Assembly: GCA_947373245.1 (NCBI GenBank)
Contig: CANBWY010000003.1
Coordinates: forward strand, 1,093-65,092
Source of the DNA: Comamonadaceae bacterium
Lineage (GTDB): Bacteria; Pseudomonadota; Gammaproteobacteria; Burkholderiales; Burkholderiaceae_C
DNA length: 64,000 nt
Direction of reading: 5' to 3'
Shown here: positions 1-64,000 of the stretch, one piece after another
Numbering within the stretch: position 1 is the first letter of the stretch
How the letters are laid out: each line of letters starts with the position of its first letter
The notes under the pieces: generated by a model
Database searches by the model: none
The model's input: only the letters and a program-made list of their open reading frames with translations
What the model was told of the DNA's origin: nothing
Translations under genes and position numbers: made by a program

Positions 1-84
1 GAAGCCTTCATCAAGCAGGCCAATGGCGCGGCACCCAAGAAAGTCATCGTCGTGCCTGGCCGCTTGGTCAACATCGTCGTTTAA
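1..84 (+). CDS. leuS: Leucine--tRNA ligase, C-terminal fragment (runs off the left edge)
   Basis: Frame 1 reads EAFIKQANGAAPKKVIVVPGRLVNIVV*, the typical LeuS C-terminus, in the conserved leuS-lptE-holA order. Confidence 0.93.
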   Translation, partial: EAFIKQANGAAPKKVIVVPGRLVNIVV

Positions 85-91
85 GGCCGCC

Positions 92-598
92 ATGCAAACC
101 ACACGCCGCGCTTGGTTGATGTCCACCGCCCTCGTTGCAGGGCTGGCGGGGTGTGGGTTCGAATTGCGCAAGCCATACAGCTATGCATTCAGCACCTTGT
201 ACAGCAGCATTCCCATCATGTCCCCCTTTGGCGTGAAACTCAGGCGCAACTTAGAGTCTTCGGGGCAGGTCAGTGTCATCACCGACGCTCGCCAGATCGA
301 GGAGGCGCAAGTCATCTTTGACCAGCTGTTTGAGCTGCGTGAAAAAGTGGTGGTGGGCCGTACGTCGACGGGTGCGATCAGTGAATACCAATTGCGCTTG
401 CGTTATCGCTTTCGTGTGCGTTCGCGCAACGGCATTGAGCTGATTCCCGATACAGAAATTTTGCTGGCACGGGACATCAACTTCAACGAAACGGCTGCCT
501 TGTCCAAAGAGTCGGAAGAGGCCTTGCTCTACCGGGACATGGAAGACGACTTGGTGCAACAAATCCAACGCCGCTTGGCCGCAATTCGTCAGGTCTAA
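92..598 (+). CDS. lptE: LPS assembly lipoprotein LptE
   Basis: Lipobox LAGC followed by GFELR; C-terminal EEALLYRDM..DLVQQI.RRL; lies between leuS and holA; start moved to ATG 92, after the leuS stop. Confidence 0.93.
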   Translation: MQTTRRAWLMSTALVAGLAGCGFELRKPYSYAFSTLYSSIPIMSPFGVKLRRNLESSGQVSVITDARQIEEAQVIFDQLFELREKVVVGRTSTGAISEYQLRLRYRFRVRSRNGIELIPDTEILLARDINFNETAALSKESEEALLYRDMEDDLVQQIQRRLAAIRQV

Positions 599-1669
599 AT
601 GCAAGTCGCCAGCGCTCAATTCGCCAACCACTTGCAAACGCAGGCAAGCAAAGGCTTGCGCAGCCTCTACACCTTTCATGGCGATGAGCCCTTGTTGCAG
701 CAAGAAGCGCTAGACGCTTTGCGCGCCACGGCGCGCGCGCAGGGCTACACCGAGCGCAGCGTCTACACCGTGGCGGGCGCGCACTTTGATTGGGGCGAGG
801 TGTTGGCCGCTGGCGGTGCCATGAGTTTGTTTGCTGATAAGCAACTGATTGAAATCCGTATTCCGTCTGGCAAACCTGGCAAAGAAGGCAGCACCGCCTT
901 GCAGCACATTGCGGAGTTGGCGGTGGGCAACGACAGCACCCTCACCGTGGTGCTGTTGCCGCGCCTGGACAAAACCACCAAAAGCGCGGCTTGGTTCAGC
1001 GCGCTAGAGAACAACGGCGTCAGCGTGCAGATTGACCCGGTTGAACGCCACGTGTTACCGACGTGGATTGCGCAGCGCTTGAGTGCGCAGCAGCAACGCG
1101 TCGCGTCTGGTGAGACCGGGCAGCACACGCTGCAATTTTTTGCCGAACGCGTGGAAGGCAACTTGTTGGCTGCCCACCAAGAAATACAAAAGCTCGCACT
1201 CTTGTACCCAGAGGGCGAGTTGAGCTTTGAGCAAGTCGAACGCGCGGTGCTGAACGTGGCGCGTTACGACGTGTTCAAGCTCGCCGAGGCGGTGCTCAGT
1301 GGCCAACCTTTGCGCGTGCAGCGCATGCTCGACGGCTTGAAGGCCGAGGGCGAGGCCGAGGTGCTGGTGCACTACACGCTGGCTGAAGAAATTCGCGCCT
1401 TAAAACGCGTCAAAGACGCCGTTGCTGCAGGCAAGGCTTTGCCCATGGCCCTGCGCGAGCAACGCATTTGGGGGCCACGCGAACGTTTGTTTGAGCGCGT
1501 GTTGCCGCGCTTGAGTGTCGGTTTGCTTGAAAAATTATTGCAATCGGCGCACCAAGTCGACGGCATTGTCAAAGGCTTGAAAACACCCGAGTGGCCAGCC
1601 GACAACTGGCAAGCCCTGCACCGTTTGGCCATGCGGCTGTGCCGCGCTTGTATGCCGCGCAACGCTTAA
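599..1669 (+). CDS. holA: DNA polymerase III subunit delta
   Basis: YTFHGDEPLL, MSLFADK and EGNLLAAHQEIQKL motifs; synteny. Confidence 0.95.
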   Translation: MQVASAQFANHLQTQASKGLRSLYTFHGDEPLLQQEALDALRATARAQGYTERSVYTVAGAHFDWGEVLAAGGAMSLFADKQLIEIRIPSGKPGKEGSTALQHIAELAVGNDSTLTVVLLPRLDKTTKSAAWFSALENNGVSVQIDPVERHVLPTWIAQRLSAQQQRVASGETGQHTLQFFAERVEGNLLAAHQEIQKLALLYPEGELSFEQVERAVLNVARYDVFKLAEAVLSGQPLRVQRMLDGLKAEGEAEVLVHYTLAEEIRALKRVKDAVAAGKALPMALREQRIWGPRERLFERVLPRLSVGLLEKLLQSAHQVDGIVKGLKTPEWPADNWQALHRLAMRLCRACMPRNA

Positions 1670-1684
1670 TTAGGAAACACACAC

Positions 1685-2965
1685 ATGACCACCTTCAACG
1701 TTGCCGAACACATGCAAACACTTGGCCAACAAGCCAAGACAGCATCTGCCCAAATGGCCAAAGCTTCTGCGGCGGTAAAAAATACCGCGCTGCGCAAGCT
1801 GGCCGCTTTGCTGCGTGCCAACATCGATGCCCTACAAATCGACAACGCCAAAGACATTGAGCGCGCCATCGCCGCAGGTTTGGATGCACCTATGGTGGAC
1901 CGCCTCAAACTGACGCCCAAAGTGTTGGAGACGTGCGCACAAGGCTGCGAACAACTGGCCGCCATGTCTGAAATGATTGGTGAAATCACCGGCTTGAAAG
2001 AGCAACCCAGCGGCATCCGTGTGGGCCAAATGCGCGTGCCCTTGGGTGTGTTTGGCATGATTTTCGAGAGCCGCCCCAACGTGACGATTGAAGCCGCATC
2101 GCTGTCTATCAAAAGCGGCAACGCCTGTATCTTGCGCGGTGGCTCAGAGGCAATTGAGTCCAACAAGGCCTTGGCCAAGTTGGTGCAGCAGGCCTTGATC
2201 GACAGTGGTCTGCCCATCGACGCCGTGCAGCTGGTGCAAACCACCGACCGCGAAGCTGTGGGCCACCTCATCGCCATGCCTGCGTTTGTGGACGTCATCA
2301 TTCCACGCGGCGGCAAGGGCTTGATCGAGCGCATCAGCCGCGACGCCAAAGTGCCCGTCATCAAACATTTGGATGGCAACTGCCACACCTATGTGGACGA
2401 CCCATGCGACATCGCCATGGCCGTCACCGTGGCGGACAACGCCAAGACCCAAAAGTACAGTCCTTGCAATGCCAGTGAAAGCTTGCTGGTCGCACGTGGC
2501 GTGGCGAAAGAATTTTTGTCCAAAATTGGTGAAATTTATGCAACCAAAGGCGTAGAGATGCGCTGTTGCTCAGAGGCTAAAACCATTCTCACCAGCATCC
2601 AAGGGGCCCAGCTCACAGACGCGACAGAGCAGGATTGGTTTGAGGAATACCTCGGCCCCATCATCAGCATCAAAGTGGTGGACGGCTTGGAGGCTGCCAT
2701 TGCCCACATCAACCATTACTCCAGCCACCACACCGACGCCATCTTGACGCGCGACCACATGCATGCCCAGCAGTTTTTGCGTGAGGTGGACTCCTCCAGC
2801 GTCATGGTCAACACCAGCACCCGCTTTGCGGATGGGTTTGAGTATGGTCTGGGCGCTGAAATCGGTATTTCAACCGACAAATTCCATGCCCGTGGGCCTG
2901 TCGGGATTGAAGGCCTGACTTCGTTGAAATACGTGGTCTTGGGGCAGGGCGAAATCCGTAATTAG
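1685..2965 (+). CDS. proA: Glutamate-5-semialdehyde dehydrogenase
   Basis: [53 protein letters not shown]. Confidence 0.97.
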
Positions 2966-3045
2966 GTCTTTTTTGACACTTGTCAGCTTGGTGCTGGCGG
3001 TGTCACCTTAAGGTCCTAGAATCGCCACTCACACACAAGGACACT

Positions 3046-4341
3046 ATGGTTCCGCATCTCATCACGGCCCTGACCGGCCCCATCAACGAACTTGAGCAAC
3101 GCATCCTCGATTCCATGCCTGCCATTGAGCGCTGGTTTCGTTTGGAATGGATGGAGCACACGCCCCCGTTCTACAGCTCGGTTGACATTCGCAATGCGGG
3201 TTTCAAACTCGCCCCTGTTGACACCAACCTCTACCCGGGCGGCTGGAACAACCTCACGCCCGAGATGCTGCCGCTGGCCGTGCAAGCCGCGATGGCCGCG
3301 ATTGAAAAGATCTGCCCCGAAGCGCGCAACCTGCTCTTGATTCCTGAGAACCACACGCGCAACACTTTCTATTTGTCCAACGTGGCACAGCTGCAGCGCA
3401 TCTTCCACATGGCGGGTTTGAATGTGCGCCTTGGTTCGATCAACCCCGAGATCAAAGAGAGCACCACCATCGACTTGCCCAATGGCGACAGCGTCACGTT
3501 GGAGCCTGTCATTCGCAGCAAACGTCGTTTGGGTTTGAAAGACTTTGACCCCTGCACGATTTTGCTCAACAACGATTTGAGCGCTGGCATTCCCGGCATC
3601 TTGGAAGATTTGCACGAACAATACCTGCTGCCACCGCTGCACGCGGGCTGGAGCGTGCGCCGCAAGAGCAAACATTTTGCGTGTTACGAAGAGGTGGCCA
3701 AACGGTTTGGTAAGTTGCTGGGCATTGACCCGTGGCTGATCAACCCGATGTTCAACCAGTGCGGCGAAGTTAACTTTGCCGCAGGCACGGGCATGGAATG
3801 CTTGCAAACCAATGTCGATGCTTTGCTCACCAAGATCAAGCGCAAATACAAAGAGTACGGCATCAACGAAAAACCGTTTGTGATTGTCAAGGCCGACAAC
3901 GGCACCTATGGCATGGGCATCATGACCGTGCGCGACGTCAAAGACTTGGACGCCCTCAACCGCAGAACACGCAACAAAATGAGCGTGGTCAAAGACGGGC
4001 AAGAGTTGAACCAAGTCATCATTCAAGAAGGTGTGCTCACGCACGAGCGCTTGAACGATGCCGTGGCCGAACCCGTGGTCTACATGATGGACCGCTATGT
4101 GGTGGGTGGTTTTTACCGCGTGCACGCAGACCGTGGCATTGATGAAAACTTGAACGCACCTGGCGCGAGCTTTGTGCCTTTGGCCTTCGAGCAAAGTGCG
4201 CACACCCCCCAGCCTGGCATGAAGCCCGGCGCGAGTACGCCGAACCGCTTTTATATGTATGGCGTCATTGGTCGCTTGGCCATGCTGGCCGCGAGTTACG
4301 AACTCGAAGCGACCGATCCTGAAGCTGAAAATTACGACTGA
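3046..4341 (+). CDS. gshA: Glutamate--cysteine ligase (GshA, betaproteobacterial type)
   Basis: [37 protein letters not shown]; AAGGA RBS before ATG 3046; near gshB. Confidence 0.93.
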
Positions 4342-4349
4342 GGTTACGC

Positions 4350-6221
4350 ATGGAAGAACACGGAAAATCGTCGCTTGCTGCGCTCACGCTGGGCGCCATT
4401 GGCGTCGTGTATGGTGATATCGGCACTTCGCCTTTGTATGCCTTCAAAGAGGTTTTTGCGAGTGCGCACGTGCCCATCAATGAAGCGAACATTCTTGGCG
4501 TGCTGTCCTTGTTCTTTTGGACATTGACCATCATCGTCTCGGTGAAATATGTGGCGCTCATCATGCGTGCCGACAACCAAGGCGAGGGCGGTTTGATGTC
4601 CTTGCTCGCGTTGGCCTCGCAGGCGGTCAAAGACTCGCCGCGTGCGCACCAAGTGCTGCTGATCATGGGCGTTTTTGGGGTGGCCTTGTTCTTTGGGGAC
4701 GGGGTGATCACGCCGGCCATTTCAGTGCTTTCTGCCGTGGAGGGCCTCGAAATTGTGACCCCTGAGGCCAAGCCCTACGTGGTGCCAATTTCTTTGGTCG
4801 TGTTGGCCATGCTTTTTTTAATGCAGCGTCGTGGCACAGCGGACATTGGCAAACTGTTTGGGCCCATCATGGTGGTGTGGTTTGTTGTCATTGGGTATTT
4901 CGGCTTGGTGTCGGTGCTGCAAAACCCGGATGTGTTGGTTGCGGTGAATCCCGTGCATGCGATTCGATTTGGCATCGAGAACCGAGGCCTCGCCTTTCTC
5001 ACCTTGGGTGCCGTTTTCTTGTGCGTGACGGGGGCAGAAGCCTTGTATGCCGATATGGGGCACTTCGGGAAAAAACCGATTCAATTGGCTTGGTTCTATA
5101 TGGTCATGCCGATGCTGATGCTCAATTACTTTGGCCAAGGCGCTTTGGTGTTGAGCAACCCCGCGGCGGTTGAAAACCCTTTCTTCTTGTTGCTCCCAGA
5201 TTGGTCTTTGTTGCCAATGGTGGTGTTGGCCACTGCCGCCACGGTGATTGCCTCCCAAGCCTTGATCTCGGGTGCTTTTTCCGCCACCAAGCAAACCATA
5301 CAACTGGGTTTTTTGCCGCGCATGAGCATCTTGCACACTTCCATCAAGGAAACCGGGCAAATTTATTTGCCCGCCGTCAACTGGACCTTGTTCGCTGGCG
5401 TCGTGCTGTCGGTCACTTTGTTTGGTTCGTCCACCGCCTTGGCTGCGGCTTATGGCATCTCGGTCAGCTTGGTGATGGTGATCACGACGTTGATGACTTA
5501 CTTTGTGATCCGTCATGGCTGGGGCTACCCCCTGTGGATCTGTATCCCTGCCACTGCCACGTTTTTAGTCGTTGACGTAGGGTTCTTCATCTCTAACTCT
5601 TTGAAGTTTCTGCAAGGCGGCTGGTTCCCTATCGTCATGGCGCTGGCGCTGTTCACGATGTTGGCCACTTGGAAAGAAGGTCGCCGTCTGTTGAAGCTGG
5701 CCGTGAGCACCCACGGCATGGAGCTGTCCACCTTCTTGTCTTCCGTGTTTGCACACCCACCCACGCGGGTTGAAGGCACGGCGGTTTTCTTGACGGCAGA
5801 GTCCGATACGGTGCCCAATGCCATTCTTCACAACCTCAAGCACAACAAGGTGTTGCATGCGCAAAACTTGTTTGTCACTGTGCGTAGCCATGAGGTGCCA
5901 TGGATTGATGTATCCAAGAGAATAGAGGCCGAGTCTCTCGGCAACGATTGCTGGAAGATTTACCTGAATTACGGCTTCAAAGATGACCCAGATGTGCCAA
6001 GTGGCTTGGCCTTGTTGAACGGCAAAGGCTGTGACATCAATCCCATGACCACCAGTTACTTCTTGTCACGCGACCGCGTGGTACCTACTGTGGGAGGTGG
6101 CATGGCGGATTGGCGCGAAAAACTGTTTGCTCAGATGCACCTCAATGCCAGCTCTGCGGCAGACTTTTTGAACCTGCCTAGCAATTCCGTGGTGGAGTTG
6201 GGCAGCAAGATCGAAATTTAA
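4350..6221 (+). CDS. kup: Potassium transporter Kup
   Basis: [51 protein letters not shown]. Confidence 0.96.
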
Positions 6222-6224
6222 GCC

Positions 6225-7175
6225 ATGCAAATTCTGTTCATCACCGACCCCCTCGCGTCTTTCAAAATTTACAAAGACAGCACCTTTGCGATGATGCGTG
6301 AAGCACAGCGCCGTGGCCATGAGGTGATGGCTTGCGAGCGTAAAGATCTGATTTGGCAAAGTGGCCAGTCCGTCAAAGCGCGGGTCAAGCGCTTGCGCCT
6401 CACGGGCGAGGATGACATTTGGTTTGAAGTGCATGGCGTTCTTGACGCCTGTGCCCTGCACTCGGTGGGCTGCGTGGTGATGCGCCAAGACCCCCCGTTT
6501 GACAGCGAGTACTTCTACGCCACGCATTTGCTGGAGCAAGCTGAGCGCGAGGGCGCTCAGGTGTTCAACAAGCCGCGCGCCTTGCGCGACCATCCCGAAA
6601 AATTAGCCATCCTAGAGTTTGCGCAATTCATCAGCCCCACCTTGGTGACGCGCAATCTGGATGCCGTGCGGGCTTTTCACAAACACCACCGCGACATCAT
6701 CTTGAAGCCCCTCGACGGCATGGGCGGCACTGGTATTTTTCGCGTCAAAGACGACAACTTGAACCTCGGCGCCATCATCGAAATGCTCACGCATGACGGT
6801 ACACAAACGGTGATGGTGCAAAAGTTCATCCCCGAGATTGACCAGGGCGACAAGCGCGTGTTGGTGATTGGTGGCCAGGTTGTGCCTTATGCCTTGGCGC
6901 GTATCCCGCAAGGCGGCGAGGTGCGTGGTAACTTGGCCGCAGGCGGCAAAGGCGTGGCACAAGCGCTGTCGGCGCGAGACCGGGAAATCGCGGAAAGCCT
7001 AGGCCCTGTGTTGGCTGAACGCGGCTTGCTGCTCGTGGGCTTGGATGTGATTGGCAACTGCTTGACTGAAATCAACGTCACCAGCCCCACGTGTTTTCAA
7101 GAAATCTTCGATCAGACCGGCTTTGATGTGGCGGCCATGTTCGTGGACGCACTGGAAGCCGCGGCGACGGCTTGA
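6225..7175 (+). CDS. gshB: Glutathione synthetase
   Basis: KDSTFAMMREAQRRG, MRQDPPFD, KPLDGMGG, EINVTSPT. Confidence 0.96.
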   Translation: MQILFITDPLASFKIYKDSTFAMMREAQRRGHEVMACERKDLIWQSGQSVKARVKRLRLTGEDDIWFEVHGVLDACALHSVGCVVMRQDPPFDSEYFYATHLLEQAEREGAQVFNKPRALRDHPEKLAILEFAQFISPTLVTRNLDAVRAFHKHHRDIILKPLDGMGGTGIFRVKDDNLNLGAIIEMLTHDGTQTVMVQKFIPEIDQGDKRVLVIGGQVVPYALARIPQGGEVRGNLAAGGKGVAQALSARDREIAESLGPVLAERGLLLVGLDVIGNCLTEINVTSPTCFQEIFDQTGFDVAAMFVDALEAAATA

Positions 7176-7936
7176 CCGCCCACAAATACTTTGAGTTCAC
7201 CCGGCACAAACGGGGTCCACACTTCGTTGGTGGTCAGCGGCGCGGTCACCACCACGGCCACGCGGTCATCGGGGTTGGCGAATTCTGCGAAGTTAATGCT
7301 CAAGTCCTGATCGCTCAAGGTCGCTGTGGCAAATGGGTGCTGTCGCTCGATGTACCAAAGCTGGGTTGAGGCGTGTGCCCACAGCGCTTGCCCGTTGGAC
7401 AGCAAAAAATTGAAGGTCCCGTGTGTGGCAATGTGGGGCACCAATTCTTGCAATGTCAATGTGAGCTCTGCGATGGACGGCACACTCGCGTGCGACTTCG
7501 CCAACTCTTGCATCAACCAACAAAATGCCCGCTCGCTGTCGGTGTGACCCACGGGTTTGAAGTTGCCGTGCAAGCGCGGCGCGTAGTGTTCTAGGTTGCC
7601 GTTGTGTGCAAACACCCAATAGCGCCCCCACAACTCGCGCACAAAGGGGTGGCAGTTCTCCAGCGACACCGCGCCTTGGGTTGCTTTGCGAATGTGTGCA
7701 ATGACGTTGCGACTTTTGATGGGGTATTTGCGAATCAGTTCGGCCACAGGCGAGGTGCTGGCTGGCAAGTGGTCAATGAAGAGACGCAAGCCCCGATCGG
7801 TTTCTGTGCCCTCAAAAAACGCAATGCCCCAGCCATCGGCGTGGCTGTCGGTCACGCCGGCGCGCTGCGCGAAGCCGCTGAAGCTGAAAGTCGCGTCGGT
7901 GGGGTTGTTGCAATTGAGTCCTAGCAGTTGGCACAT
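7112..7936 (-). CDS. Class II glutamine amidotransferase (YafJ/EgtC/Dug3-like)
   Basis: Starts MCQLLG (N-terminal nucleophile Cys2); HADGWGIAFF, AHIRKAT, NCHPF, FAHNG, TDSERAF. Confidence 0.9.
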   Translation of the reverse strand: MCQLLGLNCNNPTDATFSFSGFAQRAGVTDSHADGWGIAFFEGTETDRGLRLFIDHLPASTSPVAELIRKYPIKSRNVIAHIRKATQGAVSLENCHPFVRELWGRYWVFAHNGNLEHYAPRLHGNFKPVGHTDSERAFCWLMQELAKSHASVPSIAELTLTLQELVPHIATHGTFNFLLSNGQALWAHASTQLWYIERQHPFATATLSDQDLSINFAEFANPDDRVAVVVTAPLTTNEVWTPFVPGELKVFVGGQAVAAASSASTNMAATSKPV

Positions 7937-7946
7937 GGTGGGCCCT

Positions 7947-9422
7947 TCAATCGAGAGAGGCAGGTGTGTGGTGGTGGGGCTCGCGGATGTGCCAGGCCGC
8001 CAAAAGTGCCAGCGCACACACCGAGGCGAGGATCACAAACACATCGTCAAACGCAGCCAGTCGCGCCGCAGAGGGTGCGCTGTTGGTGAGGCTCTCACCA
8101 TGCACCGCCAACCGCCACTCCAACAAAATACCGCACAAACTCACCCCGCTGGCGCCACCCAGCATGCGTAAAAAATTAATGGCACTCGCGCCTTGGGGAA
8201 CCCAGTTTTTATCCAACGACCGCATGGCCCCGATGTTGAGCGAGGGCAAAATAAAGCCCAAGCCAATGCGCCCCAAAATCGCAAAAACGACCAGCACCCA
8301 CAAGGCGGTTTGTAAATTCACCACCAGCATGAGGGCGAATGACATGGCCAGCAAGACAAGTCCGAAACTCACCAACAAATGCGTGGGGTGCGTGCTGGAA
8401 TAGCGGCCCACGATGGCAATCGTGAAGGCCAACAACAAACCCGAGGGCAGCATCAAGGTGCCAACGTGGCTGGGCGACAAGCCCAAGCCGAGTTGCAAGT
8501 ACACCGGAATCAAATACGTCGAGCCAAACATGGCGATGCCGTAAATGAACGCCACCATGGTGCCCATGGCAAACGGGCGGTGGGTGAACAAAGCCAGGTT
8601 CATCAAGGGCGATTCGCCGTGGGTCATTTGCATGCGCTGCCAAGCGATGAAGCTTGCAATGCAGGCTAGCGCAGCGCCCATCAGCAAGAAGGCCCCTAAA
8701 TAATGACCGCTGTGCAGCATGACCAAGCCGTTCAGCAAACACAGCGTGCCCGCAGCTGCGAGTAGCAACCCGCGCCAATCCAGCGTGGGCTTGCCGTGGT
8801 TGGCGCTCACCCCGCCTGGCGCCGTGGTGGGCACATAACGTACCGCCATCCACAGGGAGGCGATGCAAAACGGCACCACCATAAAAAACAGCGAACGCCA
8901 ACTGAGCAAATCGACCAACAAGCCACCAATGCTCGGACCAATGGCGGGGGCCAACACCACACCCATGCCAAAAAAACTGTTCGCGCGACCTTGTTCGGAG
9001 GTGTCAAAAGCCCGCAAGATGATGATGGCGGGGATGGGTTGCACCACGCCAGCCGCCAAACCTTCGGCCACGCGGGCGATGAGCACCAAGTTGTAATCGG
9101 CCGACAGGCCGCCAGCGATGCCGCCGAGCATGAGCAACACCATGCACGCCATGTAGGTCATGCGGTAGCCGAAACGCGCCAGCAACCAAGGCGTGGTCAG
9201 CATCGACACGGTCATCGCCACCATGAAGCTCGAACTCACCCACTGCGCTTGGTCTTGGCCGATGCCAAACTGCAAGCTCATGTCTGGGATGCCCACGTTC
9301 ATGATGGTGGACGACATGATGGCGGCCATAGAGCCAATCATCACGGTGGTCAACATCAGCCAACGGTGACGGGTACCGTAGCGACCTTGCAACTCGGCCA
9401 GTGAACCGCGCTCAGCCGTCAT
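7947..9422 (-). CDS. DHA2 (EmrB/QacA-like) MFS efflux transporter
   Basis: About 14 hydrophobic segments; motif-C-like GVVLAPAIGPSIGGLL; ATG 9422 overlaps the stop of the upstream CWC gene. Confidence 0.88.
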   Translation of the reverse strand: MTAERGSLAELQGRYGTRHRWLMLTTVMIGSMAAIMSSTIMNVGIPDMSLQFGIGQDQAQWVSSSFMVAMTVSMLTTPWLLARFGYRMTYMACMVLLMLGGIAGGLSADYNLVLIARVAEGLAAGVVQPIPAIIILRAFDTSEQGRANSFFGMGVVLAPAIGPSIGGLLVDLLSWRSLFFMVVPFCIASLWMAVRYVPTTAPGGVSANHGKPTLDWRGLLLAAAGTLCLLNGLVMLHSGHYLGAFLLMGAALACIASFIAWQRMQMTHGESPLMNLALFTHRPFAMGTMVAFIYGIAMFGSTYLIPVYLQLGLGLSPSHVGTLMLPSGLLLAFTIAIVGRYSSTHPTHLLVSFGLVLLAMSFALMLVVNLQTALWVLVVFAILGRIGLGFILPSLNIGAMRSLDKNWVPQGASAINFLRMLGGASGVSLCGILLEWRLAVHGESLTNSAPSAARLAAFDDVFVILASVCALALLAAWHIREPHHHTPASLD

Positions 9423-9649
9423 GCCTGATCCTGCGCTGCGCAGGCCTGACAAATACACGCTTGGCGTTGCGCCGCAGCGGGAACGCGCGCGATCAACTCG
9501 GGCGAAAACGCCACCGTCACACACCAGCAGGCGGCGACGGCTTGCCCGGTTTGTTTGGCGACTTCCATGGCGCATTGGTTGGGCTGGCCGCACAGCGGGC
9601 AGGCGCCGGGGTCTAAGGGTGCTGGAGGGGCGGGCATGTGGGAATGCAT
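9419..9649 (-). CDS. Small cysteine-rich CWC-family protein
   Basis: CPLCGQPNQC...CWC...CICQAC pattern; TACACT -10-like hexamer 7 nt upstream of ATG 9649. Confidence 0.8.
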   Translation of the reverse strand: MHSHMPAPPAPLDPGACPLCGQPNQCAMEVAKQTGQAVAACWCVTVAFSPELIARVPAAAQRQACICQACAAQDQA

Positions 9650-9769
9650 GGCGTTCAGTGTAGCGAGACAGACAAGGAGCAACTCAAATCCGTAGGTATG
9701 AATTCTTTTCAACGCCTCCAGCCGCACCCGCTGTCAGCAAGCGCCGTTTAAACGCCAACGCTGAAGGCT

Positions 9770-10165
9770 TTATTCGCCAGGCGCTGGCGTGACTTTGGAG
9801 ATGAAATATTCGGTCTCGCCAAAGCAGCTAGGCAAGCCTTTGTGTTGTTCGTATGCGATGACCACTTTTTGGCCAATGTGCGCGTTGATTTGATCAGCCA
9901 CGGCGTTGTCGCGCACGGTGAAGGCAAACTTTTCAGGAATTGCGGGCATCGTGGCCAAGGCGCGCACTTGCTCGCCTTCCCATGACTTGCACACCCAACC
10001 TTTGTAAGACAGCTTTTGCACATAGCCCACGCTCTCGCCCTTGGAGTAGGTGAAGTGGTACGAGAACAGCAGGTACAGGCTGAGCGCGATGACCACGGTC
10101 AACGCCAAACCGATCACGGTGCGCAGCGCGAAGCGAAGGGTGTTGCTGATGAAGGGATGTGTCAT
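9770..10165 (-). CDS. Conserved hypothetical membrane-anchored protein (YSxG..G.VQKLS.KGW.CK.WEGE family)
   Basis: One N-terminal TM helix, then a soluble domain with CKSWEGE and F.FTVRD; no Rossmann motif. Confidence 0.75.
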   Translation of the reverse strand: MTHPFISNTLRFALRTVIGLALTVVIALSLYLLFSYHFTYSKGESVGYVQKLSYKGWVCKSWEGEQVRALATMPAIPEKFAFTVRDNAVADQINAHIGQKVVIAYEQHKGLPSCFGETEYFISKVTPAPGE

Positions 10166-10216
10166 GGTGTTTGGGCCGTTGATAAGTGGGATGCTGGAAT
10201 CATAGTTTGCTGCACA

Positions 10217-10250
10217 CACAAAAACGGCTCCCGAAGGAGCCGTTTTTGTG
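10217..10250 (-). terminator. Intrinsic (likely bidirectional) terminator downstream of glcB
   Basis: CACAAAAACGGCTCC-CGAA-GGAGCCGTTTTTGTG perfect hairpin containing A/T tracts. Confidence 0.85.
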
Positions 10251-10285
10251 CACGTCACTTGACGTGATAAGCCTCACCCGTTTTG

Positions 10286-12505
10286 TTAAACCGTGCCGGC
10301 TTTTACTTTCAAACGCCATGCGTGCAACAACGGCTCGGTGTAGCCACTGGGCTGCTCTTTGCCTTTGAACACCAAGTCGAGCGCGGCTTGATACGCTGGT
10401 GCTTTGGCAAAACGGCCTGCCATTTTTTGGTACACAGGGTCACCCGCGTTTTGCTTGTCCACCACCGAAGCCATGCGTTTGAACGTGGCTTTCACCTCAG
10501 CAGGTGTCACCACGCCGTGGTGCAACCAGTTGGCGATGTGTTGGCTAGAAATACGCAGCGTGGCACGGTCTTCCATCAGACCAATGTTGTGGATGTCTGG
10601 CACTTTCGAGCAACCGACGCCTTGGTCCACCCAGCGCACCACGTAGCCCAAGATGCCTTGCACGTTGTTGTCCAACTCTTGCTGGCGCTCGGCGTCTTTC
10701 CACTTGGCCTTGGCGACCACGGGCACTTGCAACAAGTCGTTCAAGAGGCTGTCGCGCACTTTGTTGTAGTCAATCTTCTCCAACTCTTTTTGCACGTCGG
10801 TGACTTTGACTTGGTGGTAATGCAGGGCGTGCAACACAGCGGCTGTGGGGCTTGGTACCCATGCGGTGTTGGCACCGGCTTTGGGGTGCGCAATTTTTTG
10901 CTTCAACATCTCGGCCATCAAATCGGGCATGGCCCACATGCCTTTGCCGATTTGTGCCTTGCCGCGCAAGCCGCATGACAAACCTGCTAACACGTTGTTC
11001 TTTTCGTAGGCTTGAATCCACGCGCTGGTCTTCATGTCGCCTTTGCGCAGCATGGGGCCGGCTTGCATGGCGGTGTGCATTTCGTCGCCCGTGCGGTCCA
11101 AGAAGCCAGTGTTGATGAACGCCACGCGGCTGGCCGCTGCGGCGATACAGGCCTTCAAGTTCACGCTGGTGCGGCGCTCTTCGTCCATGATGCCCAGCTT
11201 GACGGTGCTGTCGGCCAAGCCTAAAACTTGTTCAACGCGACCAAACAACTCACCTGCAAATGCCACTTCGGCGGGGCCATGCATTTTGGGTTTGACGATG
11301 TAGACCGAGCCCGTGCGTGAGTTGCGAATGCCTTTTTTGCCGTGGCCTTGCAAGTCGTGCAAAGCGATGGTCGTGGTGACGACCGCATCCAAGATGCCTT
11401 CTGGAATTTCGTGTGTCGCACCGTCTTTGCCGGTGTACAAAATGGCGGGGTTGGTCATCAAGTGACCCACGTTACGCAAGAATAGCAATGAGCGGCCATG
11501 CAGCTTGACGGGTTGGCCGTCTTTGCCTGTGTATTCACGGTCAGCGTTCAAGCCACGTGTGAACGTCTTGCCTGCCTTTTCAACGCTCTCAGTCAAGGTG
11601 CCTTTGACGATGCCCAACCAGTTGCTGTAGGCCAACACTTTGTCGTCGGCATCGACCACGGCCACCGAGTCTTCCAAGTCAAGAATGGTCGACAAAGCGG
11701 CTTCCACAATCAGGTCACTCACGCCAGCGGCGTCAGACGCGCCGATGGCGGTGTTGCGGTTGATTTGCAGGTCCAAATGCAAACCGTTGTGTTGCAGCAG
11801 TACCGACGAAGGTGCATCTGCCTTGCCTTGGAAGCCGATGAATTGCGCAGCTTTGGCCAGCTGGGTGGTTTTGCCATTTTTCAAGGCAACGACCAAGGCA
11901 CCGTCGACCACGGTGTAGCCGGTCGAGTCAATGTGCGAGCCACTCTTCAAGGGGGCTGTGCGGTCCAACACATAACGTGCGTATTCAATCACTTTGGCGC
12001 CGCGCACAGGGTTGTAGGCCTTGCCTTTTTCTGCGCCGTTGGTTTCGGGCAATGCGTCTGTGCCATACAGCGCGTCATACAAAGAGCCCCAACGTGCGTT
12101 GGCTGCATTCAATGCGTAGCGTGCGTTGAGCACCGGCACCACCAACTGTGGGCCTGCTTGCAACGCCAACTCAGCGTCCACGTTTTTGGTGGTGGCTTTG
12201 ACTTTGTCGGGCTGTGGCACGAGGTAGCCAATTTTTTCCAAGAACTTGCGGTATGCCTTCATGTTCTTGATCGGACCGGGGTTTTGCTTGTGCCAAGCGT
12301 CCATGTCCAACTGCAAGCGGTCACGCTCGGCCAACAACGCGATGTTCTTAGGTGCCAAGTCTTGAACGATGGCGTCAAAGCCTGTCCAAAACGTGCCGCT
12401 GCTCACACCCGTGTCGGGCAACACTTTGGTTTCGATGAATTTGTACAAGTTGGTGGCAACTTGCAGGCTATGAACGTGCGTGCGCTTCGTGGTGTCTTGG
12501 CTCAT
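10286..12505 (-). CDS. glcB: Malate synthase G
   Basis: 739 aa; [64 protein letters not shown]. Confidence 0.97.
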
Positions 12506-12561
12506 GGTGCGGTCTCTCTGGGTAGATCAAAAGTGGGAAATCAGGGCGAATCTTATTGGAT

Positions 12562-12574
12562 TGCACGGCGTGCA
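12562..12574. promoter_or_regulatory. Palindromic T-N11-A (LysR-type) box upstream of glcB
   Basis: TGCACG-G-CGTGCA about 60 nt upstream of the glcB start; a LysR gene is nearby. Confidence 0.35.
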
Positions 12575-12638
12575 TTGCATCGCCAGCTTTTGGGCTGTCG
12601 TGACAAATATGTGGGTAATGCTTGGGCGGGTGACTTTT

Positions 12639-13667
12639 CTATTTTTCAGCCACCAACAATTGGCCGTGGCGCAACGCGCGCCAAGTGCCGAGGGTTAAAC
12701 CCAAAATCAGCAGCGAGGTGATGGCCAGCAGCAAGGTGGCGGGCAGTTGCAGCCAAGCGCCGCCTGGCTCTTGCGACAAGCGCAGCGTGAGGGTGGTGAA
12801 CGCGGCCATGGGAAAGCTCATGGCCCAGTGCGACAGACCAAAGGGTTGCTCAAAAATGGTTTGAACTTGCGTCAGCGACAAGGCCAAGAAAAACACCCCA
12901 ATGCCCCAAGAGCCCCACACCAAACTCAGCGGTGCATCAAGTTGCAAAAAGCTCAAGCCAATGAGAGAGGGGGCCACCATGGTGATGAACACTGTGGGGC
13001 TCATGCGTGCGGGCAGTGGGCCTGCTTGCACCATGCGCACGATGAGCATGGTTTGCAACACCGGCCACAACAACAAGCCCACCGCAAACTGCGCGGTGGC
13101 CCAGGCTTCTAAGCCAATCGTCACGCCAGCCAAGGGTGCCAGCAGATTGCCGAGCACAGGGATAAAAAACACAGGTGTGAAGGCGGCCCATTGCAAGCCA
13201 CCTTTGTCAGCAGTGTTGAGCCAACGCGCGACGACCCACACGGTGGAGGCAATCTCTAGTACCGAGCCCAGCACCCAAGCAAAGGTCAGCACTGTGTCGA
13301 GTGTGCGTGAGGTGTTCCAAAACAAGGAGACGCCTAAGCCTGCCAGCAACATGATGGACAGCGGCAGCGTCGCCATGAATGCGTGGCGCACAGGGTGGCG
13401 CATGTCGGCGGCCACGGCTTCTGGGTGAACGCTCAGGCGCACGATGCAGGAAATGCAAAGCAGACCAAATACCAACAACGCAAAAATCGAGGCGACCAAA
13501 CCCAAACCCAGTGCCGTGTCCCCCAGCGCGTCGGTCGCACGCAACCAAGCTTGCGCCAAGCCGCACCAACCCATGACCATGGCAAACCATGCAGGCGCGA
13601 GATGCTCCAAAAGCGCGATGGCGCGCGTGATAAGGCTTGGAGAATGGGTCATATTGGTGGTGTTCAT
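12639..13667 (-). CDS. SLAC1/TDT (TehA-like) anion / dicarboxylate channel
   Basis: About 10 TM helices; PAWFAMVMG, HPVRHAF, WAMSFPMAA motifs. Confidence 0.88.
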   Translation of the reverse strand: MNTTNMTHSPSLITRAIALLEHLAPAWFAMVMGWCGLAQAWLRATDALGDTALGLGLVASIFALLVFGLLCISCIVRLSVHPEAVAADMRHPVRHAFMATLPLSIMLLAGLGVSLFWNTSRTLDTVLTFAWVLGSVLEIASTVWVVARWLNTADKGGLQWAAFTPVFFIPVLGNLLAPLAGVTIGLEAWATAQFAVGLLLWPVLQTMLIVRMVQAGPLPARMSPTVFITMVAPSLIGLSFLQLDAPLSLVWGSWGIGVFFLALSLTQVQTIFEQPFGLSHWAMSFPMAAFTTLTLRLSQEPGGAWLQLPATLLLAITSLLILGLTLGTWRALRHGQLLVAEK

Positions 13668-13720
13668 AGCGGCAGATTTTAGGGTGCAGCCTCTTGGCGT
13701 GCCCCGTGGATAATCGATAC

Positions 13721-14662
13721 ATGGACAAACTCAAAGCCTTTGAGTCTTTTGTGTCGGTGGCCTTGAAGGGCAGCTTGACCGCTGCAGCCAAAGCCGAGGG
13801 CGTGGCACCCGCCATCATGGGGCGTCGCTTGGACAGCTTGGAAGCGCACTTGGGCGTCAAGCTCTTGGTGCGCACCACGCGACGCATCACGCTCACACAC
13901 GAAGGCACGGCATTTCTCGAAGACTGTCAACGCTTGCTGGCCGATGTGGCCAACTCAGAAGCGAGCGTGAGCGCGGGCGGCTTGAAAGCCAGCGGTCATT
14001 TGCGCATCACGGCACCGGCGGGGTTTGGTCGCCGTCATGTGGCACCACTCGTGCCCATGTTTCACCGCGAGCATCCCGATGTCACCGTCTCGCTCAACCT
14101 GAGCGACCGCGTGGTCGACTTGGCCGCCGAGGGCTTTGACTGCGCTGTGCGCGTGGGCGACTTGCCCGACTCATCGTTGGTGAGTGTGCGCATGGCCGAC
14201 AACCGCCGCTTGTGCGTGGCCACTCCGGAATTTTTGAAACGCTACGGCACACCCAAAGTGCCGAGCGACTTGATGCGCTTGCGTTGCTTGACCTTGTCGA
14301 GCGACGCCTCGCAAACTCGCGGCTGGGCCTTTCGTGTGCCCGTGACAGGTCAAAGTAACGCAGGCAAAAGCCACGAGGTGATTCACCTGCGCCCCAGCGG
14401 GCCGATGGATTGCTCAGACGGCCAAGTGCTGCACGATTGGTGTTTGGCGGGCCACGGCATCGCATGGCGCAGCACGTGGGAGGTGGCGTCTGAAATCAGC
14501 AGCGGGCAATTGGTGCCTGTGCTCGAAGAGTTTGCAGCGTCGCCCAACGGTATTTACGCCGTGTTCTCGCAGCGCAAACACTTGCCTCTGCGCTTGCGTT
14601 TGTGGATTGACTTTCTCAAAGACCATTACGGCCACGCGAATTACTGGAGTGCTGAGGTATGA
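13721..14662 (+). CDS. LysR-family transcriptional regulator
   Basis: N-terminal HTH (GSLTAAAK..LGVKLLVRTTRRITLT); DLAAEGFDCAVRVG. Confidence 0.93.
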   Translation: MDKLKAFESFVSVALKGSLTAAAKAEGVAPAIMGRRLDSLEAHLGVKLLVRTTRRITLTHEGTAFLEDCQRLLADVANSEASVSAGGLKASGHLRITAPAGFGRRHVAPLVPMFHREHPDVTVSLNLSDRVVDLAAEGFDCAVRVGDLPDSSLVSVRMADNRRLCVATPEFLKRYGTPKVPSDLMRLRCLTLSSDASQTRGWAFRVPVTGQSNAGKSHEVIHLRPSGPMDCSDGQVLHDWCLAGHGIAWRSTWEVASEISSGQLVPVLEEFAASPNGIYAVFSQRKHLPLRLRLWIDFLKDHYGHANYWSAEV

Positions 14663-15495
14663 CACAGGCTGAGCTCAAGCGCGTCGTGGTGTGTGCCGAT
14701 GACTACGCCTTGAATGCGCCCGTCTCGCAAGGCATCGTCGCCTTGGCGGTGTTGGGGCGCCTCAGCGCCACCAGCGTGATGAGTCTGTCGCCTCGGTGGG
14801 CGGAAGACGCGGCCGCGCTACGCGATGTGCGTGAGCGCATGGACGTGGGCGTGCATTTGGACTGGACCAGCAGCTTTGCCATCGCCGCAGGCCACGGCAG
14901 TGACTTGGGAACGGTCATGGCCCGTTCGGTTTTGCGGCTCTACAACGCACAGAAAATTCAACATGAAATGGAGCGCCAGCTCGATGCCTTTGAGGCGCAA
15001 TGGCAAGCCGCGCCTGACCACATCGATGGCCACCAGCACATCCAACAGTTCGCCGTCTTTCGCGATGCCTTGGCCGAAGTGCTGATGCGTCGCTACGGTG
15101 CCAACGACAAGCGCCCTTGGCTGCGCATTTCGCGGGTGGCGCAACCCGGATTCAAGGCAGGTGTGATTTCTAGTTTTGGCGCGCGCGCGTTGCATCAATG
15201 GGCGCAACACCACGCATGGCCCACGGTGGGCCCGCTGCTGGGGGCCTACGGGTTTGGCGGCAGCGTAGACGACTACGCACGACAGATGCAAGGCTGGTTA
15301 GCCCACTTGCCCGCAGATACCCCCGCGCTCATCATGTGTCATCCGGCCGTGTCGGCGCAACCCGACGACGCCATTGGCACGGCGCGTAAACGCGAATTTG
15401 CTTACTTGGCGAGCCACGACTTTGTACAGCAGATGTTTGACGCCGGCGTACAGTTGGTGCGTGGCAGCGGCAAGCCCATGACAGAAATTAATTGA
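14659..15495 (+). CDS. YdjC/ChbG/HpnK-family deacetylase (NaxD/LgmC-like)
   Basis: CADDY, VGVHLD, PDHIDGHQH, MCHP motifs. Confidence 0.9.
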   Translation: MTQAELKRVVVCADDYALNAPVSQGIVALAVLGRLSATSVMSLSPRWAEDAAALRDVRERMDVGVHLDWTSSFAIAAGHGSDLGTVMARSVLRLYNAQKIQHEMERQLDAFEAQWQAAPDHIDGHQHIQQFAVFRDALAEVLMRRYGANDKRPWLRISRVAQPGFKAGVISSFGARALHQWAQHHAWPTVGPLLGAYGFGGSVDDYARQMQGWLAHLPADTPALIMCHPAVSAQPDDAIGTARKREFAYLASHDFVQQMFDAGVQLVRGSGKPMTEIN

Positions 15496-17108
15496 CACGC
15501 ATGACACCTTCCTTCTTTGCTTCTCCCCGTTGGCGCACTTGGGGCCTGCGGCTCTTGCCTGTGTTGTTGCTCGTTTTGGCAGGTGTGCGCCCACTGTCTA
15601 TACCAGACGAAGGACGCTACGCCGAAGTCGGCCGTTGGATGCTGATGAGCGGCGATTGGCTGACCCCGCGCGTGGACGGCATTCCGTTTTTCCACAAACC
15701 GCCGCTGCTGTATTGGTTGGAAGCCGCAGCCATGGCCGTGCTGGGCGCAACGCCTTGGGCCGCCCGATGTGTGGTGGCCTTGCATGCGTGTTTGATGCTG
15801 GGCCTGATGGTCGCCTGTGTGCGCCACTTCGCGGGCACAGACACCGCACGTCGTGCGGGCTGGGTGCTGGGCAGCAGCATGACATTTTTGGTCGCCGGCC
15901 AATACGTGAACACCGACATGCTGGTGGCCACCTGGATGGGCGTGGCCATTTGGTGTTTCGCCCGTGCGCTCCTGCAAGAAGGCGGTGTTCACGCCCATTG
16001 GGCGCGTGCCGGTTTTGTGGCGTGCGCTTTGGGCGTGTTGAGCAAGGGCCTGATCGGCTTGCTCTTGCCCGGCTTGGTGTTGGTGTTGTGGATCGCCTAC
16101 ACCGGGCAGTGGCGCAAAATTTTGGCGTTGCCTTGGGCGAGCGGCTTGTTGTTGTTTGTGGCGATTGCTTTGCCTTGGTTTGTCTTGGCCGCCCGCGAGC
16201 ACCCGGACATGCTGGCGTATATGTTTGGCAAACACCAGTTTGGGCGCTACACCGCCACCACGTTCAACAACGCGCGTCCTTGGTGGTTTTATGGCGTGGC
16301 TGTGTCGGTGTTGCTGTTTCCTTGGATTTTCTTTGTCGCCGCCGACGGTGTGCAGCGTTTGCGCCAACGTTTGAAAAAACAAATCTCAGATGACAACGCG
16401 GCGTGGGTGTCTTTGTGTTGGATTTGGGTGCTGGCCATTTTGGGTTTCTTCTCTATCCCCAACTCCAAGCTCATCGGCTACGCCTTGCCCGTCATGCCGC
16501 CCTTGGCCGTGCTGGTTGCGTTGTGGTGGCAGCGCTACCTTGCACCGCGTGCGTGGGGCGCAGGGTTGTTTGGTGTGCTCGCTTTGGTGGGTGTGGGCGT
16601 GGCCACGCTGGCCAACCACTACGCAGGCGTGTTCACCCTAGAGCGCAGCACGCGCGGAGTGGCACACGCGGTGGTGTGCCAAGTGGGCCCTGACGATGTG
16701 TTGGCCGTGGTGGACGACTACCCATATGACGTGATGTTCTACGCCCAACGCACGCACCCCATGGAGGTCATTCAAGACTGGGCGCGCGAAGAACGAGAGG
16801 CGGGCGACGATTGGCGCCGTGAGCTGATGGACGGCGTGGATTTTGACAAACCCACGGGTGCTGTGTTGCAGCCCATGTCTCGTTTGACCGAGTTGCGCAG
16901 CAACGACCACGCTTGGGTGCTGGCGCCGCGTTGGCAAAAAGCCTTTCGCACCGACACCTATGCCGGCTTCACGCAAGCGTACCAAGATGAGGCGTGGATT
17001 TTGTATCGCGGCGTGAGCGCGCCAGACCCATCAACGCGCGCGGCGAAAAGCCCAGAAGCGGCTGAGCAAAAAGGTCTGCGCGGATGCGAAGACCAAAGCA
17101 AAAAATAA
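15492..17108 (+). CDS. ArnT/GT39-like lipid-carrier-dependent glycosyltransferase
   Basis: PDEGRYAEVGRWM..SGDWLTP, FFHKPPL.YW, LSKGLIG, SKLIGY.LP; start may be ATG 15501. Confidence 0.9.
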   Translation: MTRMTPSFFASPRWRTWGLRLLPVLLLVLAGVRPLSIPDEGRYAEVGRWMLMSGDWLTPRVDGIPFFHKPPLLYWLEAAAMAVLGATPWAARCVVALHACLMLGLMVACVRHFAGTDTARRAGWVLGSSMTFLVAGQYVNTDMLVATWMGVAIWCFARALLQEGGVHAHWARAGFVACALGVLSKGLIGLLLPGLVLVLWIAYTGQWRKILALPWASGLLLFVAIALPWFVLAAREHPDMLAYMFGKHQFGRYTATTFNNARPWWFYGVAVSVLLFPWIFFVAADGVQRLRQRLKKQISDDNAAWVSLCWIWVLAILGFFSIPNSKLIGYALPVMPPLAVLVALWWQRYLAPRAWGAGLFGVLALVGVGVATLANHYAGVFTLERSTRGVAHAVVCQVGPDDVLAVVDDYPYDVMFYAQRTHPMEVIQDWAREEREAGDDWRRELMDGVDFDKPTGAVLQPMSRLTELRSNDHAWVLAPRWQKAFRTDTYAGFTQAYQDEAWILYRGVSAPDPSTRAAKSPEAAEQKGLRGCEDQSKK

Positions 17109-17402
17109 CGCCAGCCAATCGGGCAAGTTCAGCCCGCGCAGCAGCGCCACAAACATCAGCTCGTTGGCGGCAAAGCCCGCCAGCGCCGTGGCGGCAAAGC
17201 GGCGCAGGCTTTGCCAAAAACGGGTGTCTGCATCGCTGAAGCTTAAAAAACGGTGGCCTGTAAAGCTCACCATGAAGGCCACGCCAAAGCCCGCCGCATT
17301 CGCCACCTCAGGCCACATGAAGGGTGACGCCAACATGAACACCGCAATGTGCACCACCGCAGCGCTCGCACCCACCACCAAAAACCAAACACCTGTGCGC
17401 AT
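17031..17402 (-). CDS. GtrA-family flippase
   Basis: 123 aa with four TM helices; FLVVG..., ANAAGF, RFWAF. Confidence 0.85.
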   Translation of the reverse strand: MRTGVWFLVVGASAAVVHIAVFMLASPFMWPEVANAAGFGVAFMVSFTGHRFLSFSDADTRFWQSLRRFAATALAGFAANELMFVALLRGLNLPDWLALFFALVFASAQTFLLSRFWAFRRAR

Positions 17403-17405
17403 GGT

Positions 17406-18446
17406 TTAGATGGGGTGTGGTGGATCGTTGTCGATCACCTCGGGTGCCACTTGCTTGACGGGGGCCAGACCCAAGCCCGCGCCCCAGCGCTGGCTCACCA
17501 AATACATGGGGCGTTGTTTCACCTCTTCGTAGATGCGGCCCACGTACTCGGCCAATACACCGATGGACAGCAGCTGAATACCGCTGAAAAACATCATGCC
17601 CACCACCAGCGTGGCGTAGCCCGGCACATTGATGCCGAGCATGAAATATTCGCCCACCACCCACGCGCCGTAGCCCAAGGCCACCGTCGCCAGCATCAAG
17701 CCCAAAAAGGTCAAAGCGCGCAGCGGTGCAATGGAGAACGCCAAAACCCCCGTCAGTGCCAGCGCAAATGAGCCGCGCAAGCCAAAGCTGCTTTCGCCTG
17801 CGGCGCGGGGCAACGGCTCGTAGTCAATCGCGGTGCTGGCAAAACCCACCCAGGCGTACAAGCCCTTCATGAAGCGGTTGCGCTCGGGCAGTTGCTTCAA
17901 GGCCTCCACCACGCGGCGGTCCATCAGACGGAAGTCGCCCGCGTGCGCGGGAATTTTCACGCGGTTGCCCGCGTTGATGAGCTTGTAAAACATGCCCGTC
18001 AAACTCGCGTGCAAGGCCGATTGGTCATCACGCGTGCGGCGAATCGCGTAGACCACGTCCGAGCCCTCGCGCCAGCGCTTGAGCATGTCTGCCACCAGCG
18101 ACACAGGGTGCTGGCCGTCCGAGTCCATCAGCACGACCACCTCGCCACGTGCGGCGTCAATGCCCGCCGTCAGTGCCGCTTCTTTGCCAAAGTTGCGTGA
18201 CAAGTTGATGCCCACCACCTCGCGGTGGCTCGCGCACAAGGCTTGAATGACTTGCGCCGTGTCGTCACGGCTGCCATCGTTGATGAGCACGATCTCCACC
18301 TGTGAGCCTAGTGCCTGCAAGGCTTGCAGTACTTGCGGCACCAACGTGCCTAGGTTCTTGCCCTCGTTGTAGGCGGGCATGACGCACGACACGGTGGGGG
18401 TGTATTGAAAACGGTCGGAGGGGGTGAGGTCGTGGGGGGCGCGCAT
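17406..18446 (-). CDS. GT2 polyprenol-phosphate glycosyltransferase (GtrB/ArnC-like)
   Basis: MPAYNEG, INDGSRD, LSRNFGKEAAL, MDSDGQHP, GDFRLMDR, EYVGRIYEEVKQRP; start uncertain (18446-18479). Confidence 0.9.
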   Translation of the reverse strand: MRAPHDLTPSDRFQYTPTVSCVMPAYNEGKNLGTLVPQVLQALQALGSQVEIVLINDGSRDDTAQVIQALCASHREVVGINLSRNFGKEAALTAGIDAARGEVVVLMDSDGQHPVSLVADMLKRWREGSDVVYAIRRTRDDQSALHASLTGMFYKLINAGNRVKIPAHAGDFRLMDRRVVEALKQLPERNRFMKGLYAWVGFASTAIDYEPLPRAAGESSFGLRGSFALALTGVLAFSIAPLRALTFLGLMLATVALGYGAWVVGEYFMLGINVPGYATLVVGMMFFSGIQLLSIGVLAEYVGRIYEEVKQRPMYLVSQRWGAGLGLAPVKQVAPEVIDNDPPHPI

Positions 18447-18515
18447 ATAGGGGTAGATCATGCCAAAAAATATGACCATCCCTTAAATTGCAGGCCCGCC
18501 CCGTAAAATCTAGCC

Positions 18516-20225
18516 ATGCTCCAAGTTAAACAAGAATTGCTGGCCGCCCTGAGCCAAGCCCTCGACGGTTTGTTGCCCGGTTCTGGCAACAAGGCCGCCT
18601 TTGAATCGCCCAAGGTCGCCGCACATGGCGACTACGCCATCACCGCAGCCATGCAGTTGGCCAAACCCCTCAAGCTCAACCCCCGTCAACTCGGCGAGCA
18701 ACTGCGCGACGCCCTGTTGGCGGCGCCCGTGTACCAACAGTGGGTGCAAGACATCGAGATTGCTGGCCCTGGCTTCATCAACATCCGCTTGAAGCCTGCC
18801 GCCAAACAACAAATCGTGCGTGAGGTGTTGGCTGCTAAAGATTGTTTTGGTTTCCAAGCCGACAACGGCCAACGCGTGTTGGTCGAGTTTGTGTCTGCCA
18901 ACCCCACCGGCCCGCTGCATGTGGGCCACGGCCGCCAAGCGGCGCTGGGTGACGCGATTTGCAATTTGTTTGCCACGCAAGGTTTCAACGTCTACCGTGA
19001 GTTTTATTACAACGATGCGGGCGTGCAAATCAACACCTTGGCCAAGAGCACGCACTTCCGCGCCCAAGGCATCAAGCCCGGCGACGCCAGCTGGCCGGTG
19101 GACCCCGAGAACCCAGAGAGCAAAGCGTTTTACAACGGCGACTACATCCAAGACATTGCCACCGACTTTTTGGCCGGCAAAACCGTCAAGTCCGACGACC
19201 GCGAATTCACCGCCAGCGGTGATGTGAACGATGTCGATGGCATGCGCGAATTCGCCGTGGCCTACTTGCGCCACGAGCAAGACCTTGACTTGAAAGCCTT
19301 TGATGTCAAGTTCGACAACTATTACTTGGAAAGCAGCCTCTACACCAGCGGCAAAGTGGCCGACGCCGTGAGCCGCTTGCAAGCCGCGGGTAAAACCTAC
19401 GAGCAAGACGGCGCCTTGTGGCTCAAGTCCACCGACTACGGCGACGACAAAGACCGTGTGATGAAAAAGACAGACGGCACCTACACCTACTTCGTGCCGG
19501 ACGTGGCGTACCACATCACCAAGTGGGAGCGTGGCTTCACCAAGGTGGTGAACATCCAAGGCACCGACCACCACGGCACCATCGCGCGCGTGCGCGCTGG
19601 CTTGCAAGCTGCGAATGTGGGCATCCCCGAGGGCTATCCCGACTACGTGTTGCACACCATGGTGCGCGTGATGCGCGGTGGTGAGGAAGTGAAGATTTCC
19701 AAACGCGCTGGCAGCTACGTGACCCTGCGCGATCTGATTGAATGGACCAGTAAAGACGCGGTGCGTTTCTTTTTGCTCTCTCGCAAGCCCGACACCGAGT
19801 ACACCTTCGACGTGGACTTGGCGGTGCAAAAGAACAACGACAACCCCGTGTACTACGTGCAATATGCACACGCCCGCATTTGCTCGGTATTGCGCGCATG
19901 GGCTGACAAAGACGGTGGCCATGTGGCGATGTTGAAAGACGTGGATTTGTCTGCGTTGGAAAGCCCACAAGCCCAAGCTTTGATGCTGCAACTGGCCAAG
20001 TACCCCGCCATGCTCAGCGCCGCATCGGTTGACTTTGCGCCACACGACGTGACGTTCTACTTGCGCGACCTCGCGGCCAGCTACCACAGCTACTACGACG
20101 CTGAGCGCATCTTGGTAGACGATGAAGCGGTGAAGAAAGCACGCTTGGCGCTGGTGGCTGCCACCGCACAGGTGCTGCACAATGGCTTGGCGGTGTTGGG
20201 TGTGTCTGCCCCCGCCAGCATGTGA
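18516..20225 (+). CDS. argS: Arginine--tRNA ligase
   Basis: [18 protein letters not shown] (HIGH-like), [19 protein letters not shown]. Confidence 0.97.
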
Positions 20226-20254
20226 TGAACGAAAGACCGGAGACTTTGATGCGC

Positions 20255-20911
20255 ATGAATCAGCAACGCGGTGGTACCTTGGTGGGCTTCATCTTGGGCT
20301 TGGTGGTGGGCCTTGGTGTTGCCTTGGGTGTGGCCATCTATGTGACCAAAGTGCCCATCCCGTTCATGAACAAAGGCCAGCCGCGCGCCGCGGATCAAGA
20401 CGCCGCCGAAACCGAAAAGAACAAAGACTGGGACCCGAACGCCCCGTTGTATGGCAAAAAGGGTGCGAAGTCGGGCGACAAAGCTGAGGAGTCCAAGCCA
20501 GACGCTGCTGTCAAAGTTGACCCCAAGAGCGCCGACCCTTTGGGCGATTTGGCCAAGGTGAAAGCCGCAGAGCCCAAGCCAGAGTCAAAAGCCAAACCGG
20601 AAGCCAAGCCGACTGAGCCCAAAGTGACTGAACCTAAAGCAGCCGAGGCAAAGCCTGCTGAGCCGACCAACACCGACCCCTTCATTTACTTCGTGCAAGC
20701 GGGCGCGTATCGCACGGCCGAAGAGGCTGAAGCCCAACGCGCCAAGGCCGGCATGTTAGGGCTGGAGACCAAAATCAGCGAGCGCGACCAGGGCGGACGC
20801 ACGGTCTACCGTGTGCGCGTAGGCCCGGTGGACAAGGCAGAAGCCGAACGCGTGCGCGCCAAGTTGGAAGCCGCCCACATTGATTCCGCCATGGTGCGGG
20901 TGCAACGATAA
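20255..20911 (+). CDS. SPOR-domain cell-division protein (FtsN-like)
   Basis: N-terminal TM (QRGGTLVGFILGLVVG), Lys/Glu/Pro-rich linker, C-terminal SPOR (YFVQAGAY..YRVRVGP); argS-SPOR-dsbA order. Confidence 0.88.
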   Translation: MNQQRGGTLVGFILGLVVGLGVALGVAIYVTKVPIPFMNKGQPRAADQDAAETEKNKDWDPNAPLYGKKGAKSGDKAEESKPDAAVKVDPKSADPLGDLAKVKAAEPKPESKAKPEAKPTEPKVTEPKAAEAKPAEPTNTDPFIYFVQAGAYRTAEEAEAQRAKAGMLGLETKISERDQGGRTVYRVRVGPVDKAEAERVRAKLEAAHIDSAMVRVQR

Positions 20912-20931
20912 ACACCGAGAGGGGAAACTGT

Positions 20932-21591
20932 ATGAAACGTCGTGATTTTTCTTTGACCGCTGCTGGCGCCGCTGTTGTAGCGGCTTTGCCATTGGCCGTG
21001 CAAGCCCAAGGCCCTGCCCCTGCGAAGAAGCCTGTGGAGGGCGCAGACTATCTGTCGCTCGACAAACGCGTCCCCGCCGATGTAGGCGCAGGCAAGATTG
21101 AAGTGATTGAGTTCTTTTGGTACAACTGCCCACACTGCAACGCGTTTGAGCCGCAGTTCGCTGCTTGGAAGAAAGCCGCACCCAAAGACGTGGTGGTGCA
21201 ACGTGTGCCTGTGCACTTCCGCGACGACTTTGAACCGCAGCAACGTGCTTACTACGTGTTTGAAGCGCTCAACATGGTCGATGCCTTGCACGGCAAATTG
21301 TTCCAAGCCATCCACACCGAGCGTCAGCAACTCAACACAGCACAGGCCTTGGCTGCATGGGCCGATAAAAACGGCTTGCCAGAAAAGAAATTCATGGACA
21401 CCTACAACAGTTTTGGCGTCGCCGCCAAAGCGCGCCGCGCGACGCAATTGCAAGAAGCGTTCAAGGTGCAAGGCGTACCTGCTTTGGGAATCGCTGGGCG
21501 CTTTTACACCGATGGCTCGCTCACCCAAACCATGGGCCGCGCCTTGCAGGTTGCTGAATACCTGATTGAAGAAGTGCGTCGCGGCCGCTAA
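20932..21591 (+). CDS. dsbA: Thiol:disulfide interchange protein DsbA
   Basis: EFFWYNCPHC and VQGVP (cis-Pro); twin-Arg-like KRRDF N-terminus. Confidence 0.94.
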   Translation: MKRRDFSLTAAGAAVVAALPLAVQAQGPAPAKKPVEGADYLSLDKRVPADVGAGKIEVIEFFWYNCPHCNAFEPQFAAWKKAAPKDVVVQRVPVHFRDDFEPQQRAYYVFEALNMVDALHGKLFQAIHTERQQLNTAQALAAWADKNGLPEKKFMDTYNSFGVAAKARRATQLQEAFKVQGVPALGIAGRFYTDGSLTQTMGRALQVAEYLIEEVRRGR

Positions 21592-21680
21592 GCCGCTTTT
21601 CCCTGACGCCTTGAGTCAGCACGAAAATTGCTTTGGTTGATGGTTAGAATGCCATTAACTAAACCAGCAATATTCGTGCC

Positions 21681-22235
21681 TTGACTTCATTTGTTCCTTT
21701 CTCACTCGCAGCGCTGCTGGCTATCTTGCCCGTGGCAGCGTCGGCAGAAAAAGCTGACCGTGAGAAACCAACGAACATTGAAGCCGATAACTTGCTGCAT
21801 GACGAATTGAACCAAGTCAGCATTTTCTCGGGCAATGCGGTGTTGTCTCGGGGCACCATGGTGATGCGTGGCGCACGCATTGAAATGCACGAAGATGCCG
21901 ACGGCTATCAGTCTGGTGTCATCCTGCCCGAGCCCAAGCAACGCGCGTTCTTTCGCCAAAAGCGCGAAGGTCGTGACGAATTCATGGAAGGCGAGGCTTT
22001 GCGTATCGAGTTCGATGGCAAGGCCGATCGCGTCAAGCTGATAGACAACGCCGAAGTTCGCCGCTACCGTGGCGCCGTGTTGAACGACACGATGACAGGC
22101 AAACTCATCGTGTACGACAACCTCTCCGACGTGTTCAGCATTGATGGCCAGCGCAACGAGCCGGGCGGCAAAGCCAGCGACGGGCGGGTGCGTGCCGTGT
22201 TGGCGCCGCGCAGCAAAATATTGGAAAAGCCGTGA
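21681..22235 (+). CDS. lptA: LPS transport periplasmic protein LptA
   Basis: AEKADREKPTNIEAD, F.GNAVL.RGT, GRVRAVLAPR; precedes lptB. Confidence 0.92.
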   Translation: MTSFVPFSLAALLAILPVAASAEKADREKPTNIEADNLLHDELNQVSIFSGNAVLSRGTMVMRGARIEMHEDADGYQSGVILPEPKQRAFFRQKREGRDEFMEGEALRIEFDGKADRVKLIDNAEVRRYRGAVLNDTMTGKLIVYDNLSDVFSIDGQRNEPGGKASDGRVRAVLAPRSKILEKP

Positions 22236-23014
22236 TCGAAACGCATGCCTCCGCACAACCGCTGGCGACGGCCGAAAGCCGTTTGGAAGCGCGTCACTTG
22301 CAAAAAGCCTATGGCAGCCGCAAGGTGGTGCACGATGTGTCGATCTCGGTGAAGAAGGGTGAGGTTGTTGGACTGCTCGGCCCCAACGGTGCGGGCAAGA
22401 CCACCTCGTTTTACATGATCGTGGGCTTGGTGCGGGCCGATGGCGGCAGCATCACCATCGACGGCCAGCCCGTGGCGCATTTGCCGATTCATCGCCGTTC
22501 GCGTTTGGGTTTGAGCTATTTGCCGCAAGAGGCCTCGATTTTTCGCAAGCTGAATGTGGAAGACAACGTGCGCGCTGTGTTGGAGTTGCAGCGTGACGAA
22601 GATGGCAAACCGCTCAAACATGATGACATCGAAACGCGCTTGACCTCCTTGTTGCAAGAGTTGCGCGTGGACCACTTGCGTGCCTCGCCCTCTGTGGCGC
22701 TGTCGGGCGGTGAGCGTCGCCGTGTCGAGATTGCACGCGCCTTGGCCACCAACCCGCGCTTCATCTTGTTGGACGAGCCGTTCGCGGGCATTGACCCGAT
22801 TGCGGTGATTGAGATTCAACGCATCATTGGATTTTTGAAAGCGCGCGGCATGGGCGTGCTGATCACCGACCACAACGTGCGCGAGACGCTGGGCATTTGC
22901 GACCACGCCTGCATCATCAGCGATGGGCGCGTGTTGGCGCAGGGCACACCCACAGAGATCATCGAGAACGCGGATGTCCGCCGCGTCTACCTCGGCGAAC
23001 ACTTCCGAATGTGA
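22232..23014 (+). CDS. lptB: LPS export ABC transporter ATPase LptB
   Basis: GLLGPNGAGKTT, YLPQEASIFRKL, LSGGERRRVEIARAL, YLGEHF. Confidence 0.96.
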   Translation: MIETHASAQPLATAESRLEARHLQKAYGSRKVVHDVSISVKKGEVVGLLGPNGAGKTTSFYMIVGLVRADGGSITIDGQPVAHLPIHRRSRLGLSYLPQEASIFRKLNVEDNVRAVLELQRDEDGKPLKHDDIETRLTSLLQELRVDHLRASPSVALSGGERRRVEIARALATNPRFILLDEPFAGIDPIAVIEIQRIIGFLKARGMGVLITDHNVRETLGICDHACIISDGRVLAQGTPTEIIENADVRRVYLGEHFRM

Positions 23015-23018
23015 TGTC

Positions 23019-24590
23019 ATGAAACAAGGCTTATCACTTCGCGTTTCCCAACATCTGGCGCTCACGCCCCAGTTGCAGCAGTCGATTCGACTGTTGCAGT
23101 TGTCCACGTTGGAGCTGAGCCAAGAGATTGAGCAAATGCTCGACGAAAACCCGTTTCTCGACAAAGACTTTGAAGAAGCGCCGCGCGAAGAGTTTGGCCT
23201 TGACAAAGCCGATGCGCCCACGCGCGATGAAGAGCTAGAGCCTGTGCGCGAAGTGCCATCGATGGACGGCGGCATGTCTGAAATCACGGTGGACAACACC
23301 GCCAGTGACACCGAGCCCAGCGTGGACGGTGTGGCCGAGAGCTGGGACGGCGACGGCAGCGTGGAGTTTTCTGCCGACGACTCCGAATGGGGCGGCGACG
23401 CACCCGCCAGTAATAACAACAACACCGCCGACAGTGACACGGCAGACGCCACCGAGCTGGCGCGCATGCAAGAGTCGCTCACCTCGTTCCTGCATCGCCA
23501 AGCGCTGTCCTTGCGCATGAGCGAGACCGACACTGCCGCGCTGCGCTACCTGATTGAAAACCTCAACGACGACGGCTACCTCGAAGACACGCTGCGCAGT
23601 TTGGCCGAAGGCCTGGGCGGCGATGACGAAGAGCAAATCGAAGAACTCGAGCACCGTTTCCAAGTGGCCTTGTCGCTCCTGCAAAGCCTGGAGCCTGTGG
23701 GCGTGGGCGCGCGTCATTTGGCCGAATGCCTGACGCTGCAACTCAAAGGCTTGACGCCCAAAGGCGAAGAGGCCTTGCAAGTGCGTGACACGGCCATTCA
23801 GATGTGCAAGCAGCCCATGGAGATGCTGGCCAAGCGCGATTTCAAACGTCTCGCCGTCTTGGTGGGGGACAGCGAAGCCAATGTGAAAGTGGCGATTGCG
23901 CTGATTGCGCGTTTAGAGCCCAAGCCCGGCCGCCGCTTTGCCGATGTGGAGCGCCATGTGGTGGTGCCCGACGTGTTGGTGACGCGGGTGGGCAAATCCA
24001 CCACCGCACCCAAATTCAAGGTGACGCTGAACGCGGATGTGATGCCCCGTTTGCGCGTGCACGACATTTATGCCAATGCCCTCAAAGGCGGCAAGGGCAA
24101 CAACCACGCCGGCTTGCAACAACGCTTGCAAGAAGCGCGCTGGTTCATCAAGAACATTCAGCAACGCTTTGACACGATTTTGCGTGTGAGCAACGCCATC
24201 GCTGAGCGCCAGAAAAACTTTTTCATCCACGGCGAACTCGCCATGCGCCCCATGGTGCTGCGCGAGATTGCCGAGGAGCTGGGTCTGCACGAGTCCACCA
24301 TCAGCCGCGTGACCACCAACAAGTACATGAGCACGCCTTTTGGCACCTTTGAGCTCAAGTACTTCTTCGGCTCAGGCTTAGAGACAGAGAGCGGCAACAA
24401 CGCCTCCAGTACGGCGGTGCGCGCGCTCATCAAGCAGTTTGTGGCCAGCGAGAGTCCCAAAAAACCACTGTCGGATAATCAGCTGTCCGAAATGCTCAAA
24501 GAGCAAGGCATCGAGTGCGCACGCCGCACCGTGGCCAAATACCGTGAGGCGCTGCGTATTGCGCCCACGACACTGCGCAAAGCGCTTTAA
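23019..24590 (+). CDS. rpoN: RNA polymerase sigma-54 factor
   Basis: LTPQLQQSIRLLQLS, LHESTISRVT, RpoN box ARRTVAKYRE. Confidence 0.97.
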   Translation: MKQGLSLRVSQHLALTPQLQQSIRLLQLSTLELSQEIEQMLDENPFLDKDFEEAPREEFGLDKADAPTRDEELEPVREVPSMDGGMSEITVDNTASDTEPSVDGVAESWDGDGSVEFSADDSEWGGDAPASNNNNTADSDTADATELARMQESLTSFLHRQALSLRMSETDTAALRYLIENLNDDGYLEDTLRSLAEGLGGDDEEQIEELEHRFQVALSLLQSLEPVGVGARHLAECLTLQLKGLTPKGEEALQVRDTAIQMCKQPMEMLAKRDFKRLAVLVGDSEANVKVAIALIARLEPKPGRRFADVERHVVVPDVLVTRVGKSTTAPKFKVTLNADVMPRLRVHDIYANALKGGKGNNHAGLQQRLQEARWFIKNIQQRFDTILRVSNAIAERQKNFFIHGELAMRPMVLREIAEELGLHESTISRVTTNKYMSTPFGTFELKYFFGSGLETESGNNASSTAVRALIKQFVASESPKKPLSDNQLSEMLKEQGIECARRTVAKYREALRIAPTTLRKAL

Positions 24591-24598
24591 AGAAATCT

Positions 24599-26017
24599 AT
24601 GAACCAGTTACATCTCTTCTTGCCCTGTGCGGCAGGCGTCGAATCCTATTTGGCTGAGGAAGTGCGTCGCATCACCGGTGTGGGCGATGAGGACATTCGC
24701 GCTTTCCGTGCCGGTGTGATGGTGCGCACCTCGTGGCGCGACGTGTTGCAACTCAACCTGCACAGCCGTCTGGCGCAACGCGTGTTGGTGGAGCTGTCGC
24801 ACACGCAGTACCGCCAAGAGGAAGACCTCTACCGCGCTGCGGGTGACGTGGCGTGGGAGCTGTGGTTCTCGCCCAAGGAAACTTTCAAGATCGAAATCAC
24901 CGCGCAGCACAGCCCCTTGAAGAGCTTGAACTTTGCGGCACTCAAAATCAAAGACGCTGTGGCTGACCGCTTCCGCCACAAGTTTGGCGTGCGCCCCGAT
25001 GTGAACACCCAGTGGCCCGATGCGCGCATCTACGCCCACTTGACCACCGAGAACTGCACGCTCTACATCGACACCTCGGGTGAGCCCCTGTTCAAGCGCG
25101 GCTGGCGCGCCGACAAAGGCGATGCGCCTTTGAAAGAAACCCTCGCCGCCGCCATGTTGGCCGCGAGTGGCTGGAGCCAAGGCGACGGCACTGCGGCCAA
25201 CCCCGAAGGCCTGATGGCCCAAGGCGTGCCCTTGTATGACCCGTGTTGCGGGAGCGGCACCATTGCGATTGAAGCCGCACAAATCGCCTGCAACATCGCG
25301 CCGGGCTCGATGCGTAAATTTGGCTTCCAAAAACTCATTCCCTACCAAGAGCATGTGTGGCACGGTTTGGTCGACAACGCCCGCGCCAAAGAGTGCGAGC
25401 CTCGTGCGCCAATTTACGGCAGTGACGTGGCCTTTCGCATGGTCGACTTTGCGCAACGCAACGCCGAGCGTGCAGGTGTGGCCCACGCCGTGCAACTGCG
25501 CGGTGGTGATGCCCTGCAACGCATGCCGCCCAGCGACGTGCCGGGTGTGATGTTGGTCAACCCACCGTATGGTGAACGTATCGAAGCGGCCGGTATTGCG
25601 GGTGCCGCGCGCCGTGCGCGTTACGCACCGCCGACGGAATATGTGTCGCCCTACGAAGATGTCAATCAAAACGGTGATGCTGGTTTTGACGATGCCGCAT
25701 TCGACGGCGCAGGCATGGTGCGGGACGACGTGCCACGCTTTGGCGCCCGTGACATCGCACAAACTGAAGACGGCGGCGACTTCTTTGCCCAGCTGGCCAG
25801 CCATTGGAAGAAAAACTACGCCGGCTGGACCGCTTGGATGTTGACGCCCGACCTCAAGCTGCCCAGTCGCATGCGCTTCAAAGAATCGCGCCGCGTGCCC
25901 ATGTGGAACGGCCCCATCGAGTGCCGCATGTTCCGTTTTGATTTGCGTGCAGGCTCGATGCGCAACAAGCCCAACGATGCTCAGCCCACAGAGGGCAACG
26001 AGCCAGCGCAACCGTGA
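24599..26017 (+). CDS. THUMP-domain 23S rRNA methyltransferase (RlmL-like)
   Basis: LFKRGWR..APLKETLAAAML, DPCCGSGTI, NPPYGER. Confidence 0.9.
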   Translation: MNQLHLFLPCAAGVESYLAEEVRRITGVGDEDIRAFRAGVMVRTSWRDVLQLNLHSRLAQRVLVELSHTQYRQEEDLYRAAGDVAWELWFSPKETFKIEITAQHSPLKSLNFAALKIKDAVADRFRHKFGVRPDVNTQWPDARIYAHLTTENCTLYIDTSGEPLFKRGWRADKGDAPLKETLAAAMLAASGWSQGDGTAANPEGLMAQGVPLYDPCCGSGTIAIEAAQIACNIAPGSMRKFGFQKLIPYQEHVWHGLVDNARAKECEPRAPIYGSDVAFRMVDFAQRNAERAGVAHAVQLRGGDALQRMPPSDVPGVMLVNPPYGERIEAAGIAGAARRARYAPPTEYVSPYEDVNQNGDAGFDDAAFDGAGMVRDDVPRFGARDIAQTEDGGDFFAQLASHWKKNYAGWTAWMLTPDLKLPSRMRFKESRRVPMWNGPIECRMFRFDLRAGSMRNKPNDAQPTEGNEPAQP

Positions 26018-26448
26018 CCGCATTGCCTGTGCGCGTGGTGCTCGATACCAACATCGTGCTTGACCTCTGGCTCTACAAAGACCCCGCCACGCCTGCGTTG
26101 CAAGAGGCGTTGACGACTAAAACCGTGCAATGGTTGGCCACGCAAGTCATGCGTGACGAACTAGAGCGCGTATTGGCCTACACGCACATCGTCAAGCGTT
26201 TGGCGTTTAGCCAGCTCACCGCGCAAGTCATCTTGGCGCAGTTTGATGCGCATGCGCAGCTCTTGCCCATCGCGGCCAAAGCCTTGTTCATCTGCAAAGA
26301 CGGGGACGACCAAAAGTTCATCGACCTCGCTGCCGAACACAAGACCCAACTCATCAGCAAAGACAAAGCGGTGCTGACCATGCGTAACCGCATGGCGCGG
26401 TTGGGCGTGGCCGTTGGGAAGTCTTTTCCAGCAAACTTGCCGGGTTGA
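26014..26448 (+). CDS. PIN-domain protein (PIN_3 type)
   Basis: VVLDTNIVLD, CKDGDDQKFIDLA, LISKDKAVL. Confidence 0.85.
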   Translation: MTALPVRVVLDTNIVLDLWLYKDPATPALQEALTTKTVQWLATQVMRDELERVLAYTHIVKRLAFSQLTAQVILAQFDAHAQLLPIAAKALFICKDGDDQKFIDLAAEHKTQLISKDKAVLTMRNRMARLGVAVGKSFPANLPG

Positions 26449-26478
26449 TGTGCAGCTGCCTTGACGGCGCTGCAAAGC

Positions 26479-26994
26479 TCAGTGCCGCTGCAGCAAGTCG
26501 CGCAGCGTTTTTAAGGCGTGTTGCACTGTGGCCTCGCGCACTGCCGCGCGGTCACCCGCAAAGTGCATCAACTCTGTTTTGACCCACGCGGCTTCAGCGT
26601 CTAGGGTAGGGCCTGCGTCGCTTGGCAAGCCCCAAGCAAGCCACACCATGCCCACGGGCTTATCAGCTGTGCCACCGGTCGGGCCCGCCACCCCCGTGAC
26701 GGCGATCGACACTTGTGCGCGTGAGTGGCGCAGCGCGCCCAAAGCCATGGCTTGGACCACCGCTTCGCTGACGGCACCGTGCTCGGCGATGAGGGCAGAG
26801 TCCACGCCCAGCATCTCGTGCTTGGCTTCGTTCGAGTAGGTGACGAAGCCGCGTTCAAACCAGTTGCTAGAGCCTGAGAGGTCGGTGCAGCGGCTGGCCA
26901 TCATGCCGCCTGTGCAGCTCTCGGCGGTGGCCAGCATCCAGCCGTGTTGCAGCAAGGCTTCGGCGAGTTGTTCTGTCAAGGTGTGTGAACTCAT
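26479..26994 (-). CDS. pncC: CinA C-terminal / NMN deamidase PncC
   Basis: ATAESCTGG, GFVTYSNEAK, HGAVS, TGVAGP. Confidence 0.9.
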   Translation of the reverse strand: MSSHTLTEQLAEALLQHGWMLATAESCTGGMMASRCTDLSGSSNWFERGFVTYSNEAKHEMLGVDSALIAEHGAVSEAVVQAMALGALRHSRAQVSIAVTGVAGPTGGTADKPVGMVWLAWGLPSDAGPTLDAEAAWVKTELMHFAGDRAAVREATVQHALKTLRDLLQRH

Positions 26995-27479
26995 AGTGAC
27001 CTCCAAATGGCGATGACCAACAGCGTGCAACCCGCCGCCACCAAGTCATCAAAGATGATGCCCCAGCCGCCGCGCCAACCGAAGCCTTTGAACAAGCTGT
27101 CGGCCCAGCGCACGGGTCCGGGCTTGGCTGCATCAAAGTAGCGGAACAAGATGAATGCGCCCAGTTGGCCCCCAAACGTGGTGGGGGTGATCAGCCAAAG
27201 AATCAACCAAAACGCGATCACCTCGTCCCACACAATCGCACCCGGATCCGCCACACCCATGTGTTGGGCGGTGACGGTGCAAGCCCACCAGCCGACCAGC
27301 GTGGATACGGCAATCAACACCCCTATTTGTAACGGCGTGAGCCAAACTTGCAAGAGCAAAAACACCGCCCATGCCCACAGCGTGCCGGCGGTGCCCGGCG
27401 CCAAACGCGACAGGCCAGAGCCGGCGCCTAGCGCGATGAAGTGGGCGGGGTGAGACAGTAAGAAGCGGCGGTTCAGCAT
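26991..27479 (-). CDS. pgpA: Phosphatidylglycerophosphatase A
   Basis: APGTAGT, DPGAIVWDE, FRYFDAAKP, GIIFDDLVA. Confidence 0.94.
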   Translation of the reverse strand: MLNRRFLLSHPAHFIALGAGSGLSRLAPGTAGTLWAWAVFLLLQVWLTPLQIGVLIAVSTLVGWWACTVTAQHMGVADPGAIVWDEVIAFWLILWLITPTTFGGQLGAFILFRYFDAAKPGPVRWADSLFKGFGWRGGWGIIFDDLVAAGCTLLVIAIWRSL

Positions 27480-27489
27480 GTGTCGAACT

Positions 27490-28479
27490 TCAAGCAAAGT
27501 GATCAAACGACGCAAAACGTTTGGCAATGGGCTGACCTTGTGGGTCCAGCACCACCAAGCCTTGTTCTTGCGTGATGCGGCCAATGCGCGTGACGGGTGT
27601 GTCGGTTTCCCACGCGGCGGCGTGCACCAGTTCACGTTGGTTGACGGGGGCGGTGAAGCACAGCTCGTAGTCATCGCCACCGGAGAGGGCGAACTCTAAG
27701 CGCTTGTTCCACGGCAACTCGGCCAGCACAGGTGTGATGCCTGCGTGCAAATGCGCTTCGCCAAAGCTACCTGCGGCTTGCAGCCAGGCGGTGTCAATCT
27801 GCGCGCCCACGCCGGAGCGTTTCAGGATGTGGCCTAAGTCGCCCAGCAAACCATCGCTCACGTCAATCGCGGCGTTGGCCACGGCGCGCAGTGCGCTGCC
27901 CAACGCCACGCGAGGTGTGGGTTGCTCCATGCGCAAGCGCGTTTGCTCGAACGCCTCGCCCGATAAGGACTGTGTGCCGCGAAACACTTCTAGTGCCAAG
28001 CGCGCATCGCCCACGGTGCCGCTGATGTAGATGTCGTCGCCCACTTGCGCGTTTTGGCGCAGCAGCGCATCGCCCGGTGGGACTTCGCCAAACACGGTGA
28101 TGCAAATGTTCAGAGGGCCTTGCGTGGTGTCACCGCCCACCAGCTCGCAGCCGTGGTCATCCGCCAAACGCAGCAGGCCGCTAGAGAACCCGGCCAACCA
28201 TGCTTCGTCGATGCGGGGTAAGGACAGCGCCAAGGTGAAGGCCAGCGGTACAGCGCCCACGGCAGCCAAGTCGCTGAGGTTCACAGCCAAGGCTTTGTGG
28301 CCCAAACGGCTGGGGTCCACCGTGCTTAAGAAATGGCGGCCTTCCACCAACATGTCACTGGACACGGCCAATTGCATGCCGCGTGTTGGGTTGAGCAGGG
28401 CGCAGTCGTCACCGACGCCCAGTGCGGCTTTGTGCGTAGGGCGCTTGAAGTAGCGCTCAATCAGATCGAATTCGCCCAT
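27490..28479 (-). CDS. thiL: Thiamine-monophosphate kinase
   Basis: MGEFDLI, GVGDDCA, AVNLSDLAA, GGDTT, DVSDGL, GGDDYEL. Confidence 0.96.
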   Translation of the reverse strand: MGEFDLIERYFKRPTHKAALGVGDDCALLNPTRGMQLAVSSDMLVEGRHFLSTVDPSRLGHKALAVNLSDLAAVGAVPLAFTLALSLPRIDEAWLAGFSSGLLRLADDHGCELVGGDTTQGPLNICITVFGEVPPGDALLRQNAQVGDDIYISGTVGDARLALEVFRGTQSLSGEAFEQTRLRMEQPTPRVALGSALRAVANAAIDVSDGLLGDLGHILKRSGVGAQIDTAWLQAAGSFGEAHLHAGITPVLAELPWNKRLEFALSGGDDYELCFTAPVNQRELVHAAAWETDTPVTRIGRITQEQGLVVLDPQGQPIAKRFASFDHFA

Positions 28480-28497
28480 GTCTTGGTCTCGTTCGCC

Positions 28498-28890
28498 TCA
28501 GTGCAAGTTGCGTTTGCCTGGCACGTCGCTCAAGGCGTCGAGCACAAACATCGGGATATCCACATCAAATTTTTCACCGTCTTCAGCCACGCAAAAGTAG
28601 CTGCCGTGCATGGTGCCTGTGGGCGTGCGCAGGCGTGTGCCGCTGGTGTATTCAAACTGTTCGCCGGGTTTGAGCAGCGGCTGATGCCCCACCACGCCGA
28701 GGCCTTTGATTTTTTCGTGCATGCCATCGGAATCGTTCACATTCCATGTGCGTGAGATGAGCTGTGCGGCCACCTGTCCCACGTTGGTGATGGTGATGGT
28801 GTAAGCGAACGTGTACAAGCCGCCATTGGGGTCTGATTGCTCAGACAGGTATTGCGGGTGAACTTCGACTTGGAATTTATAGCGTGGCAT
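28498..28890 (-). CDS. apaG: ApaG protein
   Basis: FAYTITITN, QLISRTW, GLGVVGHQP, FEYTSG, GTMHGSY. Confidence 0.95.
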   Translation of the reverse strand: MPRYKFQVEVHPQYLSEQSDPNGGLYTFAYTITITNVGQVAAQLISRTWNVNDSDGMHEKIKGLGVVGHQPLLKPGEQFEYTSGTRLRTPTGTMHGSYFCVAEDGEKFDVDIPMFVLDALSDVPGKRNLH

Positions 28891-28922
28891 GGGGTGATTT
28901 TGGATGAAATAATCACCCCATG
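28888..28922. promoter_or_regulatory. Perfect 12-bp inverted repeat spanning the apaG and rpe start codons (putative bidirectional leaderless promoter)
   Basis: CATGGGGTGATT-N11-AATCACCCCATG; each ATG is preceded by a -10-like hexamer and CACCCC. Confidence 0.55.
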
Positions 28923-29609
28923 ACCAGCCCACATCCAAAATTCAACATCGCCCCCTCCATCTTGTCTGCCGATTTCGCCCGCTTGGGTGACGAGGTGAAA
29001 GACGTCATCGCCGCTGGCGCTGATTGGATTCACTTTGACGTGATGGACAACCACTATGTGCCCAACCTCACGTTCGGCCCCATGATTTGCCAAGCTTTGA
29101 AACCACACGCCAAAACGCCAGCGGGCGTGGCCGTGCCGATTGATGTGCATTTGATGATTTCGCCCGTCGACAACTTGGCCGCTGCATTTGCCGATGCGGG
29201 CGCAGACTACATCAGCTTTCACCCAGACGCGAGCGCCCATGTGCACCGCAGCATTCAAGCCATCACCAACAAGGGCGTCAAAGCCGGCTTGGTGTTCAAC
29301 CCCGCCGAACCGCTGGACGTGTTGAACTGGACGATTGACGAGATTGACCTCATCCTCATCATGAGTGTCAACCCCGGCTTTGGCGGCCAAAGCTTCATCG
29401 ACTCTGCGTTGCGCAAAGTCGAGCAAGCCCGCAAGTTGATCGAGGCCAGCGGTCGCAACATTCGCTTGGAAGTCGATGGCGGCATCAAGCCCGACAACAT
29501 CCGCCGCGTGGCCGATGCAGGCGCAGACACCTTCGTAGCAGGCAGCGCGATTTTTGGCAAGCCCGACTACAAAGCGGTGATCGACCAAATGCGCGTGGCT
29601 TTGGCTTAA
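28920..29609 (+). CDS. rpe: Ribulose-phosphate 3-epimerase
   Basis: [44 protein letters not shown]. Confidence 0.97.
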
Positions 29610-29640
29610 TGGGCTAGTCTTCGACAACGTTTCACGCTGC

Positions 29641-30054
29641 ATGGCTGACCCCGCCGCCACCACGCCCTCGCGTTTGAGCCGTCTCAAAACTTGGGCCCGT
29701 GGCATCAAGCGCGATGTGGTGACGGTGTACTTTGCCGCGCGCGATCCACAAGCGCCCTTGGGGGTGCGCATCTTGGCTTGGGCCGTGGCAGCCTACGCCC
29801 TCAGCCCGATTGATTTGATTCCTGACTTCATTCCGGTTCTAGGTTACTTGGATGACTTACTCATCGTGCCCCTTGGGCTGTGGCTGGTGATGCGTTTAAT
29901 GCCCGACGAAGTGTTGGCCAATGCGCGCATCAAAGCCGATGCTTTGCTGGCCAAGCCGCGTAGCTTATTCGCTGCTGTGTGCTTTGTGTTGATTTGGATT
30001 TTCCTAGGGTTTTACCTAGCGAGGCGATGGCTGGGCGCGGGATTTATTCCCTAG
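29641..30054 (+). CDS. YkvA/DUF1232 membrane protein
   Basis: YALSPIDLIPDFIPVLGYLDD. Confidence 0.9.
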   Translation: MADPAATTPSRLSRLKTWARGIKRDVVTVYFAARDPQAPLGVRILAWAVAAYALSPIDLIPDFIPVLGYLDDLLIVPLGLWLVMRLMPDEVLANARIKADALLAKPRSLFAAVCFVLIWIFLGFYLARRWLGAGFIP

Positions 30055-30087
30055 TTTCTTCAAGCTGAACCGTCTAAATTCGTTCGG

Positions 30088-32619
30088 ATGAAAAAGTTTC
30101 GTCCGTCCCTCATTGCCTTTGCGTTTGTGTCTGCTGGTTTCATATCGCCCGCCCGCTCAGCTGAGCAAGATGGGGCGCAAGATATGCCCACCGTTGAAAT
30201 CATTGGTGCGACGCCTTTGGGGGGTGTCGGGGTTCCACGGTCGCAATTTCCAGCGAACGCACAAACACTCAGCGCAAAGGACGCGAACGAACAAGGCGTG
30301 ACGAATCTGGCTGATTTGTTGAACAACAACATGGGCCAAGTCAGCGTGAGTAACGGCACGGGCAACGCCTATCAAAACGACGTCAACTACCGAGGCTTTC
30401 AAGCGTCGTCCGTGCTGGGTGCGCCTGTGGGGTTGTCGGTTTACTTCGATGGTGTTCGCATGAACGAGCCCTTTGGCTCGGTGGTCAATTGGGACTTGAT
30501 TCCCATGAACGCCATGTCGCGCGTGAGTGTGTTGCCAGGCTCAAATCCGATGTTTGGCTTGAACACGCTGGGCGGCGCATTGGTCATCGATACCAAGAAT
30601 GGCAAAGACAACCCCGGTGCATCCATGGGCATCTTGGGCGGCTCTTTTAACCGCAAGCGCGTGAATTTTGAAAATGGTTGGGTGGATGCGGCGCACGACA
30701 CCGACTACTTCTTTGCCGTTAACTTCGACAAGCAAGACGGCTTTCGTGACCATTCAGGCTCAGACGTCAAACAGCTCTACGGCAAAACGCGTTGGCGTGG
30801 TAACGGTGGTAACACACGCTTAGAGCTGTCTGGTGCATTGGCTGACACAACCCTAAGCGGCACACAGTCGTTGCCCGCAGACATGATGAACAACCCCAGT
30901 TCAACCTACACATGGCCCGACAGCACCGCGAACCGCATGACGCTCATCAACGTGAAGGGCCAGCACGTGCTGGACGACAGCAACCAACTGGCCGGTAATT
31001 TATTTTTCCGAAAAGGGAATTCGCACAACATCAATAGCAACGTGATGTTGGATGACGGTTGTTTCAATTCTGATGGCTCTTTAGCCATGTCTGGTGTGAC
31101 ACCAAAATGTGCCAATAAAGCACCCAATGGCACGGCCACTAATTCTGTGACCCATGCAAATGCACTCGCCTATGGCTATGGTCGTTGGACGAGTTCAATT
31201 AACTCTAGCCTTGTAGATTCAACGACAAAGCAAGAAACTTTAGGGACTTCGTTGCAGTGGTCTAACGTTGATCCGTTGCTTGGCAGTAAAAACGCATTCA
31301 CCTTTGGCGGTTCGTTTGATCGCTCAAAAATTACGTACGAACAAAATACGTATTTGGCACAACTGGTTAATTATCAAACGGTGATTTCACCTAACCAGAA
31401 CTACGGGTTCACCGCAAATGGATTGGCGCCTTCTCTGACAAATATGCCGACATTCAGCGGCAGCAATGTGTTGGGCACAGTGAATTTAGATTCCACCACG
31501 ACGAATTTGAATGCCTATTTCACAGACACGATCGCGTTGACTGAAAAGCTGAGTACGACAGTTTCTGGCAGCTTTAACCACACCGCGGTTGATCAGAAAG
31601 GCGCTAACAAGCAGTACTTGAATGATGACGGGGGCTACAACTGGACAGATAGTTTTGCCGGCACCTCTTACTACAACCCTGCCTACATCGGCTCATACAA
31701 GTCGGCGAGCACTGGCTCTGGTGTGTCGGCTGTCACAGTACCCGCAGGTGGTATCGCTGGACCTCAGATCAACAGTCTGAATGGCGACCACAAATACCAG
31801 CGCTTCAATCCAGCCATTGGCTTCAATTACAACTTCGACAATGACAACGGCATCTTTGGTGGCTACAGCGAGTCCATGCGCGCGCCCACATCGATCGAAC
31901 TCTCTTGCGCCGATCCCAACAGTCCTTGCGCGCTGCCTACGGGTTTCAATGGCGACCCCGACCTGAAAGCCGTCGTCGCCAAAACCATCGAGTTTGGGGG
32001 GCGCGGCAAGCTAGGTCAGAACACGACTTGGAATGCCGCTGTGTTTGATTCGCGTTTGAGCAATGACATTCAATTCATTTCAACCTCTTCATCGATGGGG
32101 TATTTTTCCAACGTCGGCAACACCGAACGACGCGGCTTTGAATTAGGCGCGCAAACCAAGCTCGATAAGTTGTATTTGTCTGCCAACTACGGCTATGTAG
32201 ATGCCACCTATCAATCGAACTTCACCACGGCCGGCGGAGAAAACGTGGTCAGCGGCAACAAGATCCCAGGCATTGCAAAGCAAACGCTCAAGTTGCGCCC
32301 TGCCTATGCGGTGAATCAAGATCTCTTGCTGGGGGCGAATGTGATGGTGGTGGGGCGTCAATATGCCCACGGCAATGAGAGCAACACAGATCCAGATGGC
32401 AAAGTGGCTGGCTACAGCGTGGTCAATTTAGATGCGCACTACACCATCAACAAAGCGCTGAGGCTGTCGGGCAACATCAGCAATGTGTTCAACAAGTCAT
32501 ATGCCACCTACGGCTTGTCCGGCATGACAAGCATCTACACATTGGCCACCCAGCAATTCAACACACCCGCCGCGCCGCGTGGCGTTTGGGTTGGCTTGAC
32601 CTATAAATTGGGTGCTTGA
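30088..32619 (+). CDS. TonB-dependent outer-membrane receptor (candidate lanthanide/metallophore uptake)
   Basis: Signal peptide, TonB-box-like TVEII, plug NYRGFQAS..GLSVYFDGVRMNEPFG.VVNWDLIP, ELSCADP..PCALP, NVFNK.Y near the C-terminus; substrate is inference. Confidence 0.9.
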   Translation: MKKFRPSLIAFAFVSAGFISPARSAEQDGAQDMPTVEIIGATPLGGVGVPRSQFPANAQTLSAKDANEQGVTNLADLLNNNMGQVSVSNGTGNAYQNDVNYRGFQASSVLGAPVGLSVYFDGVRMNEPFGSVVNWDLIPMNAMSRVSVLPGSNPMFGLNTLGGALVIDTKNGKDNPGASMGILGGSFNRKRVNFENGWVDAAHDTDYFFAVNFDKQDGFRDHSGSDVKQLYGKTRWRGNGGNTRLELSGALADTTLSGTQSLPADMMNNPSSTYTWPDSTANRMTLINVKGQHVLDDSNQLAGNLFFRKGNSHNINSNVMLDDGCFNSDGSLAMSGVTPKCANKAPNGTATNSVTHANALAYGYGRWTSSINSSLVDSTTKQETLGTSLQWSNVDPLLGSKNAFTFGGSFDRSKITYEQNTYLAQLVNYQTVISPNQNYGFTANGLAPSLTNMPTFSGSNVLGTVNLDSTTTNLNAYFTDTIALTEKLSTTVSGSFNHTAVDQKGANKQYLNDDGGYNWTDSFAGTSYYNPAYIGSYKSASTGSGVSAVTVPAGGIAGPQINSLNGDHKYQRFNPAIGFNYNFDNDNGIFGGYSESMRAPTSIELSCADPNSPCALPTGFNGDPDLKAVVAKTIEFGGRGKLGQNTTWNAAVFDSRLSNDIQFISTSSSMGYFSNVGNTERRGFELGAQTKLDKLYLSANYGYVDATYQSNFTTAGGENVVSGNKIPGIAKQTLKLRPAYAVNQDLLLGANVMVVGRQYAHGNESNTDPDGKVAGYSVVNLDAHYTINKALRLSGNISNVFNKSYATYGLSGMTSIYTLATQQFNTPAAPRGVWVGLTYKLGA

Positions 32620-33245
32620 TCAATCAACTGGTGGCGTTGGGCCAAGTGAACCAAGGCCGCTGTGTTGTTCACGCCCAGTTTTTCTTTAATTTGGGTTTGG
32701 TTGTTGGCGACGGTTTTCAGGCTGATGTTCAAGCGCTCTGCGCAGTCATTCGTTGAACAGCCTTGCGCCAGTAAGCGCCAAATTTCCAGCTCGCGCAGAC
32801 TGAGTTGTGCGATGCGATCGGCTTCATCATCTGCTTCACGATGAAATGGGTTGATGCACAGATCGTCACTCAGGTACTGCTCGCCACGGTGCGCCGCCAT
32901 CACACCGGTGACCAAGTTTTCTGGGGGCGACGTTTTGGTCACAAAGCCCATCGCACCTCCCTCCAAGGCACTTCGGATCAGGCTGTGGCTGTTGTACATG
33001 CTGCACATCAGGACTTTGGCGGAGGCGTCGCGCTGTTTGATTTTTCGTAGCAACTCTAAGCCGCCCACATGGGGCATGGACACATCGGAGATGGTCACAT
33101 CGGGCAGGCATTGCGAGTAGGCGGTGTAGCCAGAGGTGGCGCATGCCGCTTCTGCGACCACCGAGATGCCGTTGTCCAGCGCAAGAAAGCGTGCATAGCC
33201 TGCGCGTACAACCGGGTGGTCGTCCACCAGCAAGACGCGAATCAT
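32601..33245 (-). CDS. NarL/LuxR-family response regulator
   Basis: LLVDDHPVVR, DVSMP, LSLRELEI..LAQG, ISLKTV HTH. Confidence 0.93.
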   Translation of the reverse strand: MIRVLLVDDHPVVRAGYARFLALDNGISVVAEAACATSGYTAYSQCLPDVTISDVSMPHVGGLELLRKIKQRDASAKVLMCSMYNSHSLIRSALEGGAMGFVTKTSPPENLVTGVMAAHRGEQYLSDDLCINPFHREADDEADRIAQLSLRELEIWRLLAQGCSTNDCAERLNISLKTVANNQTQIKEKLGVNNTAALVHLAQRHQLIDQAPNL

Positions 33246-34141
33246 GTGTGTGCCCCATGAAGTGGGATTTGCACATGGATGCGAAGCCCCGGTTGGGCAT
33301 CCTCAAAATGAATGCGGCCTTGCAAGCTGGCAATGCGTTCGCGCATGCCAACCAAACCCAGTCCGCGGTTGGGCTTTGCAGAGGGGGCGAGCCCCTGGCC
33401 GTTGTCTGTGATGGACAGCGTTAACACGTCGTTGACGATGTTGAGCCCAATCCATACCCGTGTGGCTTGCGCGTGTTTGGCAATGTTGGTCAATGCTTCT
33501 TGCGTCACGCGGTACAGGCTGGTGCAAAGGTGGTCGGGCAAGTGGTCGCGCAATTCGTCAATCAAGGTGTGGCACTCGATGCGGCCCTGCTGCTCCCAGC
33601 TGTCGCACAACTCGCGCAGGCTGGCTTCAAATCCAAGGCTATCCAAATTAGGCGGACGCAAACGCGTCAACATGTCACGCGCCAAGCTGTGCATGCGCAG
33701 AGACGACTGGTCGATGCGCTGCGCCGCCGCAAGGGCTGCATCGGGGGCGCTGTGTATGACTTTGGCCATGTAGGCAGCTTCAATGCGAAGCACAGTGCAG
33801 GCTTGACCCACTTCGTCGTGCAGTTCTTGCGACAAGAGGCGACGCTCGTCTTCTTGTGCCGTCAACAACCGTTGGGTCAGTTGGCGATTGGCGGTGAGCA
33901 AATTAGACACCTCGGCGATGCGTCTGAATGCAAACCAAGCCAAGCTGACGGACAACACCAACAGCGTTAACGGCATTTCATCGAGTTGAAATCGCTCATA
34001 GCTTTGCAGCGCGCGGGCTAAGTTTTCGGAAAATTCAAAGTGCATGGCCAAAAGCCAGAAAGAGCCGACGAGCCATGCAACACGACCCAAATCGCGCAAC
34101 GCGCGTGACGAGACATCAGAAGATGCGTCGGGCGCAGTCAT
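33242..34141 (-). CDS. HisKA_3 sensor histidine kinase with a minimal two-TM input
   Basis: QEDERRLLSQELHDEVGQ, RVTQEALTNIAKHA, DNGQG, GLGLVGMRER. Confidence 0.92.
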   Translation of the reverse strand: MTAPDASSDVSSRALRDLGRVAWLVGSFWLLAMHFEFSENLARALQSYERFQLDEMPLTLLVLSVSLAWFAFRRIAEVSNLLTANRQLTQRLLTAQEDERRLLSQELHDEVGQACTVLRIEAAYMAKVIHSAPDAALAAAQRIDQSSLRMHSLARDMLTRLRPPNLDSLGFEASLRELCDSWEQQGRIECHTLIDELRDHLPDHLCTSLYRVTQEALTNIAKHAQATRVWIGLNIVNDVLTLSITDNGQGLAPSAKPNRGLGLVGMRERIASLQGRIHFEDAQPGLRIHVQIPLHGAHT

Positions 34142-34707
34142 GGCCACATGCGTTTCAAGATGCCATCGCGGCGCAGCGCGTGCCAAAACGCGGCCATGAT
34201 GTGCGCGGCAATGGTGAACATGAACACATAGCTACAGGCAGTGTGAATGGCGCTGAGGGCGTCTTTCATGGCCGCAGAGGCTTCCCATAACCGAGGCAAG
34301 GCGGTGCCAAAAAACTTGATGGGATAGGGTGTGAAACTAGAGCCTAAAAATCCACTCAAAGGCATGATGACCATGCAGGCATACAGCAAGGCGTGGTTGG
34401 CGTTGGCGGTCCACGTTTGCCAACGCGGCAAGTGATCGGGCAAGGCGGGTGGGCGATGGCTCAAACGCCAAGCGCCACGCAGCACGATGAGCAGGCCCAA
34501 CACAAGGCCAATCGACTTGTGCCAATTGAACCACTCAGCGCGAATGCCCGGCGGAGATTTGGGAATGTCTTCCATCCAAACACCCAGGCCGAGTTGGTAG
34601 AGCAGGCCAATCGCCAAAAGCCCATGCAGCGCAATGGCGATCAGCGTGTAGCGTGACGACGACTTGGCTGACGCGCCATCGTCGGTGCTGAGGGGGGTGT
34701 CTTCCAT
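34138..34707 (-). CDS. Cytochrome b561 (YceJ-like di-heme)
   Basis: RY..IAIALH, WHKSIG, HALLY..MPLSG, IH...H..AAFWH..RRDG. Confidence 0.9.
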   Translation of the reverse strand: MEDTPLSTDDGASAKSSSRYTLIAIALHGLLAIGLLYQLGLGVWMEDIPKSPPGIRAEWFNWHKSIGLVLGLLIVLRGAWRLSHRPPALPDHLPRWQTWTANANHALLYACMVIMPLSGFLGSSFTPYPIKFFGTALPRLWEASAAMKDALSAIHTACSYVFMFTIAAHIMAAFWHALRRDGILKRMWP

Positions 34708-34733
34708 GAATGAGGTCCAGTTTGAATGGTCAA

Positions 34734-35681
34734 TTAATTGGCGGCAGTGCCCCACGGGAGCTTGCCCACAGGAATGGTTTTGAGCGCGGTGAAGGTGTTG
34801 GCATCAATCACGCTGACCGCATGGCTGCGGCCCGCTGCCACATAAAGTTTGGCGCCATCTGAGGTGATGGCCATGTTCCATGGGCGCAGTCCGACAGGCA
34901 CGTGTGTGCGCACTGAAAAGCTCTGCGTGTCGATGACAGCCACATTTGCATCGCCGCCGTTGCTGGCAAACAACCACTTGCCGTTGGGGTGCATGACTAG
35001 GCCGTTGGTGCGCGTGCCGACAGTCAAGGTGCTTTTGACGGCTAACGTTTGCATGTCGATGGCCACCAACAAGCTGTCGGTTTCCACGGCCACGTAAGCG
35101 GTATTGCCGTCGGGGCTGAAGGCAATACCGCGCGGGCGGTTGCCGACGCGAATGCTGGCAATTTGTTTGCGCGTGGACAGGTCAAGCACATCCACTTGAT
35201 CGGCCTCTTCCGCAGACACCAGCATCAACTTGCCGCTGGGGCTAAATACCGCATGCTCTGGGTTTTTGCCACGCACTGGAATTGAAAAATCCAACTTCCA
35301 GTGCGCTGTAGAAATAAAACTCACGCTGTTGCTGCCCTCGTTGGCCACGGCCACCCACTGGCCATCGGGCGAGCAATACACAGCTTCGGGTGACTCACCC
35401 AGTGTGAGGGTTTTATCCACCGTGAAGGTCTGCGTGTTGAGGGCTTGCAGCTGTGAGCCATTTTGGTTGCTCACATACAAATGCACATCGTGACGACACA
35501 AAGCCAAACCACGAGGTTTGCCACCCGTCGAGATGGTTTGAACCACCGTGTCTGTGGCGCTGTCGATCACGGAGACATCGGCACTGCCTTCATTGGTTGC
35601 AAACACCAGGCCCGCGGCAAACGCTGTTTGACCGATGGCCGCGAATAAACACAAAGTGGCAAGAAGTGAAAAGCGTTTCAT
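34734..35681 (-). CDS. Periplasmic YVTN-repeat beta-propeller (type associated with PQQ-dependent catabolism)
   Basis: Signal peptide; repeated VSVID / G..P.G / SPDG..YV blades. Confidence 0.85.
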   Translation of the reverse strand: MKRFSLLATLCLFAAIGQTAFAAGLVFATNEGSADVSVIDSATDTVVQTISTGGKPRGLALCRHDVHLYVSNQNGSQLQALNTQTFTVDKTLTLGESPEAVYCSPDGQWVAVANEGSNSVSFISTAHWKLDFSIPVRGKNPEHAVFSPSGKLMLVSAEEADQVDVLDLSTRKQIASIRVGNRPRGIAFSPDGNTAYVAVETDSLLVAIDMQTLAVKSTLTVGTRTNGLVMHPNGKWLFASNGGDANVAVIDTQSFSVRTHVPVGLRPWNMAITSDGAKLYVAAGRSHAVSVIDANTFTALKTIPVGKLPWGTAAN

Positions 35682-35693
35682 CGTTGTTCCAAA

Positions 35694-37862
35694 TTAAAGT
35701 GGAATTTGGCTTTGTAGGCCAAGTACCCATGAGCGAGGCAAGCCAGGTTCGAAGTATTGCTGAGACGATTGATTGATGATGATCGAGCTGACCGTGTTTT
35801 TGTTGGTGAGGTTGTCTACACCCACAAATGCTTCCACGCGGGCAGGGCCAACTTGGTAGCGTTGGCGAACACGCGCATTGAGTTGCGCATAGCCTGGCGC
35901 ACTGGAATAGCTGTTGACAGTTGAGGTGAGGGTGTCGTTGGCCCATATGTTGGATCGACTGATGAAGTCAAGCCCGGCCTCTAAACCCAAAGCAGGTTTT
36001 TGACCCGATTGCGAGAAGCCTTTTTCAGACCATTGCAGCGTCGTGAAGAGTTGGCGCTTTGGAATTCCGGGCAAGTTGAGGCCAGGGGTTGGGCTAAAGC
36101 TGGCATTGCCCTCTGCATACGTTGCATGCATGAATGTGGCTGATGCGTGTGTGCGCCAGTGGCTGCTGTACTGATTGCGCAAAGCAAATTCAAAGCCATC
36201 GCGTTTGGTTTGAGATGCGTTGGCGTAGGCCGTTTTCCCACCGCTTGAGTAAGCCGAGACGATTTCATTTTCGGTGTCGATTTGAAACCACGCGGCATCA
36301 ACACGAGCGCTTGGCGTCGCTAGCCATTTGCTCCCAATCTCTAAGTGTCTGCTGCGTGAGGCTAGAAGATTAGGATTGAATTGTTCATTGATGGTCTTAG
36401 ATCCGTTGATCGGATTGGTGGTGAATGAATAGGCAGCTTCTGACAACGTGGGTGTTTCAAAGCCCTTACCGTGGTTGACATAGATGTTCAAGTTCTCTTG
36501 TGCGTGCCAAGTTAAACCTATCACAGGACTGGTCGCTTTGTAGTTGACCGAGCCAGAGCCATCGACAGGATTTGACGTCAAATAGTCGGTGCTTTTCAAC
36601 GTCACGTTACTTTGACGCGCGCCTGTAGTCAGTGTGTAACGTTCACCAAGAGACCAATTCGCTTGCGCAAACAAGTCGCGATTGCGTGCTTCGTTCAGTT
36701 CGTTGCGCGCGCTGGTCGCAGGGGTGGTGGTTTGCTCCCCGTTACTGGCATTTCCACCTTGTCGCAGTTCTGCTGAATGGTCAAGATCCACGCCGACGAC
36801 CCAGTTCATGGGGTGATCGCCGAAGACTTGATTTTTGCCACTGGCTTGTAAACCCAAACCTTCAAATTGCCGATCCAAGCCAACCCATTTATTCGTTGAT
36901 TGAAATTGCAAATTGGTGCGGTTGCCACCGTACAGGCGACCTTGCAATTTCAAATCACTGTCGACGCGGTGTTCCACAACAACACCTGTCTGTTCTTGCT
37001 TCACAGTTTTACGCGTTCTCGTCGCAAGTGCGCCTGAGCCTGCGGCCGATGGATCTTTCGCAAGTTCTTGTGCTGTTAAGCCCAACGCATCTTTGGCATA
37101 AGGCATGTCAAACACGTTGATGATGAATTTAAAACGCGTATCTGGTTTTGCATCGACAGTGAGGACACTGTTCAGTTGTTGCCGGCGTGTGTCGCTGTTG
37201 GCGCGATAGCCTTCGATGGCGAAGGTGCTGTAGTCTGCTACCAGCCCGACATTGCCACTGCGCTGGCTAAATTGCCAATCGGTACGCGTCATACCAAAAG
37301 ACCCTGCGTACATCGCTACCTGCGCCTCGGGTGTGTCGCCTGCCTCGCGCGTGAAGGTTTGAATCACGCCGCCAGACGCATTGCCATACAGCAAAGCCAA
37401 GGGGCCAGTGAGCACTTCCATGCGATCCGTCGAGGTCATGCTGACCGTGGACGTTTGGCCTTGGCCGTCAGGCGTGGTGGCAGGAATGCCATCGGTGATG
37501 AGACGAATGCCGCGCATGCCAAACGCCGAGCGTGCGCCAAAACCCCGAATTGAAATTTGTACGTCTTGTGCGTAGTTGTTTCGGTTCAATGCCACCACAC
37601 CAGGTGCTTGCGCCAAGACATCCGATAGGTTGACCTGTGGCCCTGAGTTGCGAATGGTTTGCGCATCAATCGTGTAAACCGAAGCCGGCGCGTCAAATTG
37701 TTTTTGAGCCAAGCGACCACTTTGCACCACGACTTCATTCAAGTCGGCGGTGGCACTTTGGGCATGCACCCCGAGGCTAGGGAAAACACCGAGGCACAAG
37801 CACATGCCCACCGAAAACGCGGGGTGCTGTTTGAATTTTTGATGGGTTTTGGCGGATTTCAT
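35694..37862 (-). CDS. pqqU: TonB-dependent receptor, YncD/PqqU-like (PQQ importer)
   Basis: Plug NRNNYAQDVQISIRGFGARSAFGMRGIRLITDGIPATTPDGQGQ...LYGNASGGVI closely resembles E. coli YncD/PqqU as recalled; lies in a PQQ-ADH cluster. Confidence 0.8.
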   Translation of the reverse strand: MKSAKTHQKFKQHPAFSVGMCLCLGVFPSLGVHAQSATADLNEVVVQSGRLAQKQFDAPASVYTIDAQTIRNSGPQVNLSDVLAQAPGVVALNRNNYAQDVQISIRGFGARSAFGMRGIRLITDGIPATTPDGQGQTSTVSMTSTDRMEVLTGPLALLYGNASGGVIQTFTREAGDTPEAQVAMYAGSFGMTRTDWQFSQRSGNVGLVADYSTFAIEGYRANSDTRRQQLNSVLTVDAKPDTRFKFIINVFDMPYAKDALGLTAQELAKDPSAAGSGALATRTRKTVKQEQTGVVVEHRVDSDLKLQGRLYGGNRTNLQFQSTNKWVGLDRQFEGLGLQASGKNQVFGDHPMNWVVGVDLDHSAELRQGGNASNGEQTTTPATSARNELNEARNRDLFAQANWSLGERYTLTTGARQSNVTLKSTDYLTSNPVDGSGSVNYKATSPVIGLTWHAQENLNIYVNHGKGFETPTLSEAAYSFTTNPINGSKTINEQFNPNLLASRSRHLEIGSKWLATPSARVDAAWFQIDTENEIVSAYSSGGKTAYANASQTKRDGFEFALRNQYSSHWRTHASATFMHATYAEGNASFSPTPGLNLPGIPKRQLFTTLQWSEKGFSQSGQKPALGLEAGLDFISRSNIWANDTLTSTVNSYSSAPGYAQLNARVRQRYQVGPARVEAFVGVDNLTNKNTVSSIIINQSSQQYFEPGLPRSWVLGLQSQIPL

Positions 37863-37904
37863 GATTTGCAAAGCCCTCAAGTGGTCATGGGTCACAACAC
37901 GAAA

Positions 37905-37920
37905 AGCAAAACTCATTCCA
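37905..37920 (-). promoter_or_regulatory. sigma54 (-24/-12) promoter for the pqqU operon
   Basis: Minus strand TGGAATGAGTTTTGCT, exact GG-N10-GC spacing. Confidence 0.6.
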
Positions 37921-37942
37921 TCGATGGGGTGTGCCAAAACGA

Positions 37943-37958
37943 TGGCATTTTTCGTGCT
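37943..37958 (+). promoter_or_regulatory. sigma54 promoter for the nosR-like/apbE operon
   Basis: TGGCATTTTTCGTGCT, GG-N10-GC. Confidence 0.6.
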
Positions 37959-37966
37959 TGGTGTAG

Positions 37967-40126
37967 ATGAAATTTTTCATGTCTCATCAATTTGGGTTGC
38001 ATCATCTTATGACTCGTGGTGTTGTTCGTCTTCTGCTCAGAGTCACCTTGGTGCTACTGGGTTTCTTTGTGACAAGTTCGCAAGCCGGGGTGATGACGCG
38101 TGAGTCGCTGTCCCAGGTTTTTCCCGCCCCGTGGGTGGTGGGGGAGAAAGACCGTGACTTGGCCGTGTGGCCCATCTTTAGGCAAGAGCTCACATCCACC
38201 ACCATCGCTGCTTATGCCTTTGAGTCGCAAGACTTTGCGGCCATCCCGGGTTTCTCAGGCACCCCGTTTAATTTGCTGATTGCGCTGGACCCCAATGGAC
38301 AGTTCATGGATGTGCGCGTGTTGTCGCAACACGAGCCCGTGTTCTTGGATGGCTTGGGCGAGAAACCCCTTTTGGCCTTCGTCGATCAATACAAAAATTT
38401 ATCGCTCAAGCAGAGCATCAAAATCGGCACGGGTCAAAGTAAAAGCGGCAAAGAGAGCGGTGCCAATGTGTACATTGATGGCGTGTCCAAAGCCACGGCA
38501 TCGGTGCGCATCTTGAACCAAACCTTGCTGGCTGCCTCGCTCAAAGTCGCACGCGCCAAGTTGGGCTACAGCGAGGGTCGCGACCCAGACTTGGTGGCCA
38601 AAATTCGCCTCGAGGTGTTCAAGCCCATGGATTGGGCGGGCTTGCTCAAGTCAGGTTTGATCCACAAAGCCGCATTCAAAAACAGCGACATTGAGCAAGC
38701 CTTCAAAGGCACCGCAGGCGAAGGGGTAGATGCACAGGCCTTGCAAGCGCCAGGTGAGCTATTCACAGATGTGTATGTCGCGAATTTGAATGTGCCTACG
38801 GTGGGAAAAAATCTGCTGTCACCCGACAAGTGGGCTTATTTGCAGCAGCGCTTGGACCCGGGCGACCATGCTTTGCTTATTCTTGCGAAGGGCCGCTACC
38901 CGCTGATGGGTGAGGACTTTGTGCGTGGCACGGTGCCCGACCGAGTCTCGCTGAACCAACAAAAACTCCCCATTGAAATTCGCGATCTTGATTTCGATGC
39001 CGTGTTGAATCTGCCCCCCGAGTTGGCCGATGCGCAATGGCTGGTTGTGCGTGTGATTGCCCCTGCGGGCTTGGACCCTGCGCAGCCCTTGGACTACGAA
39101 TTGCATGTCACGCGCGCCAAGGGCATGGTTTACCCAGAGCTTGTGCAAAAGAGCTTCAGCATCAGGGCGCAATTGCCCGAAGACTATTTGGAATTGGCGA
39201 GCGCAGACCAAAAAACATGGCACAGCATTTGGCTGGATCGTTGGCTTGAATTGGTGGTGCTCGTTGCCGCGCTGGGGGTGTTGGTGTGGGCCTTGCGCGA
39301 GCCGCCTTGGCTCATGCGCCACGCCCATCGCATGGCACGCTTCAGAATGGCCTATTTGCTGTTCACCCTGTGTTTCATCGGTTGGTATGCGCAGGGCCAG
39401 TTGTCCATCGTCAACCTCACGGCGGTGGTGCAAGCCTTTGTGGCGGGGCGAAGTTTGACCTTCTTCATGTACGACCCGATGACGGTCATTCTCTGGGTCT
39501 TCGTGGCGGTGACTTTCTTTATTTGGGGGCGCGGTACGTTTTGCGGTTGGTTGTGTCCGTTTGGCGCCTTGCAAGAGTTGGTAAGTCAACTTACCCAGCG
39601 GCTGGGTCTGAAGTGGGTGCGCGTGCCGCAGCGGTGGGATGACCGCTTGAAAAAGTTGAAATATGGGGTGTTGGCGTTGTTGCTTGTCAGCGCCAGTGCG
39701 TCCGTGACTTGGACCGATCGCTTGGTTGAGGTCGAGCCCTTCAAAACCAGCATCACCCTGAACTTTGTACGCGCTTGGCCCTTCGTGCTTTGGGCCGTGG
39801 CGCTGGTCGTGGCCAGTTCATTTTTTTATAAAGGCTATTGCCGCTACTTGTGCCCTTTGGGCGCTGGCATGGGGGTGCTGGGCAAGTTGCGGCGCTTTGA
39901 TTGGATCGCTAGGCGCAGCGAGTGCGGCCAACCTTGCCAACGCTGTCGCAGCGACTGTGCTTACCAAGCCATCGACAAACAAGGCGCGGTTGATTACGAC
40001 GAGTGCTTCCAATGCATGGATTGCGTGGTCATCTACGAAAGCGACACCTTATGCGTGCCGCGCATTCTGGCGCACCGCCATCAGGCGGGGGCGCACATCA
40101 TTCCCATCGAAGAGGTCAAGCCATGA
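37967..40126 (+). CDS. NosR/NirI-like membrane protein with FMN-binding domain and 4Fe-4S ferredoxin domain
   Basis: Flavinylation-like DGVSKAT (38477-38497); FCGWLCPFGALQE, YCRYLCPLGA, CGQPCQRCRSDC, CFQCMDC; true start is likely ATG 37979 or 38009. Confidence 0.88.
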   Translation: MKFFMSHQFGLHHLMTRGVVRLLLRVTLVLLGFFVTSSQAGVMTRESLSQVFPAPWVVGEKDRDLAVWPIFRQELTSTTIAAYAFESQDFAAIPGFSGTPFNLLIALDPNGQFMDVRVLSQHEPVFLDGLGEKPLLAFVDQYKNLSLKQSIKIGTGQSKSGKESGANVYIDGVSKATASVRILNQTLLAASLKVARAKLGYSEGRDPDLVAKIRLEVFKPMDWAGLLKSGLIHKAAFKNSDIEQAFKGTAGEGVDAQALQAPGELFTDVYVANLNVPTVGKNLLSPDKWAYLQQRLDPGDHALLILAKGRYPLMGEDFVRGTVPDRVSLNQQKLPIEIRDLDFDAVLNLPPELADAQWLVVRVIAPAGLDPAQPLDYELHVTRAKGMVYPELVQKSFSIRAQLPEDYLELASADQKTWHSIWLDRWLELVVLVAALGVLVWALREPPWLMRHAHRMARFRMAYLLFTLCFIGWYAQGQLSIVNLTAVVQAFVAGRSLTFFMYDPMTVILWVFVAVTFFIWGRGTFCGWLCPFGALQELVSQLTQRLGLKWVRVPQRWDDRLKKLKYGVLALLLVSASASVTWTDRLVEVEPFKTSITLNFVRAWPFVLWAVALVVASSFFYKGYCRYLCPLGAGMGVLGKLRRFDWIARRSECGQPCQRCRSDCAYQAIDKQGAVDYDECFQCMDCVVIYESDTLCVPRILAHRHQAGAHIIPIEEVKP

Positions 40127-41103
40127 AACGCCGCGCATGGATTCAAACGGGTTTAGGCATGGGCCTGCTCGCGCATTTGCCCTTGCGGGCTGCCTCGCCC
40201 TTGCATTGGCAAACCACCACCTTCACAGGGCTGGGCACCACCCTTTCGATTCGCGCTGCGCACGACGATGCAGCCAAATTGAATGACGCACTGGCCCAAG
40301 CCCGTCACGTGGTGGAACGCGTGGAAGACCAGATGAGTTTGTTCAGGCCCCTAAGTGCCGTCCAGCAACTCAACCGCGACGGTGTGCTGCGCAAACCGCC
40401 GCCAGATCTGCTGCGTGTGTTGCAAGTGAGCCAGCGCATCGCATCACAAAGCCATGGCGCATTTGATGTCACGGTGCAGCCGCTGTGGGCCGTGTATGCA
40501 GATGCGCAAAAGCAAGGGCGTTTGCCAACGGCTGCGGCAGTACAGGAGGCGCGCCAAAAAGTCGGGTGGCAGATGCTGCACGTCAGCCCGGCGCAGATTG
40601 AATTTGCGAAGCCGTCCATGGGCATCACCCTCAACGGCATCGCACAAGGCTATGCATCAGACTTGGTGCGCGAGCATTTGAAAAACGCAGGCGTCCTCCA
40701 CGCGCTGATCAACACCGGGGAATGGTCGTCCTTAGGTCAAGCCGAAGGACCAAGAGATTGGACCTTGGGCATTGCCGACCCTCACCACGCAGACCGTTTG
40801 CTTGCCCGGCTGCGCATGAAAGGTTGGTGCGTGGCGACATCGGCGGATGACCAATGCACGTTCAGCGCGGACCGTGTGCATCACCACATCTTGGATCCTG
40901 CCACGGGCTATTCACCGCGTGACATTGCTAGCGTCACGGTGGTAGCCAAGTCATGCATGCAAGCGGATGCGTTGACCAAAGTTGTCTTTGTGGGGGGCTA
41001 TGCCAACGCGCTGTACTTGGCACGGGCTTGGGGTGTGGAGGCTCTGGTGGTTCATAAAGATGGCCGATGGCAAGCCTCACCCGCACTGTCGCGCTTTCTT
41101 TGA
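40123..41103 (+). CDS. apbE: FAD:protein FMN transferase (ApbE/NosX)
   Basis: GAFDVTVQPL, LNGIAQGYASD, VATSA, HHILDPATG, ADALTK; RR-containing N-terminus; overlaps the upstream stop (ATGA). Confidence 0.92.
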   Translation: MKRRAWIQTGLGMGLLAHLPLRAASPLHWQTTTFTGLGTTLSIRAAHDDAAKLNDALAQARHVVERVEDQMSLFRPLSAVQQLNRDGVLRKPPPDLLRVLQVSQRIASQSHGAFDVTVQPLWAVYADAQKQGRLPTAAAVQEARQKVGWQMLHVSPAQIEFAKPSMGITLNGIAQGYASDLVREHLKNAGVLHALINTGEWSSLGQAEGPRDWTLGIADPHHADRLLARLRMKGWCVATSADDQCTFSADRVHHHILDPATGYSPRDIASVTVVAKSCMQADALTKVVFVGGYANALYLARAWGVEALVVHKDGRWQASPALSRFL

Positions 41104-41106
41104 GCG

Positions 41107-41156
41107 TGTGACAACGCAGTGTTCCAAAAGTTAACACTGTCACAACAGGTGTCACA
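41107..41156. promoter_or_regulatory. Putative upstream activator site(s) for the sigma54 enhancer-binding protein
   Basis: Nested palindrome TGTGACA..CAGTGTT-N9-AACACTG-TCACA containing TGT-N11-ACA (41120-41136), about 120 bp upstream of a sigma54 promoter. Confidence 0.55.
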
Positions 41157-41251
41157 CACAGAGCCGTGATGACGCGATTTGGATCAGGGTTATTCCTAGG
41201 TGTCGGAAGATTTTTTTCAGCATGGGCGCTTGCTGCGTTGTTGGCAATGAA

Positions 41252-41268
41252 TTGGCATGCGTTTTGCA
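41252..41268 (+). promoter_or_regulatory. sigma54 promoter of the PQQ alcohol dehydrogenase gene
   Basis: TTGGCATGCGTTTTGCA, near-consensus TGGCAC-N5-TTGC. Confidence 0.8.
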
Positions 41269-41381
41269 AATCGGTCTCTAGCGGTCAGCGGTCTTCAATG
41301 TGGCCGCTTAATTCCGTAAGACATAAATTGATGGCATGTGCACGTTGATTTATGAACGAAAACAAATCAAGGAGATATCCA

Positions 41382-43121
41382 GTGAAAAGAAAACTTCTCA
41401 GCCTGCTCATCCTGGCTGCTACGGCACATGTATCCGCAGAAGTCAGTGATGCCATGATCGCCAAAGATGCGTCAGACACGGATTCAGTTCTGAGCTGGGG
41501 CTTGGGCACACAAGGTCAGCGCTTCTCGCCTTTGACCACCATCAACACCAAAAACGTGAACAGGCTCGCGCCGGCTTGGTCGATGTCTTTTGGCGGTGAA
41601 AAGCAACGCGGCCAAGAGTCTCAGCCCTTGGTCTACAAAGGCAAGATGTTCGTGACCGCTTCTTATTCGCGCATCTTCGCGATTGATGTGAAAACGGGCG
41701 AGAAGGTTTGGAAATATGAGCACCGCCTGCCAGAAGGCATCATGCCTTGCTGTGACGTGGTCAACCGTGGCGCTGCGCTGTACGGCAACCTCGTGATCTT
41801 TGGTACGTTGGATGCGCAGTTGGTGGCCTTGGACCAAGACACCGGCAAAGTGGTTTGGCGCGAAAAGATTGACGACTATTCTGCGGGCTACAGCTACACA
41901 GCGGCGCCTTTGATTGCGGACGGTCTGTTGTTGACTGGCGTGTCGGGGGGCGAGTTTGGTGTGGTGGGTCGCGTTGAGGCGCGCGACCCCAAGACCGGCA
42001 AATTGGTTTGGACACGTCCCACTGTTGAAGGCCACATGGGCTACAAAGACGGCAAAGAAAACGGCATCAGTGGCACCACCAACGCCACTTGGCCAGGCGA
42101 GACATGGAAGACGGGTGGTGCTTCCACTTGGTTGGGTGGCTCATATGACGCCACCACAGGTTTGGCTTACTTTGGTACGGGTAACCCCGGCCCATGGAAC
42201 AGCCACGTGCGCAAAGGCGACAACTTGTATTCATCGTCCACCGTGGCGATTGATGTCAAGACTGGCAAGATTGCATGGAGCTACCAAAACACGCCCAACG
42301 ATTCATGGGACTTTGACGGCGTCAACGAGTTCGTGACTTTTGACATGGACGGTAAGCGCGTGGGTGGCAAGGCGGACCGCAATGGCTTCTTCTATGTGAA
42401 CGATGCCAAGACTGGCAAGCTCATCAACGCCTTCCCCTTCGTGAAGAAAGTCACATGGGCTTCGAGCATTGACCTCAAGACGGGGCGCCCTGTGTTTGAC
42501 CCAGCCAACCGCCCAGGTGACCCAACCGCCAGCAGCGATGGCAAGAAGGGTTCATCGGTGTTTGCGGCGCCCGGCTTCTTGGGTGGCAAGAACCAAATGC
42601 CAATGGCCTACAGCCCCAAGTCGCAACTGTTCTATGTGCCCACCAACGAATGGGGCATGGACATTTGGAACGAGCCCATCAGCTACAAAAAAGGCGCTGC
42701 CTATTTAGGCGCAGGCTTCACGATGCGGCCTTTGTTTGATGATCACATTGGCTCCTTGCGCGCCATCGATCCCAAAACTGGCAAAGTGGCTTGGGAAGTG
42801 AAAAACAATGCGCCTTTGTGGGGTGGTGTTTTGACGACCGCAGGTGACTTGGTGTTCTGGGGCACGCCAGAGGGTTACCTCAAGGCCGCCGATGCCAAAA
42901 CAGGCAAAGTGTTGTGGCAGTTCCAAACTGGCTCTGGCGTGGTGGCGCCTCCCATCACATGGAGCGATGGCACAGACCAATACGTGAGCGTTGTGTCAGG
43001 TTGGGGCGGTGCGGTTCCGCTGTGGGGCGGCGAAGTGGCCAAGAAGGTCAACTTCCTCGAACAAGGCGGTTCTGTTTGGACGTTCAAACTGCCATCGTCG
43101 ACGAACGTCGCTGCCAAGTAA
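41382..43121 (+). CDS. pedH: PQQ-dependent alcohol dehydrogenase, lanthanide-type (PedH/ExaF clade)
   Basis: [12 protein letters not shown], vicinal-disulfide PCCDVVNRG, active-site WDFDGVNE (extra Asp), [10 protein letters not shown]; GTG start after AAGGAG. Confidence 0.9.
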
Positions 43122-43151
43122 TGACCTAACAGGTGATTTGACTGATCCTAG

Positions 43152-43192
43152 AAGGGGTTTCAGATGGCGCAAGCCCTCCGAAGCCCCTTTTT
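43152..43192 (+). terminator. Intrinsic terminator after the PQQ-ADH gene
   Basis: AAGGGGTTTCAGATGGC-GCAA-GCCCTCCGAAGCCCCTT imperfect hairpin ending in a T run. Confidence 0.65.
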
Positions 43193-43209
43193 AAATCAAG
43201 GTGAACTTT

Positions 43210-43551
43210 ATGAAAAAAATCAAACACGTTTGCATGCTAGTTTTGGCGTTGAGTCCTGCTGCATGGGCGGCGCCTACATTGAGCGCCACAGAGTCGACGG
43301 CGGCGTTGGACCTCGCTAAAAATAACGGTTGCTTGAGCTGTCACGCCATGGATGAAAAAATCGTGGGGCCTGCTTATTCCAAAGTGGCCGCCAAATACAG
43401 CGATGACAAAGATGCGGCCGCCTCATTGGCGCAATCAATTCGCAACGGCTCGCAAGGCAAGTGGGGCCGTATCCCAATGCCAGCGCACGGCAATATGAGC
43501 AACGAAGACATTCAATTGCTGGCACGTTGGGTGTTGACGATTCAAAAGTGA
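43210..43551 (+). CDS. Periplasmic cytochrome c551/c552
   Basis: Signal peptide; CLSCH, VGPAY, G.WG.IPMP. Confidence 0.9.
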   Translation: MKKIKHVCMLVLALSPAAWAAPTLSATESTAALDLAKNNGCLSCHAMDEKIVGPAYSKVAAKYSDDKDAAASLAQSIRNGSQGKWGRIPMPAHGNMSNEDIQLLARWVLTIQK

Positions 43552-43552
43552 A

Positions 43553-43569
43553 TGTCCCATAACGACACA
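43553..43569. promoter_or_regulatory. Putative activator site TGT-N11-ACA upstream of the aldehyde dehydrogenase
   Basis: TGTCCCATAACGACACA about 85-100 bp upstream of a sigma54 promoter. Confidence 0.45.
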
Positions 43570-43650
43570 CGTGCTTCGTTTTGTGACGTGTGCGTGTGGC
43601 GCAGCGAAACGAATGCACAGAAGACGCACACGCAAAAAGATGGCGTTAAC

Positions 43651-43667
43651 TTGGTACAGGACTTGCT
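43651..43667 (+). promoter_or_regulatory. sigma54 promoter of the aldehyde dehydrogenase
   Basis: TTGGTACAGGACTTGCT, GG-N10-GC. Confidence 0.75.
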
Positions 43668-43720
43668 GTATCCCAGACACCCGATAGGGAATTCTTGATG
43701 ATTCAAAAAATGGAGATGAC

Positions 43721-45241
43721 ATGATTTACGCAACCCCCGGCGCCGCTGGCGCAAAAGTTCAATACAAAGCTCACTACGACAACTTCATTGGCGGCAAGTT
43801 CGTCGCCCCCGTGAAGGGCCAGTACTTTGATGTGATCACACCTATCACTGGCAAGGCCTACACCAAAGCCGCGCGCTCAGGGGCTGAAGACATTGAGTTG
43901 GCATTGGATGCGGCGCACAAAGCCGCTGACGCTTGGGGCAAAACATCGCCCGCCGAGCGTGCCAATATTTTGTTGAAAATCGCAGATCGCATCGAAGCCA
44001 ATTTGGAAATGTTGGCGTACGCCGAAACCGTGGACAACGGCAAAGCCATTCGTGAAACGTTGAATGCAGACATCCCACTCACGGTAGACCATTTCCGCTA
44101 CTTTGCAGGTTGCTTGCGCTCACAAGAAGGCGCGTTGTCTGACATCGACGAAAACACCGTGGCCTACCATTACCACGAGCCCTTGGGTGTGGTTGGTCAG
44201 ATCATTCCTTGGAACTTCCCCATTTTGATGGCTGCTTGGAAATTGGCCCCCGCCATCGGCGCGGGTAACTGTGTGGTGCTCAAACCCGCTGAGTCCACCC
44301 CGATCTCCATCTTGGTGATGGCTGAGCTGATTGCCGACTTGCTGCCACCTGGCGTGTTGAACATTGTGAACGGCTATGGTCGCGAAGCCGGCATGCCATT
44401 GGCCACCAGCACACGCATTGCCAAGATCGCATTCACAGGCTCGACCACCACGGGCCGCGTCATTGCGCAAGCGGCTGCCAACAACTTGATTCCTGCGACG
44501 CTCGAATTGGGTGGTAAGTCGCCCAACATTTTCTTTGCTGACGTGATGGACAAAGACGATGGTTTCCTTGACAAAGCCATCGAAGGCCTGGTGCTGTTCG
44601 CGTTCAACCAAGGTGAGGTGTGTACCTGCCCATCGCGCGCTTTGATCCAAGAAAGCATTTACGACAAGTTCATGGAACGTGTCTTGAAGCGCGTGGCCGC
44701 CATCAAGCACATGAACCCACTCGACACAGACAGCATGATGGGTGCACAAGCCTCTAAAGAGCAGTTGACCAAAATCTTGTCTTACCTCGACTTGGGCAAA
44801 CAAGAAGGTGCCGAAGTGCTGGCCGGTGGCGCACAAGCCCATTTGGAGGGTGACTTGGCGGGTGGCTACTACGTGCAGCCGACCTTGTTCAAGGGCCACA
44901 ACAAAATGCGCATTTTCCAAGAAGAAATTTTTGGCCCCGTGTTGGCTGTGACCACCTTCAAGGACGAGGCCGAGGCTTTGGCCATCGCCAACGACACCCT
45001 GTACGGTTTAGGCGCGGGTGTGTGGAGCCGCAATGGCAACGTGGCCTACCGCATGGGCCGCGCCATCAAAGCGGGCCGTGTGTGGACCAACTGTTACCAC
45101 GCCTACCCCGCACATGCTGCGTTTGGTGGCTACAAAGAGTCAGGCATTGGCCGTGAAACACACAAGGTCATGCTCGACCACTACCAACAAACCAAGAACT
45201 TGTTGGTCAGCTACAGCGAGAGCAAGCTGGGCTTCTTCTAA
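43721..45241 (+). CDS. aldB: NAD-dependent aldehyde dehydrogenase (AldB/ExaC/AcoD type)
   Basis: [41 protein letters not shown]-terminal LGFF. Confidence 0.93.
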
Positions 45242-45265
45242 GTTCATGATCAGCAGATAAAGAAT

Positions 45266-45296
45266 GCGCGTGGTGAGCAATCACCACGCGCTTTTT
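45266..45296 (+). terminator. Intrinsic terminator after the aldehyde dehydrogenase
   Basis: GCGCGTGGTGA-GCAA-TCACCACGCGC-TTTTT. Confidence 0.85.
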
Positions 45297-45311
45297 ACAT
45301 AGGAGTAAAGA

Positions 45312-45701
45312 ATGGTTGAAAAAGTTGTGGCAACGCCAGCAGCCCTAGAGCTGGTCGATTTTTTGAAGAAAAAGCATGGGACTTTGATGTTTCATCAGTC
45401 CGGCGGGTGCTGTGACAACAGTGCCGCAAATTGCTATCTGCCAGGCGAAATCACCATGGGTGCTGGGGATGTTTTTTTAGGTGAAATCGGTGGCTGCGAG
45501 TTTTTCATTGGTCGCAATCAATATGAATATTGGAAGCACACGCAGCTGATCATTGATGTGATTGAAGGGCACGGCGGCACGTTTTCATTGGAGGGACCGG
45601 AGGGCAAAGCCTTCCACACGCGTTCACGCGTGTTCACACAAGCCGAAATAGATGAGTTGGCGGCAGAAGAAGCGGCCGCGCAAAACACCCACAAGCGTTG
45701 A
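45312..45701 (+). CDS. DUF779 family protein
   Basis: MFHQSGGCCD, QYEYWKHTQLIIDV, FSLEGPEG; commonly follows aldB-type genes. Confidence 0.9.
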   Translation: MVEKVVATPAALELVDFLKKKHGTLMFHQSGGCCDNSAANCYLPGEITMGAGDVFLGEIGGCEFFIGRNQYEYWKHTQLIIDVIEGHGGTFSLEGPEGKAFHTRSRVFTQAEIDELAAEEAAAQNTHKR

Positions 45702-45705
45702 TCGC

Positions 45706-47691
45706 TTAGCTCCAAACGGCGTCTGGCAACAGGTGCTTTTTTCTGTAAATGGTGTTTCGTGAGACACCTAAAAGTTTGGCTGCCGCAGACACATTGCCGT
45801 TGGCGGTGCGCAGTGCTTGCGCGATGGCCTCAATGGCCACATTCTCTAGGTTGTATGCCGCTGGGGTGCGTAGTTCCATCGGGGACAGGAGCGGCTCTGC
45901 CGTGCTGGGCACAGGAGGGGGCGCTTGCTCGATGGTTTGCCTAAGTGGAGCCGCTTGAATGTCATATAAAAATTCATCTGACAAATGGCTGAGTTGGATC
46001 TCGCCAGCAGACTCAGCCATGACCACCGCGGTTCGCAACAGGTTGAAGAGTTGTCTAAAGTTGCCCGGCCATGCATAGCGGTGAAACACGTCCATGACTT
46101 CTTGAGAAATGCTGATTCTTTTTTCGCCAGGGCAGACGCTGGCCAGAATTTTCTTGGCAACCACGTCCAAATCTTTGCGCTCACGCAAGGCGGGAAGTTT
46201 GACCACCAAGCCATTGAGGCGGTAATACAAGTCTTCTCTAAAGCTGCCGTTGGCGATCATGTCTTTGAGGTTTTTGTTGGTGGCGCAGATGATCGCCACA
46301 TCCACCTCCACCTCGCGCCCTGAGCCCAGTGGATTGACTTTGCGCTCTTGTAAAACGCGCAGTAAGCGTGCTTGCAAGTGCAAGGGCATATCGCCAATTT
46401 CATCTAAGAAAAGCGTGCCTTCGTTGGCAAATAAAATTTTTCCTGTGGATCCTTTGCGCTTTGCGCCTGTAAATGCACCCTCTTCGTAGCCGAACAATTC
46501 TGACTCGATCAAGTTTTCAGGAATGGAGGCGCAGTTGACGGAAACAAAATTTTTTGCACTGCGCGTGGAATCGTTGTGAATGGCTTGTGCGAGCAGGTCC
46601 TTGCCTGTGCCGGTTTCTCCCAAAATCATAATGGGGATGTCGCGGCCTTGGATGATTCGCAGCTTGTGGATCACCGAAGAAACTTGTGGATCGCCAGTGT
46701 CTAGGTATTTCAGACTGGAGAGGGGCAGTTTGTCTTCTTTTTTCTTTTTGTAAGCCGTGCTGGGGGCGTTGAAGGTGCTGGGTTGTCCATGCAAATGCGC
46801 GCTGGGCTTGGCGAATTTCAATTCGCTTTTGCAGCACACGCTCACCCCATCGTGCAAACACAAGCGGAAGTAGTTGCCATCCGCAGCGCGGGCGTGGTCA
46901 AAAAATTGCGAAATCCCTACGCCAAACAAGGACGAGAAGGTATGTGCCCGCAACGCGTTGATGGACATCCCAAATTGAAACTGCGCACTTCGGTTGGCTG
47001 ATAAAAAGCGCCCGTCGGTGGTGAACACCGCAATCCCTTCAACGATGGTGCCAATGAACTCGGGCCTGGCGTGGAAGTGAATGCGAACCTCGGTGGGAAA
47101 CACATCCGCGAACATGTGGTTCTCAATCATCTGTGCCGACATGCGCGCCAAGGCCATCGTGTGTTGGTGGTAGCTGCGGTAATCACCTGTCACATCCAGT
47201 GCGCCAATGACATCGCCGTGCGGGTCCAAGATGGGCGTGCAAGAGCAGGTGAGAAATTGGTTGGCTTGCAAAAAGTGTTGGTTGCCATGCACCACGATAG
47301 GTTGACCTTCTGCCAAGGCCGTTCCAATGGCGTTGGTGCCCTTGCTTTTTTCCGACCAGTCAACGCCTGGCGCCAATGCAATTTGCGATGCTTTTTCTAG
47401 AAAGTCGGTGTCGCCCAAAGAATGCAGGATCGTGCCGGTGCGTGTCGTCAACAGCACCATGCTGTGGGTATTGGCAATTTGCTCATACAGCGTCTCCATC
47501 ACCGGCGCCGCATGCTGGTATAAAAAATGGTTTTCTTCTAAAAGCGCACTCACCGTCTGGTGCGACGCGCCGCTGTAGTCCGGGGCTTGACGCACCGCAA
47601 GGCCAAATTCACGTGACCGCTCTTGCGATGAGCGAATGATGGCGGATTGTTCAGGGCTGTTGTAGGCGGCCCCTTGCGAGTAGGTATTCAT
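45706..47691 (-). CDS. sigma54-dependent activator, AcoR-type (GAF-AAA+-Fis HTH)
   Basis: GAF region WSE..KGTNAIG, GETGTGK, ESELFGYEEGAFTGA, WPGNFRQL, GNVSAAAKLLGVSRNTIYRK; GGAG RBS before ATG 47691. Confidence 0.93.
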   Translation of the reverse strand: MNTYSQGAAYNSPEQSAIIRSSQERSREFGLAVRQAPDYSGASHQTVSALLEENHFLYQHAAPVMETLYEQIANTHSMVLLTTRTGTILHSLGDTDFLEKASQIALAPGVDWSEKSKGTNAIGTALAEGQPIVVHGNQHFLQANQFLTCSCTPILDPHGDVIGALDVTGDYRSYHQHTMALARMSAQMIENHMFADVFPTEVRIHFHARPEFIGTIVEGIAVFTTDGRFLSANRSAQFQFGMSINALRAHTFSSLFGVGISQFFDHARAADGNYFRLCLHDGVSVCCKSELKFAKPSAHLHGQPSTFNAPSTAYKKKKEDKLPLSSLKYLDTGDPQVSSVIHKLRIIQGRDIPIMILGETGTGKDLLAQAIHNDSTRSAKNFVSVNCASIPENLIESELFGYEEGAFTGAKRKGSTGKILFANEGTLFLDEIGDMPLHLQARLLRVLQERKVNPLGSGREVEVDVAIICATNKNLKDMIANGSFREDLYYRLNGLVVKLPALRERKDLDVVAKKILASVCPGEKRISISQEVMDVFHRYAWPGNFRQLFNLLRTAVVMAESAGEIQLSHLSDEFLYDIQAAPLRQTIEQAPPPVPSTAEPLLSPMELRTPAAYNLENVAIEAIAQALRTANGNVSAAAKLLGVSRNTIYRKKHLLPDAVWS

Positions 47692-47838
47692 CACTCCACG
47701 CGCGGATGTTTGATTTGAATTGATCATAAAAAATCCGTGAAGTTTTAGTCGTCTAGTTGCAATGCCAATTGAGAAATATTTTCGATGCTCGCAAGTCAAG
47801 AAGGGGATAGTTGTTTCCCTAGGGGCTGCGAAATAACG

Positions 47839-47855
47839 TGTTCCAAATTGGAACA
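47839..47855. promoter_or_regulatory. Perfect palindrome TGTTCCAA-A-TTGGAACA (TGT-N11-ACA) between the activator and pedF
   Basis: Seen directly; same spacing as the sites at 41120 and 43553. Confidence 0.6.
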
Positions 47856-47873
47856 ATTAACCGCTCAATTCAG

Positions 47874-47889
47874 TGGCTTGGTATTTGCT
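47874..47889 (+). promoter_or_regulatory. sigma54 promoter of pedF
   Basis: TGGCTTGGTATTTGCT, GG-N10-GC. Confidence 0.65.
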
Positions 47890-47930
47890 TGATGACTCAG
47901 GTCAATTACTCCATCCTGAACACAGAGGTT

Positions 47931-48431
47931 ATGCACGTCATGTCATTCGTTGCCACACAAACCGTCCGTCGATTACTCGGCGCATCTTTCGCCTTGGTCT
48001 TGGCTTGCAGCAGCCTACAGAGTTACGCGCACGGGGATGTTGTGCCGCACTCTGTGGACACATCCACCTTGCCTCAGCTAGGCGAAAAATGGCTGGATGC
48101 CAATCCCTACTCGACGGGTCCAGCCAACAAAGAGGCGTTGCGAATTGGCGCATCTGCGTACAACCAAAATTGTGCACGTTGCCATGGACTGGAGGCTATC
48201 TCTGGCGGCATCTCTCCCGATCTACGAAAAATAGACAACGATTGCACTGAGTTGGCCGATGAGGCTAAAAAGAATGCGTGCTACCAAGAGATCAACGAAT
48301 ACTTCGTAGCCACCGTGCGTCGTGGCCGCGCACGTGATGGCCGGGTTTACATGCCGCCGTTTGAGGGCATTCTTTCGCAAGAGGCGATTTGGTCCATCAA
48401 GACTTACCTTGAAACACGCCGTGAGCGTTAA
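47931..48431 (+). CDS. pedF: Cytochrome c550 (PedF/ExaB-type acceptor for PQQ-ADH)
   Basis: AHGDVVP..VDT..LP.LG, GASAYNQNCARCHG, PDLR, VYMPPF. Confidence 0.9.
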   Translation: MHVMSFVATQTVRRLLGASFALVLACSSLQSYAHGDVVPHSVDTSTLPQLGEKWLDANPYSTGPANKEALRIGASAYNQNCARCHGLEAISGGISPDLRKIDNDCTELADEAKKNACYQEINEYFVATVRRGRARDGRVYMPPFEGILSQEAIWSIKTYLETRRER

Positions 48432-48441
48432 GGAGTTGGCT

Positions 48442-49323
48442 TTGAAATCGTCTACCAAAAGCGTTAGTTCGGGTCTTTCACGTCGTAAAGTTCTGGCGCT
48501 TGCGCCCACTTTGTGGGGCCTACAAGGTCTGTCGCATGCGCAAGAACTGAGCGCGATGGAAAAGATCAAAGCCAGAGGCACCTTGAAGGTGGCGGTCTAC
48601 AAAGACAACGCGCCTTATTCCGATGGTCCAAATTCTGATATTCAAGGCTTGGATGTCTCGTTGGCCAAAGCCTTGGCTGCAAAACTCAACCTTCAGCTCG
48701 CCTTGCTGCCTTTTGATGCGGGCGAGAACATGAACGATGACCTGCGCAACATGGTTTGGAAGGGGCATTACTTGGGTTACGGGCCAGCCGACATGATGAT
48801 CCATGTGCCCGTGGATCGGTACTTGATGAATGAAAACAAACAAGTCATGATTTTTGGCGCCTATGTGCGTGAGCACTTGGTGGTGCTGCACAGCCCATCA
48901 AAAATCGCGACGGTCGAAGCCCCTGATGCGTTGGTGGGCAAAACAATTGCGGTGGAAAAAGGCAGTGGTGCCGCAAGCGCTTTGATGGGTTATCGCGGCG
49001 GCATGGTCCGCGAAAAAGTATCCATTTACAAGGATGGTGTGGATGCCGCGAAGGCGGTGCTTTCTGGACAAGTCGATGCCGCCTATCTCAGCCGCGCGCA
49101 AGCCGAGGCTGCCATTCACGCCAGCCACACCAAGGGCGATTGGATGCTGTCAACCATGCCCTTGCCCGGTGTCATGCCTGCGGGTTGGCCTTTGGGCATG
49201 GCGGTGAAGTCGGACAACAAAGAGCTGGTCACTGCACTGGACGAGGCCTTGGCATCCATGCGCCAAAGTGGCGAGTTGCTGGCGATGTTTCAATCGCATG
49301 GATTGACCTTGGCGGCGCCTTGA
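48442..49323 (+). CDS. Quinoprotein dehydrogenase-associated periplasmic binding protein (MxaJ/XoxJ/PedG-like)
   Basis: TTG start after AAGGAG; SRRKVL twin-arginine-like signal; SBP family 3 features (LKVAVY.DNAPYS, GLDV.LA, DDLRNMVWKGHYLG). Confidence 0.82.
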   Translation: MKSSTKSVSSGLSRRKVLALAPTLWGLQGLSHAQELSAMEKIKARGTLKVAVYKDNAPYSDGPNSDIQGLDVSLAKALAAKLNLQLALLPFDAGENMNDDLRNMVWKGHYLGYGPADMMIHVPVDRYLMNENKQVMIFGAYVREHLVVLHSPSKIATVEAPDALVGKTIAVEKGSGAASALMGYRGGMVREKVSIYKDGVDAAKAVLSGQVDAAYLSRAQAEAAIHASHTKGDWMLSTMPLPGVMPAGWPLGMAVKSDNKELVTALDEALASMRQSGELLAMFQSHGLTLAAP

Positions 49324-49338
49324 GGCGGCGGTTCACCG

Positions 49339-50118
49339 TCAGTCCAAATCAAAGTGAATGCCAGCTTTCACGACCCATTGGTCGACACTGCCCCCCGTTG
49401 GATTGCGTGGCTTACCTAGGCCAAGGTTCCACCGGGTGGTGTTAGTGCCTTGTTGGTCCCACACCAAATAAATCGATTCATCGCGTTGACGCTGGGGCAG
49501 CACAGCTGACACGGCCCCCCAACTGCTGAAATACTCCAAGCCCAATTGCCCCGACCCAGTGATGGCTTTAGAAATTTTGGCGGACGGTTGAAATTGGGCT
49601 TTGCGGTTTGAGCCACTCAGTGGTAGTTCAATCGAAGGGTTCACTGCCAGATGCCAAGTCTGCCATCTGTAGCCCAAGATGGGATTGATGCCCATGCTGT
49701 TGCTGCCCTGTGTGTCGTAAGGTGTCGTCGTGTAGCCCCAATCGCCACGAACGCCCCAGTAGCCACCGTGCGTCATGTGATGCGCAGCGACATATTGCAC
49801 TTCCGCTTTGAGGCCTTCGAGGGTGTGGTGCCCTTGGGTATGCGCGGTGGGCAGTTCAAGACCCACAGCCCAGCCATGGCCAAGACCATACCCATATTCC
49901 ATCAGCGTTTGCGTCACGCGCCCATGGGGGCCGTCGTGGCTAGGCTTGGGCTTGGCAACACTCATGAGCAATTCAAGTTCTGCCTCACCGTCTTGTGGGT
50001 TGTCATCGGTGTAGATTCTTAATTCGTACGACGCCGCCCAAACGGGCGTTGTGCATGTGATGCCAACCACAAGGCTTAACGCTAGGCCGAGTGCTTGATG
50101 ACGGGTTTTGACGCGCAA
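49339..50118 (-). CDS. Hypothetical exported protein, probable small outer-membrane beta-barrel
   Basis: Signal peptide ending VWA; alternating aromatic/polar strands (EYGYG, LGLEYF, WNLGLG, KAGIHFDLD). Confidence 0.6.
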   Translation of the reverse strand: MRVKTRHQALGLALSLVVGITCTTPVWAASYELRIYTDDNPQDGEAELELLMSVAKPKPSHDGPHGRVTQTLMEYGYGLGHGWAVGLELPTAHTQGHHTLEGLKAEVQYVAAHHMTHGGYWGVRGDWGYTTTPYDTQGSNSMGINPILGYRWQTWHLAVNPSIELPLSGSNRKAQFQPSAKISKAITGSGQLGLEYFSSWGAVSAVLPQRQRDESIYLVWDQQGTNTTRWNLGLGKPRNPTGGSVDQWVVKAGIHFDLD

Positions 50119-50120
50119 GC

Positions 50121-51209
50121 TCAGATCCCAGCGTCTTCCACTTGAATTGCACCACGACGAATTTGGTCGCGCTCCAACGATTCAAACAAAGCTTTGAAGT
50201 TGCCTTCGCCAAATCCTTCGTCTGCTTTGCGCTGGATGAATTCAAAGAACACCGGGCCCATCAAAGGTTGAGAAAAAATTTGCAAGAGCAAACGCTTTTC
50301 GCCATGGGTGGTGCAGCCGTCCAACAAAATGCCGCGCGCTTGCAGCGCGGGCACGGGTTCACCGTGGTCGGGCAGGCGTTCATTCAGCATGTCGTAATAA
50401 ATGTCGTTGGGGGCTGTCATCAAGGGGATGCCCGCCATTTGCAAAGCGTCCACACTTGCCAGTAGGTTGTCTGTGCTCAAGGCAATGTGTTGAATGCCTT
50501 CGCCATTGAATTGCATCAAAAACTCTTCGATTTGGCCGCCCGTTTTGCCAGACTCCTCATTGAGTGGAATGCGAATCAAGCCGTCAGGCGCTGCCATTGC
50601 ACGGCTGGTCAAACCGGTGTAATCGCCCTTGATGTCAAAGTAGCGGATTTCACGAAAGTTGAAAATCTTTTCGTAGAAGCTGCCCCAAAAAGCCATGCGC
50701 CCTTTGTAGACGTTGTGGGTCAGATGGTCGATCATCTTGAGTCCATGGCCTTTGGGGTGACGCTCAACGCCTTCTGTGAATTCAAAGTCGATGTCGTAGA
50801 TGCTCTTGCCGTCTTCAAAGCGGTCAATTAAATACAAAGGCGCGCCGCCGATGCCTTTGATCGCTGGCAGGCGAAGTTCCATGGGACCCGTTGGCACGTC
50901 CACCGGTTGTGCGCCCATCTCCAAAGCGCGGGCGTAGGCTTGGTGTGAATCTTTCACACGGAAAGCCAAGGCGCAAGCACAGGGGCCATGCTCTGCCGCA
51001 AAGTAACCGGCCAAGCTTTTGGGCTCGCGGTTGACGATGAAGTTGATGTCACCTTGACGGTACAACACCACCTCCTTTGAGCGATGTTTGGCCACCCGCG
51101 TGAAGCCCATTTTTTCGAAAAGAGGCTCAATCAAACCATGCGCAGGCGACGCAAACTCGACAAATTCAAAGCCGCACAAGCCCATGGGATTTTCAAATAA
51201 ATCAGGCAT
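50121..51209 (-). CDS. hppD: 4-hydroxyphenylpyruvate dioxygenase
   Basis: [51 protein letters not shown]. Confidence 0.96.
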
Positions 51210-51247
51210 AAAAAACTCCAAAAATGAATGCGTTGACGAGCGCCGTT

Positions 51248-51679
51248 TCAAGGCTCTAAATGTTGCGACAAATCATCTAACGCATCGTAAAAACTTTGAA
51301 GCTGTTTGACGCCGATCAGGGCTTCAATTTCTTCATATTTGGCATCAATGACGGGGGCCAGTTTTTTGCACAGCTTTTTAGCGCGCACAGTCAGTGTCAC
51401 GTTAACCCGTCTGTGGTCGTGGTCCATTCGTTCTTTGGCGATCAGTCCAGCCTCTTCCATGCGCATGAGGACGCCTGCAATGCTCGGGCTTGAAATCAAA
51501 CATTTTTCACACAACTGACGCGGCTCAAGTGACGCATCTTCTAGCAAAGCGCGCAAAATTCGCCATTGCTGTTCTGTCACACCGTGCGCTTGGAGCATGG
51601 GTCGAAATCGACGCATCAGCGTTTCTCGTGCCTGAAGCAAAAGGTACGGCAAGTTTCGATGTCTGAGTGGACTTGTCAT
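51248..51679 (-). CDS. hpaR: MarR-family repressor of homoprotocatechuate degradation
   Basis: [37 protein letters not shown]; divergent from the hpa operon. Confidence 0.92.
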
Positions 51680-51791
51680 GGTGATGCGTGATTGTTCTGT
51701 GGATGAAATGTAACTGGCGCAGCCTTCCCAAGGTGTGTCTTGTGGCGATCAATCTAGGGGGAAACACTGATTAATTGCGCAAGCTGATGCA

Positions 51792-51839
51792 TTGACACGC
51801 GCGCAGGCGGGCCCTTAAATTACGTATATATTAGTGAAT
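51792..51839 (+). promoter_or_regulatory. sigma70 promoter of the hpa operon with adjacent candidate HpaR operator
   Basis: TTGACA (51792), 17-18 nt spacer, TTAAAT/TAAATT, then the AT-rich imperfect palindrome ATTACGTATATATTAGTGAAT. Confidence 0.55.
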
Positions 51840-51927
51840 AGGCAGATGTCCATCGTCTGGCTTGTCGTTGCTTCAAGTCTGTGCTTGTCGCGTGTGCCTC
51901 AGTGCGCTGAATTGAGAGAACTCGTCT

Positions 51928-52596
51928 ATGTGGAATCTGACCCAACTTCCTGTGCGCGGCACGGTATACGGTACGTTGTTGAATGACAAATCGGCATTGG
52001 CTGCGTTGGGTGACCAAGTCAATGCACCGCCTTACAAGGCCCCCCCCCAAGCCCCGATTCTGTACATCAAGCCGCGCAACACGCTGGTGGGGCACGGTGC
52101 CCACGTGGTTGTGCCGTCTGATGTTCTGGCGCTTGAAATGGGGGCGACGTTAGGCGTGGTCATGGGGCGCACTGCTTCGAACGTGCGTGCAGAAAATGCC
52201 TTGAGTTACGTTGCGGGATACACCGTGGTGAATGACATCAGCGCGCCACACGCCTCCTTTTATCGCCCATCCATGCGGTTTAAGTGTCGGGATGGTTTTT
52301 GTCCGATGGGGCCTACAGTGGTGCCGCGCGAAGCGATTGCCAACCCAGATGCCTTGCGTGTGACTGTGGCGCTAGATGGTGTTGTGGTTCAAGAGACCAG
52401 TACGGCAGGACGCCTACGCGCCATCGCGCAGTTATTGGCAGAGGTGACTGAGTTCATGACCTTGCATCCAGGGGATGTGATCAGCATTGGTGTAGCCGCA
52501 GGCGCGCCTTTGGCGCGCGTGGGACAGCGGGTCAGCATCAGCATTGAAGGGGTTGGCGTACTTGAAAACACATTGATGGCGGAGGACTTGGCATGA
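51928..52596 (+). CDS. hpaG: HpaG N-terminal subunit (FAA-hydrolase family isomerase/decarboxylase)
   Basis: GTVYGTLLN, APPYKAPP.AP.LYIKPRNT, SFYRP..R.KCRDGFCP. Confidence 0.9.
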   Translation: MWNLTQLPVRGTVYGTLLNDKSALAALGDQVNAPPYKAPPQAPILYIKPRNTLVGHGAHVVVPSDVLALEMGATLGVVMGRTASNVRAENALSYVAGYTVVNDISAPHASFYRPSMRFKCRDGFCPMGPTVVPREAIANPDALRVTVALDGVVVQETSTAGRLRAIAQLLAEVTEFMTLHPGDVISIGVAAGAPLARVGQRVSISIEGVGVLENTLMAEDLA

Positions 52597-53360
52597 AGCG
52601 CGCACAAGTGGCTTATGGCGGCGCCATACACGAGGCCTACGAACACGCGGAGGGTTTGCGCCTTGCGGATGGACGTCTCGTTGCTGAAGATGCCGTGGTG
52701 TGGCTGCCGCCTTACGAAGTAGGCACCATCATCGCGCTGGGTTTGAACTATGCAGACCATGTCAAAGAGCTCTCGAAAGAGTTGACGGTCACCGCGCAAG
52801 ACGAACCCTTGGCATTTCTCAAAGCAACAAGTTCGGTGATTGGCCACCGTGCGCAAACACGCCGCCCTCATGACGTGGCTTTTATGCACTATGAATGCGA
52901 GTTGGCTGTGGTCATTGGACGCACCGCCAAAAATGTGAAGCGCGAAAATGCGATGCAATACGTCGCTGGATACACCGTCGCCAACGACTATGCCATTCGC
53001 GATTATTTGGAAAACTATTACAGGCCGAATTTGCGCGTGAAAAATCGTGATGGCGGAACGGTGCTGGGACCCTGGTTTGTCGATGCGGCAGATGTGGCAG
53101 ATCCGCATGCATTGGCATTGCGCACCTGGGTCAATGGCGTCGTGACGCAGCAGGGAAACACGAGAGACCTGATCTCAGATATTCCTGCACTCATTGAATA
53201 CCTCAGTGGCTTTATGACCTTGAATCCAGGCGATACCATTTTGACGGGCACCCCAGATGGCGTTGTCAACGTCAACGTGGGTGATGAAGTGGTGACGGAG
53301 ATTGACGGCATCGGTCGCTTGGTCAACACCCTCGTGTCTGACGCCGCATTTGGGCGCTGA
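52593..53360 (+). CDS. hpaG: HpaG C-terminal subunit (FAA-hydrolase family)
   Basis: ALGLNYADH, MHYECEL, NDYAIRDYLENYYRPNLRVK, TGTP. Confidence 0.92.
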   Translation: MKRAQVAYGGAIHEAYEHAEGLRLADGRLVAEDAVVWLPPYEVGTIIALGLNYADHVKELSKELTVTAQDEPLAFLKATSSVIGHRAQTRRPHDVAFMHYECELAVVIGRTAKNVKRENAMQYVAGYTVANDYAIRDYLENYYRPNLRVKNRDGGTVLGPWFVDAADVADPHALALRTWVNGVVTQQGNTRDLISDIPALIEYLSGFMTLNPGDTILTGTPDGVVNVNVGDEVVTEIDGIGRLVNTLVSDAAFGR

Positions 53361-53398
53361 GTCAACACAGACCGCTATTTGAATAAAGGAAAACCACC

Positions 53399-54856
53399 AT
53401 GCGTATCGATCACTTGATCAACGGCAAGTCCGTCGCTGCCACCCGATATTTCGAAACAGTGAACCCTGCCACCCAAGAGGTATTGGCTGAGGTGGCCAGT
53501 GGGACTGCGACAGAAGTTAACGCCGCGGTCCAAGCAGCCAAAGATGCATTCCCTGCGTGGGCTGCGCGACCCGCTACCGAGCGCGCCAAGATCATGCGCA
53601 GCTTAGGCGAACTCATCACCCGGCATGTGCCAGAAATCGCGCAAACTGAAACCCAAGATACGGGTCAAACCATCAGCCAGACGGGTAAGCAGTTGGTGCC
53701 ACGCGCCGCTGACAACTTCTCTTACTTTGCCGAAATGTGCACGCGTGTCGATGGCCATACCTACCCAACGCCGACGCATTTGAATTACACGCTTTTCCAT
53801 CCCGTCGGCGTGTGTGCCTTGATTTCGCCCTGGAACGTGCCTTTCATGACCTCGACATGGAAGGTGGCGCCTTGCCTCGCTTTTGGCAACACCGCTGTTT
53901 TGAAAATGAGTGAGCTCTCGCCGTTAACGGCGGCGCGCTTGGGTGAGCTCGCGCTAGAGGCGGGTGTTCCCGCTGGGGTGTTGAACCTCGTGCATGGTTA
54001 TGGCAAAGAGGCGGGTGAGCCGCTGTGTGCCCATCCCGATGTGCGTGCGATTTCGTTCACCGGTTCCACTGCCACGGGCCACCGCATTGTCCAAGCGGCA
54101 GGGCTCAAGAAGTTCAGCATGGAGTTGGGCGGCAAGTCGCCCTTCGTGATTTTTGAGGATGCCGATCTTGACCGTGCCTTGGACGCGGCAGTCTTCATGA
54201 TTTTCAGCAACAACGGTGAGCGCTGTACGGCGGGCAGTCGCATTCTGGTGCAAAAAAGTATTTATGCCGATTTCGCGGCCAAATTCACGGCGCGTGCCAA
54301 ACGCATTGAGGTGGGTGATCCGCTGGATGAAAAAACCATCATTGGCCCCATGATCAGCCAAGGCCATTTGGCCAAGGTGCGTCGCTACATTGAGCTGGGG
54401 TCCAAAGAGGGCGCTTCTCTTTTATGTGGTGGTCTCGATGCACCGGATTTGCCTGCGCACCTTCAAAAGGGCAACTTTGTTCGCCCGACGGTGTTTGCCG
54501 ATGTTGACAACCGCATGCGCATCGCACAAGAAGAAATTTTTGGCCCCGTGGCGTGTTTGATTCCCTTCACGGACGAAGCCGACGCCATTCGTTTGGCGAA
54601 TGACATTGCCTATGGCCTGTCCAGTTATGTTTGGACAGAAAACATTGGTAAAGCGCACCGGGTCGCCGCCGCCGTTGAGGCGGGCATGTGCTTTGTGAAC
54701 AGCCAAAATGTGCGTGATTTGCGTCAGCCCTTTGGCGGCACCAAAGCCAGTGGCACGGGACGCGAGGGGGGGACGTGGAGTTACGAAGTCTTCCTTGAGC
54801 CTAAAAACGTGGCGGTTTCCATGGGCGCGCATCACATTCCCCATTGGGGCGTGTGA
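53399..54856 (+). CDS. hpaE: 5-carboxymethyl-2-hydroxymuconate semialdehyde dehydrogenase
   Basis: ALISPWNVPFMT, NGERCTAGSR, NSQNVRDLRQPFGG, HHIPHWG. Confidence 0.95.
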   Translation: MRIDHLINGKSVAATRYFETVNPATQEVLAEVASGTATEVNAAVQAAKDAFPAWAARPATERAKIMRSLGELITRHVPEIAQTETQDTGQTISQTGKQLVPRAADNFSYFAEMCTRVDGHTYPTPTHLNYTLFHPVGVCALISPWNVPFMTSTWKVAPCLAFGNTAVLKMSELSPLTAARLGELALEAGVPAGVLNLVHGYGKEAGEPLCAHPDVRAISFTGSTATGHRIVQAAGLKKFSMELGGKSPFVIFEDADLDRALDAAVFMIFSNNGERCTAGSRILVQKSIYADFAAKFTARAKRIEVGDPLDEKTIIGPMISQGHLAKVRRYIELGSKEGASLLCGGLDAPDLPAHLQKGNFVRPTVFADVDNRMRIAQEEIFGPVACLIPFTDEADAIRLANDIAYGLSSYVWTENIGKAHRVAAAVEAGMCFVNSQNVRDLRQPFGGTKASGTGREGGTWSYEVFLEPKNVAVSMGAHHIPHWGV

Positions 54857-54891
54857 CCACCACAGCCGGTCCAATACGATAGGAGAGAGAA

Positions 54892-55815
54892 ATGGGAAAG
54901 CTCGCGCTAGCCGCAAAAATAACGCACGTACCCAGCATGTACCTCAGTGAGTTGCCAGGGCCTCGCCACGGGACGAGGCAGGACGCCATTGATGGCCACC
55001 AAGAAATCAGCCGCCGCTGCCGCGCCTTAGGTGTGGACACCTTGGTGGTGTTCGACACCCACTGGTTGGTCAATGCCAATTACCACATCAATTGCGGGGC
55101 CCATTTCAAGGGGACTTACACCAGCAATGAGTTGCCGCACTTCATCAGCAACATGGCGTATGAGTCTTCGGGCAATCCGGAGCTCGGACACATCTTGGCG
55201 AAGGCATGCAATGCCTACGGCGTCGAGACCTTGGCCCACGACGCAACCACATTGCAACCCGAGTATGGAACGCTTGTGCCCTTGCGCTACATGAATGAGG
55301 ACCAGCATTTCAAAGTCATTTCAGTGTCTGCTCTGTGCACCTCGCATTACTTGAACGACAGCGCACGCTTGGGCTGGGCGATGCGTGAAGCGGTGGAAAA
55401 ACACTACGACGGCCATGTGGCATTTTTGGCAAGCGGATCGCTCTCTCACCGATTTGCGCAAAACGGCTTAGCGCCTGAGTTTGCTTTCAAAGTGTGGAGC
55501 CCCTTCCTCGAGCACCTCGATAAGCAAGTGCTTGACATGTGGCACAACCGGGAGTGGCGTGACTTTTGTGACATGCTGCCAGAGTACGCCGCCAAAGGTC
55601 ATGGCGAAGGGTTTATGCACGACACCGCCATGTTGTTGGGGGCCTTGGGCTGGCGTGCCTATGAAGGCGAGGTGGAAATCATCACGCCCTATTTCGGCGC
55701 TTCAGGCACGGGTCAGCTCAATGCCATTTTCGATGTGACAGCGCAAGACGGCAAAGACATTCCCGCAGCGGTTGCCAGTCAAGCACAAGGCTATCAAGCC
55801 GTCACGAGGTTGTAA
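54892..55815 (+). CDS. hpaD: 3,4-dihydroxyphenylacetate 2,3-dioxygenase
   Basis: MGKLALAAKITHVPSMYLSE, VFDTHWLVN, ASGSLSH, GEGFMHDTAML. Confidence 0.96.
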   Translation: MGKLALAAKITHVPSMYLSELPGPRHGTRQDAIDGHQEISRRCRALGVDTLVVFDTHWLVNANYHINCGAHFKGTYTSNELPHFISNMAYESSGNPELGHILAKACNAYGVETLAHDATTLQPEYGTLVPLRYMNEDQHFKVISVSALCTSHYLNDSARLGWAMREAVEKHYDGHVAFLASGSLSHRFAQNGLAPEFAFKVWSPFLEHLDKQVLDMWHNREWRDFCDMLPEYAAKGHGEGFMHDTAMLLGALGWRAYEGEVEIITPYFGASGTGQLNAIFDVTAQDGKDIPAAVASQAQGYQAVTRL

Positions 55816-55819
55816 GCCT

Positions 55820-56251
55820 ATGCCGCAGTTAGTCATTCTTTACACGGGGCAACTCGACCAAGTGGTCGAGATGACATCGCTGTGCCAACAGCTAGCGAAT
55901 GCCATGCGTACGGTGAAAGACGAGGCGGGTAAGCCAGTCTTTCCAACCGGTGGCACGCGCGTGTTAGCTTATCCCGCACCGCATTACGCCGTGGCAGATG
56001 GCGGCGATGCCAGCCTTGCTGCTGGCGGGGATGGTGATTACGCATTCGTGTACCTGAACTTGCGCATGGGGCGAGGTAGAAGTGAGTCGGCACAGCAGCT
56101 CGCGGGGGAAACTTTGGTCAAGGTCGTGAAAGCGTTTTTCTCTCCCCTCATGGCAACAAAACATATCGGTGTGACGCTGCAAATCGATGTCGGGCAAGAG
56201 GTGTTTGACGCCAAGCACAGCAGCATTCACCCACTTTTCAACAAGGGATAA
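55820..56251 (+). CDS. hpaF: 5-carboxymethyl-2-hydroxymuconate isomerase
   Basis: Catalytic Pro2 (MPQLV), [15 protein letters not shown]; position in the operon. Confidence 0.88.
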
Positions 56252-56253
56252 CC

Positions 56254-57075
56254 ATGTCCGTATTTTCTGAAGACCAAGTGCAGGCGCTTGCCGTGGCGCT
56301 GAACCATGCCGAGAAAACAGGTGTGCAGATTGAGCACTTCTCCAAACGCTTTCCGGGCATGACCATCGAAGACGGGTATCGCATCAATCGCGCGTGGATG
56401 GCGCTGAAAAAGTCCGAAGGACGCACCGTCATCGGTCACAAGATTGGGCTGACGAGTCGCGCGATGCAGCGTTCTAGCCAAATTGATGAGCCAGACTACG
56501 GCACGCTGCTCGATGACATGTTGTTCACCTGCACAGAAGGGGTGGTGTTGGATATCCCTTTCAAGAAATTCATTGCCCCTCGTGTCGAGGTTGAGTTGGC
56601 CTTCGTTTTGAAGAAGGCCCTGCATGGCCCCCACATCACGCGGGCAGATGTTCTTGATGCCACTGACTACGTGACACCCGCGATTGAGATCATCGATTCA
56701 CGTATTGAGCAGTTCGATCGACATACAAAAGTCATGCGCAAAGTGTTTGACACGATCAGTGACAACGCGGCCAACGGGGGCATTGTGATGGGGGCTAAAA
56801 AAGTGGACCCCAAGACCACCAACCTGCCTTGGTGCGGGGCTGTTCTGAGCCAAAACGGTGTGGTGGAAGAGACGGGGTTGGCCGCCGGTGTGCAAGGCCA
56901 TCCGGCCATCGGCGTTGCTTGGCTTGCCAACAAACTTGCGCCTTGGGGCGAGCACTTGGAAGTGGGTGAAATCGTCCTCGCTGGCTCATTCACCAAGCCA
57001 GTCCCCGCGGCGGTTGGGGATGTCTTTGACGCCGATTACGGTGCGCTGGGTTGCTTGAAATTTAAATTTGTCTAA
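56254..57075 (+). CDS. hpaH: 2-oxo-hept-4-ene-1,7-dioate hydratase
   Basis: [41 protein letters not shown]. Confidence 0.94.
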
Positions 57076-57085
57076 GAGGCTAATC

Positions 57086-57847
57086 ATGACCAATGCATTT
57101 ATTCGTCCCAGTCGGTACGGCGAGGCCGAGTGGCAGGCGCGCGTGCAGCTGGCTGCTTGCTATCGCATCTTTGCGCACTTGGGGTGGTCTGAGTTGATTT
57201 ACAACCACATCTCGCTTCGCGTGCCAGGCGAGGAGGGGCACTACCTGATCAACCCCTTTGGCTTGCACTACACCGAAGTCACGGCTTCAAACTTGGTGAA
57301 AGTGGACATCAACGGCAACACCATCGGCCACAGTGATTGGCCCATCAACCCAGCCGGATTTACTTTCCATGGCGCCATTCATGCCACGATGCCCAACGCG
57401 CATTGCGTGATGCACATCCACTCCACACCGACGATGGCGGTGTGTTGCTTGAAAGACGGCCTTTCATTCACAAACTTCTATGCCGCCCAGCTTTGGGGGC
57501 AAGTCGCGTATCACGACTTTGAGGGCATCACCGTGCACAGTGAAGAAGGGGCTCGCATTCTGGCAAGTGCGGGCGGCAAACGTGTGCTGTTCTTGCGCAA
57601 CCATGGCCCTGTGGTCATCGGCACTTCATTGGCGCACGCCTTTAATTTGCTGTGGTTGGTTCAGCGCGCATGTGAAGTGCAAGTGGCAAGCCAATCGTTA
57701 GGCGAATTGCAAGCCATCTCAGAAAAAGCGCTAGAAGCCTGCGTGCGCGACTCGTTGAACTTCAACCCCAAATTTGGGGCGGGTGAAGATTCGTTTGCAG
57801 CCATGCAGCGTTTGATCGATCGCATTGATCCGAGTTACCGAGCCTAA
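57086..57847 (+). CDS. Class II aldolase/adducin-family protein
   Basis: YNHISLRVPG, INPFG..EVTASNLVKVD, HGAIH, MHIH, LRNHG metal-binding His motifs. Confidence 0.9.
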   Translation: MTNAFIRPSRYGEAEWQARVQLAACYRIFAHLGWSELIYNHISLRVPGEEGHYLINPFGLHYTEVTASNLVKVDINGNTIGHSDWPINPAGFTFHGAIHATMPNAHCVMHIHSTPTMAVCCLKDGLSFTNFYAAQLWGQVAYHDFEGITVHSEEGARILASAGGKRVLFLRNHGPVVIGTSLAHAFNLLWLVQRACEVQVASQSLGELQAISEKALEACVRDSLNFNPKFGAGEDSFAAMQRLIDRIDPSYRA

Positions 57848-57851
57848 GACC

Positions 57852-58871
57852 ATGCAAGCACCTATTAAAAAAGTGGCGATCGTTGGCGTGGGCGCTGTGG
57901 GCGGCGTGTTTGCCCACTTTATGGGGGCCAATCTAGCGTCCCAAAACATTGAGCTGTCGGCCATTGCCACGGGAAAAACACTGGAAACCTTGCGTGCCGA
58001 AGGTGTGACCTTGATAGATAGCGCAGGCGAAGCGCACACAACAAAGCTGAAGGTGAGCGACAACCCCGCTGATCTTGGCCCACAAGATTTGGTCATTGTG
58101 GCGGTGAAGGGGCCTGCCGTTCAATCGGTCGCGCCCATCGTTCGTGCTTTGTTGGCGCCCCACACCACGGTGCTTGTCGCCATGAACGGCGTTCCTTGGT
58201 GGTTCTTTGACGGCTTTGGTGGCGAGTGCGAGGGCTTGGCGCTTGCGGCCGTTGACCCGAATGGGGTCATTGCAGAAAACATCCCGACCGCACATGTCCT
58301 TGGATGCGTGGTTCACTTGAGTAGCCAATCCCCCCGGTCTGGACGAATTGAACAGTTAAAAGGCAAACAGTTGATTCTTGGTGAGCCGTCAGGCGGCGCA
58401 TCTGACAGAGCCAACGCCGTGGCAGCGTTGCTGAATGAGGCGGGGTTTGAGGTGAAGGTGTCGGCGCAAATCCAACAAGACATTTGGTTCAAGCTGTGGG
58501 GCAATATGACGATGAACCCTGTATCGGCGATCACCGGGGCGCCGTGCGATCAGATTTTGGATGATGCGTTGGTGCGGTCATTTTGTAGCGCCGTCATGTT
58601 GGAGGCGCAAGCCATTGGCCACCGGATTGGGTGTGCGATTGCACAAAATCCAGAAGACAGGCATGGCGTCACACGGCGTCTGGGGTCTTTCAAAACCTCT
58701 ATGCTGCAAGATGTTGAAAATGGGCGCTCCATCGAACTCGATAACTTGGTGAGCGCCGTGCGCGACATGGGCCAGCACTTGAAGTTAGCAACGCCCAATA
58801 TCGATGCCTTGCTGGGGCTGACTCGCCTGATGGCGCGTGTTCGCGGGCTTTATCCAAAGGTGCATGCGTGA
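57852..58871 (+). CDS. Ketopantoate-reductase (PanE/ApbA)-like 2-oxo-acid reductase
   Basis: GVGAVGG Rossmann, AVKG, AMNGVPWWFF, WFKLWGNM, KTSMLQDVE.GR.IE. Confidence 0.88.
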   Translation: MQAPIKKVAIVGVGAVGGVFAHFMGANLASQNIELSAIATGKTLETLRAEGVTLIDSAGEAHTTKLKVSDNPADLGPQDLVIVAVKGPAVQSVAPIVRALLAPHTTVLVAMNGVPWWFFDGFGGECEGLALAAVDPNGVIAENIPTAHVLGCVVHLSSQSPRSGRIEQLKGKQLILGEPSGGASDRANAVAALLNEAGFEVKVSAQIQQDIWFKLWGNMTMNPVSAITGAPCDQILDDALVRSFCSAVMLEAQAIGHRIGCAIAQNPEDRHGVTRRLGSFKTSMLQDVENGRSIELDNLVSAVRDMGQHLKLATPNIDALLGLTRLMARVRGLYPKVHA

Positions 58872-59581
58872 AGTTTCAATTGAAAGCCGCCATCGTTGAC
58901 CTGGATGGCACGATGGTTGACACCTTGGGCGACTTTGAAGTCGCCCTCAACCGCAGCTTGGCCGATTTGGATTTGCCACCCGTCACCCGCGCTGTGGTGG
59001 CGCGCACGGTCGGCAAGGGTTCTGAGCATTTGATTCGCTCCGTGCTGGCACACCAACTGGCGTTGCCAAACATCAAGGGCCTTGACCATGGCTGCGACGC
59101 CCGCAGCGTTGCACATTTGTATGAGCCGGCCTGGCTGCGCTACCAACACCACTACCTCGCCATCAACGGGACGTTTGCAACGGTGTACCCCGGCGTGGTG
59201 GACGGACTACAGCAATTGCGGGATGCGGGTTGGGTGCTTGCTTGCTTGACCAACAAACCTTTGTCCTTTGCCCAACCTCTGTTGCAGGCTAAGGGGCTCG
59301 ATACCTTTTTTGCCCACGTTTTTGGGGGTGACAGTTTTGAGCGCAAAAAGCCAGACCCACTGCCGTTGCTCAAAACCTGCGAGGCACTCGGCGCCATGCC
59401 CGCACACACCTTGATGGTGGGCGACTCCAGCAACGATGCCCAAGCGGCCCGTGCCGCCGGTTGCCCCGTGGTGTTGGTGCGCTACGGCTACAACCACGGT
59501 GAGCCCGTCGATGGGGTCGACGCCGATGCGTATGTGGACGCGCTGACTCACATTCCACGCGCTTTGTCGGCGCGCGGTTGA
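58868..59581 (+). CDS. gph: Phosphoglycolate phosphatase
   Basis: HAD DLDGTMVDT, LTNKP, KKPDP, MVGDS.ND, YGYNHG; precedes trpE. Confidence 0.93.
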   Translation: MKFQLKAAIVDLDGTMVDTLGDFEVALNRSLADLDLPPVTRAVVARTVGKGSEHLIRSVLAHQLALPNIKGLDHGCDARSVAHLYEPAWLRYQHHYLAINGTFATVYPGVVDGLQQLRDAGWVLACLTNKPLSFAQPLLQAKGLDTFFAHVFGGDSFERKKPDPLPLLKTCEALGAMPAHTLMVGDSSNDAQAARAAGCPVVLVRYGYNHGEPVDGVDADAYVDALTHIPRALSARG

Positions 59582-59601
59582 GCCTTTGCTAAACTCACTC
59601 T

Positions 59602-59685
59602 ATGTTCATTCACCGCAGCACAGTCACAGGTTGTCATGACCGGGGAGCTTGGCCCTGGCGTACGCTGTCGTTTGCGCTTGTCTAA
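59602..59685 (+). CDS. Putative trp leader peptide (27 aa, MFIHRSTVTGCHDRGAWPWRTLSFALV)
   Basis: Short ORF with two Trp codons (TGG-CCC-TGG) ending 114 nt upstream of trpE; extended -10 TGC-TAAACT 6 nt before the ATG. Confidence 0.6.
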   Translation: MFIHRSTVTGCHDRGAWPWRTLSFALV

Positions 59686-59799
59686 AAGCACGCTCTGTTT
59701 TTACTGACGCTGTGCCCGCGCTGATGCACTTTCTTGCTGCTCAGCACTTGTCCGAATGAACGCCCCAACTCTCTAGGGGCCGAGCTGTGGAGGCTCACG

Positions 59800-61323
59800 A
59801 TGACTGAAACCGAATTCAAACAATTGGCCCGAGAGGGCTACAACCGCATTCCGTTGGTGGCTGAGGCCTTTGCCGACTTAGAAACCCCGCTCTCGCTCTA
59901 CCTCAAGCTGGCCCATGTGCAAAACCAAGGCGAGCGCAGCTTTTTGCTGGAGTCAGTGGTGGGCGGCGAGCGTTTTGGGCGTTATAGCTTTATTGGTTTG
60001 CCTGCGCGCACCTTGCTGCGTGCCAGCGGTTTTGGCGATCATCCGAAAACGGGAGCCAAGACCGAGGTGGTGACTGATGGCGTGGTGGTGGAAACCCATG
60101 CGGGCAACCCCCTCGACTTTGTGGCCGATTACCAAAAGCGTTTCAAGGTCGCGCTGCGTGCCGGATTGCCCCGTTTTTGCGGCGGCTTGGCCGGCTACTT
60201 TGGGTACGACACGGTGCGCCACATCGAAAAGAAATTGGTTCACTCGTGCCCGCCGGATGACTTGGGCATGCCTGATATCTTGTTGTTGCAAACCGAAGAG
60301 TTGGCGGTGATTGACAACCTCTCGGGCAAGCTCTCGCTCATCGTCTATGCAGACCCTGCGCAGCCCGATGCCTACGCCAAGGCGCACGCACGTTTGACTG
60401 AACTCAAGCTTCGCTTGAAAGCGCCCGCACAAGCGCCATCGATTGCGCCATGTGCCAGCCATCCTGCCGAGCGCAGTTTTGCCAAAGACGACTATTTGGC
60501 CGCCGTGTTGCGTGCCAAAGAGTTGATTGCCGCAGGCGATTTCATGCAAGTGCAAGTGGGCCAGCGCATTCACAAGAAGTTCACGGCCAGCCCGCTGTCG
60601 TTGTACCGCGCGCTGCGTTCCTTGAACCCCAGCCCGTATATGTATTACTACAACCTCGGCGACGCCCATGTGGTGGGTGCATCGCCCGAGATTTTGGTGC
60701 GACAAGAGTCCACGCCCGAAGGCCAAAAGGTCACCATCCGCCCCTTGGCCGGTACGCGACCACGCGGTGCCACGCCCGAGGCCGACAAGGCTGCCGAGGT
60801 GGAGCTCATCAACGACCCCAAAGAGCGCGCCGAACACGTCATGTTGATTGACCTCGCGCGCAACGACATTGGCCGCATTGCCAAAACAGGCAGCGTCAAA
60901 GTGACCGAAGCTTTTGTGGTGGAGCGTTACAGCCATGTGATGCACATCGTGAGCAATGTGGAAGGTTTGTTGCTTGATGGCGCAGATGGCAAGCCCTTGA
61001 CCAGCATGGATGTGCTCAAAGCCACATTCCCTGCTGGCACGCTGACCGGCGCACCCAAGGTGCATGCGATGGAATTGATCGACCAACTCGAACCCACCAA
61101 GCGCGGTCTGTATGGCGGCGCTTGTGGCTATCTGAGTTTTGCCGGTGACATGGATGTGGCGATTGCGATTCGCACGGGCATCATCAAAAACGACACGCTT
61201 TACGTGCAAGCTGCGGCCGGCGTGGTGGCCGACTCGGTGCCCGAGTTGGAGTGGCGAGAAACAGAACACAAAGCGCGCGCCTTGTTGCGTGCCAGCGAGT
61301 TGGTTGAGGAGGGCTTGGAATGA
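59800..61323 (+). CDS. trpE: Anthranilate synthase component I
   Basis: [41 protein letters not shown]; GGAGG RBS. Confidence 0.97.
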
Positions 61324-61889
61324 GCAAGATCAAACTCCTGATGGTGGACAACTACGACAGCTTCACCTTCAACATCGTTCAATACTTTGGTGAGCTGGGT
61401 GCAGAGGTGGAAGTGTTTCGTAACGACGAAATCACGCTCGAAGGCATTGCCGCGCGCAAGCCTGACCGTTTGGTCATCTCGCCTGGCCCTTGCTCGCCGG
61501 CTGAGGCGGGGATTTCGGTGGCAGCCATTCAACACTTTGCAGGCAAGCTGCCGATTTTGGGCGTGTGCTTGGGCCATCAAAGCATTGGCGCCGCGTTTGG
61601 CGGCAAGATCATTCGCGCGCAGCAGCTGATGCACGGCAAGACCAGTGTCATCACCACCACACAAGAGGGTGTGTTTGCCGGGTTGCCCGACAAGTTCACG
61701 GTCAACCGCTACCACTCACTCGCGATTGAGCGTGCGTCGTGCCCTGCGTGCCTCAAGGTCACGGCGTGGACAGAGGATGGCGAAATCATGGGTGTGCGTC
61801 ACACCGAGTTGGAGATTCAGGGCGTGCAGTTTCACCCCGAATCCATCCTCACTGAGCATGGCCACGCCATGCTGAAGAATTTTCTCTAA
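61320..61889 (+). CDS. trpG: Anthranilate synthase component II (glutamine amidotransferase)
   Basis: DNYDSFT, ISPGPC, GVCLGHQ, QFHPES. Confidence 0.95.
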
Positions 61890-61898
61890 AGGCTGGCT

Positions 61899-62945
61899 AT
61901 GACCAATACGACACATGCCACCACGCACGCGATCACGCCGCAAGAGGCCTTGCAACGCGTCATTGAGCACCGTGAGATTTTTCACGACGAGATGCTGCAC
62001 ATCATGCGACTCATCATGTCGGGCGAGATGTCGCCGGTGATGACGGCCGCGCTCGTCACCGCCTTGCGCGTGAAGAAAGAAACGATTGGCGAAATCACCG
62101 CTGCGGCGCAAGTGATGCGCGAGTTCTCCACCAAGGTCGAGGTGGCAGATCGCACCCACATGGTGGACATCGTGGGCACAGGCGGCGATGGTTCGCACAC
62201 GTTCAATATTTCGACTTGTGCCATGTTTGTGGCCGCTGCTGCGGGTGCAAAAGTCAGCAAGCACGGCGGCCGTAGCGTGAGCAGTAAAAGCGGCAGCGCC
62301 GATGTGCTGGAGAGCTTGGGCGTCAACATCAACCTATCGCCCGCGCAAATTGCCAAAGCCATTGCCGAAGTAGGTATTGGTTTTATGTTTGCGCCCAACC
62401 ACCACCCCGCGATGAAAAACGTGGCGCCTGTTCGCAAAGAGCTGGGCGTGCGGACCATCTTCAACATTCTCGGGCCTCTGACCAACCCTGCTGGGGCACC
62501 CAATATTTTGATGGGCGTGTTTCATCCCGACTTGGTGGGCATTCAAGTGCGTGCCTTAGAGCGTTTGGGCGCAGATCACGCGCTGGTCGTGTATGGCCGT
62601 GATGGTTTAGATGAGGTGTCTTTGGGCGCTTCCACTTTGGTGGGCGAGCTCAAAGGCGGCAAGGTGCGCGAATACGAAATTCACCCCGAAGACTTTGGCT
62701 TTGCCATGAGCAGCAACCGCGCTTTGCGCGTGGAGACGCCAGCGCAATCGCACGCCATGTTGATGGGCGTGCTCAACCATCAGGCCGGGCCTGCCTTGGA
62801 TATCGTGGTGCTCAACGCAGGCGTGGCTTTGTATGCGGCTAACGTGGTGGAAACCATCGAAGCTGGCATTGCCAGCGCGCGTGCGGCATTGGCGTCGGGT
62901 GCAGCCAAGGCTAAGCTTGAGCAGCTGGTGGCCTTCAAGGGCTGA
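61899..62945 (+). CDS. trpD: Anthranilate phosphoribosyltransferase
   Basis: [45 protein letters not shown]. Confidence 0.97.
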
Positions 62946-63008
62946 TGCATCGCATGTTTGTAAATAGTTTGAAAAACGATTCGCCAACTGGCGAGCAGAA
63001 AGACCAGC

Positions 63009-63800
63009 ATGAGTGATATCTTGAACAAAATCGTGGCGGTCAAACACCAAGAGGTGGAAGCTGCGCTTAAGCGCAAATCGCTGGCCGCCATGCGTGCAGA
63101 CGCGGAGAGCCGCGTGCTCACGCGCGACTTCGTGGGCGCTTTGCGTGCCAAGGTCGCGGCGGGCTTGCCTGCGGTGATCGCTGAAATCAAAAAGGCCAGT
63201 CCGTCCAAAGGTGTGATTCGTGAAGACTTCATCCCTGCCGACATCGCACAAAGCTACGCCGAGCATGGTGCGGCCTGTTTGTCGGTGTTGACCGACAAAG
63301 AGTTTTTCCAAGGTCAAGTGGATTACCTCAAACAAGCGCGCGCCTCGTGTGATTTGCCCGTGCTGCGTAAAGACTTCCTAATCGATCCTTACCAAGTGTA
63401 CGAGTCGCGTGTAATGGGTGCGGATTGCATCTTGCTGATTGCCGCCTGTTTGACCGATGCGCAAATGGCCGAGATGGAAGCCATTGCGCGCAACTTGGAT
63501 ATGGCGGTGTTGGTCGAAGTGCATGACGCGGCCGAGCTGCAACGGGCGCTCAAACTGAAGACGCCATTGATAGGTATCAATAACCGCAACTTGCGCACGT
63601 TTGAGGTGTCGCTCGACACCACGCTAGACATGCGCAAAGACGTGCCGGCTGACCGTTTGCTGGTGACTGAAAGCGGCATCTTGCAGCGCAGCGATGTGCA
63701 AAAAATGCGCGATGCCCATGTGCATGCCTTCTTGGTGGGCGAAGCTTTCATGCGCGCGCCAGATCCCGGCGTGGCTTTGGCTGAGTTGTTTGCTGCTTAA
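63009..63800 (+). CDS. trpC: Indole-3-glycerol phosphate synthase
   Basis: [34 protein letters not shown]. Confidence 0.97.
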
Positions 63801-63811
63801 ACCCAACGCGC

Positions 63812-64000
63812 ATGACCGGCGATTTGTTTGGCGATGCTGTTGCATCGACTCCCGTCGATGTGCCTAGATTAACGGCATGGTCGCCGCAAGACTGGCCAGT
63901 TCAAGCAGATTGGGCGCCGGTGCTTGATGCGTTTTGGCGAAGCGAGCAAGGCATGTCGCTGGCGGCATTTGTGCAATCGCGGCTTGATGCGGGCGCGGTG
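63812..64000 (+). CDS. ung: Probable uracil-DNA glycosylase, N-terminal fragment (runs off the right edge)
   Basis: Open frame MTGDLFG...WPVQADW..VL..F...L..F...RLDAGAV resembles the UNG N-terminus and follows trpC; the catalytic motifs lie outside the window. Confidence 0.6.
   Translation, partial: MTGDLFGDAVASTPVDVPRLTAWSPQDWPVQADWAPVLDAFWRSEQGMSLAAFVQSRLDAGAV

What the first reader, a model, noticed from the sequence alone, without database searches (positions are those of the whole stretch)
30088..49323. Cofactor-scavenging, lanthanide-type alcohol-oxidation system with a flavinylated redox arm
Seen: one ~19-kb block holds a PQQ-ADH with the lanthanide-type D-x-D motif, two different TonB receptors, a YVTN beta-propeller, cytochrome b561, a two-component pair, a NosR-like FMN/4Fe-4S protein with ApbE, two c-type cytochromes, a XoxJ-like protein, aldehyde dehydrogenase, DUF779 and an AcoR-type sigma54 activator. 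The window has no pqqA-E, no Ca-type ADH paralogue and no pedA1A2BC-type ABC transporter. Known: each family is described separately (Pseudomonas ped/exa, Methylorubrum ExaF, PqqU, NosR/NosX). Inference: the module imports both cofactors (PQQ through one receptor, Ln3+ or an Ln chelate through the other) and uses a flavinylated membrane ferredoxin as a maintenance or electron-routing arm. I know of no functional characterisation of this full combination.
Basis: partly seen in the sequence, partly recalled or inferred. Interest (0 to 1): 0.85.

Follow-up and report, generated by a model that had tools for sequence, protein, structure and literature searches.

The report
Cofactor-scavenging lanthanide alcohol-oxidation island
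A gene island conserved in freshwater bacteria encodes an alcohol dehydrogenase with a rare-earth-type metal motif, no genes for making its PQQ cofactor were found, and it likely imports both PQQ and the metal through two outer-membrane receptors, while a linked flavin/iron-sulfur membrane protein probably services the enzyme; the parts and that pairing are already published, but the helper's job is untested.

Summary
All 15 genes are present. The ADH is PedH-type (WDFDG). The core is syntenic in 7 of 139 genomes of the genus (likely Limnohabitans), none of which has pqqC, including a closed one. One receptor meets the published PqqU signature; the other is the reciprocal best hit of a LutH and tracks PQQ-ADHs across the genus (39 of 44). 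Four sigma54-type promoter sites and a palindrome found only here tie the block to AcoR. The flavinylated arm is less new than claimed: NapH/NosR-like + ApbE beside exaA was described in silico in 2021 (172 genomes), and PQQ scavenging is known to be widespread. What I add: the arm sits beside D-x-D enzymes in 49 of 50 readable loci; it forms one clade whose FMN motif has Lys/Arg in place of Gly (76 of 77); and it coexists with cytochrome c (25 of 29 long loci), against the published idea that it replaces the cytochrome. It is accessory: 10 of 79 PedH genomes. My best guess is reductive maintenance of the holoenzyme; direction of electron flow and flavinylation are untested. New variant of a known kind.

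The parts
30088..32619 (+). LutH-family TonB-dependent receptor (predicted lanthanide or Ln-chelate import)
   Evidence: Pfam; reciprocal best hit with the receptor next to lanmodulin in lut-type cluster L202, 30% identity, E 1.6e-86, only hit in G000 at E<1e-3
32601..33245 (-). LuxR/NarL-type response regulator
   Evidence: present in 6 of 6 relatives
33242..34186 (-). HisKA_3 sensor kinase with a short acidic loop (E..SE...E.[FW]Q[LV]DE) between predicted membrane helices
   Evidence: loop conserved in the window and 7 of 11 aligned homologues, the other 4 are a different HAMP-like type
34138..34755 (-). cytochrome b561
   Evidence: PF01292; also beside LutH-like receptors in other loci
34734..35681 (-). 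YVTN beta-propeller, PQQ-catabolism-associated type
   Evidence: TIGR03866 220 bits, below cut-off 287
35694..37937 (-). PqqU-type PQQ receptor (ORF from first TTG; real start probably downstream)
   Evidence: top PDB hit 9C4O, E 2e-95; F139/K310/R340/R392 = E. coli Y99/K274/R304/R365
37943..37958 (+). sigma54 -24/-12 site before the nosR-like/apbE pair
   Evidence: such a site lies upstream of 27 of 75 homologues, 1.4 expected by shuffle
37967..40126 (+). NosR/NapH-like membrane protein: RnfG-like FMN domain with variant motif DGVSKAT (38477-38497), two CX3CP motifs, two 4Fe-4S-type Cys motifs
   Evidence: AlphaFold model pLDDT 78, best fold match RnfG 7zc6_G, E 2.9e-4
40123..41103 (+). ApbE flavin transferase with twin-arginine-like leader; start overlaps the nosR-like stop (ATGA)
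   Evidence: PF02424
41120..41136 (.). palindrome TGTTCC-N5-[GT][GT]AACA, candidate AcoR enhancer
   Evidence: only 2 matches in the 2.29-Mb genome, both in this island
41253..41268 (+). sigma54 site before pedH
41352..43121 (+). PedH/ExaF-type PQQ alcohol dehydrogenase with Cys133-Cys134, GGEFG and WDFDG
43201..43551 (+). c551-like monoheme cytochrome
43652..43667 (+). sigma54-like site before exaC
43721..45241 (+). acetaldehyde dehydrogenase ExaC/PedI
   Evidence: NF050026 over cut-off
45312..45701 (+). DUF779
45706..47856 (-). AcoR-type GAF/PAS sigma54 activator (ORF; real start probably downstream)
   Evidence: the name AcoR rests on domain layout and recall
47839..47855 (.). second copy of the palindrome, before pedF
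47874..47889 (+). sigma54-like site before pedF
47931..48431 (+). cytochrome c550 PedF (ORF opens at 47838)
   Evidence: TIGR04494 over cut-off
48427..49323 (+). periplasmic binding protein in PedG/ExaJ position, twin-arginine-like leader (ORF opens at 48322)
   Evidence: SBP_bac_3
49339..50118 (-). unannotated 259-aa ORF that flanks the island
   Evidence: no Pfam or NCBIfam hit; found beside the island in 3 of 6 relatives

Best explanation
The block is a conserved island, likely under sigma54/AcoR control, whose PedH-type enzyme is predicted to oxidise ethanol and other alcohols in the periplasm using a lanthanide and PQQ, both likely scavenged through the PqqU-type and LutH-family receptors, while the NosR-like/ApbE pair probably supplies reducing power to keep the enzyme or its cofactor working. 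Main path (inferred from Pseudomonas ped/exa): alcohol to PedH(PQQ, Ln3+), then PedF, c551 and a terminal oxidase; the aldehyde goes to cytoplasmic ExaC. No inner-membrane lanthanide ABC transporter is present, and none would be needed if the metal is used only in the periplasm and there is no Ca paralogue to switch to. The arm (inferred): ApbE would attach FMN to invariant Thr177, and electrons would pass from quinol or a cytoplasmic donor through the 4Fe-4S centres to the periplasmic FMN, as proposed for NosR and NosZ, to activate or protect holo-PedH or imported PQQ. Shown: gene content, motifs, synteny, absences, co-occurrence. Not shown: transport, metal dependence, flavinylation, partner, direction of electron flow. 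My odds: island identity 0.9, PQQ import 0.85, Ln import by the LutH-like receptor 0.65, maintenance role of the arm 0.45.
For: PedH-type: best PDB hit 6ZCV 804 bits against 1FLG 671, which reads WDFSG. No pqqC in 7 of 7 carriers against 27 of 139 genus genomes; no pqqB or pqqD in G000, G035 (closed), G008, G039, with control G007 positive. PqqU residues conserved in 40 of 40 homologues beside the arm. Among 50 genus genomes with a PQQ-ADH: pqqC only 16, PqqU only 22, both 7, neither 5. A LutH-like receptor is in 39 of those 50 and in 5 of the other 89. Sigma54 sites lie before four transcription units, with enrichment in homologues (27 of 75, 12 of 49, 20 of 41; 1.4, 0.7, 1.6 expected). The arm is not a nos or nir part: no nosZ in 4 of 4 carriers tested (control positive) and only YVTN-level PF02239 scores. 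It does not replace cytochrome c: PedF or c551 within 10 kb in 25 of 29 loci of 20 kb or more, PedF 24, PedH 18. D-x-D in 49 of 50 readable neighbouring ADHs; arm in 0 of 11 genomes with only the more distant, PedE-like enzyme. The arm is commoner where pqqC is missing: 6 of 10 against 15 of 69 (Fisher p 0.019, kin not corrected).
Against: Nothing here shows the direction of electron flow or a partner. The motif lacks the Gly of the published consensus, and Gly-to-Ala already halves flavinylation in a model protein (PMC12052999), so FMN attachment is uncertain. 69 of 79 PedH genomes in the family sample lack the arm, so PedH does not need it in general (only the first 2-3 candidates per genome were scored, so arm counts are lower bounds). 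15 of 50 arm-bearing genomes have pqqC, so the arm is not specific to scavengers. LutH identity is only 30%, and most Methylobacterium homologues were not next to lanmodulin: 3 genomes among the 30 loci scanned showed it within 1.5 kb. G000 is 84% complete. The 49-of-50 count comes from close relatives picked by similarity to the query.
Confidence: 0.5

Rival explanations
1. Same island, but the arm is a second electron exit: reduced PQQ passes electrons to the FMN domain and on to the quinone pool, which would raise the energy yield per alcohol. The Lys/Arg beside the flavin would raise its potential to make this possible.
For: This is the published model for NapH-like + exaA clusters (PMC8238504). 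The basic residue is clade-specific (76 of 77; one branch, SH-aLRT 97). The nosR-like/apbE pair has its own sigma54 site and lies directly before pedH in all 7 carriers.
Against: The published version treats flavin and cytochrome as alternatives, yet they co-occur in 25 of 29 long loci. From recall, covalent FMN in RnfG/NqrC lies well below the PQQ potential, so the first step would be uphill. The arm is within 10 kb of PedF more often than of PedH (24 against 18 of 29).
Confidence: 0.3
2. The protein is not, or only weakly, flavinylated and acts as a membrane scaffold or redox sensor that is needed for expression or assembly of the PQQ system.
For: The motif departs from D-x-x-[S/T]-G-A-[S/T]; the FMN_bind hit is below the Pfam cut-off (20.9 against 22). 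A sister clade has lost the Asp as well (HGVxAGT). That NosR and NirI were first described as regulators is recalled.
Against: Thr177 and Ala176 are invariant, the fold matches RnfG/NqrC, and apbE is in 71 of 80 loci, start overlapping the nosR-like stop here, although the genome has a second ApbE-motif gene on C2.
Confidence: 0.12
3. The arm, cytochrome b561 and LutH-like receptor form a metal-acquisition unit: periplasmic reduction frees or sorts the lanthanide from chelates, for example by removing competing Fe(III) or reducing Ce(IV).
For: The NosR-like gene, LutH-like receptor and b561 lie together in L053, L068 and L085; b561 and YVTN sit beside the LutH-like receptor in two genus loci without pedH. 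The link to D-x-D enzymes fits a metal role.
Against: A LutH-like gene is in only 11 of 29 long arm loci and b561 in 6. Most lanthanides are not redox active (general knowledge).
Confidence: 0.08

Closest known systems
Flavinylated 'NapH-like' systems associated with ExaA alcohol oxidase (Meheust et al. 2021, PMC8238504; passages read)
   Same: NapH/NosR-like Fe-S membrane protein with N-terminal FMN domain, plus ApbE, in a cluster with a PQQ ethanol dehydrogenase; 172 genomes reported; uncharacterised.
   Different: The word lanthanide does not occur in the main text. The paper uses an [S/T]GA[S/T]-like motif and presents the arm as an alternative to cytochrome c; here it has K/R, neighbours D-x-D enzymes and coexists with PedF.
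Pseudomonas putida KT2440 ped cluster (review PMC12997753; passages read)
   Same: PedH, PedF, PedG-position binding protein, PedI/ExaC.
   Different: No PedE, PedA1A2BC or pqq operon here. KT2440 lacks a LutH homologue, and NosR and ApbE do not occur in that review's text.
PqqU of E. coli (Munder et al. 2025, PMC12124388; outline and results parts 2-3 read)
   Same: Diagnostic Y99(F)/R304/R365 and K274 conserved; host lacks pqq genes, as do most PqqU holders in that survey (biosynthesis found in 23%).
   Different: Far below the NCBIfam equivalog cut-off (431 against 1200 bits); serves a predicted lanthanide ADH instead of Gcd; K274 is kept, so not the proposed metal co-transport variant.
LutH and lut cluster of Methylorubrum extorquens (PMC7391723; passages read)
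   Same: Reciprocal best hit with the receptor between the lut ABC genes and lanmodulin in L202.
   Different: 30% identity; no lanM or lutA hit in G000; flanked by a two-component pair instead.
NosR/ApbE(NosX) of denitrifiers (PMC12052999; passages read)
   Same: Same architecture; best NCBIfam model NosR.
   Different: About 30-35% identity, separate clade, DAISGAT in the 8 NosR-type rows aligned; no nosZ.

Membership tests
PedH/ExaF lanthanide PQQ-ADH | extra Asp (D-x-D) metal ligand | tested here: met
   WDFDG aligned with 6ZCV; 1FLG has WDFSG. That 6ZCV is PedH and 1FLG is ExaA is recalled; the tool names both quinoprotein ethanol dehydrogenase
PedH/ExaF lanthanide PQQ-ADH | vicinal Cys-Cys and GGEFG Glu ligand | tested here: met
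   Cys133-Cys134, GGEFG at 199
PedH/ExaF lanthanide PQQ-ADH | activity depends on Ln3+ | not testable with these tools
   needs assay
PqqU | aromatic at 99, Arg304, Arg365 (published signature) | tested here: met
   F139, R340, R392; 40 of 40 homologues
PqqU | NCBIfam equivalog NF041535 cut-off | tested here: not met
   431 against 1200 bits
PqqU | PQQ binding and import | not testable with these tools
   needs assay
LutH-type Ln receptor | reciprocal best hit with a LutH in a lut cluster | tested here: met
   L202 is called a lut cluster from its gene order against PMC7391723
LutH-type Ln receptor | linked lut ABC transporter and lanmodulin | tested here: not met
   no lanM or lutA hit in G000; TIGR03863 negative
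LutH-type Ln receptor | Ln transport | not testable with these tools
   profile only: 39 of 44 holders have a PQQ-ADH
NosR (N2O reductase helper) | linked nosZ | tested here: not met
   0 of 4 carriers, control positive
NosR (N2O reductase helper) | D-x-x-[S/T]-G-A-[S/T] motif and equivalog cut-off | tested here: not met
   DGVSKAT; 605 against 1000 bits
NapH-like ExaA-associated flavinylation system (Meheust 2021) | PF12801 membrane protein with FMN domain in a cluster with ApbE and ExaA-type ADH | tested here: met
NapH-like ExaA-associated flavinylation system (Meheust 2021) | covalent FMN on the motif Thr | not testable with these tools
   Thr invariant, Gly replaced
Pseudomonas ped cluster | PedE paralogue, PedA1A2BC and host pqq operon | tested here: not met
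Pseudomonas ped cluster | PedH + PedF + PedI core | tested here: met
XoxJ/MoxJ | TIGR03871 cut-off | tested here: not met
   30 against 212 bits

The most novel reading that the evidence does not exclude
The Lys/Arg-motif NosR-like clade is a dedicated servicing device for lanthanide quinoproteins: a retuned covalent flavin fed from the membrane keeps scavenged PQQ or holo-PedH reduced and active, in parallel with the cytochrome path. Freshwater Limnohabitans are split into PQQ producers and double scavengers that depend on neighbours for PQQ and on the water for rare earths.
Probability: 0.3. Interest if true: 0.75.

Novelty: new variant of a known kind. Interest (0 to 1): 0.45.

Why it matters
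It gives a compact, co-regulated test case for two open questions: what NosR-family flavoproteins do outside denitrification, and how non-methylotrophs obtain lanthanides and PQQ without making either a cofactor or an ABC importer. Named strains of Duganella, Massilia and Noviherbaspirillum carry the arm, so the test needs only deletions and a 2x2 PQQ/La3+ growth assay. A Lys/Arg motif that is still flavinylated would widen the ApbE recognition rule. The producer/scavenger split within one freshwater genus suggests PQQ cross-feeding in lakes.

Tried and rejected
Complex prediction of PedH with the periplasmic part of the NosR-like protein was not available, so binding is open. The protein atlas gave no result for the 259-aa ORF. 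No solved structure matched the NosR-like alignment or the LutH-like receptor by sequence. First LutH test: the best homologue in the genome of L099 lies beside ntrYX/hfq-like and malonate genes by my reading of the translations, not in a lut cluster, so I widened to 26 genomes. RNA: 7 freshwater metatranscriptome runs held small shares (0.06-0.17); I laid 4 of 7. Contigs cover parts of most genes, and near-identical pieces start at 41288-41289 in 3 of 4 runs, about 10 nt after the start predicted from the sigma54 site. A neighbouring stretch is covered as well, no DNA run or silent stretch was laid and contigs cannot show starts or levels, so I count this as inconclusive. Idea that the substrate Lys complements the ApbE Lys-to-Gln change (NG[ILV]AQG): rejected, because ApbE of the sister clade without Lys has the same Gln. 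Idea that the arm is specific to PQQ scavengers: rejected as strict rule (15 of 50). Rows dropped: 3 of 53 ADH rows without readable motif (2 cut by locus ends, one 32% paralogue); 3 of 80 truncated NosR-like rows; G367 (short partial match) left out of the arm set and G291 (partial, no PedH found) kept in it. The pqqC search of arm loci used 50 of 80 loci, chosen mostly for a neighbouring PedH. The tree is the quick version; the careful search did not finish. The supplements held for PMC8238504 and PMC12124388 were only short texts without the data tables, so these clusters may already be listed there.


Full report
Observation. The block is slightly lower in G+C than the 8-30 kb part of the window (0.52-0.57 against 0.56-0.62). 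The genome is a 2.29-Mb, 84%-complete assembly. The closest loci with a genus name are titled Limnohabitans sp., so I take that as the likely genus.

The enzyme. The ADH scores best against 6ZCV (804 bits) and shares its WDFDG; 1FLG (671 bits) has WDFSG (their names PedH and ExaA are recalled). The vicinal Cys pair and GGEFG are intact. PedF and ExaC pass their curated cut-offs. The genome has one more PQQ dehydrogenase on C4, with WDLDS, beside a c-type cytochrome and a pentapeptide-repeat gene. G035 (closed) and G008 have only the PedH-type enzyme. No Ca-type motif was found in G000.

Conservation and origin. Orthologues at 84% identity or more occur in 7 of 139 genus genomes, G000 included. 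All 6 relatives keep the 13-gene core; exaC and DUF779 were not in the fetched regions of 2 of them. The island lies between rpe and gph-trpE. In G001 that site is empty, in two loci (L222, L230) it holds only pqqU, and in two more genomes pqqU follows rpe directly. So the island either grew around a resident pqqU or shrank to it. The LutH-like gene exists as two alleles at the same place: 77-80% identical in 2 relatives and 31-35% in 4; the full-length divergent alleles are 34-36% identical to LutH, against 30% for the window's copy.

PQQ. pqqC is in 27 of 139 genus genomes and in 0 of the 7 carriers. pqqB and pqqD are absent from 4 of 4 carriers tested, with a positive control. pqq proteins from two genus loci find only a 26-28% radical SAM protein in G000. 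The second receptor matches 9C4O and carries the signature used by Munder et al. (PMC12124388, results read): F139, R340, R392, plus K310; 40 of 40 homologues from arm loci agree. It fails the strict NCBIfam cut-off. Among 50 genus genomes with a PQQ-ADH, 16 have pqqC only, 22 PqqU only, 7 both, 5 neither (kin not independent, many incomplete). PqqU is also in 38 genomes without such an ADH, beside a glucose/sorbosone dehydrogenase gene in 3 of the 6 loci checked. Scavenging itself is known to be widespread.

Lanthanide. The first receptor's only homologue at E<1e-15 in three Methylobacterium-genus genomes lies next to lanmodulin; locus L202 has the lut gene order (PMC7391723 passages), and its receptor finds only this gene in G000. 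In the genus the family is in 39 of 50 ADH genomes and 5 of 89 others. Against: low identity, and most homologues in that sample were not beside lanmodulin. No PedA-type ABC binding protein is in 4 of 4 carriers.

Regulation. Sigma54-type -24/-12 sites precede nosR-like (37943), pedH (41253), exaC (43652) and pedF (47874); the loose pattern also matches at four places inside genes on the minus strand. Upstream regions of homologues are strongly enriched (mononucleotide shuffles). A palindrome occurs twice in the genome, before pedH and pedF. AcoR control is inferred from these.

The arm. A scan of GTDB genomes gave 80 loci: ApbE in 71, a PedH-like hit in 52, PedF in 44. Of 50 readable neighbouring ADHs 49 have D-x-D and 1 has WDFSG. 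In an even sample of 400 family genomes, 79 have a PedH-type enzyme, 11 have the arm, 10 have both, and none of 11 genomes with only the 54-58% (PedE-like) enzyme has it. So the arm implies PedH, but PedH rarely has the arm. The FMN motif is DG[VI][STA][KR]AT in 76 of 77 homologues; NosR-type proteins of the same family read DAISGAT and a sister clade HGVxAGT; each group is one branch in a quick tree (97, 100, 100). Two of the sister-clade loci read sit beside another WDYDG dehydrogenase, one beside a sorbosone-type gene. The model (pLDDT 78) matches RnfG and NqrC. The published motif is D-x-x-[S/T]-G-A-[S/T] (PMC12052999 passages). There is no nosZ or nirS-strength hit in carriers. Cytochrome c is within 10 kb in 25 of 29 long loci. 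The arm is commoner in PedH genomes without pqqC (6 of 10 against 15 of 69), but 15 of 50 arm genomes make PQQ.

Mechanism. I commit to alcohol oxidation by a holoenzyme assembled from imported PQQ and lanthanide, with electrons leaving through PedF, and to a reductive servicing role for the arm. The grounds are the NosR analogy, the coexistence with cytochrome c, and recalled chemistry: covalent FMN potentials lie below PQQ, and oxidised quinoproteins and free PQQ are labile. None of this last step is shown. The second-exit model of Meheust et al. stays close behind.

What is known. Meheust et al. (PMC8238504, passages) report NapH-like clusters with an ethanol oxidase in 172 genomes. Searches for a functional study or for the full combination found none: flavinylation+ApbE+NosR+PQQ 0 papers; PqqU+lanthanide+alcohol dehydrogenase 2 papers; NosR-like/ethanol dehydrogenase/ApbE 1 unrelated paper; Limnohabitans+lanthanide 1 unrelated by its listing; some searches gave background only. 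In passages of PMC11996626, PMC11334425, PMC12997753 and bioRxiv 10.64898/2026.07.10.737718 the arm is not discussed; the preprint describes Ln-type TonB receptors in other genomes. The library lacks most subscription papers, and the large supplementary tables were not held. Earlier unchecked notes of this scan report the same arm, motif variant and Ln link in other genomes.

Verdict. Real, coherent and well conserved; a new variant of known kinds. The surprising parts are the motif change, the Ln-type bias and the coexistence with cytochrome c. Interest 0.45.

Noticed in passing
G000 contig C4, L003:1399-4247: Second PQQ dehydrogenase (563 aa, WDLDS, 36% to PedH) with a diheme c-type cytochrome, pentapeptide-repeat and ankyrin genes, beside pheST-ihfA; substrate unknown. 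It would share the imported cofactors.
   Followed up: partly
L013:1077-3716 and L021:8716-11458: Four-gene cassette with no Pfam hit (one protein looks MotA/TolQ-like by eye) inside the island of two relatives and in 15-20 other fetched loci, mostly PQQ/NosR-like ones; no hit in G000.
   Followed up: partly
L153-L162, L203-L207: Sister clade of NosR-like proteins with HGVxAGT motif and ApbE, beside other WDYDG PQQ dehydrogenases or a sorbosone-type dehydrogenase gene.
   Followed up: partly
genus-wide: pqqC and PqqU are largely complementary among PQQ-ADH holders, which suggests producers and scavengers in one genus.
   Followed up: partly
window 29609-58868: The rpe-gph interval is a variable insertion site; here it also holds HPPD, a MarR regulator and, by my reading of the translations, a homoprotocatechuate-type catabolic cluster (50121-58871).
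   Followed up: partly
window 30088-32619: The LutH-like gene is exchanged between two divergent alleles at one site among close relatives.
   Followed up: partly
window 33242-34186: The kinase has a conserved acidic loop, a candidate metal-sensing site, and stays next to the LutH-like gene in several loci.
   Followed up: partly
G000 contig C2, about 71261-75422: Second ApbE-motif gene (DLGGIAKGY type) about 3 kb from a b561 paralogue; possibly another flavinylation system.
   Followed up: no
L014:8620-9882: Porin-like gene between apbE and pedH in one relative, with homologues in about 30 fetched loci; absent from G000.
   Followed up: no
window 49339-50118: Unannotated 259-aa ORF with an N-terminal hydrophobic stretch, beside the island in 3 relatives.
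   Followed up: partly
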